DNA of 32,000 bases from Candidatus Saccharibacteria bacterium oral taxon 488 (lineage in GTDB: Bacteria > Patescibacteriota > Saccharimonadia > Saccharimonadales > Saccharimonadaceae), in the NCBI GenBank assembly GCA_010202845.1, contig CP047921.1, forward strand, positions 210,001 through 242,000. The letters run 5' to 3'. Within the stretch, counting starts at the first letter, position 1; every line of letters starts with the position of its first letter. The notes beneath the pieces are model-generated. The model did not search any database. It was not told the DNA's origin and saw nothing but the letters and a program-made list of their open reading frames with translations. The position numbers were made by a program, and so were the translations under genes. This document shows positions 1-32,000 of this stretch, piece by piece.

Positions 1-1
1 G

Positions 2-1225
2 AACCTCCAGTGTTATCAGGGTCGGTTTGGTAGTAATCAGCGCTGTGAGGTGCGTGAACAGGGTGATACGTTGACGGCAACAGCCCGCGCACTGCCAAAT
101 CAGGCGGGCGTGACGATCGCGGTCGGATTTGCACCGGGGACATTTGCGGCGTATCAGATGTCATTCATGGAACAGCTGATTGATTGGTGGGCGAAATTAC
201 AATTGGTGTTGCTGGCGGTGGCGCTGATATTGGTGGGGGTGATCATCGTGGCTTATTATCGGTCGATTGGTCGCCGTAAAGAACTGGAGCCAATTCCGCC
301 AGAGTATTTGCCACCGCGAGGTACGAGCGTGACGACGTCGGCCAAGCTGGTGCAGCCGTTTCATATGGTCAAGGGGTCGGTGATGGCGGCACAAATGATA
401 GACCTGGCGGTGCGCCACTACATTCAGGTTATTGAGGTGAAGCCGCGTACGACATGGCGAACAGCCGAGTACGAAGTGAAAGTGATACAAGCTCCGGGCA
501 AACTCCTGGCCGAGGAGCAAGAAATGCTGAGGAATATATTTGGCTCCTTGCCGAGAGTTGGTAAGCGGTTAAATCTAAAAACGCTGCGTAACAATGCGCC
601 ATACGCAGCGCGAGTACGCTACAGCGCAAAGCAAATGAAAGGGCGGCTCATTGACGACTATGGTTTGCAAGCGCGCGAGCCGCAGCATACCCGACGATTT
701 CGACGGTACGCGATAATTATCAGTATTTTTGCGGTGCTGTTGTTGTCGCCGGTGCTCTTGGTGTTGGCGGGGATGGTGTTTTATCTGTCGTTTGGTAAGG
801 TGCTGACCGACAAGGGTCTGGCGCTCAGGCGGTATCTGGCGGGCCTGAAAAGGTATATTGGCGTGGCTGAGGTCGAGCGTTTGCAGATGCTGCAGAGTCC
901 AGAGGGCGCGGAAAAAGTAAAGGTTGACGCGGCTGATGAGAAACAGCTGGTGAAATTGTACGAGCGGGTACTGCCGTACGCGGTGTTGTTTGGACAGGAA
1001 AAAGAGTGGAGTGCGCAGCTGGGCAAGTACTATGAGCAGGTCGGCGAGCAACCGGATTGGTACAGTGGCCAAGGTGCGTTTAATGCGGCAGTATTTTCGG
1101 CAGGAATGAGTAGTTTGTCGAGTACGGCCGTAAGCGTCAGCTCCTTTGAATCCTCGACGGGTGGCTCAACTGGCGGCGGCTTCGCTGGTGGCGGCGGAGG
1201 TGGCGGCGGAGGCGGCGGCTGGTAA
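2..1225 (+). CDS. DUF2207-family membrane protein, 5'-truncated by the window edge, poly-Gly C-terminal tail
   Basis: The frame is open from nt 2: NLQCYQGRFGSNQRCE precedes the GTG at 50 with no stop, so the gene starts upstream of the window. It has TM segments (LQLVLLAVALILVGVIIVAYY; YAIIISIFAVLLLSPVLLVLAGMVFYL), the LPYAVLFGQEKEW region and a GGSTGGGFAGGGGGGGGGGGW tail typical of DUF2207 proteins. Stop TAA 1223-1225. Confidence 0.8.
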   Translation, partial: NLQCYQGRFGSNQRCEVREQGDTLTATARALPNQAGVTIAVGFAPGTFAAYQMSFMEQLIDWWAKLQLVLLAVALILVGVIIVAYYRSIGRRKELEPIPPEYLPPRGTSVTTSAKLVQPFHMVKGSVMAAQMIDLAVRHYIQVIEVKPRTTWRTAEYEVKVIQAPGKLLAEEQEMLRNIFGSLPRVGKRLNLKTLRNNAPYAARVRYSAKQMKGRLIDDYGLQAREPQHTRRFRRYAIIISIFAVLLLSPVLLVLAGMVFYLSFGKVLTDKGLALRRYLAGLKRYIGVAEVERLQMLQSPEGAEKVKVDAADEKQLVKLYERVLPYAVLFGQEKEWSAQLGKYYEQVGEQPDWYSGQGAFNAAVFSAGMSSLSSTAVSVSSFESSTGGSTGGGFAGGGGGGGGGGGW

Positions 1226-1227
1226 CC

Positions 1228-2184
1228 GTGTCTGATGTTTTATTATTGGCGATGGCGGCGGTGCTGCTGGTGCTGTCGGGGTCGTTTTCAGGTCTTAATA
1301 TTGGGTTGATGATGGCACGGCCGGATGATTTGCGGCGTAAGGCCCGGCAGGGCGACGCAATCGCTGCACGAGTCTACCGCTACCGCAAAGACGGCTATTA
1401 CCTGATTTTTTGTATCTTGCTGGGTAATGTTGGCGTCAATACGGCAATGTCAATTCTACTGGGCAATATGACGAACGGCGTGATTGGCGGGTTGATTGCC
1501 ACGTTGCTGATTACGATGTTTGGCGAGATTTTACCGCAGGCGATTTTTACTCAGCGCGGCTATCGTTTTGTGCGGCATTTCTTTTGGCTACTGGATGTGA
1601 TTTATGTGCTATTTTGGCCGCTGGCCCGGCCGATGTCTAAGCTGCTCAATCGCTGGGTAGGCAAGGAAGCACCGCAGCTGTACTCACACCAAGAGCTAGA
1701 GCAGATTATTCACGAACATGCTGAGCGGTCGGATAGCCCGGTTGACTATGACGAAAGTCGGATCGCGGCGGGAGCGCTGCAATTTAGTAAAAAGACGGCT
1801 GGTGATTTGGTAACGCCGATGGATGAGGTATTTACCGTGGATCTGGATGATGAACTGGACGCCACGCTACTAGCGCAGATTAAACACGCTGGACATTCGC
1901 GGATCCCGGTGCGTGATGATGAGCGGCTGGTGGGGATTTTATATATCAAGGATGTGGCGGGGCGCGAGCTGCCGCTGCCAGTCAGTCAACTGTATCGAGA
2001 CAAGATTCATGATATCGACGCGCGGTCGCGGCTGGACACAGTGCTCAGCCGATTTATCCAAACCCGCAATCATTTGTTTGTGGTGATGGATGATGAAACG
2101 GAGCTGGGGATTATCACGCTGGAGGACGTGATCGAAGAGATTTTAGACCAGGAGATTGAGGACGAGTACGACGAAGTACGATAA
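1228..2184 (+). CDS. CNNM/DUF21 transmembrane domain plus tandem CBS protein (putative Mg2+/Co2+ efflux, TlyC/CorC-like), lacking the CorC_HlyC C-terminal domain
   Basis: The hydrophobic N-terminal half has the conserved FGEILPQA motif. It is followed by a CBS pair (VTPMDEVFTV...HSRIPV...LGIITLEDVIEEIL). GTG start 3 nt after the upstream TAA. Confidence 0.85.
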   Translation: MSDVLLLAMAAVLLVLSGSFSGLNIGLMMARPDDLRRKARQGDAIAARVYRYRKDGYYLIFCILLGNVGVNTAMSILLGNMTNGVIGGLIATLLITMFGEILPQAIFTQRGYRFVRHFFWLLDVIYVLFWPLARPMSKLLNRWVGKEAPQLYSHQELEQIIHEHAERSDSPVDYDESRIAAGALQFSKKTAGDLVTPMDEVFTVDLDDELDATLLAQIKHAGHSRIPVRDDERLVGILYIKDVAGRELPLPVSQLYRDKIHDIDARSRLDTVLSRFIQTRNHLFVVMDDETELGIITLEDVIEEILDQEIEDEYDEVR

Positions 2185-2214
2185 GCTGATTTTAATTGTT
2201 TTTGCTGCCTATGC

Positions 2215-2243
2215 TTGACAAACGAGGGGAGTGGAATTGCAAT
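2215..2243 (+). promoter_or_regulatory. sigma70-type promoter: TTGACA-17 nt-TGCAAT
   Basis: TTGACA at 2215-2220, a 17-nt spacer, then TGCAAT at 2238-2243. The predicted leader of about 75 nt contains two short hairpins (CTACCG-aaaccg-CGGTAG; ATGTGGA-ttgagaataca-TCCGCAT) before AAGGAG at 2311-2316. Confidence 0.5.
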
Positions 2244-2326
2244 GATTTTTGACTACCGAAACCGCGGTAGTATGTGGATTGAGAATACATCCGCATAAGA
2301 TCGACTACTCAAGGAGAGTGGTTACT

Positions 2327-2650
2327 ATGTCCAACTCTTCCGGAAGCGAGTACGGCGGCACGCTGTACGATCGTGGAGCTAGGACTGGCTCTGAGCCTGC
2401 TGGGGCTAGCGGAATCTTCGCTCGTCGTGACGGCGGTCGTGAGCACAGTACCCAGTACTACTCTGACGGATACCGTCTCTCGCGAGACACTGGACAGGGC
2501 GGCGACAGGGACGTCCACTGGACTAACCAGAGAGTGGCAAAGGGTTCGCCCTCGCGCCACAACCCGCCTCCCCACTCGACTCTTGAATTTATGAGTCTGG
2601 ATCTGGAATTAGAGATGTTATTCTTTGATATAATTTTTCTATATCGCTAA
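2327..2650 (+). CDS. Hypothetical small hydrophilic Gly/Arg/Asp/Ser-rich protein (107 aa); coding status uncertain
   Basis: ATG at 2327 lies 10 nt after AAGGAG (2311-2316) and downstream of a good promoter. The ORF-track TTG start at 2249 has no ribosome-binding site. The product (MSNSSGSEYGGTLYDRGARTG...) looks disordered. Three overlapping ORFs in this GC-rich stretch and a 62-nt convergent overlap with the next gene lower confidence. Confidence 0.4.
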   Translation: MSNSSGSEYGGTLYDRGARTGSEPAGASGIFARRDGGREHSTQYYSDGYRLSRDTGQGGDRDVHWTNQRVAKGSPSRHNPPPHSTLEFMSLDLELEMLFFDIIFLYR

Positions 2651-2867
2651 AGGATGTGTGGTTATTAGTGTGTGCAAGCTGATCAAATAGTGTCGCTAAA
2701 AAATCCCAATCAATTACGGAGTGTTTTTCAGTGAGGCGAGCCATGGCAAAACAAAGTACGTCTAACGATTCTGCGACATCTGTTTTGTTTGGTGCGAATC
2801 TGTAGATATCAATAATCTCACGAGCAATGATTGCCTGGTGTATCTGATGGTTCTGAGTACTATCCAT
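2589..2867 (-). CDS. Hypothetical small helical protein (92 aa) in an AT-rich cassette
   Basis: The ORF-track start at 2915 is replaced by the ATG at 2867 (MDSTQNHQIHQ...). On the minus strand that ATG is preceded by TGCTACACT-aatatc, the same leaderless promoter layout seen at 12 other genes. Confidence 0.6.
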   Translation of the reverse strand: MDSTQNHQIHQAIIAREIIDIYRFAPNKTDVAESLDVLCFAMARLTEKHSVIDWDFLATLFDQLAHTNNHTSFSDIEKLYQRITSLIPDPDS

Positions 2868-2882
2868 GATATTAGTGTAGCA
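2868..2882 (-). promoter_or_regulatory. extended -10 promoter abutting the start codon (leaderless)
   Basis: The minus strand reads TGCTACACT (2882-2874), a 6-nt spacer aatatc, then the ATG at 2867. Confidence 0.6.
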
Positions 2883-2956
2883 TACCGTATCTTCTATTAA
2901 ATGATAAGAATACATATTTCTAAATAATTTATTTTCTCAAAACTACTTGAATTTTT

Positions 2957-2985
2957 ATAGTACCTTGTATAACATAGTACTATGT
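2957..2985. promoter_or_regulatory. Candidate operator: perfect 14-bp palindrome ACATAGTACTATGT plus a direct ATAGTAC repeat, overlapping the ABC/PadR operon promoter
   Basis: ACATAGTACTATGT at 2972-2985 is its own reverse complement and ends where the -10 TATAAT (2985-2990) starts. ATAGTAC also occurs at 2957-2963, and on the minus strand at 2857-2863. Confidence 0.55.
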
Positions 2986-2990
2986 ATAAT
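2985..2990 (+). promoter_or_regulatory. -10 box (TATAAT) of the ABC-PadR-PspC operon
   Basis: TATAAT at 2985-2990, AAGGAG at 2999-3004 and the ATG at 3011 imply a short SD-containing leader. No convincing -35 is present. Confidence 0.5.
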
Positions 2991-3010
2991 GAAAATGCAA
3001 GGAGTATAGT

Positions 3011-4300
3011 ATGAGGAGAATCGACATCATTAAGCGGGCGGGGCGGAATCTTCGCCAGTCAAAGGGTCGGACAATTTTGACATCGCTGGCGATTTCGGTC
3101 GGGGCGTTTACGATTGGCTTGGCGCTGATGGCTGGCGAGGGTGGCCGTTTGTATACCAATAGCATAGTCGATGCGGCTGGTGACAAGAAAGTGATTATGG
3201 TTGGTAAAAAAGTTGAATCCGAAAAGAAGGATCAATTACCAGAATATGGCAATTCGGCAGAAGAAGCTGACAAAAATAAAGCATCGGCGGCGCGCAGCAA
3301 ATATGTGCTCAACGACAAGGACTTGGAAAAAATCCGACAAACGCCGCATGTAAAAACGGTAACACCAGCATATTCAACTGATGGCGTGGCCTATGCCAAG
3401 AGCTCGGCGAATGGTAAGAAATTTGCGCTGACTGTGGCTGTTAAAATGGACAGTACTCGGGCAGAATTGGCGGCAGGGTCACTGGAAGGTTTCATGCCAA
3501 AGCCGGGTGAGATTATCATCCCGGAGGCTTATGTCAAGCAACTGGGCTTCAAGGACGCGCAGTCGGCAATTGGTCAGACGATAACCTTGGGTGTGCGTAG
3601 CGCAGCGCGGGGCGGCAATGTCGCCAAAGAGGTGTCGTTCAAGATTGCGGCGGTGGACAAAAAATCAGACACCATTTTGTTTTATGAACCAATGCTGAGA
3701 ATTTCGACGGCTGATGCTAAAGCTATTTACGAATTCAGCCATAATAAGAGTCAGCCACATCAGTATTCAACGGCGATTGCTTTGGTGGATGACGAGAAAA
3801 ATGTTGATGCTGCTAAAGATGTGATTGGCAAAGACTATAACGCGTACTCAATTCAGGATATTCGGAAGGCGCTACTAACGATGGTTAATGTAGCGCAGGT
3901 GGCACTGGCAGGATTCGGCGGCTTGGCGCTGCTCGCCAGTGTATTCGGGATTATTAACACTATGTACATTTCGGTACTGGAGCGAACTAGCCAAATTGGC
4001 TTGATGAAGGCGTTGGGGATGCGCGGCCGCGATATTGGTAAATTATTCCGCTACGAGGCGGCATGGGTTGGTTTGCTGGGTGGTTTGATTGGCGTCGGAC
4101 TGGCAAGTTTGGTGACGCTGCTGAATCCAGTAATTACCAGTGCCTTAAAATTAGGCGTTGGCACGAATCTTCTAGTAATTAATCCGCTGCAAATCGGACT
4201 GTTGGTAATCGGACTGGTGGTGATGGCAATAATTTCTGGCTGGTTGCCAAGCCGCAAAGCAACAAAATTAGACCCAATTGAGGCGTTAAGGACGGAATAG
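3011..4300 (+). CDS. ABC transporter permease, MacB/FtsX-like (large extracytoplasmic domain between TM1 and TM2, C-terminal FtsX-type 3-TM bundle)
   Basis: The N-terminus RNLRQSKGRTILTSLAISVGAFTIGLAL is typical of MacB-type permeases. A soluble domain of about 270 aa follows, then the C-terminal TMs with GLMKALGMRGRDIGKLF and PSRKATKLDPIEALR. SD AAGGAG lies 6 nt upstream. Confidence 0.9.
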   Translation: MRRIDIIKRAGRNLRQSKGRTILTSLAISVGAFTIGLALMAGEGGRLYTNSIVDAAGDKKVIMVGKKVESEKKDQLPEYGNSAEEADKNKASAARSKYVLNDKDLEKIRQTPHVKTVTPAYSTDGVAYAKSSANGKKFALTVAVKMDSTRAELAAGSLEGFMPKPGEIIIPEAYVKQLGFKDAQSAIGQTITLGVRSAARGGNVAKEVSFKIAAVDKKSDTILFYEPMLRISTADAKAIYEFSHNKSQPHQYSTAIALVDDEKNVDAAKDVIGKDYNAYSIQDIRKALLTMVNVAQVALAGFGGLALLASVFGIINTMYISVLERTSQIGLMKALGMRGRDIGKLFRYEAAWVGLLGGLIGVGLASLVTLLNPVITSALKLGVGTNLLVINPLQIGLLVIGLVVMAIISGWLPSRKATKLDPIEALRTE

Positions 4301-4310
4301 GAGAGAAATC

Positions 4311-5009
4311 ATGATTGAACTGAAAAATGTGACAAAAGTTTACGGTAAAAAGAAAAACCAATTTACGGCGCTGAAAAATGTCAGCTTGACCATCCCGACG
4401 GGCGCCAGCGTGGCAATCCTCGGTAAATCTGGTTCAGGAAAATCGACGCTGATGCATGCTATCTCGGGTTTGGATAAGCCGCAAAAAGGTCAAGTTATCA
4501 TTGACGGACAAGATATCTTGCAACTAAAGTCAAAGCATGTCGATGAGTTTCGCGCCAAGAAAATCGGTTTTATCTTTCAGAGCTTTTTTGTCCAAGGCAA
4601 TGAGAGCGTGGTTGACAACGTCAGTTTGCCGCTGGAAATTGCGCGGCTGCCGCGGAAAAAACGAGCGCATAAAATCAATGCAGCGCTTAAGGCGGTGGAC
4701 TTGTACGACAAGCGCAAGAATCGCGCCAAAGACCTGTCGGGCGGGCAAAAGCAGCGTTTGGCAATCGCCCGGGCGATTGTCGGCGATCCGCAAATCATCT
4801 TTGCTGACGAGCCGACCGGCAACCTGGACAGCGAAACTGGCGCTAAGGTGGAAGGATTGCTATTTGATTATAATAAGCAAAAGGGTGTCACGCTGATTGT
4901 AGTGACACACGACGTCGACCTGGCGAAGAAATGCGATTATCAGATCATCATTAAAGACGGTCGGATTGAAAAATCAACCGTGCCAGGAGGGATAAGGCAT
5001 GGACGTTAG
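4311..5009 (+). CDS. ABC transporter ATP-binding protein (MacB/LolD-like)
   Basis: Walker [10 protein letters not shown], signature LSGGQKQR, Walker [10 protein letters not shown] and an H-loop (VTHD). SD AGGAGA overlaps the upstream stop. Confidence 0.95.
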
Positions 5010-5346
5010 TGCTTACGCGGAGAGTTTGGCGATTCAACTGCGCAAAGGTTTTTTGGTCTACTGTGTGCTGCTGGTTTGTGCCAAACAACCGCAATATACC
5101 GGCGACATCGTCAAGCAATTGAGCGAGTCGGAGCTGATGGTGGTTGAGGGGACAATTTACCCGCTGCTCAGCCGCTTGCAGAAATATGGCTATCTCAAGC
5201 ACGAATGGCAAGAGAGCGAACAGGGGCCGCCGCGCAAATATTATTCGCTCACTGACGTGGGCGCGCAGCTGGTGGATGAATTGAAAAATCGTATCAAAAT
5301 GTTGAACACTTCGCTAAAAAATCTCGAGAAAGGAGCCAAGCGATGA
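4999..5346 (+). CDS. PadR-family transcriptional regulator
   Basis: Winged-helix signature EGTIYPLLSRLQKYGYLKHEWQESEQGPPRKYYSLTDVG. AGGAGG lies 8 nt upstream. The gene overlaps the ATPase by 11 nt. Confidence 0.9.
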   Translation: MDVSAYAESLAIQLRKGFLVYCVLLVCAKQPQYTGDIVKQLSESELMVVEGTIYPLLSRLQKYGYLKHEWQESEQGPPRKYYSLTDVGAQLVDELKNRIKMLNTSLKNLEKGAKR

Positions 5347-6635
5347 AAGAAATAACCAGAATTCATTTGGCAAAGACGCCGTTTAGCGTGGAAGTTGATG
5401 CTAAAAAATCATTGGAAAAATACCTGAATTTAATTCAGAAAAACATGCACGCCGAGCCAGAGGCTATGCGGGAAATCGAAGCGCGAATGGTGGAGCTTTT
5501 GGCGGAGCGCGGCGTGGCAAAGGACGGCGTGATCAGTCACGACGACGTCCTGGCGGTGCAGAAACAAATGGGCGAACCGCGTGATTTTTCGGACGATGAC
5601 GAGACGGTGGAGACCGATGACGAGCCCGAGCGTTCAGAGCGTTCGGAGCGACGGCTGATGCGCGATACGGAACATTCGCTAATTGGTGGCGTATGTGCAG
5701 GCATTGCTGCCTATTGGGGAACCAATCCCTTGTGGGTACGATTATTGTTCATTTTCTCGCCATTTATTACCTTTGGTGCAGCGGTACTGATTTATATTGT
5801 GATGTGGCTGTCAGTTCCAGAGGCGCGGACTGCCTCTGATAAGCTCCAGATGCGAGGCAAGGCGGTAACGTTTGATTCGCTGAAGCGTCAGGCCAGTCGG
5901 AATGAGCCATCCGTAGGGCGGAATAGTAACACGGGTCATACGGCAGCAAAAGTATTTCGATTTATTCTTGGGGTTGGTATTCTCATGGTAACACTGGGGC
6001 TGTTGGTGGCGCTGATCGTGGGGGCGGTCAGTGGCATCGCGGTGATTGGTTTGCTGGATGGGCTTTATGCGCAGTCGTGGGCGTGGGGTCTATGGGTGTC
6101 CTTATTTATTGGCGGTGTAGCGGCGGTGTGGCTGGGCGCGATATTGAGCCACGGTGTTTTTACGTGGACGTTAAAGCGACTATCGGTGATTATGATGGTG
6201 GTGGCGCTGATCGTAGGGGCGCTGTCGGTTTCAGGGATGACGCTGTTTGGTGTAGGTATGGCGAATGAGCTAGCACGTGACGAGGAGCGCTTGACAAAAA
6301 TCGTGCCGGTTGAATTGCCAAGTGATATGAAGGGCGTGAAATATGTCCATGTCGAGGGTGAGGATGTGTCGTTACATTTTGGGGATACGACCCGAGGTGA
6401 TATCAAGGTTGAGCTGCGCTATATAGACCTCAAGGGCAAGCGCCAGCAACCGAAGGTGTCGGCGGTGCGTGATGGTGATAAGCTCGTGCTCAGAGTTGAA
6501 AACCAGCGTAATCGCTGTCGCACGACGTGGTTTGGCCTCTCGCCGGAGCTTGATGTCAACTGCTTCGGGTTTGTGCGGCTGCATGTGTCCGGGCCGCTGT
6601 CGCCATCGCCCGCACCACAATCAAGTGACGCATAG
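5343..6635 (+). CDS. PspC-domain membrane protein (envelope-stress type) with multi-TM region and C-terminal beta-rich domain
   Basis: PspC domain LMRDTEHSLIGGVCAGIAAYWGTNPLWVRLLFIF...WLSVPE, followed by several TM helices. ATGA start/stop overlap with padR. Confidence 0.85.
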   Translation: MKEITRIHLAKTPFSVEVDAKKSLEKYLNLIQKNMHAEPEAMREIEARMVELLAERGVAKDGVISHDDVLAVQKQMGEPRDFSDDDETVETDDEPERSERSERRLMRDTEHSLIGGVCAGIAAYWGTNPLWVRLLFIFSPFITFGAAVLIYIVMWLSVPEARTASDKLQMRGKAVTFDSLKRQASRNEPSVGRNSNTGHTAAKVFRFILGVGILMVTLGLLVALIVGAVSGIAVIGLLDGLYAQSWAWGLWVSLFIGGVAAVWLGAILSHGVFTWTLKRLSVIMMVVALIVGALSVSGMTLFGVGMANELARDEERLTKIVPVELPSDMKGVKYVHVEGEDVSLHFGDTTRGDIKVELRYIDLKGKRQQPKVSAVRDGDKLVLRVENQRNRCRTTWFGLSPELDVNCFGFVRLHVSGPLSPSPAPQSSDA

Positions 6636-6667
6636 TGAGCGTGGAGGTTGGCGAATGCTTACTGAGC

Positions 6668-6676
6668 TGCTACACT
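6668..6676 (+). promoter_or_regulatory. extended -10 box TGCTACACT upstream of uppP
   Basis: The same 9-mer occurs at two other promoters in this window. It is followed by a 5-codon mini-ORF (ATG 6683...TAA 6700) and AGGGAG (6688-6693) 10 nt before the uppP GTG. Confidence 0.45.
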
Positions 6677-6703
6677 GAAGGGATGATAGGGAGCTATTAA
6701 GTA

Positions 6704-7546
6704 GTGGCGTGGTGGCAAGCGATCATCCTCGGTATTGTTGAAGGCGTGACAGAGTTTCTGCCGGTTTCTTCGACGGGACATTTGACGATCGTCGAGAAGT
6801 TGATGGGGATGAGAATTGATGATTCGAGTCTGACGGCGTTCACGGCAGTAATTCAGGTCGGCGCGATCTTGGCAGCGATTATCTATTTCTGGAGCGATAT
6901 CTGGCGGGTGCTAAGCGCGTGGTGGCGCGGTCTGTGGTGGAAGCGGGCGCGACGACAGTTTGATTATGTGTATGGCTGGGCGATTATCATCGGTTCGGTG
7001 CCGATCGCAGTGATTGGACTACTGTTTAAGGATCAGGTCGAGACGGTGCTGCGTAGTTTGTGGTTTGTGGCGGTGGCGTTGATCGGCTGGAGCCTGGTGA
7101 TGTGGTGGGCTGATAAGCGTTCAGAAAAGGCCAGTCACCGCAGCGAGCAGCAAACGACGTGGCGAGATACGCTGGCGATTGGTGTGGGGCAGTGCCTGGC
7201 CTTGATACCGGGTATCAGTCGGTCGGGAGCAACGATCTCGGTGGGGCTGCTGCGGGGATTTGACCGAGTGACGGTGACGAAGTTGAGCTTTTTCCTCGGT
7301 ATCCCGGCGCTGGTGGCGGCTGGGCTGCTGGAGATGCTGACCGCCTCAAAGCACATTGCCGGCGGTGTCGGCTGGACAGCGACGGGGCTTGCGACAATTG
7401 TGTCGTTTGTGGTCGGCTACCTTGCGATATCGTGGCTGCTTAAGTTTGTGGCGCGGAATGACTTCTCGTTATTTATTTGGTATCGAGTCGGGCTGGGCGG
7501 CCTGATCATTGTTTTGCTGATGAGCGGCGCGATCAGTGCGGTTTAG
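6704..7546 (+). CDS. uppP: Undecaprenyl-diphosphate phosphatase (BacA/UppP)
   Basis: Hallmark motifs EGVTEFLPVSSTGHL and PGISRSGATI in an 8-TM profile. GTG start. Confidence 0.95.
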   Translation: MAWWQAIILGIVEGVTEFLPVSSTGHLTIVEKLMGMRIDDSSLTAFTAVIQVGAILAAIIYFWSDIWRVLSAWWRGLWWKRARRQFDYVYGWAIIIGSVPIAVIGLLFKDQVETVLRSLWFVAVALIGWSLVMWWADKRSEKASHRSEQQTTWRDTLAIGVGQCLALIPGISRSGATISVGLLRGFDRVTVTKLSFFLGIPALVAAGLLEMLTASKHIAGGVGWTATGLATIVSFVVGYLAISWLLKFVARNDFSLFIWYRVGLGGLIIVLLMSGAISAV

Positions 7547-7556
7547 TTGTCGTTAA

Positions 7557-7729
7557 AAGCGTATGGTCACTGGGGCGAGTGTGACGATTTTAGGCAAATC
7601 TGGTTCGGGCAAGTCGACGCTGACGCACACCATCTCGGGACTGGGGATAAGCCTGAGCAAGGCGAAGTGTTGGTTGATGGCGAGGGAATGACTGGCCCGT
7701 ACTACTTAATTGTGGCTGACCTGTCGTAA
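7557..7729 (+). pseudogene. Decayed fragment of a MacB/LolD-type ABC ATPase gene (Walker A region only, frameshifted and truncated)
   Basis: Frame 3 reads [29 protein letters not shown] (7557-7643), compared with [25 protein letters not shown] in the intact gene at 4311. Two extra G at 7644-7645 move the continuation DKPEQGEVLVDGE into frame 2. The first ~25 codons and everything after residue ~70 are missing. Confidence 0.8.
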
Positions 7730-7775
7730 TTACCCGCGATTTTTGATAAAAATTATGGCTTTTAGAATGTGCTCA

Positions 7776-7784
7776 TGCTATAAT
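7776..7784 (+). promoter_or_regulatory. extended -10 box TGCTATAAT upstream of the collagen-like gene
   Basis: This is a consensus extended -10. Here it is 48 nt from the ATG, so this gene is predicted to have a leader. A second TATAAT at 7822-7827 lies 5 nt from the ATG. Confidence 0.5.
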
Positions 7785-7832
7785 CACGGTAAATAGGCGT
7801 ATAGCAAGATCAAATAGGGGATATAATACAAT

Positions 7833-8060
7833 ATGAACGAGCGCTCAGACAAGACATATGCGAGTCGTAAACTGGTAATATGTTTGTTTATCGTCACGAT
7901 ACTAATCATTCTACTGCTGTGGTGGTGGCCATGGGGCGGCGGCAATCGCTTTTACAAGGGGGTTCGTCCAGATCAGATTAGCTTACGCCAGAGCAATGGC
8001 AAGGTGCAGTGGCAGTTTATGGACGGCGACTGGCAGGATATTGTCTCTCTTTCTGAATAG
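7833..8060 (+). CDS. N-terminal membrane-anchor fragment of the collagen-like protein, ending at an in-frame TAG
   Basis: TM helix LVICLFIVTILIILLLWWW, then GKVQWQFMDGDWQDIVSLSE, a paralogue of the internal linker of the downstream ORF. It is in the same frame as 8148-9806. Confidence 0.7.
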   Translation: MNERSDKTYASRKLVICLFIVTILIILLLWWWPWGGGNRFYKGVRPDQISLRQSNGKVQWQFMDGDWQDIVSLSE

Positions 8061-8063
8061 CGA

Positions 8064-8510
8064 GGTGATAAGGGCGAGAAAGGCGACAAGGGTGACAAAG
8101 GTGACACTGGTGAGGCTGGAGCTGCTGGTAAAGACGGTAAAAACGGTGTGAACACAGGGCAGCGTGGAGCCAATGGCCGTGATGGGGCGAATGGTAAAAA
8201 CGGTGCGACCGGGCCAAAGGGCGATACCGGCGCGACCGGTGCTCAGGGTCCAGCTGGTCCACGGGGCCAAAAGGGTGACAAGGGTGAGAAGGGTGATGCC
8301 AACGGTATCGTCGGTCCGGCTGGCCCACAGGGTCCCAAAGGTGACACCGGCCAGCAAGGACAAAAAGGTGACAAAGGCGATGCCGGTGCTAAAGGCGAAA
8401 AGGGAGACGCTGGTGCTAAAGGTGAAAAGGGTGAAAAAGGTGACAAAGGTGACACTGGTGCAGTGGGCGCCCAAGGCCAAAAGGGCGATGCCGGTAATGA
8501 TGGACGAGAG
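8064..8510 (+). repeat. Collagen run 1: 49 Gly-X-Y triplets with two single-residue interruptions
   Basis: Counted by hand from the translation: 10 triplets upstream of the called start, then 16, then 23. Confidence 0.9.
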
Positions 8511-9806
8511 ATTGAGCTACAGAAAACTGCACTATATATACAGTGGCGCTACAGAGGCGATGCCACTTGGCATAACCTCATCGCATTGTCTGATCTAAAG
8601 GGCCCGAAGGGTGACAAAGGTGATACCGGTCCACAGGGTGCAACGGGTGCCCAGGGCGCACAAGGTGCTCAGGGGCCTGCCGGTGCCCAAGGCCAAAAGG
8701 GTGAAACTGGCCCTGCCGGCCCGCAAGGCCCAGCTGGTCCCCAAGGCCAAAAAGGCGAGAAAGGTGAAAAAGGTAATGATGGCCCACAAGGTCCTGCAGG
8801 TCCTCAGGGAGCCAAAGGTGATACCGGTCCAATCGGTCCCGCCGGCCCGCAAGGACTCAAAGGCGCTAAAGGTGATACTGGAGCGACAGGCGCTCAAGGT
8901 CAAAAAGGCGACAAGGGCGACACCGGCCCAGTAGGTCCTCAGGGCCTGCCCGGCCCCCAGGGTATACCAGGTGTTAAGGGGGATAAAGGTGACACTGGTC
9001 CAGCGGGGCCACAGGGTCTTCAGGGTGCTAAGGGTGACAAAGGCGAGCCAGGGGCTAAGGGTGAAACTGGCCCTGCCGGCCCACAAGGGGCCAAGGGAGA
9101 TGCCGGTGCACCTGGAGCTAAAGGTCCGAAGGGCGACGCTGGTCCCCAAGGACAAAAAGGTGATAAAGGTGAAAAGGGTGAAGCTGGTGCAAATGCAACA
9201 GTCAATGTGACAAATAGTACTCAGCCATGTTCGACCAAACTCAACGTTACGGGCAATGGTACACCAAATATTGGACTGACGTTTACCGGATCAAATATTC
9301 CGGCTGGTGGGTCAATTGGTCAGGTACTGATGAAAAAATCGGCGGCAGATTGTGATGTTGCGTGGAGAAGTTTGCCGCAAGAAACGATGTTTGCTGGCTC
9401 GATCGGTGTCGGTAATGGTAACATCACGGCGGTGAATATTAATGCTGACACTTATACAGCCATTCCGATGACAACGATCACCACGAATACCGGCGGTGGC
9501 ACCTGGGATCCAGTGAATCACACGTATACCATTCCAAGCGACGGTGTATATTTCATCCGTTCCAGTATTCGTACCGTTGACAACTCGCCGATGCGTAACA
9601 TTTACCAAATTGTTAATGATGTGAACGGTGATCGTCCAGAGGGCACGTGGTCGTCTAATCAAGCCGGTGTTCGTCGTTCGACACTGCCGTATTCACGGAT
9701 GATGCGGGCCACGGCTGGCACCAAACTAAAGTTGATCGTCGTATCAGACCTCCAGAGTGTGCAACTCAGCGACGCAAGCCTGACAATCACCAAGCTTTCA
9801 AACTAG
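8148..9806 (+). CDS. Collagen-like triple-helix repeat protein with a globular C-terminal domain; the coding signal actually begins at 8061, directly after the TAG
   Basis: Long Gly-X-Y runs ([19 protein letters not shown]...). The GTG at 8148 is only the first start-like codon, and ten further GXY triplets lie between 8064 and 8147. No signal peptide is present in this piece. The C-terminal ~200 aa are non-repetitive and look beta-rich. Confidence 0.85.
8601..9194 (+). repeat. Collagen run 2: 66 uninterrupted Gly-X-Y triplets
   Basis: Counted by hand, from GPK at 8601 to GAN ending at 9194. Confidence 0.9.
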
Positions 9807-9836
9807 TGAAGTTAGCGAGATAAATTATCGTATATC

Positions 9837-9845
9837 TGCTACAAT
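9837..9845 (+). promoter_or_regulatory. extended -10 box TGCTACAAT, 6 nt before the serS ATG (leaderless)
   Basis: TGCTACAAT-gatacc-ATG(9852), with no SD. Confidence 0.65.
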
Positions 9846-9851
9846 GATACC

Positions 9852-11147
9852 ATGTTAGATATTCGCTTTATTCGAGATAACGCCGAGGCAGTGCAGACTG
9901 CGGCGAAACACAAGGGGTGTGACGTGTCTATTGCGACATTGTTGCAATTAGACGACGAGCGTCGTGAGGCGCAGCGGCAGGTTGATGAGTTGCGCCAGCA
10001 GCGTAATGAGATTGCTGCGCAGATGAAGGGAGGCAAGCCTGAGCCGGGTCTGATTGAGCAGGGCAAGGCGATCAAGGCTAAGCTGAGTGGGCTCGAGACT
10101 CGGCTGAGCGAGATCGAGGAACGATACACGGCACTACTAAAGCAGGTTCCTAATATGCCGCACGCCGATGTACCAGTTGGTCTGAGTGAGGATGAAAACG
10201 TTGAAGTAAAGGTCGTCGGTGATATTCCAACCTTTGATTTTGCGCCGAAAAATCACTACGAAATCGCCGAGGCAAAAGGCTGGCTCGATAAAGAGCGGGC
10301 CGCCAAGGTTGCTGGTGCTCGTTTTGCTTATATCATGGGGGATTTGGTGTTGTTGCAACAGGCGATTATCCAGTTTGTGATCACATCTCTCACGAACCCA
10401 GCGGTGATCAAAGAGATCGCCGAAAAGGCTGGCCTTGATGTCAATACAAAACCATTCACCCCAGTGCTGCCGCCACTGATGATCCGCACCGAACCGTATG
10501 ATCAGATGGATCGCCTCCAGCCGAGTGACGATCGCTACAAGATCGAGGGCGAGGAATTATGGCTCCAGGGAAGTGCTGAGCATGTGCTCGGCAGCATGCA
10601 CGCGGGTGAGATCTTTGACGCCAAGCAGTTACCGCTACGATACTTGGGTTTTGCGACTAGCTTTCGAAAAGAGGCGGGGACCTATGGCAAGGATATGGAG
10701 GGGCTGATCCGGATGCATCAGTTCGACAAGCTCGAGATGGAGAGTTTCACCGAGGCTAAGGACAGCTATAGCGAGCATCTCCTATTTATTGCCATCCAAG
10801 AGTGGTTGTTGGCCCAGCTGAAGTTGCCATACCACGTGCTGATGAAATGTACGGCCGATATTGGTAAGCCAAATGCGCGCGGTGTTGACATGGAAGTCTG
10901 GCTACCGGGTCAGGACAAGTACCGCGAGACGCATACCGCTGACTACATGACTGATTATCAGGCACGCCGCTTGATGACGCGGGTGCGTACGGATAACGGG
11001 GTTGAATTGATCCACACGAATGACGCGACGGCCTTTGCGCTGGGGCGCTGTATGGTGGCGATTATTGAGAATTACCAGACCGCCGAGGGTGATGTAGTGG
11101 TGCCAGAAGTACTTCGTCCATATATGAATGGCCGCGAGATGATATAA
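9852..11147 (+). CDS. serS: Seryl-tRNA synthetase
   Basis: N-terminal coiled-coil arm, then the class II motifs FRKEAGTYGKDMEGLIRMHQFDKLE and GRCMVAIIENYQ. Confidence 0.97.
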   Translation: MLDIRFIRDNAEAVQTAAKHKGCDVSIATLLQLDDERREAQRQVDELRQQRNEIAAQMKGGKPEPGLIEQGKAIKAKLSGLETRLSEIEERYTALLKQVPNMPHADVPVGLSEDENVEVKVVGDIPTFDFAPKNHYEIAEAKGWLDKERAAKVAGARFAYIMGDLVLLQQAIIQFVITSLTNPAVIKEIAEKAGLDVNTKPFTPVLPPLMIRTEPYDQMDRLQPSDDRYKIEGEELWLQGSAEHVLGSMHAGEIFDAKQLPLRYLGFATSFRKEAGTYGKDMEGLIRMHQFDKLEMESFTEAKDSYSEHLLFIAIQEWLLAQLKLPYHVLMKCTADIGKPNARGVDMEVWLPGQDKYRETHTADYMTDYQARRLMTRVRTDNGVELIHTNDATAFALGRCMVAIIENYQTAEGDVVVPEVLRPYMNGREMI

Positions 11148-11165
11148 TGGAGTCTAGGAGGGTAT

Positions 11166-11408
11166 ATGGCACTGACGAACGATGACAAGCAATGGATCAA
11201 GGGCGCGATCGCTGATGGTGTGGTTGAAGGCAGACTACAGGCACTAACGAACGACATTAAAGAGATATACGATGTTATTTACGGTAAGCCGAACAAATCA
11301 TTTATGAGCGCCAGCTTTGCCAAAATGTCGTCGAAAGAAAAGCTGCTCGTGATTAACGAAGAATTACTAAAAATGGCGAAGGACGCGGGTGTTGTTTTGC
11401 CGCGCTAG
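11166..11408 (+). CDS. Hypothetical small protein (80 aa)
   Basis: Strong AGGAGG just upstream of the ATG. It is tightly packed between serS and hpf. I recognise no family. Confidence 0.6.
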   Translation: MALTNDDKQWIKGAIADGVVEGRLQALTNDIKEIYDVIYGKPNKSFMSASFAKMSSKEKLLVINEELLKMAKDAGVVLPR

Positions 11409-11429
11409 CACGTGATAAGAGGAGGAACC

Positions 11430-11804
11430 ATGATCAAAGATATTACCATTACTGGCGTCAAATACGAATTGACAGACACCACAAAGAAATACGTCGAGCG
11501 CAAAATTGGCGCGTTGGGCAAGTACTTGCCGCGGCATGCCCGCAAGAGCGCTACCGCTGATGTAAAGATCAAGCAGATTGATCATCCTGGCGGCAACAAG
11601 TACGAGGTTGAGGTGATTATCAATGTGCCAGACAAGAAAATCACCGCTAAAGATTCGACAATGAACGTGCTAGCAGCAGTGGATATCGTTGAGGCGAAGC
11701 TGAATGGGCAGCTACGTAAGTATAAGGATGATGTGTTGGCGCACGTTGGCAGCAGCCGCAGCGTACTGGCACGGTTCAAGCGCGGTTTCCAGCGCGAGCA
11801 GTAG
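11430..11804 (+). CDS. hpf: Ribosome hibernation promoting factor / RaiA family (short form)
   Basis: The sequence ITITGVKYELTDTTKKYVERKIGALGKYL...EVEVIINVPDKKITAKDSTMNVLAAVDIVEAKLNGQLRKYKD matches the S30AE/HPF fold pattern. The ATG at 11430 is preceded by AGGAGG, whereas the ORF-track GTG at 11412 has no RBS. Confidence 0.85.
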   Translation: MIKDITITGVKYELTDTTKKYVERKIGALGKYLPRHARKSATADVKIKQIDHPGGNKYEVEVIINVPDKKITAKDSTMNVLAAVDIVEAKLNGQLRKYKDDVLAHVGSSRSVLARFKRGFQREQ

Positions 11805-11834
11805 AAGGGGTTTAAATCAACCCCTTTAATTTTC
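11805..11834 (+). terminator. Rho-independent terminator after hpf
   Basis: Perfect 8-bp stem AAGGGGTT / AACCCCTT with loop taaatc, followed by taattttc. Confidence 0.8.
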
Positions 11835-11847
11835 TAGCCCTGCACGG

Positions 11848-11853
11848 TATAAT
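11848..11853 (+). promoter_or_regulatory. -10 box TATAAT of secA, with a leader of about 45 nt
   Basis: TATAAT at 11848-11853, a weak -35 TTTAAT 17 nt upstream, and GAGGGAG 10 nt before the ATG at 11901. Confidence 0.45.
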
Positions 11854-11900
11854 TGTATACAGTTTTTGAAAATGCCTGAAAGTGAGGGAGTTTTGAGTTT

Positions 11901-14531
11901 ATGGCAATGACACAACAAAAGGCGCTGAGTAAGATTTTTGGCGATCCGCAGAAGAAAATTTTGAAACGGCTGCGTAAGCAAGTTGACGTAATTAACGGTC
12001 TGTCCGAAAAATATGAAACAATGTCGGACAAGGAGTTGCGGGCGCAGACAGAGGCGCTGAAAAAGCGTCTGACGAAGAAAAATGTAACACTGGATACGAT
12101 TTTGCCGGATGCCTTTGCGGTGGTGCGCGAGGCAGCCAAGCGTGTCATTGGCGAGCGTCCGTACGATGTCCAGCTGATCGGCGGCATGGTTCTTCATGAG
12201 GGTAATGTGGCTGAGATGAAGACCGGCGAAGGTAAAACCTTGGTGGCGACGCTGCCGACCTATCTGAACGCATTGGAGGAAAAGGGCGTTCATGTGGTGA
12301 CCGTCAATGATTATCTGGCGCAGCGCGACGCCGGCTGGATGGGCCAGGTGTATGACTTTTTGGGCTTGACAACTGGCGTGATCATCAACGAAGCGTCGTT
12401 TATCTATGACAAAGAGTATGATAATGAGCATCACGACGATCCGCGCATGCGCAAGCTCCGCCCGGTCACTCGTAAGGAAGCCTACGCGGCCGACATTACA
12501 TATGGCACCAACAACGAGTTTGGTTTTGACTATTTGCGCGACAACATGGTTAATGACGTTGATTTGCTCAGGCAGCGCGAGCTGAACTTTGCTATCGTTG
12601 ACGAGGTGGACTCCATTCTGATCGACGAAGCGCGTACGCCGCTGATCATCTCGGCGCCAGCAGCGGAAAACCCGGACAACTACTACACTTTCGCCAAAGT
12701 TGCCAGTAAATTAGTGCCAGATGACTATGTTTTGGACGAAAAGCGCCGCAGCGTGGCCTTGACCGACGAGGGCGTGGAAAAAGTCCAAAAACTGCTGGGA
12801 ATAAAAAATTTGTACACACCAGACCACGTGCGCAGCGTTTACCACATGGACCAAGCTCTGCGAGCACAAACATTGTTCAAGCGCGACAAAGACTACGTGG
12901 TAACTAATGACGGCGAGGTGATCATCGTCGATGAGCACACCGGTCGTTTGATGCAAGGACGCCGCTACAACGAAGGCTTGCACCAGGCAATTGAGGCGAA
13001 AGAAGGCGTGCCAGTGCTGGAAGAAAGCATGACGCTGGCGACCATTTCGTTCCAGAATTATTTCCGTTTGTATAATAAACTTTCCGGTATGACTGGTACG
13101 GCATTTACCGAGGCTGAAGAGTTTCAGCAAATTTATTCACTGGACGTCATCCAGATTCCACCGAACAAGCCAGTGATTCGCGATGACAAAGAAGACCTGA
13201 TTTTCAAGACCGAAAAAGGCAAGCTGAAGGCGGTGGCTGAAGCCATCAAAGATTATCACAAGCAAGGCCGGCCGGTATTGGTTGGTTCTGGCTCGATCGC
13301 CAAGAACGAGCAGATTGCCAAATATCTGGAAAAAGAAGGCATCAAGTTTGAGATTTTGAACGCTAAGAATAATGAGCGCGAGGCGGCTATCATCGAGAAG
13401 GCTGGTGAAAAGGGTGCGATTACGCTAGCGACAAACATCGCCGGGCGTGGTACCGACATTAAACTTGGCAAGGGCGTTAAGGAATTGGGCGGTCTGGTGG
13501 TGATCGGTTCGGAGCGCCACGAATCACGGCGTATCGACAATCAGTTGCGCGGTCGTGGTGGTCGTCAGGGTGACCCGGGTGAGACGCAGTTCTATGTGTC
13601 GACCGAAGATGATTTGATGCGAATTTTCCAAGGCGAGCGAATTGCGGCGCTGATGGATCGGCTGGGCGTGGACGAAGATACGCCGATTCAAAACCGCGCT
13701 GTGTCAAAGACGTTGGAGGCAGCCCAGAAGCGTGTCGAAGGTTACAACTTTGATACGCGCAAAAATGTTGTTCAGTACGACAATGTGATTAATCGCCATC
13801 GCCGGGTGGTCTACACGATGCGCCGAAAAATCCTTGAAGGCGACAATATTCAGCCGGAAATTGAGCGGTTGTTGCGAGACAGAGTCAAAGAGCTAGTGAC
13901 GCTACCGACAAAAAACAACCCGAAGTTTATCGAGGAATTTACCTCGGCCTTTCCGGTCGATGAGGCGGCCGTGCGCAAGGTTGGCCGCGAGAAAAAAGAC
14001 CGTCCACGCCTCCAAAAAGCTCTGAAACTAGCACACCAGGCCTACCGGGAAAAAGATGAAGAAATCGGTACTGAAGAGTTGCGCGGTGTGGAGCGCGAGG
14101 TGTATATGGCGGTGCTCGACACCCTGTGGATGCAGCACCTAGAGAATATGCAACACCTACGCGAAGGGATCCACTGGCGCAGCGTTGGCCAGCGCGATCC
14201 ATTGGTAGAATACCGGGCGGAGTCACAAAAATTGTTCACCAGCCTCCAGGAAAATCTGCGTAACGAAGTTCTGAACACAATTTTTCATATTCATAAATCT
14301 GACGCAGTGATTCGCCAGTCACAGGATGATGAGTATGATACCGAGCTAACGCGCCTAGCCGAAAGCGCAGTTGAGCGTGGCGTTAATGAAGTTGGTACGG
14401 GCGAGGAAAATCGTGACGGTGACTTTTCGGTGAAAAAGGGTAAATCTAACGCCGAGTCGAACCGCGCTAAAAACCAAGCACGCAAGAAGAAAAAAGCGCA
14501 GCGCCAAAATCGCAAAAAGAATCGCAAATAA
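11901..14531 (+). CDS. secA: Preprotein translocase ATPase SecA
   Basis: MKTGEGKTLVATLP (Walker A), DEVDSILIDEARTPLIIS and TNIAGRGTDIKLG. The C-terminus is a polybasic tail without the Cys/His zinc motif. Confidence 0.98.
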   Translation: MAMTQQKALSKIFGDPQKKILKRLRKQVDVINGLSEKYETMSDKELRAQTEALKKRLTKKNVTLDTILPDAFAVVREAAKRVIGERPYDVQLIGGMVLHEGNVAEMKTGEGKTLVATLPTYLNALEEKGVHVVTVNDYLAQRDAGWMGQVYDFLGLTTGVIINEASFIYDKEYDNEHHDDPRMRKLRPVTRKEAYAADITYGTNNEFGFDYLRDNMVNDVDLLRQRELNFAIVDEVDSILIDEARTPLIISAPAAENPDNYYTFAKVASKLVPDDYVLDEKRRSVALTDEGVEKVQKLLGIKNLYTPDHVRSVYHMDQALRAQTLFKRDKDYVVTNDGEVIIVDEHTGRLMQGRRYNEGLHQAIEAKEGVPVLEESMTLATISFQNYFRLYNKLSGMTGTAFTEAEEFQQIYSLDVIQIPPNKPVIRDDKEDLIFKTEKGKLKAVAEAIKDYHKQGRPVLVGSGSIAKNEQIAKYLEKEGIKFEILNAKNNEREAAIIEKAGEKGAITLATNIAGRGTDIKLGKGVKELGGLVVIGSERHESRRIDNQLRGRGGRQGDPGETQFYVSTEDDLMRIFQGERIAALMDRLGVDEDTPIQNRAVSKTLEAAQKRVEGYNFDTRKNVVQYDNVINRHRRVVYTMRRKILEGDNIQPEIERLLRDRVKELVTLPTKNNPKFIEEFTSAFPVDEAAVRKVGREKKDRPRLQKALKLAHQAYREKDEEIGTEELRGVEREVYMAVLDTLWMQHLENMQHLREGIHWRSVGQRDPLVEYRAESQKLFTSLQENLRNEVLNTIFHIHKSDAVIRQSQDDEYDTELTRLAESAVERGVNEVGTGEENRDGDFSVKKGKSNAESNRAKNQARKKKKAQRQNRKKNRK

Positions 14532-14564
14532 ATCTAAAACCGGTGGGCAGAGAGCGACAGACAG

Positions 14565-15845
14565 ATGAAACATACGGTCAAAGAAATAAAATTGAAAAAC
14601 GGTGCGAAAGGCCTGTTCATTGATGTGCCGGACGCGACAGTGATGAGCTTTCAGGTGCAGTTTCGAGCGGGCAACCGCTATGTCCGCGACAAGGACATCT
14701 ACGAGACGGCGCACATCATGGAGCACATGGCGTTTGGGGCGAATGAGAAGTTTCGTTCGGAGCACGCCTATGAGCAGGAATTTACCAAGAATGGTGCGTA
14801 CCATAATGCGTTCACCTCTGATTATTCAATGGTGTACGAGGCGGCCTGCGCGGATTTTGAATGGGATCGGATTTTAGAATTACAGCGGTTGGCGATCACC
14901 ACGCCGCGCTTTAACGCCGAGGAACTAGAGGCCGAGAAAGGCAATGTCCGGAGCGAGCTGACCGGCTATCTCAATAACCACAACCGCGTGATGTGGCCGC
15001 GGGTGCAGCAAGCACTGGGCGAGGATATTTTGACGTATAATCAGCGGCTGAAAACCATTGACGCGATTACTCTAAAGGATATTAAGGAGCATCATCGGCG
15101 GACACATACGCTCAACAATATGCGGTTTGTGGTGGCCGGTAAGTTGACTGGGCGGATGGCGACGATTCGTGAATCGCTGGAGCAGTGGCAGCTAGAGCCG
15201 GGCGAGCGGTTTGCTATCCCACACGATAAGCTGTCGAGTGCCGCACCGATTTTTGTCCGCCGCAAGGAGGCCTCGAATCTGACATTTGGCTGGTCGATGA
15301 ATCTGCCGCGCGAGCTGAGCGATGAGGATTCTGACGCTATGGGCTGCTTGAACCATATCTTGACCGGGACGATGAGCTCGCGGATTTTCGGGGCGGCGCG
15401 CAAGAAAGGGCTGGCTTACGGCGTGTTTAGCGATACCTCGGTTGGGTTTTATGATTCGGCGTGGGATTTTGGCGGCCAGGTTAACCTCGAGACAGCAGAG
15501 GCGCTGTTCGATATCATCGTGCGCGAACTGCGCCGAGTGCTGAACGGGACGATCACCTCGGAGGACATCGAGAATGCCAAGTCGTATGCGCTGGGCCGCT
15601 ATCAGATGGGGGCACAAACGGTGGCACAGGTCAGCAATTTTTATACCGGGCGTTATTTTGCTGATGATTTCGTCAAGGATTATGAGGGCGTGCCGACAGC
15701 GATTTTGGCGGTGACTGCTGATCAAATTGTTCGGGTGGCACGAGAGTTTTTTGCGGCAAATACCTGGGTGCTTGCTGGCGTGAGTAGCGGCGATAAAGAG
15801 CTGCTCGGGCGACTGCAGGAGAAGCTTGAAGGGTTGTTTAGGTAG
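14565..15845 (+). CDS. M16-family (pitrilysin/insulinase-like) zinc peptidase
   Basis: Inverted zinc motif HxxEH (HIMEH) near the N-terminus, with the two-domain M16 length (426 aa). Confidence 0.85.
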   Translation: MKHTVKEIKLKNGAKGLFIDVPDATVMSFQVQFRAGNRYVRDKDIYETAHIMEHMAFGANEKFRSEHAYEQEFTKNGAYHNAFTSDYSMVYEAACADFEWDRILELQRLAITTPRFNAEELEAEKGNVRSELTGYLNNHNRVMWPRVQQALGEDILTYNQRLKTIDAITLKDIKEHHRRTHTLNNMRFVVAGKLTGRMATIRESLEQWQLEPGERFAIPHDKLSSAAPIFVRRKEASNLTFGWSMNLPRELSDEDSDAMGCLNHILTGTMSSRIFGAARKKGLAYGVFSDTSVGFYDSAWDFGGQVNLETAEALFDIIVRELRRVLNGTITSEDIENAKSYALGRYQMGAQTVAQVSNFYTGRYFADDFVKDYEGVPTAILAVTADQIVRVAREFFAANTWVLAGVSSGDKELLGRLQEKLEGLFR

Positions 15846-15868
15846 GTAGTATAGAGAGGAGACGAGAT

Positions 15869-17080
15869 ATGGGTAAGGGTAATACGAGCGAGACATGTGG
15901 ACATATCATATCGACTCAGGGGGAAAGGACTGATATTGATCCAGTAATGTCGGAGCAGGAGCGGGCGGAGCTGCTCGGGCGGATGATTGCTGATCAGGAG
16001 CGTAGTGATGCGGCTGCTGAAACACTAGAGCGGGATATTGATAAGGGCCGCATACTAGAGGGTCGAAATGTGTTGGCACTCGTCAGTACGATCTATCGTG
16101 AAGTGCGTGATCTGCGCAGGAGTATTATAGATGGCTCGCGGCCTATCGATCCTTCCGCTGTTCATCTTGTGGCGAGTATGCCTCTTGATTATACCGACAA
16201 TCTCAACAATAGGCATAGGGATGATGCGATTTGTTTATATGAAGTATGCAAGGCGACTGAGACTAATAGGAATTCGTTGCGTCCAAAGGATGAGGAGGAA
16301 CTTATCGAAATCCATATGAAAAAGCGGCTTCAGCCGTATATCGACTCTGAGCTTATTCCCGAGAGCATTATCATTGAAGCGCATACAGTTAAACCGTCCT
16401 ATGACGATCGGCTTCCGGTGCTTCCGTATGGCTCAGTAATTTTTAGGGCTAACGTGTATCCACAACAAATTGATGAAGGAGTTAAAGAGGGGGCCGTTAG
16501 TGATGCAGTGTTGCGAGTGATAGGCGAACACGCGATTCGGAGTGATGCTCCGCAGCATAGTACCGCTGGTTCTGAAAAGTTAACTCCAGAGAACGATGAG
16601 GTTATTTTACAGCCAGATGACCTCGCTATATTGCATTGGTGCTCCAAAATTGCTGAGTTTGCACGAATTGTACGCCAGGACGCCCTGGATAATCGGCAGA
16701 ACGAGGATGGAATATACCCTAGTGTTGCCGTCCAAGAACGGGAGATATTTATTAATCAAAACAGTGATGACAAAAACCCAACAGTTCCATCCCGGTTCCC
16801 ACGCAGGCCTTTGCTACGCTATGATTTTGTGCCGCAGGTTACTGGTGACTATATCGTCGACTTTATCCGAGACGATCTTTTGCATCGCCTTCAACCCCAT
16901 ATAGATTCCGGATTAATCCCTCCAGTTGCTGTTAATGTAGAGCTACGTCGGCATAAAGCGGAATCGTATGTGGTTGCCCGAGTTAGTTTTGATACTCTTA
17001 GTAAAGAGTGGGGCAAGAAGCTGCAGGAGAGAGATGTAGTCAATCCAGCGCTAGATGTTCCAATATCTCGAAGTTCTTGA
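15869..17080 (+). CDS. Hypothetical cytoplasmic protein with an internal duplication (403 aa)
   Basis: GAGGAG SD 8 nt upstream. No TM or signal sequence. A motif is repeated: KKRLQPYIDSELIPESIIIEAHTVKPSY (about aa 151-178) and LHRLQPHIDSGLIPPVAVNVELRRHKAESY (about aa 338-367). Confidence 0.65.
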   Translation: MGKGNTSETCGHIISTQGERTDIDPVMSEQERAELLGRMIADQERSDAAAETLERDIDKGRILEGRNVLALVSTIYREVRDLRRSIIDGSRPIDPSAVHLVASMPLDYTDNLNNRHRDDAICLYEVCKATETNRNSLRPKDEEELIEIHMKKRLQPYIDSELIPESIIIEAHTVKPSYDDRLPVLPYGSVIFRANVYPQQIDEGVKEGAVSDAVLRVIGEHAIRSDAPQHSTAGSEKLTPENDEVILQPDDLAILHWCSKIAEFARIVRQDALDNRQNEDGIYPSVAVQEREIFINQNSDDKNPTVPSRFPRRPLLRYDFVPQVTGDYIVDFIRDDLLHRLQPHIDSGLIPPVAVNVELRRHKAESYVVARVSFDTLSKEWGKKLQERDVVNPALDVPISRSS

Positions 17081-17089
17081 TGGTATAAT
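17081..17089 (+). promoter_or_regulatory. extended -10 box TGGTATAAT, 7 nt before the murD ATG (leaderless)
   Basis: The 16-nt gap after the upstream TGA consists exactly of TGGTATAAT plus agaaact, then the ATG at 17097. Confidence 0.65.
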
Positions 17090-17096
17090 AGAAACT

Positions 17097-18458
17097 ATGA
17101 AGATCATTATCGCTGGCTATGGCCTTGAGGGTATATCAAGTTTGAGATATTTTCGGCAGGCTTTTCCTGATGCTGAGTTTGTCATTGCTGACCAGAAAGC
17201 GGTTGAAGATGCGCCGGATGGCGTGGCAGTGCGGACTGGCGAGTCAGTGTTCGCCGAGCAGCTGCAGGATGCCGATATGGTGGTGCGAGCACCGGGTGTG
17301 CCACCGCGGCTACTCAAAACGTCGGGCAAAATATGGTCGGCGACCAATGAGTTTTTCGACAAATGCCCAGCGCCGATTATCGGCGTGACGGGGACGAAAG
17401 GTAAGGGTACGACTTGTAGTCTGATCGCTGCAATCTTGCGGGCGGCCGGTCAGACGGTGCATTTGGTGGGGAATATTGGTGTGCCGGCACTGGACGCGCT
17501 ACCAAACATCACAAAGGACGACTTCGTTGTCTATGAGCTATCAAGTTTTCAGCTGTGGGATCTCGAGAAATCGCCGACCATTGCCGTGGTGTTGATGATC
17601 GAGCCGGATCATTTGGAGGTGCATACGGATTTTGCCGAGTACCTCGATGCCAAGAAAAATATTCATCGTCACCAACAGGATGGTATATGTTTATATCACC
17701 CAACGAATAAATACTCACGGGAGGTAGCCACCGCGCCGCTTGATAGGCCGTTGTATGGGTGTGACTGTGAGACATGTAGCGAATACTGCGGAGATGATGA
17801 GTTAAATTTCGCGTACCGCTATGCTGTCCCTGACGAGGATCAGGTGTATGTTCGGGATGGCTACTTCTGTGTGCAAGATCGGCGGATTTGTCGCATCGAT
17901 CATTTGCGACTGGCGGGCGCGCACAACCTCGAGAACGCCTGTGCGGCGATGAGCGCAGTGACAGAATTGCCGATCACGGTGACCGACGAGCAGTATGCGG
18001 CTGGACTAGAGAGTTTTACGGGACTACCACATCGATTAAAATTCGTTGCTGAGAAAAACGGCGTGAAGTATTACGATGACAGTATCGCTACCACGCCAGG
18101 CAGTGCCATCGCGGTGCTGCGGGCGTTTGAGGCGCCGAAAGTGTTGGTCATCGGCGGGTACGATAAAGGGGCGGATTATGATGAAATGGCCACGGAGATT
18201 ACCAAACAAGCGGTGCGGGCGGTGATCATTATCGGGGCAAATGCGGCAAAGATTGAACAGTCGCTGCGCCAAGCATCGGTCACGGCGACGATAGTAGTGC
18301 TCGGCCAGACAACGATGGTGGATGTCGTCGCCCGGGCCAGTCAATTATCTCGCCCGGGCGATGTTGTCATCCTCAGCCCTGCGGCTGCTAGCTTTGGCAT
18401 GTTCAAAAATTACGTCGACCGCGGCGAGCAGTTTGTGACGGCGGTGGAGAAGTTGTAG
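17097..18458 (+). CDS. murD: UDP-N-acetylmuramoyl-L-alanine--D-glutamate ligase
   Basis: N-terminal Rossmann-like MKIIIAGYGLEG, P-loop GVTGTKGKGTT, then AGAHNLENACAA, DDSIATTPGSA and GGYDKG. The start is set at 17097 from the promoter layout, which also removes the overlap with the upstream gene. Confidence 0.93.
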   Translation: MKIIIAGYGLEGISSLRYFRQAFPDAEFVIADQKAVEDAPDGVAVRTGESVFAEQLQDADMVVRAPGVPPRLLKTSGKIWSATNEFFDKCPAPIIGVTGTKGKGTTCSLIAAILRAAGQTVHLVGNIGVPALDALPNITKDDFVVYELSSFQLWDLEKSPTIAVVLMIEPDHLEVHTDFAEYLDAKKNIHRHQQDGICLYHPTNKYSREVATAPLDRPLYGCDCETCSEYCGDDELNFAYRYAVPDEDQVYVRDGYFCVQDRRICRIDHLRLAGAHNLENACAAMSAVTELPITVTDEQYAAGLESFTGLPHRLKFVAEKNGVKYYDDSIATTPGSAIAVLRAFEAPKVLVIGGYDKGADYDEMATEITKQAVRAVIIIGANAAKIEQSLRQASVTATIVVLGQTTMVDVVARASQLSRPGDVVILSPAAASFGMFKNYVDRGEQFVTAVEKL

Positions 18459-18514
18459 GTGGTAGTTTTGTTATAACGATCTGCCGTAGTTGAGCAATAT
18501 CTTAGACCAAAACG

Positions 18515-18543
18515 TTGACATGTTACAATAAAATATGTATAAT
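18515..18543 (+). promoter_or_regulatory. Consensus sigma70 promoter TTGACA-17 nt-TATAAT, 7 nt before the ATG at 18551 (leaderless)
   Basis: TTGACA at 18515-18520 and TATAAT at 18538-18543, then spacer atttgtt and the ATG. The TTG start of the ORF track is the -35 box itself. Confidence 0.7.
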
Positions 18544-18550
18544 ATTTGTT

Positions 18551-19870
18551 ATGTCAGAAAAAGATAGGTCTATTGAACAACATCATCAGCCGCGTCTTTG
18601 GGGTGAAACGACTGATCCGAAAGAACATAATCCAAAACATTTCCGATATCTTGTTCACGCTATTAATCCATTTGCCAAAATGAGCGCCACGGCTGGTTGT
18701 GCCTTGGGCTCAATGGAGGGGTTTGGTCCTGAGACATCAGGAGACCAATCTATATCTATGTATAAACAACCTGAGCGCATTGGAGATAGGGTTTCCGCTA
18801 GTATGTCATTGATCGACCAAGACCACACCGCCACTTGGGGAGCCGGTGGGCTTATTATTGATGCTCCTGAAGGGAATATAGTCATAACTTCTGGAGCTGA
18901 TGCGAGTGCTCGTAACAATAATCGAGATCTGCTCATAAAACAGGGTCATATTTGTGATATTATAGATCCGAATGAACTTTTAAATAGGACTTCACAGTAT
19001 GATCATAATGAAGTCGTGGCTCTCGCCGAACACGAGGGTCACCAGCTGCAAACCGTTGGTTTTTTCTACAAAGTAACACCAAAAGGTGAGCCGGTAAATC
19101 ATCGTCTTGCGCAGGTAATGCATATGCATGCCGATAGACTGCAGTTACCGATTGTAGAGATACCTGAGCCTCGTTGTGCTGACTCTGAGAATAAAGTACA
19201 TCGTACCATCCGTCATGGGAAAGAGGAGGAGAGTATCATCGTTAGCTTAGATGGATACAATTTCTACCTTAGGGGGTTTGATGATATGTCCGGATGCTCA
19301 ACTTATTGGATGCTTGATAAAGATTCTCTTCAGGCCTGCTTTGCATCTCCTTTTCAGTTTAAAGAAGCCGTTGAGTTTGCTGTTGGTATGGGAGAATTGA
19401 GTGATGAAGATGCTCGGCATGTTCTGAGGGGCTATGAAGAAGCAGATTTGCAGCGAAAAACCCCGACTGCGTATTATGATAAAAATGGAAATTTTGAGAA
19501 AATAGAATATTTTGAAGGTTATGGTAGCGAAGAGTATTATATCTCTATTAGGAAAACAGGCTATAGCGCTAGGGGGAATACGATAGACGCGAGGAGGTTT
19601 TATGGGGCATTACTTTGTGATGATCAGTTGGCAACGGCTGGGCCGATCGAATCTCCACTAAGTCCTGCTGATGCAGAATTCGTGATTAAGGAAGCTATCG
19701 GTAAGCTTGACCCGGCCAGGGCTGTAGAATTAGAAAAGTGGCATGAAGATCATAAGTCGGTCATTGAAAGAGTATGGCGTGATCATGTACAATCGGCCTC
19801 TAGGCTATCTGGTCAGATTGCCGTGAGACACCACTCTATGAGTAATGAACCTTTTCAGACTCATCATTAG
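18551..19870 (+). CDS. Hypothetical protein (439 aa), lower-GC orphan
   Basis: A long clean ORF beginning MSEKDRSIEQHH with no TM or signal sequence. I recognise no family. It ends in a TAG TAG double stop. Confidence 0.65.
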   Translation: MSEKDRSIEQHHQPRLWGETTDPKEHNPKHFRYLVHAINPFAKMSATAGCALGSMEGFGPETSGDQSISMYKQPERIGDRVSASMSLIDQDHTATWGAGGLIIDAPEGNIVITSGADASARNNNRDLLIKQGHICDIIDPNELLNRTSQYDHNEVVALAEHEGHQLQTVGFFYKVTPKGEPVNHRLAQVMHMHADRLQLPIVEIPEPRCADSENKVHRTIRHGKEEESIIVSLDGYNFYLRGFDDMSGCSTYWMLDKDSLQACFASPFQFKEAVEFAVGMGELSDEDARHVLRGYEEADLQRKTPTAYYDKNGNFEKIEYFEGYGSEEYYISIRKTGYSARGNTIDARRFYGALLCDDQLATAGPIESPLSPADAEFVIKEAIGKLDPARAVELEKWHEDHKSVIERVWRDHVQSASRLSGQIAVRHHSMSNEPFQTHH

Positions 19871-19882
19871 TAGCGTATTACT

Positions 19883-20422
19883 TTATCCCTGATACACCTC
19901 AGGCTTCAACACTCCGATATACGGTAGGTTTCGGTATTGTTGGCGGAAATCTAGGCCGTAGCCGACGACGAATTCGTTAGGAACTGACAGGCCGACGTAA
20001 TCGGCGGTAACGTTGGCGATACGTCGTTCGGGTTTGTCGAGTAGTGAGCAGACTTTGATTGAGGCCGCGCCGCGACTGGCGAATAATTCTAGCAATTTTT
20101 CTAGCGTTCGGCCGGTATCGACGATGTCTTCGACCAGCAAAATATGCCGCCCAGTAACGTCGCTATCAATGTCTTTGAGGATAGTGACCGCGCCGGATGA
20201 TTCAGTTGCGTTGCCGTAGCTAGAGACGTCAATGAAATCGATTTCCAGGTAACAGTCCATCGCTCGCACTAGATCAATCATAAACGGTGCTGCACCGCGC
20301 AGTACACCGATGACCAGCGGGTTTTTGTCACGATACTCTGCCGTCAGCTCTCGGCCCAGCTGCGCCACCGCATTGTTAATTTGCTCAGTAGTCACGAGGA
20401 TTTTAGCAATGTCTTGATTCAT
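19883..20422 (-). CDS. hpt: Hypoxanthine(-guanine) phosphoribosyltransferase
   Basis: PRPP-binding motif [14 protein letters not shown], plus FVVGYGLDF and typical length (179 aa). Confidence 0.95.
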
Positions 20423-20429
20423 TAGGATA

Positions 20430-20438
20430 AGTATAACA
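20430..20438 (-). promoter_or_regulatory. extended -10 box TGTTATACT, 7 nt before the hpt ATG (leaderless)
   Basis: The minus strand reads TAA(murI stop)-T-TGTTATACT-tatccta-ATG, so the 17-nt intergenic gap is entirely promoter. Confidence 0.65.
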
Positions 20439-20439
20439 A

Positions 20440-21069
20440 TTAGCTAGCAAAATCGCTAATCCGCTTGGCGATAATTGCAGTAGGTTCAAGAATGCGGCAT
20501 TGCGGGAAAAGGCGTTGTAACCGTCTCTTAAGCGCCAGATAATGCGTGCAGCCTAGAACAATAACATCGCTGCCGTCCGCAACACTGGTCGATACTTCAT
20601 CAAGCACAATATCGTCGGCCAAACCTTGATCAATCATCTGCGCCCACGCACGGGTGTCTGGCGTGTCGATGCGAACGCCAGTAGCATATTCACTGATAAG
20701 CGCACGCAGACGCTGGCTGTGTTTGGTGGCGTTTGTCGCCAGCATGGTAATATGATGTGATTTGGTCAAGATGACGGCCGATTTGATCATCGGTTCAAAG
20801 CCCATAAAGCATACGTCTGTGTAACGTTGCCGCAGCGAGCCAATCGCGTTGGTCGTGGCGGTATTGCATGCTATAACAATAATGTCGCATGATAGCAGCG
20901 GCTGAATGGCAGCATCGGTTAGCGTGATAATCTCTTCCGGTAAACGATTGCCGTACGGTGCGTGCTCGCGGTCGATCGCCGTGATGTACGAATGCTGCGG
21001 CAGTAATTTTTTCAGCCTCTTTGCTACTAATTTGCCGCCAGTTCCCGTATCAAATATGCCGATCTTCAT
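20440..21069 (-). CDS. murI: Glutamate racemase (Asp/Glu racemase family), short form of 209 aa
   Basis: GIFDTGTGG and both catalytic-Cys motifs, IACNTAT and LGCTHY. It is shorter than the usual ~250-290 aa. Confidence 0.8.
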
Positions 21070-21075
21070 ACAAAA

Positions 21076-21084
21076 AGTATAGCA
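21076..21084 (-). promoter_or_regulatory. extended -10 box TGCTATACT, 6 nt before the murI ATG (leaderless)
   Basis: The minus strand reads TGCTATACT-ttttgt-ATG(21069). Confidence 0.65.
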
Positions 21085-21088
21085 AAAT

Positions 21089-21097
21089 TGTTACAAT
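21089..21097 (+). promoter_or_regulatory. extended -10 box TGTTACAAT, 7 nt before the prfB ATG at 21105 (leaderless)
   Basis: TGTTACAAT-ggtatcc-ATG. The ATG at 21096 lies inside the -10 box and is therefore unlikely to be used. Confidence 0.6.
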
Positions 21098-21104
21098 GGT
21101 ATCC

Positions 21105-22184
21105 ATGCAACCGCTAAAAAAACGTATCCAAACCCTGCAATCAGAAGTAGAACAGGCCAAGGCGGCGCTGGATTTTGCGGCACTGGAGCAGGAGCTGGCG
21201 GCGCTGGACGAGCGACTCAATCAGCCGGAGATTTGGCATAATCCGGACGAGGCGCAGGTGCTGGCGAAAAAGGCGGCTAGCTTGCGCCAGACAGTCGAGC
21301 CGTGGCAGACGCTCAGCGTGCAACTCATGGATATCGCTGAGTTGATGGAGCTGGGCGATGATGATCTGCTGCCGGAGTTTGAGGCGCAGGTGGCAGCGCT
21401 GGAGCAGGAGTTTACTCAGCGCAAGACTGATCTACTGTTCAGCGGCCCGTACGACAACCGCGAGGCGGTAGTGCGAATTTCGGCGGGCGTAGGCGGGCTG
21501 GATGCGCAGGATTTTGCGGCGATGTTGGAGCGGATGTATCTACGCTGGGCGGAGAAGTCGGGGATGAAAGCCGACACGCTGGAGCGCTCGACCAATGATG
21601 ATGCGGGGATAAAGACGGCGGTGTTGGAAATTTCTGGGCCGTTTGCCTATGGAAAACTGCGCTCAGAAAATGGCGTGCATCGGCTGGTGCGCCTCAGTCC
21701 GTTTAACGCTGATAATTTGCGCCAGACTAGCTTTGCACTGGTGGAGGTGCTGCCAAAGATCGATACGCCGGATGAAATTTCGATTGACCCGAATGATCTG
21801 AGGATTGATGTGTATCGCTCGGGCGGCAAGGGTGGTCAGGGCGTGAACACCACTGACTCGGCGGTGCGGGTGACGCACGTGCCGACGGGAATCACGGTGG
21901 CGATTCAGAACGAGCGTTCGCAGATTCAGAACAAAGAAACAGCGCTGAAGATTTTGCGATCCAAGTTGCTGGCGATGAAGCTGGAGCAACACGCCGAAAC
22001 GCTGTCTGATCTCAGGGCCGGCGAGTCAGCCAACTGGGGCAGCCAGATCAGAAATTACGTCCTGCATCCGTACACGCTGGTCAAGGACACCCGCACCAAG
22101 CACGAGAACCGCAACGCCCAGGGCGTGCTGGACGGGGATGTTGATGAGTTTATGACGGCTTATTTGCGTGAATCGCGCGGCTGA
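21105..22184 (+). CDS. prfB: Peptide chain release factor 2, uninterrupted ORF without the programmed +1 frameshift
   Basis: SPF tripeptide (RLSPFNA) and the GGQ motif (SGGKGGQGVNTTDSAVR). There is no in-frame stop in the first 40 codons. Confidence 0.93.
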   Translation: MQPLKKRIQTLQSEVEQAKAALDFAALEQELAALDERLNQPEIWHNPDEAQVLAKKAASLRQTVEPWQTLSVQLMDIAELMELGDDDLLPEFEAQVAALEQEFTQRKTDLLFSGPYDNREAVVRISAGVGGLDAQDFAAMLERMYLRWAEKSGMKADTLERSTNDDAGIKTAVLEISGPFAYGKLRSENGVHRLVRLSPFNADNLRQTSFALVEVLPKIDTPDEISIDPNDLRIDVYRSGGKGGQGVNTTDSAVRVTHVPTGITVAIQNERSQIQNKETALKILRSKLLAMKLEQHAETLSDLRAGESANWGSQIRNYVLHPYTLVKDTRTKHENRNAQGVLDGDVDEFMTAYLRESRG

Positions 22185-22990
22185 CGGAAGACAGCAATGG
22201 TGATCATCACGGCAAAGGCGATAAGGCTGATGACCATGACGGACAGGAAATGTACGCCAAATGGCCAAGTAGTTTGCCTGACGAGGACGTCGATCGGATA
22301 TTTTCGGTTGGTGTCATCGCCGATGATGTAATAGAGCCACGCGCATGTACCCACCAGAAAGCACACCATGGCGAGGCCGTACCATACCAATGCTGACGTG
22401 TGGCGTGCGAGCCACTTGTTACTATCGGTAATTGCCTTGTTCTGCCAGCGGTTGGTATTGATAAGTGCATAAAGCGGCAAGGCGAGACAGCCGGTAGCCA
22501 GAAGCAGTCCAGTCGCAGTGTACATGATATATACGAAGATACCGCTGTGTTGTGCCATGTCTTGTAGTAGCGTGACGTGGGGTGTGAGGAATAGGCATAT
22601 AAGCGTGGCGCCAAGCGATATGACCATAAGTAGCGCCAATAGTCGCAAACCAATCTCCAGTATCCTGTAGGTGCGCCGGGCAGGTTGCGCTGACTCATCA
22701 GGTGATTGCCCCACGAGCTGTCGTAGCCCACGTCCGAGGTAATATATACCCCAGACGATGCTAATAAATAGGAGTAGACCGCCAGTCAGGAAGAGCGGCC
22801 AGCGTAGCGCGTTAGCGGTTTTTCGAGGTGCTGCGCAGCATGACCAGGTGTCTTGCGGTCGCGCCGCATCAAACGTATCTGGCAGGAATGGCACGCTGAG
22901 ATTACTGATAATCATTAACCCGACTCCGATGATACTGAGGGCGATAAACATGATGCTGAGGCGATTGAGCAATGTGGTTGAAGGTTTCAT
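22160..22990 (-). CDS. Hypothetical polytopic membrane protein (276 aa)
   Basis: About 6-7 hydrophobic helices. Leaderless promoter layout at the start. The 3' end overlaps prfB by 25 nt (convergent). Confidence 0.7.
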   Translation of the reverse strand: MKPSTTLLNRLSIMFIALSIIGVGLMIISNLSVPFLPDTFDAARPQDTWSCCAAPRKTANALRWPLFLTGGLLLFISIVWGIYYLGRGLRQLVGQSPDESAQPARRTYRILEIGLRLLALLMVISLGATLICLFLTPHVTLLQDMAQHSGIFVYIMYTATGLLLATGCLALPLYALINTNRWQNKAITDSNKWLARHTSALVWYGLAMVCFLVGTCAWLYYIIGDDTNRKYPIDVLVRQTTWPFGVHFLSVMVISLIAFAVMITIAVFRQPRDSRK

Positions 22991-22996
22991 ATATCT

Positions 22997-23005
22997 AGTG
23001 TAGCA
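22997..23005 (-). promoter_or_regulatory. extended -10 box TGCTACACT, 6 nt before the ATG at 22990 (leaderless)
   Basis: The minus strand reads TGCTACACT-agatat-ATG. Confidence 0.65.
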
Positions 23006-23042
23006 TGGTTCGTCGCGCTAATTCGCACTATCATAAAAAATC

Positions 23043-23051
23043 TGCTATACT
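23043..23051 (+). promoter_or_regulatory. extended -10 box TGCTATACT, 7 nt before the ftsE ATG (leaderless)
   Basis: TGCTATACT-agtggaa-ATG(23059), with a possible -35 TTCGCA 18 nt upstream. Confidence 0.65.
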
Positions 23052-23058
23052 AGTGGAA

Positions 23059-23742
23059 ATGATTTTGTTAGATAGGGTTACCAAAACATATGGCAAGGAC
23101 AACAAGCCGGCCTTGAATCGGGTGAGTGTTCATGTCAAGCCTGGCGAGTTTGTGATTTTGGTTGGGACATCAGGCGCGGGGAAGTCGACGCTGCTCAAGC
23201 TGCTGACCCGCGAGGAAAAGCCGACTGGCGGCAAGATTGTCGTCGGTGGGATTGATTACGACACGCTCAAGGACAAGCATATCCCGCTGCTCAGGCGCAA
23301 AATCGGTGTGGTGTTTCAGGATTTCAAGCTGTTGCCGAATCGGACGGTGTTTGAGAACGTGGCCTTCGCGCTGGAGATTGCCGGTATGACCAATCGTGAG
23401 ATCAAATCAACGGTGCCAAAGGTGATCGAGCTAGTGGGCCTAAAAGGCAAGGAAAAGAATTTCCCGAACCAGCTGTCTGGCGGTGAGCGCCAGCGGGTGG
23501 CAATTGCCCGGGCGGTGGTACGCCAGCCAAAGATTTTGATCGCTGACGAGCCGACCGGTAACCTCGATCCCAAGCATAGCTGGGATATTGTGCGCTTGCT
23601 GGAAAAGATTAACAAATACGGCACCACGGTGCTACTGACGACGCACAATGTCGATATTGTGAACAAGCTCAAGCGCCGGGTGATCACCATTGATCACGGT
23701 AAAATCACCTCTGATCAAGCCAAGGGGAGTTACAAACAATGA
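23059..23742 (+). CDS. ftsE: Cell division ATP-binding protein FtsE
   Basis: Walker A GTSGAGKST, signature LSGGERQR, Walker B ILIADEPTG. It is directly coupled to ftsX by an ATGA overlap. Confidence 0.93.
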   Translation: MILLDRVTKTYGKDNKPALNRVSVHVKPGEFVILVGTSGAGKSTLLKLLTREEKPTGGKIVVGGIDYDTLKDKHIPLLRRKIGVVFQDFKLLPNRTVFENVAFALEIAGMTNREIKSTVPKVIELVGLKGKEKNFPNQLSGGERQRVAIARAVVRQPKILIADEPTGNLDPKHSWDIVRLLEKINKYGTTVLLTTHNVDIVNKLKRRVITIDHGKITSDQAKGSYKQ

Positions 23743-24740
23743 CCGATATTTCACGTAAAGCCGCCGCCAAGGCGCGCGTCGATCCCAAAGTCCTTAAGCG
23801 CACGCGGCAGCGTCGCCGTCGGGTGCTGACGTTCTGGCGAATGTGCCGGTATGGTATCAATAATTTTAGCCGTAACACCTGGCTGACGATTGCAGCGACT
23901 GCGGTGATGGCGGTGACGCTGCTGATCATCGCCCTCACTATAGCCGCCCGCCAAGTACTGGTTGACTCGGTCGATACAATTTCACGCAAGGCGGATATGT
24001 CAATTTTCCTCAAAGGCTCAACTGAGCAAAAGGTGATTGATGAGTTGATATCGCGCCTGAGTAAGCTCCACAATGTCGAAAAGGTAACGTATATTTCAGC
24101 AGAGCAGGCGCGGCAAGAACAGATTGAGCAGCACAAGAATGACCCGGCGTTTCTTGAGGCGATCAAAGAATCAAGCAATGAAATGCCGGCGTCGCTGCGG
24201 GCCTCGCTCAAGGATTTAAATGATCAGCGACCACTGATTGAGTTTACCAAGCATGATGAACTGTACAAAAAGCATAAAGACCCGACCAAGGAGCCGTCGT
24301 TCATCGGTGATCGGCGTGATGCGATCAATGCCATCGGTGATTGGGTACGATTTGCCAGTATCGCTGGCTCGATCGCTACGGTGGTGTTTGTGGTGATTTC
24401 GTCGCTGGTGGTGTTTAACACCATCAGAATGGCAATTTTTAACCGCAAAGACGAGATCCAGATGATGAAACTGATCGGCGCTGATCGCGGGTTTATTCGC
24501 GGGCCATTTATCGTCGAGGCGGTTATGTATGGATTTATCGCGGCGCTGGTGGCCTCAGGAGTTGGGTATCTGTTGTTGTTCTCGGCACACGACAAGCTGG
24601 CGGTGCGGCTGCCGATGGATAACTTGATGAATATTGGCACCACGTATGCCGGGCTAGTAGTGCTGGCGATGATTATGATCGGTGCGGTGATTGGCATTGT
24701 CTCGTCATTGATCGCGACGCGCAAATACTTAAAATTATAA
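23739..24740 (+). CDS. ftsX: Cell division permease FtsX
   Basis: Basic N-terminus, TM1, an extracytoplasmic domain of about 110 aa, then a C-terminal 3-TM bundle with MMKLIGADRGFIRGPFIVEA. Confidence 0.9.
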   Translation: MTDISRKAAAKARVDPKVLKRTRQRRRRVLTFWRMCRYGINNFSRNTWLTIAATAVMAVTLLIIALTIAARQVLVDSVDTISRKADMSIFLKGSTEQKVIDELISRLSKLHNVEKVTYISAEQARQEQIEQHKNDPAFLEAIKESSNEMPASLRASLKDLNDQRPLIEFTKHDELYKKHKDPTKEPSFIGDRRDAINAIGDWVRFASIAGSIATVVFVVISSLVVFNTIRMAIFNRKDEIQMMKLIGADRGFIRGPFIVEAVMYGFIAALVASGVGYLLLFSAHDKLAVRLPMDNLMNIGTTYAGLVVLAMIMIGAVIGIVSSLIATRKYLKL

Positions 24741-24784
24741 GTTATTTTGTCGCTAACCCCTGAATATTTACTGAGCCAAGGCGC

Positions 24785-24814
24785 TTGACGTCCATATGTC
24801 GCTTGTGCTAAAAT
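24785..24814 (+). promoter_or_regulatory. Promoter TTGACG-18 nt-TAAAAT with a TG extension, 8 nt before the ATG at 24823
   Basis: TTGACG at 24785-24790 and TGCTAAAAT at 24806-24814. Confidence 0.65.
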
Positions 24815-24822
24815 AAAAAGCA

Positions 24823-25956
24823 ATGAAGATACGGTCCACCACACCAGTTTCGACATCACGAGCCACACGGGCAGCTCTCGTGGCGGTTAGTGCTGTTGTT
24901 TTGGGCGCTGGCGTGTTCCAGCTCGGCCCACACGTATTCGCGCGTGACTATGAAGCGGAAATTAACGCTCTCAACCAACAGGCGCAACAGGCGCAGAACG
25001 AGGCCAATCGTCTCGGGACGATGGCAGCGACGCTGGAGGAGGAGCTGGGGCGCATTAACGCGCAGATTGATTCAATCCGAACAGAAATTGCCAAGAGTCA
25101 GCAAAAGCACGACGCATTGGTTGCGGAAATTGCTAAGAACAAGCTAGCGATTGAAAAAAACCGCAAGGTCATGGGCAAAATCTTGTCAGATATTTACCTC
25201 GATGATCAGATTTCGCCGCTTGAGATGCTGGCTAGCTCCAAGTCGATCGGTGATTATGTCGATAAGCAGGAGCAACGTAGTAGCTTGCGATCGTCGCTGA
25301 ACGATAAGATCAAGGAAATTAAGGCGCTGCAGGCTAAACTGGAAGAGAATAAAAAGTCAGTTGAGAATGTGCTCAAAGACCAGAAGGCTCAGCAGACACA
25401 ACTAGCGTCCAAGCAGGCAGAGCAGGCCAAGCTGGTTAACGATACCAAGAATGACCAGAATGCCTATGCAGCCTTGGCAACGCAGCGGAATAACCAAGCA
25501 GCGAAACTGCGCGAAGAGCAGGCGGCGGCTAACCGGCGAGCGCTTGGCGGGGTGTCAATCCCGGGTGGTATCCCGGGTGGTGGCGGCTATCCAGGCGTCT
25601 GGGCGAATGCACCACTGGATGCTTACGTCGATCCATGGGGCCTATATACGCGCGAATGCGTGAGCTATGTGGCCTGGAAGATCCACAGTACCGGTCGGTT
25701 TGTGCCACACTTTGGTGGGGCTGGTAACGCTAATCAGTGGCCATCAACAGCGGCGCGATACGGCATCCAGAGCGGTTCGACACCAAAGGCTGGCGCAGCA
25801 GCGGTTATGAATGTTGGCTATTATGGACACGTGATGTACGTCGAGTCGGTTAATGGTGACGGCACAATTACGGTCAGCGACTATAACTTGGCGTGGGACG
25901 GTCTGTACCGAAAGTATACGCGTTTAGCCTCGGGCCTAACCTACGTGTATTTTTAA
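24823..25956 (+). CDS. Secreted coiled-coil plus CHAP-domain peptidoglycan hydrolase (PcsB-like architecture)
   Basis: Signal sequence (AALVAVSAVVLGAGVF), a heptad-rich Q/A/E/K region of about 190 aa, a Gly-rich linker (GGIPGGGGYPG), then a CHAP domain with catalytic Cys (RECVSYVAWK) and His (GHVMYVESV). Confidence 0.85.
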   Translation: MKIRSTTPVSTSRATRAALVAVSAVVLGAGVFQLGPHVFARDYEAEINALNQQAQQAQNEANRLGTMAATLEEELGRINAQIDSIRTEIAKSQQKHDALVAEIAKNKLAIEKNRKVMGKILSDIYLDDQISPLEMLASSKSIGDYVDKQEQRSSLRSSLNDKIKEIKALQAKLEENKKSVENVLKDQKAQQTQLASKQAEQAKLVNDTKNDQNAYAALATQRNNQAAKLREEQAAANRRALGGVSIPGGIPGGGGYPGVWANAPLDAYVDPWGLYTRECVSYVAWKIHSTGRFVPHFGGAGNANQWPSTAARYGIQSGSTPKAGAAAVMNVGYYGHVMYVESVNGDGTITVSDYNLAWDGLYRKYTRLASGLTYVYF

Positions 25957-25973
25957 TAGCACGATGAGTCAAT

Positions 25974-26000
25974 AAAACCCTCGCATCAGCGGGGGTTTTT
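25974..26000 (+). terminator. Rho-independent terminator after the CHAP gene
   Basis: Stem AAAACCCTCGC / GCGGGGGTTTT (one G-U pair), loop atca, and a T-run. Confidence 0.75.
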
Positions 26001-26003
26001 GTG

Positions 26004-26009
26004 TACAAT
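26004..26009 (+). promoter_or_regulatory. -10 box TACAAT, 6 nt before the ATG at 26016 (leaderless)
   Basis: tgtgTACAAT-agatat-ATG, located immediately after the terminator. Confidence 0.5.
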
Positions 26010-26015
26010 AGATAT

Positions 26016-27194
26016 ATGACAGAGCAACGGAGGGTAGGAAGGCGGGCTCGCTTGTTTTTGGGCGGGCTGCTGATTGCGATTGTGAGTTTTGCGGCCGGGA
26101 CGCGGTCGGATCTGATTATGGCGCAGGTCGGGTCGCTGTTTGGCCTCAGGACGGCGACGGGGTCGCTGGATTTATCAACAGTGCAGCGCGTGTACCGTGA
26201 GCTAAAGGCTCATTATGACGGTACGTTGGATGAGCAAGCACTTACACGTGGGGCGGCGCGCGGTATGGTGGCGGCGACGGGCGATCCACACACGGCGTAT
26301 ATGGATCCGGATGAAGCCAAGGAGTTTGAAAAGAGCTTGTCGGGCAATATTGGTGGCGGTATCGGGGCGGAAATTGCCAAGCGGCATAACGTGCCGACGA
26401 TCATCCGGCCGCTCAAAAATAGCCCAGCTGAAAAGGTGGGCATCAAAGCCGGCGATGTCATCGTCAAGGTTAATGACACGGTGGTGACTGATATGCCGGT
26501 TGATCAAGTGGTGCAGCGCATTCGCGGCGATGTTGGCACGACGGTCAAGTTGGTATTGTCGCGTGGTGGCGAACGTAAAGACGTGACAGTGACGCGCGAG
26601 AAAGTCGTCGCGCCGGCTGCCGAGTGGAAGATTGATGGTGAGATCGGTATTTTGACAGTGAGCCGTTTCAATGATGACACCGGCAAGCAAGCGCGCCAGG
26701 CCGCTGAGGAGTTTCGCTCAGCAGGTGTCAAGAAAGTTATCCTCGACCTCAGGGGAAATCCTGGTGGCACGGTGGCGGCCGCGCAGGCGTTAGCAGGGCT
26801 GTGGCTGAATAATCAGGTGGTGATGACCCAACGGCGTGGCGAGCAGGTTATCTCGACGGAGAAATCGACCGGCCAGCCGCTTCTCGGTGATATCAAGACG
26901 GTTGTGTTGATTAACGGTGGTAGCGCCAGCGCCAGCGAGATCGTAGCGGGGGCGCTCAAGGATTATGGCAAGGCAACGCTGGTCGGCGAAAAAACCTATG
27001 GCAAGGGCAGTGTGCAGCGGCCGATTGATCTGGCGGACGGCTCGGTTCTAAAAGTGACCGAGGCGCACTGGTATACGCCGCATGGCAAGAATATTGACAA
27101 GTCGGGTATCGAGCCGGATGTCAAGGTCGAGATGACGACTGGGGCGGCGGATAATGGGCATGACCCACAGTTAGAAAAAGCAAAGAGTGTCTAG
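26016..27194 (+). CDS. S41-family C-terminal processing peptidase with a PDZ domain
   Basis: N-terminal anchor, PDZ (GIKAGDVIVKVND), catalytic Ser region INGGSASASEIVAGAL and Lys region GEKTYGKGSVQ. Confidence 0.9.
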   Translation: MTEQRRVGRRARLFLGGLLIAIVSFAAGTRSDLIMAQVGSLFGLRTATGSLDLSTVQRVYRELKAHYDGTLDEQALTRGAARGMVAATGDPHTAYMDPDEAKEFEKSLSGNIGGGIGAEIAKRHNVPTIIRPLKNSPAEKVGIKAGDVIVKVNDTVVTDMPVDQVVQRIRGDVGTTVKLVLSRGGERKDVTVTREKVVAPAAEWKIDGEIGILTVSRFNDDTGKQARQAAEEFRSAGVKKVILDLRGNPGGTVAAAQALAGLWLNNQVVMTQRRGEQVISTEKSTGQPLLGDIKTVVLINGGSASASEIVAGALKDYGKATLVGEKTYGKGSVQRPIDLADGSVLKVTEAHWYTPHGKNIDKSGIEPDVKVEMTTGAADNGHDPQLEKAKSV

Positions 27195-27217
27195 ACTCAA
27201 AAAAGGAGGGCAAGGAT

Positions 27218-27598
27218 ATGCAACACAGGAAAAAAATACTATTAGTTGAAGACGATACGGCACTGGCGGCAGTCTATCGGTCACGGCTTGAGCTGGAGGG
27301 CTTTGAGATTCGTGAGGTGCATAATGGCGAGGACGCACTGTCGGCAACGGTGGCGTTTCGGCCGGACTTGATCGTACTGGATGCTATGATGCCGAAAATT
27401 AGCGGCTTTGACGTACTCGACATCCTGCGCAATACGCCGGAGACGACCAATGTGCGGGTAATCATGCTAACGGCGCTGAGTCAGCAAAAGGACCGAGAGC
27501 GGGCAGAGGCGCTCGGAGTAGACGAATATCTCGTCAAGTCACAGGTGGTGATCGGCGACGTGGTAGCGCGAGTAAAGCATCATTTGGGCGTGTCGTAG
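27218..27598 (+). CDS. Stand-alone response-regulator receiver domain (CheY-like, no output domain)
   Basis: Acidic pocket LLVEDD, phospho-acceptor LIVLDAMMP, MLTA, and the conserved Lys in YLVKS. AGGAGG SD. No histidine kinase is present in the window. Confidence 0.9.
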   Translation: MQHRKKILLVEDDTALAAVYRSRLELEGFEIREVHNGEDALSATVAFRPDLIVLDAMMPKISGFDVLDILRNTPETTNVRVIMLTALSQQKDRERAEALGVDEYLVKSQVVIGDVVARVKHHLGVS

Positions 27599-27652
27599 CT
27601 GCCTGGAGAAACTAGCCGCTCAAATACTACTAGCGTAGCGGGATAGGCAGCT
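27597..27652. other. 56-nt imperfect stem-loop between convergent genes
   Basis: AGCTGCCT (27597-27604) pairs perfectly with AGGCAGCT (27645-27652), with an inner CCGCT/AGCGG pairing. Neither strand has a U-tract. Confidence 0.35.
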
Positions 27653-27720
27653 AAATGAACGGGTGTAATCAAATGGGTGCAATCTGGACGCCGGGATAGC
27701 AGGTCATAGAATAGTGCTGA

Positions 27721-27993
27721 CTAGCCGACGCAAACCTGAGTTCGTCGCTCGGTTTTGCCAGTGAACCTGGTTTTCTTGACTCGCTTAAAGGTGACGACAC
27801 CAGACTTAGCAGCGTGGATTGTGTAGTTGCGGCTCATGTATGCGCCGTCGCCAGCGACCTTGGTAGCGCCTGTTTGGCGGACGAGTACTTCGCCGGCGTT
27901 AACTTTTTGGCCGCCGAAACGCTTGACGCCGAGGCGTTGGCCAGGGTTGTTGTGGATGTTTTTACTTGAGCCACCAGCTTTGACTTTTGACAT
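27721..27993 (-). CDS. rpmA: 50S ribosomal protein L27
   Basis: GGSSKN...RLGVKRFGGQKVNAGEVLVRQTG is the L27 signature. AAGGAG lies 5 nt upstream of the ATG. Confidence 0.93.
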   Translation of the reverse strand: MSKVKAGGSSKNIHNNPGQRLGVKRFGGQKVNAGEVLVRQTGATKVAGDGAYMSRNYTIHAAKSGVVTFKRVKKTRFTGKTERRTQVCVG

Positions 27994-28029
27994 TGAAACT
28001 CCTTAAATTTTCTAAACCTAATCCGTACC

Positions 28030-28058
28030 AGTATAAGTGACGGCTGATAAAAAGTCAA
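28030..28058 (-). promoter_or_regulatory. rpmA promoter TTGACT-17 nt-TATACT (with leader and SD)
   Basis: On the minus strand, TTGACT is at 28058-28053 and TATACT at 28035-28030. The leader of about 30 nt contains AAGGAG. Confidence 0.7.
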
Positions 28059-28081
28059 GGGGCTTTACTTGATTAGGCGGG

Positions 28082-28090
28082 TGTTATATA
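28082..28090 (+). promoter_or_regulatory. extended -10-like TGTTATATA, 10 nt before the ATG at 28101
   Basis: TGTTATATA-actaggggct-ATG. The spacer is longer than at the other sites, so a 3-4 nt leader is expected. Confidence 0.4.
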
Positions 28091-28100
28091 ACTAGGGGCT

Positions 28101-28784
28101 ATGAACGAGCAGAATATGACGACAATGGAAGCTATTTTCAACAGACGAGTGGATAGAAGAACGGTACTACTGGGTGTCTTGGGTACTGTTGGCGCAGTGG
28201 CATTCGGTGGTGCTGTGTACGAATCTCAAGAGAAGCCTCGTGACGGAGAGGCACTCCAAGCATTGCACGCGGTACAGACGGCAGCGGCAGAGGTTGCTGA
28301 GCGCGGCGTCAATGGCCAGACAACCTCAGAAGAGACGATCGCAGCGATGATGCAGCGTGAGAGTGGTGCAATGGTAAAGATTGAGGTGGCGCTTTCCGAG
28401 CCGCTGGCGCACTATGCTGCGGGCGAGGGGCCGTATGCGTCAATTGGGGCAAATATGGTGGACGGACTATTGAGCCAGATCGGGCGGGAGGTGTTTGCCG
28501 ATACCGATCAACAGATGACGACGGAAATGGCGAAGCAGGCGCGGCCGGCATTGGCATTTTTGATCATGGCGTTGAATCAGCGGCGGATCGGTCTGGGCGC
28601 TAGGGATTTACTAGCAATGTGTCAGCAGTATCATCCGGAGGCGATCACTCCTTCTGCGGCCGAGCAAGCAGCAGAGGCGCGTCAAGCGCAGCTTGATCTT
28701 TTGGAAAAGGAGTTGGTGGGTCGTTTGGGACAGCTCGCAGACTATGATCCGGCGTTACGGCTTAACCGTCCGGTGCTCGGGTAG
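28101..28784 (+). CDS. Hypothetical exported or anchored protein with a twin-arginine-like N-terminus
   Basis: NRRVDRRTVLLGVLGTVGAVAFGGA is followed by an Ala/Glu-rich helical region. I recognise no family. Confidence 0.6.
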   Translation: MNEQNMTTMEAIFNRRVDRRTVLLGVLGTVGAVAFGGAVYESQEKPRDGEALQALHAVQTAAAEVAERGVNGQTTSEETIAAMMQRESGAMVKIEVALSEPLAHYAAGEGPYASIGANMVDGLLSQIGREVFADTDQQMTTEMAKQARPALAFLIMALNQRRIGLGARDLLAMCQQYHPEAITPSAAEQAAEARQAQLDLLEKELVGRLGQLADYDPALRLNRPVLG

Positions 28785-30081
28785 TCCGCAGGATCAGTAA
28801 TTCGCGGGCGACGACCTGGTCGGGGCGGCGATAGATGAGCGGGATGTGGTTGAGTTGGTGATAGCCAAGTTTTTGGAGATTTTTTATTAGCGGTAAATGA
28901 GTGGCCCGGCCGGACGCGTCGTACCACGCTGGCACGGCGATGCATAGCGGCGTGTTTGGGGCTAGCTGCGGACGGATATTAGTGAGGAAGCCGGTGATAA
29001 TGTGATTACAGTTGCCGGCAACTTCTGCTAGTTTTTGAGGTGCGGGCGGCGCGGAAAAGGGCTGCCCGAGGTAGGTTTCGCAGACGACGGCAGCGAGGTG
29101 TGCGCCGTTTAGCCAGCGGTGCGTGGTGGCGTCGGCTTGATGGATATCAATGACGTTGCCAGGCGCGGTGAACGTTGATTGCAGCCACGATAGATTCTCG
29201 GCGGTGTAGTCAACCATTTTCTGGCTGAGGTCGGTGCCGACGACGTCGTAACCAGCGAGCAGCGCTTCTTGCAGGACGGTGCCGGTGCCGCAGAAGGGGT
29301 CGAGGATTGTCACGGCAGCTCGGCTTCCAGCCGTCTCCTCCACGTCGAATGCATCCGGCAACGCCGTCCGCAGAACCATCGACTTATCGGAGAGGCTGGA
29401 ATCCGAGCTTGTCACAGAATTGTCGTGTGGTCTTTGACGGGTCAGCGATCCAGCACCCAGCGCTAAATTCAGCATAATCTGCGCCAATTTGGGCGGCAGC
29501 ATGCCAACGAAGGCGTCGCGCTTGGGGCGATGGCGGTCGCGGCGGGTATAGGCGGTGATATTCTGGACGCCGCGGCTCTCGGCAATGATCAGGCGGCCGC
29601 CGGTCGTTTTAACAAGCAGCAGCTCGACTTTATATGGCGAACCACCGAGCTTATTATTGTGTGCGGTGGCAGTGGAGAGAGCGGGCTGATCGTTGGGGAT
29701 GAGACGGAGGCTGGTCTCAGATTTTTTGAGGGATGATTTGAGGATCAGACCGGTTTTTTGGACATCGCGGGCGCCAACAGCCAGGTTATGGGCGCTGAGA
29801 CCGAGGGTGATTTTATGCGGCGAGTGCGCCCACTTGGCGTGATAATGCTGGGTGATGAAGCGCGAGGCAGCGAGGAGTGAGGCCTTATCAGTGCGGCTGG
29901 CCGGTAGCTCGGTGATCACTTCGGCGCATTTGATGGTGCCGCCCAGGGTAGTGATGTCGAAGTCAGATGTTTGAACTTCGGCAAACTGCTGGCTGATGCG
30001 ATGAACGCAGTCCGCGCCAAAAACCGCCGCAAGTTCGGCGAGCGAGATCTCTGGCTGGCGACCAAGCAGGGCGATATACAT
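28762..30081 (-). CDS. SAM-dependent methyltransferase, UPF0020/Trm11-like (putative RNA methylase), 439 aa
   Basis: Motif I ILDPFCGTGTVLQEA, then the acidic DVVGTD. Upstream of these lies RRDRHRPKRDAFVGMLPPKLAQIMLNLA, typical of this family. The start is set at 30081 (MYIALLGRQPEISLAEL) from the leaderless promoter layout. The ORF-track start at 30216 would overrun the divergent gene. Confidence 0.75.
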   Translation of the reverse strand: MYIALLGRQPEISLAELAAVFGADCVHRISQQFAEVQTSDFDITTLGGTIKCAEVITELPASRTDKASLLAASRFITQHYHAKWAHSPHKITLGLSAHNLAVGARDVQKTGLILKSSLKKSETSLRLIPNDQPALSTATAHNNKLGGSPYKVELLLVKTTGGRLIIAESRGVQNITAYTRRDRHRPKRDAFVGMLPPKLAQIMLNLALGAGSLTRQRPHDNSVTSSDSSLSDKSMVLRTALPDAFDVEETAGSRAAVTILDPFCGTGTVLQEALLAGYDVVGTDLSQKMVDYTAENLSWLQSTFTAPGNVIDIHQADATTHRWLNGAHLAAVVCETYLGQPFSAPPAPQKLAEVAGNCNHIITGFLTNIRPQLAPNTPLCIAVPAWYDASGRATHLPLIKNLQKLGYHQLNHIPLIYRRPDQVVARELLILRTTRAPDG

Positions 30082-30087
30082 GGTTTG

Positions 30088-30096
30088 ATTATAGCA
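30088..30096 (-). promoter_or_regulatory. extended -10 box TGCTATAAT, 6 nt before the ATG at 30081 (leaderless)
   Basis: The minus strand reads TGCTATAAT-caaacc-ATG. Confidence 0.65.
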
Positions 30097-30105
30097 AAAA
30101 CTGCG

Positions 30106-30114
30106 TGATATAAT
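30106..30114 (+). promoter_or_regulatory. extended -10 box TGATATAAT, 7 nt before the ATG at 30122 (leaderless)
   Basis: TGATATAAT-tgacgat-ATG. Confidence 0.65.
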
Positions 30115-30121
30115 TGACGAT

Positions 30122-31210
30122 ATGGTGTCGAAAGGGATACAGCAGTTTTTAGAGGCACTCAAGTCACCGCGGACGATCATGAGTATCGTGACGCTGGCGG
30201 TGCTGGTACTGATCATTTTTCTGTCGCGTGCGGAACTGATGCGGGCGTGGGAGCTGCTCGGCCGGGCAAATATCTGGCTATTGATGTTGCTGCTGCCGTT
30301 TCAAATTATCGTGTATTTCGCGGGCGGCGAGATGATTTTTGCCTATCTTCGCGACAAAAAACTGATCGGGCATATCTCACGGTTTGAGCAGACGCGGATT
30401 GCACTGGAGCTGAATCTGGTTAATCACATTTTTCCGTCAGGCGGCGTCAGCGGTATTTCCTACACGACGTGGCGGATGCACAAGCTCGGCGTCAGCTCGG
30501 CGCGCTCGACCTTTGCCCAGGTGATCCGTTACGTGACAGGCTTTCTGTCGTTGATGGTGCTGCTGATTGTGGCGGTGTTAATCTTGTCAATTGACGGGCA
30601 GGTGAATCGCTACATCGTGACGTCAAGTTTCTTCTTGGTGCTGGTGGTGCTAGCGCTAACATTTGGGCTGATTTTTATGTTCTCGTCACGAAGGCGTATG
30701 CACAACACGGCGGTGCGGATGTCGCGGCTGATCAACGCGGTAGTGCGGTGGGCGACACTGGGCAAGATCAAGCGGCTGCTGGTTTCGACGAAAATCGAAG
30801 CGTTTTTTGCTGAGATGCATGATGATTTTGTGGAGCTATCGGAGCACCGGCGCCTACTCATCAAGCCGCTGGTCTGGGGTGCAATATATGCCATTTTCGA
30901 TGTGTTAATGTTCATCGTAGCCTTTTGGGCGCTGGGCGTGTCGGTCAATCCAGCGGTGCTGATCATCGGCTACGGCGTGGCGGGGCTGGCTAGTCTGGTA
31001 GCCTTTACGCCGGGCGGTGCGGGCGTGTACGAAGCGATTATGATCGTTTTCTTGAGTATGACCGGTGTGGCGCCGGACGTTGCCATCGCTGGGATTGTGC
31101 TGACGCGGGTGATTTTACTAACGGGGACAATTGTCTTTGGGTATATGTTCTACCAGCACGCGCTGATCAAATATGGGCGGCCGGATGACGACGATGGCGC
31201 CGCGGTTTAG
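30122..31210 (+). CDS. UPF0104 / lysylphosphatidylglycerol-synthase-TM-region-like (flippase-like) membrane protein
   Basis: About 8 TM helices and the family motif near the C-terminus, FTPGGAGVYEAIMIVFL. Confidence 0.8.
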   Translation: MVSKGIQQFLEALKSPRTIMSIVTLAVLVLIIFLSRAELMRAWELLGRANIWLLMLLLPFQIIVYFAGGEMIFAYLRDKKLIGHISRFEQTRIALELNLVNHIFPSGGVSGISYTTWRMHKLGVSSARSTFAQVIRYVTGFLSLMVLLIVAVLILSIDGQVNRYIVTSSFFLVLVVLALTFGLIFMFSSRRRMHNTAVRMSRLINAVVRWATLGKIKRLLVSTKIEAFFAEMHDDFVELSEHRRLLIKPLVWGAIYAIFDVLMFIVAFWALGVSVNPAVLIIGYGVAGLASLVAFTPGGAGVYEAIMIVFLSMTGVAPDVAIAGIVLTRVILLTGTIVFGYMFYQHALIKYGRPDDDDGAAV

Positions 31211-32000
31211 CGTTAGTGACTTCGTGGCGGTCGTCAATCAGGTGCTGGAGACCGCTGTCCCGGTTGTTGAGATTGAGGGCGAGGTTGCTGAGTTCACGGT
31301 GCGTCAGCAAAAATTTGTCTTTTTTACCCTCAAGGACAGTGAGAGTGCGGTCAATTGTTTCATGATGGCCTGGCAGCTCAGGGCACCAATCGAGGAGGGA
31401 ATGCGCGTGGTGGTGCGAGCCTCAGCTAAGTTAACTGCCAAGGGTAAGTTTAGCCTAACGGTACAGGAGGTCAAGCCACTGGGTGCGGGTCACCTCAAGC
31501 GCAGCGCTGAGTTACTCAGGGCGAAATTAGCGGCCGAAGGGTTGTTTGATACGGAACGGAAGCGTCCCTTGCCGCCATATCCTGCCCGCGTGGCGGTCAT
31601 TTCCAGCACGCAAGCGGCGGGCTATGCGGATTTTATGAAAATTGCCGGCGAGCGGTGGGGCGGGGTGCAGTTTATCGTTGCTAATATCAAGGTTCAGGGC
31701 GACGGCGCGGTTGATCAGGCGGTGCGGGCGATTGCCCACTGTAACCAGCTGGCGGAGCCGCCAGAGGTGATTGTGCTGATTCGCGGCGGCGGTAGCGCGG
31801 AGGACCTGGCGAGTTTCAATGATGAATGCTTGGTGCGAGCGGTGGCTGGCAGCCGCGTGCCGGTGCTGACCGGTATTGGGCATGAAATTGACGAAAGTTT
31901 GTGCGATCTGGCGGCTGATGTGCGGGCGGCCACGCCGAGTAATGCGGCGCAGTTATTGTTTCCGGATAAGTGTGAGGTGAGGCAGCAATTAGCGCTGCGT
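31194..32000 (+). CDS. xseA: Exodeoxyribonuclease VII large subunit, 3'-truncated by the window edge
   Basis: My own translation (not in the ORF track because it runs off the window) reads MAPRFSVSDFVAVVNQVLE...FFTLKD (OB fold), then LIRGGGSAEDLASFNDE and GIGHEIDESLCDLAADVRAATPSNAA. In-frame ATGs at 31173 and 31185 are alternative starts. The gene overlaps the upstream gene by at least 17 nt. Confidence 0.9.
   Translation, partial: MAPRFSVSDFVAVVNQVLETAVPVVEIEGEVAEFTVRQQKFVFFTLKDSESAVNCFMMAWQLRAPIEEGMRVVVRASAKLTAKGKFSLTVQEVKPLGAGHLKRSAELLRAKLAAEGLFDTERKRPLPPYPARVAVISSTQAAGYADFMKIAGERWGGVQFIVANIKVQGDGAVDQAVRAIAHCNQLAEPPEVIVLIRGGGSAEDLASFNDECLVRAVAGSRVPVLTGIGHEIDESLCDLAADVRAATPSNAAQLLFPDKCEVRQQLALR

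Follow-up and report, generated by a model that had tools for sequence, protein, structure and literature searches.

Extended −10 boxes beside start codons point to leaderless first-gene transcripts in an oral Saccharibacteria genome

Leaderless starts that lie directly beside a −10 box are well known in Actinobacteria and Deinococcus. In Deinococcus, experiments identified a TANNNT motif 6-7 bp ahead of ORFs as the −10 region of leaderless mRNAs (PMC12340547), and this '-10-motif adjacent to ORFs' has been described for Deinococcus-Thermus (de Groot et al. 2014; Zhong et al. 2025, PMC12340547). M. tuberculosis and M. smegmatis mix leaderless with Shine-Dalgarno (SD) initiation, have short leaderless ORFs ahead of some genes, place leaderless genes first in operons and use GTG as well as ATG as leaderless start codons (Cortes 2013 and Shell 2015, as cited in PMC6028130 and PMC5397173). 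In the 'group C' architecture of GeneMarkS-2, reported mainly for Actinobacteria and Deinococcus-Thermus, first operon genes have a Pribnow box at 6-8 nt from their start and all other genes an SD at that same distance (PMC6028130). Archaeal leaderless genes (group D) are transcribed from the start codon behind a TATA box/BRE located about 26 nt upstream, and their operon-internal genes use an SD. In our literature search no paper was found that describes a leaderless −10 arrangement for the Saccharibacteria lineage. For N. lyticus TM7x, 188 transcription start sites were inferred from RNA-seq coverage, which makes them imprecise, and their distance from the −10 box is variable (PMC12641261).

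The window analysed here is a 32,000-nt stretch of 'Ca. Saccharibacteria oral taxon 488' (oral TM7), in which 13 genes open with an ATG 6-8 nt downstream of a −10 box. Judged by its layout, the arrangement is the group C architecture also seen in Deinococcus and Mycobacterium, whose definition it fits exactly in the distance of box and SD from the start. It resembles that of Deinococcus-Thermus in the spacing of TANNNT, in the frequent variant TACACT, in the lack of an SD at boxed genes and the use of GGAG at others, in exposing over-extended annotated starts and in the share of genes affected, roughly a third or more. It differs in that the box is usually extended (TGn, 11/13) and that the organism, with a genome of 0.85 Mb, is one of the ultrasmall epibionts of the CPR/Patescibacteria; moreover, function was demonstrated in Deinococcus and is predicted from sequence here. 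The mixture of two initiation modes and the mostly first-gene position of leaderless genes are shared with the mycobacterial cases as cited above, and the short leaderless ORFs known there resemble a mini-ORF before uppP here, but only ATG is found at the present starts, and the two differ widely in GC content and lineage. Where archaeal group D has its TATA box/BRE, at about 26 nt, the present genes have instead a bacterial −10 box some 10 nt ahead of the start.

All 13 strings of box, spacer and ATG listed in the first-pass annotation read back letter for letter at the positions given there, and the extended TG that it had reported for 11 of the 13 was counted, at −15/−14, in just that number. 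Positions T1, A2, A4 and T6 of the hexamer are each present in 13/13 window sites, while in 11 of them no −35 match exceeds 4/6. The TG of an extended −10 is a contact with double-stranded DNA and not an RNA signal. By these features the putative promoters match extended −10 (TGn) promoters with a weak or absent −35. Scanning for classical two-hexamer promoters carries no information (17 sites with 14 expected; 28 with 14) and recovers only about 5/13 boxes, as most of them are missed for want of a −35. Neither Rfam nor a tRNA scan gave anything relevant in the window.

The motif TGNTANNNT occurs 77 times in the window against 44.9±6.4 in shuffled sequence, and TGNTANNNT-N6-8-ATG 15 times against 2.7±1.7 (maximum 9) in 500 dinucleotide-preserving shuffles. 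Eleven of these 15 matches open ORFs of at least 92 codons. In a start-agnostic histogram 10/77 motifs are followed, at spacers of 6-8, by the ATG of an ORF of 100 codons or more, and all other spacers between 0 and 40 hold 0-1 motifs each. Five permuted control motifs gave 0-1 each without a background peak, and 100 kb of E. coli treated identically was flat, with no spacer peak.

All 13 proposed starts are those called by NCBI PGAP, which uses GeneMarkS-2+, and equal the deposited proteins (accessions in brackets). The gene at 2867 on the minus strand, encoding a 92-aa hypothetical protein (QHU93625.1), has TGCTACACT (2874-2882), a 6-nt spacer and its ATG at 2865-2867 (2865..2882); no orthologue was found among the fetched loci, which leaves the motif and the PGAP call as the basis of its start. 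On the plus strand, serS (QHU93633.1) follows TGCTACAAT by 6 nt (9837..9854), and a TANNNT box stands 6 nt (in one case 4 nt) before the ATG in 46/46 orthologues with 28 distinct upstream sequences. The murD gene (QHU93638.1) lies 7 nt behind TGGTATAAT (17081..17099, plus), and its box begins 1 nt past the stop of the upstream gene, which argues for an internal promoter. The only full 12/12 two-hexamer promoter belongs to a 439-aa hypothetical protein (QHU93639.1) at 18551, with TTGACA (18515-18520), 17 nt, TATAAT (18538-18543), 7 nt and the ATG (18515..18553, plus). On the minus strand hpt (QHU93640.1) has TGTTATACT and 7 nt (20420..20438); the box falls within the 17-nt gap behind murI, and box, spacing and ATG recur in 61/61 orthologues.

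The murI-like racemase itself (QHU93641.1; TGCTATACT, 6 nt, 21067..21084, minus) is divergent from prfB (QHU93642.1; TGTTACAAT, 7 nt, 21089..21107, plus), and the two boxes are 4 bp apart; the prfB arrangement recurs in 79/79 orthologues, 78/79 of them with TGn. The gene of a 276-aa membrane protein (QHU93643.1) starts 6 nt from a further TGCTACACT (22988..23005, minus), and ftsE, present in NCBI in its 227-aa form, 7 nt from a further TGCTATACT (23043..23061, plus), with the ftsE arrangement in 80/80 orthologues and TGn in 70/80. The CHAP-domain protein (QHU93645.1; 24806..24825, plus) has TGCTAAAAT with an 8-nt spacer and a −35 of TTGACG at 18 nt. Immediately downstream of a terminator-like hairpin and T-run, TACAAT precedes the ATG of the S41/PDZ protease at 26016 by 6 nt (QHU93646.1; 26004..26018, plus), as in 69/71 orthologues. 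A methyltransferase-domain gene at 30081 (QHU93650.1; TGCTATAAT, 6 nt, 30079..30096, minus) keeps the arrangement in 57/57 orthologues, down to 42% amino acid identity, and its divergent partner at 30122, encoding a flippase-like membrane protein (QHU93651.1; TGATATAAT, 7 nt, 30106..30124, plus), has its ATG 40 nt away. In three back-to-back pairs the ATGs are just 35-68 nt apart, leaving no room for a further intergenic promoter. A 75-aa ORF at 7833, whose ATG follows TATAAT at the short distance of 5 nt (7822..7835, plus), may be a fourteenth leaderless case.

In 80 related Saccharibacteria genomes, from 9/10 to 80/80 orthologues of 12 of the genes retain box, spacing and ATG, counts that refer to orthologous loci and not to independent events. 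The conservation reaches genomes with no more than 42-60% protein identity between orthologues, and the sequence farther upstream of the boxes diverges. The start codon is ATG at all 13 window starts and in every box-bearing orthologue. Across the 80 genomes 543/3856 motifs have the spacer of 6-8, and each of the remaining spacers between 0 and 40 holds 0-61 (mostly fewer than 20). Among murD orthologues 62/74 have the −10 box only and 12/74 an SD only, none having both or neither; a MurD protein homologue search matched only close oral TM7 relatives at 69% identity or more.

For seven genes the first-pass annotation had moved the start downstream of that in its longest-ORF track, and all seven corrections agree with public PGAP annotation; they are right with respect to the naive track, but the public annotation itself needed none. 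The N-termini of solved homologues fall in the same place. Residue 1 of MurI aligns to residue 1 of the chains 1b73 and 2jfx, residue 1 of FtsE to residues 1-2 of solved FtsE and residue 1 of HPRT (hpt) to residues 4-5 of solved HPRT, while residue 2 of the prfB product aligns to residues 2-5 of RF2 and residues 3-4 of MurD to residues 8-11 of solved MurD. In most orthologues there is no in-frame start upstream of the boxed ATG. Together these comparisons argue that the ATG beside the box is the true translation start.

An SD core (AGGA/GGAG/GAGG) 3-14 nt before the start is found in 0/13 leaderless genes, bearing out the earlier statement that the spacers lack one, versus 12/16 other genes, where the SD strings and ATGA overlaps listed previously are indeed present. 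Operon-internal genes carry AGGAG-type SDs and no box, unlike those of non-SD RBS genomes (GeneMarkS-2 group B, Bacteroidetes type), where one motif precedes all genes. The claim of a clean separation of the two modes according to operon position holds as a statistical association, leaderless starts making up 11/17 first genes versus 2/12 close-coupled genes (Fisher p=0.02), but is overstated as a separation, since there are exceptions both ways. Of the 13 boxed genes, 11 are either divergent or separated by over 40 nt from the gene upstream, and murD (17097) and hpt (20422) are leaderless yet lie 16-17 nt behind a preceding same-strand gene, which suggests that both have internal promoters. 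Conversely, the first genes at 3011, 6704, 11901 and 27993 (minus) have short SD leaders, and 28101 is probably a fifth. Two of these, 3011 and rpmA (27993), had been taken for operon-internal, but each is a first gene with its own promoter and a short SD-containing leader: TATAAT, 20 nt including AAGGAG and the ATG for 3011 (2981..3013, plus), and TTGACT, 17 nt, TATACT and an approximately 30-nt leader including AAGGAG for rpmA (27991..28058, minus).

The first gene at 6704, uppP (QHU93630.1), is preceded on the plus strand by another TGCTACACT, 6 nt and the ATG of a 5-codon mini-ORF (MIGSY, stop TAA at 6698-6700) that abuts the uppP GTG (6668..6706) and contains a GGGAG. This conserved leaderless mini-ORF of 5-6 codons may serve termination-reinitiation. 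When other leaderless mini-ORFs next to long ORFs were looked for, uppP was the only case, the other matches being coincidences inside coding regions, and in the environmental set the search did not rise above its controls.

The preferred reading, to which a probability of about 85% is given, is that the first-gene mRNAs are leaderless and arise from extended −10 boxes 6-8 nt before the ATG; the distance peak, the conservation, the exclusion of SDs, the ATG-only starts and the N-termini all favour it. The promoters would be of the housekeeping-sigma (sigma70/sigmaA) type, with an extended −10 (TGnTAyAmT) and mostly without a usable −35. As RNA polymerase selects its start at such a distance of 6-8 nt, transcription would begin at the A of the ATG or no more than 1-2 nt away, and some transcripts with 7-8 nt spacers could have leaders of 1-3 nt. 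The usual transcription-start preference is for a pyrimidine at −1 and a purine at +1, which fits the pyrimidine that precedes the ATG in 10/13 window sites and in 257/341 distinct orthologue sequences. The mRNA would then have neither a 5' UTR nor a Shine-Dalgarno, and the ribosome would bind the 5'-terminal AUG directly, while downstream operon genes and a minority of first genes use either a stop/start overlap or an SD placed 4-10 nt before the start. The motif, its spacing and conservation, its exclusivity with the SD and the translation starts are demonstrated by these data, and from them we infer where exactly transcription begins and how the ribosome is recruited.

The most serious alternative, although an unlikely one, accepts the boxes as real promoters but holds that a substantial share of protein comes from longer transcripts, made by read-through or from distal promoters and translated by re-initiating or scanning ribosomes, so that leaderless initiation would be one of two routes. 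The close spacing of murD and hpt behind their neighbours, with no terminator-like hairpin between, speaks for it, as do the 12/74 genomes in which murD is plainly operon-internal with an SD and the uppP mini-ORF, which suggests termination-reinitiation in the lineage. Even on the preferred reading, murD and hpt may additionally be carried on read-through transcripts as SD-less internal genes. The alternative sits poorly with the 7/13 sites that are divergent first genes (ATGs 35-143 nt apart) and have no same-strand gene upstream, with the hairpin ahead of 26016, and with the inefficiency of internal initiation where there is no SD at all.

Much less credence is given to the idea that TAnnnT works at the mRNA level, binding the ribosome without an SD or binding S1 in the way proposed for the A/U-rich upstream regions of Bacteroidetes, with transcripts starting farther upstream. 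The motif does stand at an SD-like distance from the start codon, an overlap noted by GeneMarkS-2 as a source of confusion (PMC6028130), but a general RBS would precede all genes and not leave the operon-internal ones to an SD, the conserved TG and the invariant T1, A2 and T6 fit sigma contacts and no known RNA signal, the back-to-back pairs lack upstream space for another promoter, and the equivalent motif of Deinococcus was not replaceable by an RBS and bound RpoD (PMC12340547). Chance, or AT-rich intergenic DNA with start codons picked to fit, can be dismissed, for although seven starts had been chosen partly for their fit to the motif, the idea is refuted by the shuffle, permuted-motif and E. 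coli controls and by the start-agnostic histogram, and is at odds with the independent PGAP starts, the solved N-termini and the conservation between distant orthologues.

In 73 non-oral metagenome contigs, selected as carriers of the nearest MurD relatives and including one Ca. Amesbacteria and one Ca. Levybacteria, TGNTANNNT precedes the first ATG of 36, 27 and 14 long ORFs by 6, 7 and 8 nt respectively, against 0-3 at most other spacers. It is quite possible, though put forward tentatively, that leaderless initiation from an extended −10 is no peculiarity of a single oral Saccharibacterium but a major and possibly ancestral expression mode across the Candidate Phyla Radiation (Patescibacteria), beside SD use. 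The CPR ribosome is reduced, with a short bS1 and no uL30, and if the pattern is true genome-wide this reduction would be linked to initiation style. Prodigal-style MAG annotations would in that case over-extend first genes as a rule, and leaderless first genes would explain the over-extended starts that longest-ORF and some automated calls give in Saccharibacteria and other CPR bins. ENA/Logan hold a 245-aa FtsE (this form in ENA only) and a MurD of 467-469 aa, where NCBI has 227 and 453 aa, and the box would offer a simple rule for mending such starts.

Saccharibacteria have recently been made transformable with expression cassettes that borrow native promoters (PMC10633639), and in a minimal cassette a bare TGnTAyAmT 6-7 nt from the ATG may suffice, with no SD needed for first genes. 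Overall, the finding would place among the heavy users of leaderless mRNA a lineage that branches deeply and has a reduced genome and unusual ribosomes, which bears on whether leaderless initiation is ancestral, and it raises the question of whether an expression grammar common to Saccharibacteria and their actinobacterial hosts is more than coincidence.

Thirteen genes of the window begin at an ATG that lies directly downstream of a -10 hexamer (TANNNT), namely those at 2867(-), 9852 (serS), 17097 (murD), 18551, 20422(-) (hpt), 21069(-) (murI), 21105 (prfB), 22990(-), 23059 (ftsE), 24823 (CHAP), 26016 (S41 protease), 30081(-) and 30122, and the box, spacer and ATG strings that the first-pass annotation had reported for them all read back exactly. 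Aligned on the hexamer, the sites read T(11/13) G(11/13) c(7/13) followed by T13 A13 (T7/C5) A13 (A8/C5) T13, which bears out the earlier count of an extended box at 11 of the 13. The spacer measures 6 nt at six sites, 7 nt at six and 8 nt at one, and a good -35 element accompanies only two boxes, 18551 (6/6) and 24823 (5/6). The window has a GC content of ~52%, and scans of its whole length found no tRNA genes or Rfam families. Its prfB product shares 97-98% identity with the prfB products of oral Saccharibacteria (TM7) assigned to human oral taxon 488, which are Nanosynbacter-like, and each protein looked up has an exact counterpart in the NCBI genome of 'Candidatus Saccharibacteria bacterium oral taxon 488' (locus tags GWK78_).

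The motif TGNTANNNT occurs 77 times in the window as opposed to 44.9±6.4 times in shuffled sequence, and the composite TGNTANNNT-N6-8-ATG is observed 15 times versus 2.7±1.7 (maximum 9) in 500 dinucleotide-preserving shuffles; 11 of these 15 matches open ORFs of 92-453 codons. In a histogram of motif-to-ATG spacers from 0 to 40 made without gene calls, ATGs opening at least 100 codons follow 10 of the 77 motifs at spacers 6-8 and 0-1 at each other spacer, and five permuted control motifs yield 0-1 matches each. A 100 kb E. coli control with 132 first-ATG ORFs contains the extended box at no spacer save for one match at 5 nt and lacks a TANNNT peak, while its SD peak at 5-8 nt is clear. The shuffles, the permuted motifs and the E. 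coli control exclude a chance origin, and the arrangement in the window is real and highly non-random.

The peak at 6-8 nt from the ATG is seen in the window and also in 80 loci, one from each of 80 Saccharibacteria genomes whose prfB is 83-98% identical, that extend ±10 kb around prfB and cover 12 of the 13 genes. A TANNNT box precedes an in-frame ATG by 6-8 nt in 9/10 to 80/80 orthologues of these 12 genes, the few apparent 4-5 nt spacers being overlapping matches that are mis-registered, and the start codon beside the box is ATG throughout. Upstream of the box, lineages have entirely different sequences; serS, for instance, has 28 distinct upstream sequences, its orthologous proteins being 53-97% identical. 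Across the 80 loci an ORF-opening ATG follows 543 of 3856 extended boxes at spacers 6-8, compared with 0-61 (mostly <20) at each other spacer, and the matches at 6-8 represent 27 gene clusters, roughly 15 of which lie outside the window's 13. The murD orthologues amount to a natural swap experiment of box versus SD: 62 have a box without an SD, 12 have a GGAG or GGGAG SD without a box, and none has both or neither. The SD of the 12 box-less orthologues sits directly behind the upstream gene. A pyrimidine immediately precedes the ATG at 10 of the 13 sites in the window, and among 341 distinct sequences of orthologues it does so in 257, as expected if the A of the ATG is the initiating nucleotide.

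The box looks like a sigma70-family -10 element with a TG extension, and at most sites there is no -35. Sigma region 3 makes contact with such TG extensions in double-stranded DNA. Since RNA polymerase initiates about 7 positions past the hexamer (range 6-9), a 6-8 nt spacer would place +1 on or beside the A of the ATG. The transcript would then begin with AUG and carry no SD, and, if E. coli, Mycobacterium and Deinococcus are a guide, ribosomes with initiator tRNA would bind it directly. We observe the motif, its spacing and its conservation as well as the translation starts, and infer the transcription start at the ATG and the route of ribosome loading; the 13 starts are very probably leaderless. 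A non-SD ribosome-binding motif acting at the RNA level in place of a promoter box is unlikely, given that the box is missing from operon-internal genes and that no RNA role is known for the TG extension. The same box-to-ORF arrangement, read here from sequence, has been dissected experimentally in Deinococcus radiodurans, where a TANNNT box located 6-7 bp ahead of ORFs is bound by RpoD, requires positions 1, 2 and 6 and cannot be substituted by an RBS (PMC12340547). It also defines the 'group C' genomes of GeneMarkS-2 (PMC6028130).

The claim that these starts lack an SD holds, as an SD core lies within 3-14 nt at 0/13 of them versus 12/16 other genes. The two initiation modes had further been described as cleanly separated by operon position. 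The association with position stands, since leaderless starts belong to 11/17 genes with a divergent neighbour or a gap of >40 nt to the gene upstream, versus 2/12 close-coupled genes (Fisher p=0.02), but there are exceptions in both gene classes. Four first genes have an SD and short leaders of roughly 10-30 nt, 3011, 6704 (uppP), 11901 (secA) and 27993(-) (rpmA, promoter TTGACT-17-TATACT), and 28101 is probably another; 3011 and rpmA had therefore been wrongly assigned to operon interiors. The SD-led starts 3011 (+ strand, 2981-3013, with a TATAAT -10) and 11166 (11140-11168, where TGATATAAT overlaps the serS stop) both have the -10 box 17-20 nt upstream, and their leaders would be ~10-14 nt, hardly more than the SD itself. 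Conversely, the leaderless-type starts of murD and hpt lie 16-17 nt past the stop of a preceding same-strand gene, so their boxes would act as internal promoters. Read-through transcripts across both genes may also exist, and a mixed model in which part of their translation comes from such longer transcripts is possible.

Three pairs of genes are arranged back to back, with their ATGs 35 nt (21069(-)/21105(+), 21067-21107), 68 nt (22990(-)/23059(+), 22988-23061) and 40 nt apart (30081(-)/30122(+), 30079-30124), which places the entire upstream promoter region of each gene inside its neighbour. In two of the three pairs only 4-9 bp separate the opposite-strand -10 boxes. The two promoters of a pair probably compete, and two polymerases could not occupy both simultaneously.

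Several lines of evidence agree in marking the ATGs beside the boxes as the true translation starts. The proposed residue 1 of MurI and FtsE aligns with residues 1-2 of full-length solved homologues, residue 1 of HPRT with residues 4-5, residue 2 of RF2 with residues 2-5 and residues 3-4 of MurD with residues 8-11, which leaves no missing N-terminal extension and no space for a downstream start. Each of the 13 proteins is identical letter for letter to a PGAP product (QHU93625 to QHU93651), including the seven whose starts (2867, 17097, 18551, 21105, 23059, 26016 and 30081) the first-pass annotation had moved downstream. These corrections are right, but since the PGAP proteins already have these starts they concern a naive ORF track, and the public annotation needed none of them; the leaderless arrangement is of a textbook-known kind that NCBI's gene finder already handles implicitly. 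Exact look-ups in the protein collection did not find the longer forms of MurD and the methyltransferase, and found the 245-aa FtsE in ENA gene calls only. Over-extended starts are frequent in non-NCBI gene calls (ENA, Logan, JGI) of close relatives, as in MurD (17055-18458, 467-469 aa), FtsE (23005-23742, 245 aa) and a small protein (2589-2915, 108 or 111 aa), and leaderless starts are probably mis-called widely across Saccharibacteria metagenome bins. The glutamate-racemase-like protein (20440-21069, minus strand), 'hypothetical' in NCBI for this strain, has 209 aa versus 254-293 aa in solved MurI enzymes, and its C-terminal part seems to be missing. prfB (21105-22184) is a single uninterrupted ORF whose residues 2-355 align with RF2 residues 5-362; the programmed +1 frameshift present in many bacteria is therefore lacking in this genome.

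The uppP leader (6668-6706, + strand) contains TGCTACACT followed after 6 nt by the ATG of a five-codon ORF, MIGSY, whose stop lies 3 nt upstream of the uppP GTG start. Twenty-nine related genomes retain a mini-ORF of 5-6 codons whose end lies between -1 and +3 nt relative to the start of uppP (loci L009, L017, L021, L035 and others). Its peptide comes in the three versions MKGNF, MKGSSK and MIGSY, and in four other genomes uppP itself is directly of the leaderless type. The mini-ORF may be a leaderless upstream ORF that supplies ribosomes to uppP via termination-reinitiation, or it may be a mere 20-nt SD leader with an AUG at its 5' end by coincidence. Further downstream, a 75-aa ORF with one transmembrane helix (7833-8060) is in frame with a collagen-like Gly-X-Y repeat ORF (8148-9806); a single TAG (8058-8060) lies between them, and repeat-coding sequence resumes immediately past it. 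In other strains the homologues of its N-terminal part have lengths between 58 and 386 aa, which suggests that 7833-9806 encodes a variable or pseudogenised surface protein.

Distant MurD representatives from a 50%-identity protein library were aligned, and the alignment was used to fetch 80 metagenome loci, which, once seven oral loci had been removed, contained 805 first-ATG ORFs with a length of 100 codons or more. The extended box occurs 36, 27 and 14 times at spacers 6, 7 and 8, 10 times each at 9 and 10, and mostly 0-3 times elsewhere, and the same ORFs show an SD peak at 4-8 nt. Loci with the signature include one of Ca. Amesbacteria (L141, TANNNT at 6-7 nt in 10/25 ORFs) and one of Ca. 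Levybacteria (L142), both members of the Microgenomates. The box signature thus appears to reach other CPR lineages, albeit on small per-genome samples and with most loci carrying no lineage label. As these environmental CPR contigs show both peaks, the dual-mode architecture, so far as their sequences tell, is not confined to oral Saccharibacteria.

A 2025 promoter survey drew on 188 TSS that RNA-seq coverage had allowed to be inferred for N. lyticus TM7x, and noted an unusually variable -10-to-TSS distance; leaders were not discussed (PMC12641261). CPR ribosomes have a short bS1, and some Parcubacteria have lost the anti-SD (PMC9297842). YchF, which has been linked to leaderless translation, is retained in CPR (PMC12641178). 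The paper on genetic tools for Saccharibacteria just took over the promoter regions of tuf and rpsJ (PMC10633639). Full-text literature searches found no description of leaderless genes in Saccharibacteria, Patescibacteria, CPR or TM7. What is new within the searchable literature is the documentation of such genes in Saccharibacteria and apparently also in further CPR bacteria.

What the first reader, a model, noticed from the sequence alone, without database searches (positions are those of the whole stretch)
7833..9806. The collagen-like surface protein gene is cut by one in-frame TAG between its membrane anchor and its collagen stalk
ORFs 7833-8060 and 8148-9806 are in the same reading frame and are separated only by the TAG at 8058-8060.

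The 87 nt between that TAG and the GTG chosen by the ORF track are not spacer. They read [29 protein letters not shown] and run straight into the downstream Gly-X-Y run, so coding periodicity continues right up to the stop.

The upstream piece carries the only export or anchor signal (LVICLFIVTILIILLLWWW). The downstream piece has none.

The residues before the stop (VQWQFMDGDWQDIVSLSE*RGDKG) are a paralogue of the internal linker [28 protein letters not shown]. In that linker the position aligned with the stop is Leu, and TAG is one substitution away from TTG.

TAG is the ordinary stop of at least eight other genes here (ending at 4300, 5009, 6635, 7546, 9806, 11408, 11804 and 15845), so codon reassignment is unlikely.

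The remaining options are:
- a recent nonsense mutation (pseudogene);
- population heterogeneity or on/off switching of a surface fibre;
- low-level readthrough;
- a consensus or assembly error in repetitive DNA.
Basis: seen in the sequence. Interest (0 to 1): 0.75.

Follow-up and report, generated by a model that had tools for sequence, protein, structure and literature searches.

The report
Strain-specific nonsense mutation in surface-fibre gene
One gene for a membrane-anchored, collagen-like surface fibre of an oral Saccharibacteria (TM7) bacterium is cut short in this genome by a single T-to-A change (TTG Leu to TAG stop); all 74 relatives examined keep Leu, so this is an ordinary recent knock-out (or a base-call error), not a new mechanism.

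Summary
ORFs 7833-8060 and 8148-9806 are one reading frame broken only by the TAG at 8058-8060, and Gly-X-Y coding resumes directly after it.

A 99%-identical metagenome contig (L002) reads TTG (Leu) at that codon and encodes an intact 657-aa protein. That protein is identical to the window's conceptual product at every other residue; the DNA differs by 5 synonymous changes plus the T-to-A at 8059.

All 74 other alleles recovered carry Leu at this codon (TTG 56, CTT 16, CTC 2). They come from isolate genomes, MAGs and metagenome contigs of oral Saccharibacteria. Almost all are single ORFs of about 370-690 aa with the N-terminal anchor.

TAG ends 15 of 30 genes in the window, so the code is not reassigned. 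The site has no slippery repeat or invertible element, so it is not a switch.

The protein has a signal-anchor, about 115 collagen triplets and a C1q/BclA-like head (AlphaFold pLDDT 91; Foldseek hits to BclA, C1q and EDA-A1).

The window matches a closed genome of a co-cultured oral taxon 488 (HMT-488) strain. Best reading: a recent, strain-specific null allele. A consensus error cannot be excluded without reads. Interest is low to moderate.

The parts
7776..7784 (+). TGCTATAAT, an extended -10-like promoter element 48 nt upstream of the ATG. A GGGGA Shine-Dalgarno-like element lies at 7816-7820.
   Evidence: Read directly from the sequence. The consensus scan found no -35/-10 pair on the + strand, so this is an inference. 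The upstream region 7311-8058 is 100% identical to the intact-gene contig L002.
7833..8057 (+). Codons 1-75. A basic cytoplasmic tail (MNERSDKTYASRK), a signal-anchor/TM helix (residues 14-32, nt 7872-7928), and the first copy of the conserved motif (SLRQSNGKVQWQFMDGDWQDIVSLSE). This is all that the truncated allele can make.
   Evidence: Compared with L047, L054 and L057 there are 6 synonymous and 0 non-synonymous differences. The motif and anchor are conserved in about 70 orthologues.
8058..8060 (+). Premature TAG at codon 76. The A at 8059 is the derived base; the ancestral codon is TTG (Leu).
   Evidence: L002 has TTG. L001 reads GAG-TT before its contig ends. All 74 other alleles have Leu codons. 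L76 is an invariant column in alignment A1.
8061..8504 (+). First collagen-like segment: about 49 Gly-X-Y triplets in three runs (8064-8153, 8157-8300, 8304-8510). The GTG at 8148 is only the ORF-track start, not a real start.
   Evidence: Pfam Collagen E 3.1e-54; triplet regex. The GTG at 8148 is the first in-frame start codon after the TAG, and its upstream 20 nt (GTAAAGACGGTAAAAACGGT) contain no AGGAGG-like element.
8505..8600 (+). Internal linker, the second copy of the motif ([32 protein letters not shown]).
   Evidence: LYIQWRY is invariant across orthologues. It matches phage tail PHROG 19976 at E 1.3e-8.
8601..9194 (+). Second collagen-like segment: 66 uninterrupted Gly-X-Y triplets.
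   Evidence: In-frame 9-, 18- and 27-nt tandem repeats.
9195..9329 (+). Conserved neck ([24 protein letters not shown]...GQVL), upstream of the modelled head.
   Evidence: About 70% identical to the neck of Nanosynbacter orthologues whose heads differ.
9330..9803 (+). C-terminal head domain (158 aa) with a C1q/TNF-like jelly-roll fold (BclA_C-like).
   Evidence: AlphaFold2 with a 54-sequence MSA: pLDDT 91.4, pTM 0.85. Foldseek PDB hits: ExsFA 7r1m, BxpB 8d02, BclA C-terminal domain 1wck (E 1.2e-6, TM 0.62/0.70), C1q heads and EDA-A1. Pfam BclA_C E 1.1e-5, below the curated cut-off. pN/pS is about 0.07.
9804..9806 (+). Natural TAG stop of the gene.
   Evidence: All close orthologues have the same C-terminus...SLTITKLSN*.

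Best explanation
Positions 7833-9806 are one gene for a type-II membrane-anchored, collagen-like surface fibre of an oral Saccharibacteria bacterium of the oral taxon 488 (HMT-488) group.

**Architecture.** The protein has a short basic cytoplasmic tail and a single signal-anchor helix. A roughly 30-aa conserved motif follows, then about 49 Gly-X-Y triplets, a second copy of the motif, 66 more triplets, a conserved neck, and a C1q/BclA-like head.

**The lesion.** In the lineage of this sequenced strain a single T-to-A transversion at 8059 turned codon 76 from TTG (Leu) into TAG. Ribosomes therefore stop after 75 residues and release only the anchor plus the first motif.

**Consequence.** The stalk and head are not made. 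If translation re-initiated at the weak internal GTG at 8148, the product would lack any export signal. The strain therefore carries a recent null allele of the fibre, a pseudogene in the making. serS downstream is probably unaffected, because it appears to have its own promoter.

**Shown:** gene unity, the ancestral codon, conservation, the fold of the head, and normal use of TAG as a stop.
**Inferred:** membrane topology, trimeric fibre formation, loss of function, and that the A at 8059 is a real base rather than a consensus error.
For: - **Closest relative is intact.** L002 (an independent metagenome assembly, 98.97% identical over 6,296 nt with no gaps) has TTG. It encodes an intact 657-aa protein identical to the window's at every other residue. 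Within the gene there are 5 synonymous differences plus the nonsense change.
- **A second strain agrees.** L001 (96.7% identical) reads GAG-TT at the junction.
- **All other alleles have Leu.** 41 close alleles (...SLSELRG) all use TTG. 33 more distant Saccharibacteria orthologues use TTG, CTT or CTC.
- **Orthologues are single ORFs.** They run about 370-690 aa and carry the same N-terminal anchor.
- **Both halves are under purifying selection.** N-terminal piece: 6 synonymous, 0 non-synonymous. Head: 18-19 synonymous, 4 non-synonymous, pN/pS about 0.07.
- **No other decay.** Promoter, ribosome-binding site and the whole upstream region are identical to L002, and there are no indels.
- **TAG is the commonest stop here**, ending 15 of 30 ORFs.
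- **The site is not repetitive.** It lies in unique sequence 3 nt before the first repeat array, and there is no inverted repeat.
- **Likely source.** Two window proteins equal QHU93630.1 and QHU93626.1 of 'Candidatus Saccharibacteria bacterium oral taxon 488', on an 853,179-bp contig. The closed HMT-488 genomes of Murugkar et al. 2020 were PacBio/HGAP assemblies of passaged co-cultures (PMC7651992). From general knowledge, the residual errors of such assemblies are mostly indels, not substitutions.
Against: - No reads are available, so a consensus base error at 8059, or a mixed A/T population, cannot be excluded.
- Attribution of the window to a particular strain rests on accession arithmetic only.
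- Loss of function is inferred. Neither low-level near-cognate readthrough of UAG nor a genome-encoded suppressor tRNA was tested.
- Some of the 74 comparison alleles may be the same population assembled more than once.
Confidence: 0.76

Rival explanations
1. Base-call or consensus error. The real genome has TTG at 8058-8060 and the gene is intact.
For: Every other allele has Leu, and the closest relative differs in the protein only at this base. The site is 3 nt from repetitive collagen DNA, and a short-read contig (L001) breaks exactly there.
Against: The change is a substitution in unique, non-homopolymeric sequence. The likely source is a closed PacBio/HGAP genome, whose residual errors are typically indels (general knowledge). 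Real substitutions between these strains, about 1%, outnumber expected consensus errors by orders of magnitude. Independent real-looking lesions exist in the same gene in other genomes.
Confidence: 0.12
2. Population heterogeneity or on/off switching. The culture holds both TTG and TAG alleles, and expression of the fibre is toggled.
For: Three independent lesions in this one gene: TAG here, TGA in TM7-008 (L017), and a 1-nt deletion in L049. This suggests recurrent loss. Surface fibres are common targets of variation.
Against: There is no hypermutable element at the site. It is a transversion in unique sequence. All tandem repeats nearby have periods of 9, 18 or 27 nt, with one 11-nt near-duplication at 8539-8559, and none overlaps the stop codon. 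There is no inverted repeat for an invertible switch. A point nonsense mutation reverts only at the basal mutation rate. None of 41 close natural alleles carries TAG.
Confidence: 0.07
3. Functional readthrough. UAG at codon 76 is decoded at a useful frequency, by near-cognate decoding or a suppressor tRNA, so some full-length fibre is still made.
For: The downstream frame is perfectly intact. The base following the stop is C (TAG-C), which in E. coli is a relatively weak termination context (general knowledge).
Against: TAG terminates half of the genes in the window, so efficient suppression would be harmful. No relative uses TAG here. There is no tRNA in the window. No readthrough-promoting structure was looked for or is known in this group.
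Confidence: 0.03
4. Two genuine genes: a 75-aa membrane protein and a separately initiated collagen protein.
For: The ORF track lists two ORFs.
Against: No orthologue shows this arrangement. Every intact copy, more than 70 of them, is one ORF. The 87 nt before the GTG at 8148 code in register. There is no Shine-Dalgarno-like element before 8148, and the downstream part has no export signal.
Confidence: 0.01

Closest known systems
Bacillus anthracis/cereus exosporium glycoprotein BclA (collagen-like stalk plus C1q-like C-terminal domain, Pfam BclA_C PF18573; PDB 1wck)
   Same: Same order of parts: the attachment end is N-terminal, a Gly-X-Y stalk of strain-variable length follows, and the distal head is a C1q/TNF-like jelly roll. 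The Foldseek hit to 1wck has E 1.2e-6 and TM 0.62/0.70. Pfam BclA_C scores E 1.1e-5.
   Different: There is no exosporium-targeting N-terminus; a transmembrane signal-anchor takes its place. The organism is a non-sporulating, ultrasmall epibiont. The Pfam score (25.7 bits) is below the family cut-off of 38 bits. There are two collagen segments separated by a conserved motif.
Eukaryotic type-II membrane collagen/TNF-C1q proteins, e.g. ectodysplasin EDA-A1 (PDB 1rj7), and C1q/C1QL heads
   Same: Same topology (N-terminal signal-anchor, collagen stalk, C-terminal TNF/C1q-fold trimeric head). Foldseek hits to EDA-A1, C1QL1/3 and C1QTNF5 at E about 1e-6 to 1e-5.
   Different: Sequence identity is only 10-18%, so this is an analogy of architecture. 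No orthology is claimed.
Phage collagen-like tail fibres with C1q-like knobs
   Same: PHROG tail-fibre families match the collagen part, the linker motif (phrog_19976, E 1.3e-8) and the head (phrog_35360, E 6.1e-8). Foldseek hits cyanophage A4 and A-1(L) and phage phi812 fibre or spike domains.
   Different: The gene lies in a conserved chromosomal neighbourhood (uppP - gene - serS - secA) in all relatives, with no phage genes around it. It also carries a membrane anchor.
Streptococcal Scl1/Scl2 and Legionella Lcl collagen-like adhesins
   Same: Surface-exposed bacterial collagen-like proteins. NCBIfam hits come through the Gly-X-Y region.
   Different: All scores are far below the curated cut-offs (229 vs 500, 193 vs 325, 180 vs 400). 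There is no LPXTG motif. The orientation is opposite: Scl proteins have an N-terminal head and a C-terminal wall anchor.
Ordinary nonsense-mutation pseudogenes in reduced or host-associated bacterial genomes
   Same: A single in-frame stop in an otherwise intact, conserved gene, while close relatives carry the sense codon.
   Different: Nothing distinguishes it from this class except that the allele is very young, with no secondary decay.

Membership tests
Bacterial collagen-like protein (Pfam Collagen PF01391) | Long uninterrupted Gly-X-Y repeats scoring above the Pfam gathering threshold | tested here: met
   E 3.1e-54, 181 bits against a cut-off of 27.2, 7 stretches. About 115 triplets by regex.
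BclA-type (collagen stalk plus BclA_C head) | C-terminal domain belongs to Pfam BclA_C (PF18573) by sequence | tested here: inconclusive
   25.7 bits, E 1.1e-5, below the 38-bit cut-off. Precomputed PF18573 hits exist for the near-identical fragments P0001 and P0002.
BclA-type (collagen stalk plus BclA_C head) | C-terminal domain has the C1q/TNF-like jelly-roll fold | tested here: met
   Model pLDDT 91.4. Foldseek hits to BclA 1wck/2r6q/3tyj, ExsFA, BxpB and C1q heads, probability 1.00, TM 0.55-0.76.
BclA-type (collagen stalk plus BclA_C head) | N-terminal exosporium-targeting sequence; incorporation into a spore exosporium | tested here: not met
   The N-terminus is a basic tail followed by a 19-residue hydrophobic helix. 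The organism is a Saccharibacteria epibiont.
LPXTG-anchored collagen-like adhesins Scl1/Scl2 | C-terminal LPXTG sortase signal and an NCBIfam score above cut-off | tested here: not met
   No LPXTG-like motif. NF038329 scores 192.5 against 325; NF038330 scores 180 against 400.
Legionella Lcl adhesin | NCBIfam equivalog score of at least 500 | tested here: not met
   228.9 bits, from the collagen region only.
Nonsense-mutation pseudogene / null allele | An in-frame stop interrupts an ORF that is continuous in orthologues, which carry a sense codon at the aligned position | tested here: met
   74 of 74 other alleles have Leu. L002 is otherwise protein-identical.
Nonsense-mutation pseudogene / null allele | The stop codon is a true terminator in this organism (no reassignment) | tested here: met
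   TAG ends 15 of 30 long ORFs in the window, including uppP. This was tested in the window only.
Nonsense-mutation pseudogene / null allele | The variant base is real in the organism's DNA (read support) | not testable with these tools
   No reads are available. The window's own record could not be retrieved.
Phase-variable contingency locus | A hypermutable element at the switch point: a homopolymer or short tandem repeat causing frameshifts, or an invertible segment | tested here: not met
   The lesion is a T-to-A substitution in unique sequence. Neighbouring repeats have periods of 9, 18 or 27 nt, apart from one 11-nt near-duplication at 8539-8559, and none overlaps the stop. No inverted repeats in 7500-8400.
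Programmed UAG recoding (suppressor tRNA, pyrrolysine, or TAG-reassigned code) | A dedicated tRNA(CUA) or recoding machinery, and TAG at conserved sense positions in several genes | tested here: inconclusive
   No tRNA in the window. TAG is the main stop. No relative has TAG at this site. The rest of the genome was not available.

The most novel reading that the evidence does not exclude
The fibre gene is repeatedly knocked out when oral Saccharibacteria are propagated in binary laboratory co-culture. It carries a TAG in this oral taxon 488 (HMT-488) strain and an independent TGG-to-TGA change in the cultured HMT-352 strain TM7-008. Only one of about 66 alleles from metagenome contigs and MAGs is disrupted.

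On this reading the roughly 100-nm collagen/C1q fibre is needed in the mouth, for example for host choice, biofilm contacts or immune or phage interactions. In vitro it would be dispensable or costly. These strains would then be natural knock-outs for finding its function.
Probability: 0.15. Interest if true: 0.5.

Novelty: new member of a known kind. Interest (0 to 1): 0.25.

Why it matters
For annotation, 7833-9806 should be recorded as one disrupted gene. It should not be listed as a 75-aa hypothetical protein plus a 552-aa 'collagen-like protein' starting at a spurious GTG.

For biology, the useful by-product is the gene itself. It encodes a conserved, syntenic, membrane-anchored collagen/C1q-head fibre that is present across oral Saccharibacteria. 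A full-text search for 'Saccharibacteria' with 'collagen-like' found no relevant paper.

The strain sequenced here, and TM7-008, appear to be natural null mutants. They sit next to close relatives with intact copies (for example FS13P, CP047919). That offers a cheap comparison for testing whether the fibre contributes to attachment to Actinomycetota hosts. The stop codon itself reveals no new mechanism.

Tried and rejected
- **Homologue search with the N-terminal 81 aa** found no candidates because of the word index. Orthologues were reached instead through the C-terminal domain, a pattern scan of genomes and exact look-ups of neighbouring proteins.
- **Exact look-ups** of the window's UppP and HPF-like proteins, and of the 75-aa stub, did not retrieve the source record. 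The '75-aa' hit L001 is only a contig that ends 2 nt into the codon, not a second TAG allele.
- **First structure prediction**, with a 4-sequence alignment, was unusable at pLDDT 51. It was replaced by a 54-sequence alignment.
- **Sequence search of the head against PDB** gave nothing meaningful.
- **Promoter/terminator scan** found nothing on the + strand. The TGnTATAAT elements were read by eye only.
- **Literature search** for Saccharibacteria with collagen-like returned one irrelevant paper.
- **Codon reassignment** rejected.
- **Phase-variation switch** rejected.
- **Phage origin of the locus** rejected on conserved chromosomal synteny.
- **Enrichment of knock-outs in cultured strains** was considered. 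It is not significant once the window, which was selected for its stop, is left out: 1 of 7 complete or isolate genomes against 1 of about 66 metagenomic alleles. By my own hypergeometric estimate, not a tool result, the chance of at least one of the two lesions falling among the isolates is about 0.18.
Full report
**1. The observation**

Translating 7833-9806 in one frame gives 658 codons with a single internal stop, TAG at 8058-8060 (codon 76).

The ORF tool splits this into 7833-8060 (75 aa) and 8148-9806 (552 aa, GTG start). The 87 nt in between encode [29 protein letters not shown], and collagen triplets are detected from 8064 onward.

The only strongly hydrophobic segment of the whole conceptual protein is LVICLFIVTILIILLLWWW (residues 14-32, mean hydropathy 2.9). 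It is preceded by the basic stretch MNERSDKTYASRK. The next best 19-mer scores 1.1.

The motif before the stop is a paralogue of the internal linker (tblastn E 7.5e-12), and the stop aligns with Leu of ...ALSDLKG. TAG ends 15 of the 30 long ORFs in the window.

**2. One gene, and the ancestral codon was TTG**

An exact look-up of the neighbouring SerRS returned an independent metagenome contig, L002 (ENA ERZ505037). It is colinear with window 7311-13606 at 98.97% identity with no gaps.

In L002 the gene is an uninterrupted 657-aa ORF. The codon is TTG...TCTGAATTGCGAGGT..., against ...TCTGAATAGCGAGGT... in the window. Within the gene the two sequences differ at six positions, five synonymous plus the T/A at 8059. 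The upstream 750 nt, including promoter and ribosome-binding site, are identical.

A second strain, L001 (96.7% identical), ends two bases into the codon and reads GAG-TT.

Further alleles came from four searches:
- a pattern scan of one genome per GTDB species;
- exact look-ups of the neighbouring 80-aa protein;
- exact look-ups of a UppP variant;
- a DNA-pattern scan of metagenome contigs with N at the variable base.

Together these gave 74 other alleles that cover the codon, and every one encodes Leu:

| Set | Alleles | Codon |
|---|---|---|
| Close, with the same ...SLSELRG context | 41 | all TTG |
| More distant Saccharibacteria (Nanosynbacter and relatives) | 33 | TTG 15, CTT 16, CTC 2 |

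Some of these may be the same population assembled twice. L76 is an invariant alignment column.

Apart from the exceptions in section 6, every complete copy is one ORF of about 370-690 aa that begins with the same basic-tail-plus-anchor N-terminus. None has a separate start or export signal on the collagen part.

Both halves are under purifying selection. Compared with L047, L054 and L057 (about 94% nucleotide identity), the N-terminal 75 codons show 6 synonymous and 0 non-synonymous differences. The head shows 18-19 synonymous and 4 non-synonymous differences, giving pN/pS of about 0.07.

**3. What the protein is**

Pfam finds collagen repeats (E 3.1e-54) and a sub-threshold BclA_C match on the C-terminus (E 1.1e-5; 25.7 bits against a cut-off of 38).

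A profile search found about 250-aa 'C1q domain-containing' proteins of Chryseobacterium and other Flavobacteriales with 35-45% identical heads. With 54 of these sequences as the alignment, AlphaFold2 models residues 500-657 at pLDDT 91.4 as an all-beta jelly roll.

Foldseek against the PDB returns the following at E about 1e-7 to 1e-5 and TM about 0.55-0.76:
- ExsFA, BxpB and the BclA C-terminal domain (1wck);
- C1q, C1QL and C1QTNF5 heads;
- EDA-A1;
- phage fibre knobs.

PHROG tail-fibre families match the linker motif and the head. There is no LPXTG motif. Scl and Lcl NCBIfam scores are far below their cut-offs.

The architecture is therefore: signal-anchor, motif, about 49 triplets, motif, 66 triplets, neck, C1q-like head.

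By inference, the positive-inside rule puts the N-terminus in the cytoplasm and the head outside. The head fold implies a trimer. At the textbook rise of 0.286 nm per residue of collagen helix, about 345 residues give a stalk of roughly 100 nm, which is long for cells a few hundred nanometres across.

It works like BclA or like type-II membrane collagens such as EDA. It is not a member of the BclA exosporium family, because the N-terminal targeting feature is not met.

**4. Where the window comes from**

The neighbourhood is chromosomal and conserved in all relatives: FtsX/ABC, PadR, PspC, uppP, the fibre gene, serS, hpf, secA.

Two window proteins are identical to QHU93630.1 and QHU93626.1 of 'Candidatus Saccharibacteria bacterium oral taxon 488', on a contig of 853,179 bp. 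CP047919.1 (831,234 bp; strain FS13P) belongs to the same accession series.

Murugkar et al. 2020 (PMC7651992) describe these genomes as closed PacBio/HGAP assemblies of strains passaged in co-culture with Arachnia propionica. By accession arithmetic the window is probably CP047921 (FS05P-B) or CP047920 (FS07P). This is an inference, not a tool result.

**5. What the stop means**

- **Codon reassignment** is excluded by normal TAG usage.
- **A programmed switch** is unlikely. The lesion is a transversion in unique sequence, 3 nt upstream of the first repeat array. The nearby arrays have periods of 9, 18 or 27 nt, apart from one 11-nt near-duplication at 8539-8559, and none overlaps the stop. 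There is no inverted repeat.
- **Restart** is unlikely to matter. The first in-frame start after the stop is the GTG at 8148, with no Shine-Dalgarno-like element before it. Any restart product would lack an export signal.
- **Polarity on serS** is probably absent. serS follows a TGCTACAAT element that ends 6 nt before its ATG, so it appears to have its own, possibly leaderless, promoter (inference).

The allele is very young. It is younger than the roughly 1% divergence from L002, and nothing else in the gene has decayed.

The best explanation is a strain-specific null allele (0.76). A consensus error (0.12) remains possible without reads. It is disfavoured because it is a substitution in non-repetitive sequence in a long-read consensus, and because real substitutions between these strains are far more frequent than consensus errors. 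A mixed population (0.07), useful readthrough (0.03) and two genes (0.01) follow.

**6. Other lesions in the same gene**

- The complete genome of the cultured HMT-352 strain TM7-008 (L017) has TGG-to-TGA at the conserved Trp ten codons upstream.
- Metagenome contig L049 has a 1-nt deletion in the neck, relative to the 99.9%-identical intact L052.

That makes three independent lesions in about 75 alleles, two of them in laboratory strains. This hints at relaxed or negative selection in culture. Once the window, which was chosen for its stop, is left out, the enrichment is not significant.

**7. Verdict**

The mechanism is mundane: a recent nonsense mutation, or less likely a base error, in a conserved collagen/C1q-head surface-fibre gene of an oral Saccharibacteria strain. 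The interest lies in the gene family and the natural knock-outs, not in the stop codon.

Noticed in passing
window 7547-7729 (relic core 7563-7684): The 60-aa 'ORF' between uppP and the fibre gene is not a gene. It is the frameshifted relic of an ABC-transporter ATPase: the Walker A sequence [10 protein letters not shown] plus DKPEQGEVLVDGE, matching residues 47-86 of the 300-aa ATPase of L007 (E 1e-11). The rest of the ATPase and a 452-aa MacB/FtsX permease (about 2.3 kb) are deleted here. They are intact in L007, L069-71, L073-76 and L078; L009 has an insert of the same size at this position, and L048 at least retains the 452-aa permease. L072 and L077 have a 101-aa stub.
   Followed up: yes
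window 12758-13397 (inside secA): 56 of the 65 differences between the window and the 99%-identical contig L002 are packed into 640 nt of secA, and all 56 are synonymous. This looks like a recombination tract or mosaic allele, or a chimeric metagenome contig.
   Followed up: partly
L017 5070-5072 (Candidatus Nanosynbacter sp. TM7-008, NZ_CP157587.1): The orthologous fibre gene of this cultured HMT-352 strain carries an independent premature stop. TGA replaces the conserved TGG (Trp) of ...DGNWQKIVSLEDLK, ten codons upstream of the window's TAG position.
   Followed up: partly
L049 about 2585 (ENA ERZ27320129 k141_74268): The orthologue is split into 484 + 192 aa by a 1-nt deletion (GGCAATGGTACA to GGCAAT-GTACA) in the neck, relative to the 99.9%-identical intact L052. 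It could be a real frameshift allele or an assembly error.
   Followed up: partly
window 9837-9854: serS (ATG at 9852) is preceded by TGCTACAAT, which ends only 6 nt before the start codon. This suggests a leaderless mRNA. The fibre gene has a similar TGCTATAAT at 7776-7784.
   Followed up: no
window 8063-9182 and orthologues L004-L010, L046-L078: The collagen region is built of in-frame 9-, 18- and 27-nt tandem repeats. Gene length varies from 629 to 690 aa among strains that are 90-99% identical, so stalk length is polymorphic. Short-read contigs such as L001 break at the start of the repeats.
   Followed up: partly
window 9330-9803; proteins P0003, P0038-P0119: The head domain of this Saccharibacteria protein is 35-45% identical to the C-terminal half of about 250-aa lipoprotein-like 'C1q domain-containing' proteins of Chryseobacterium, Epilithonimonas, Halpernia and Kaistella (Flavobacteriales). 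Nanosynbacter orthologues share the anchor, motifs and neck but carry a different head. This suggests head-domain swapping or horizontal transfer.
   Followed up: partly
L014 5016-5807 (uncultured Eubacteriales MAG): The roughly 30-aa motif (x-IQWRY-x-G-x-x-W-x-x-L-x-x-L-x-x-L-x-G) that precedes each collagen segment also occurs three times in a collagen-like protein of a Firmicutes MAG, and it matches phage tail PHROG 19976. It may be a widespread collagen-flanking, possibly trimer-registering, module.
   Followed up: no
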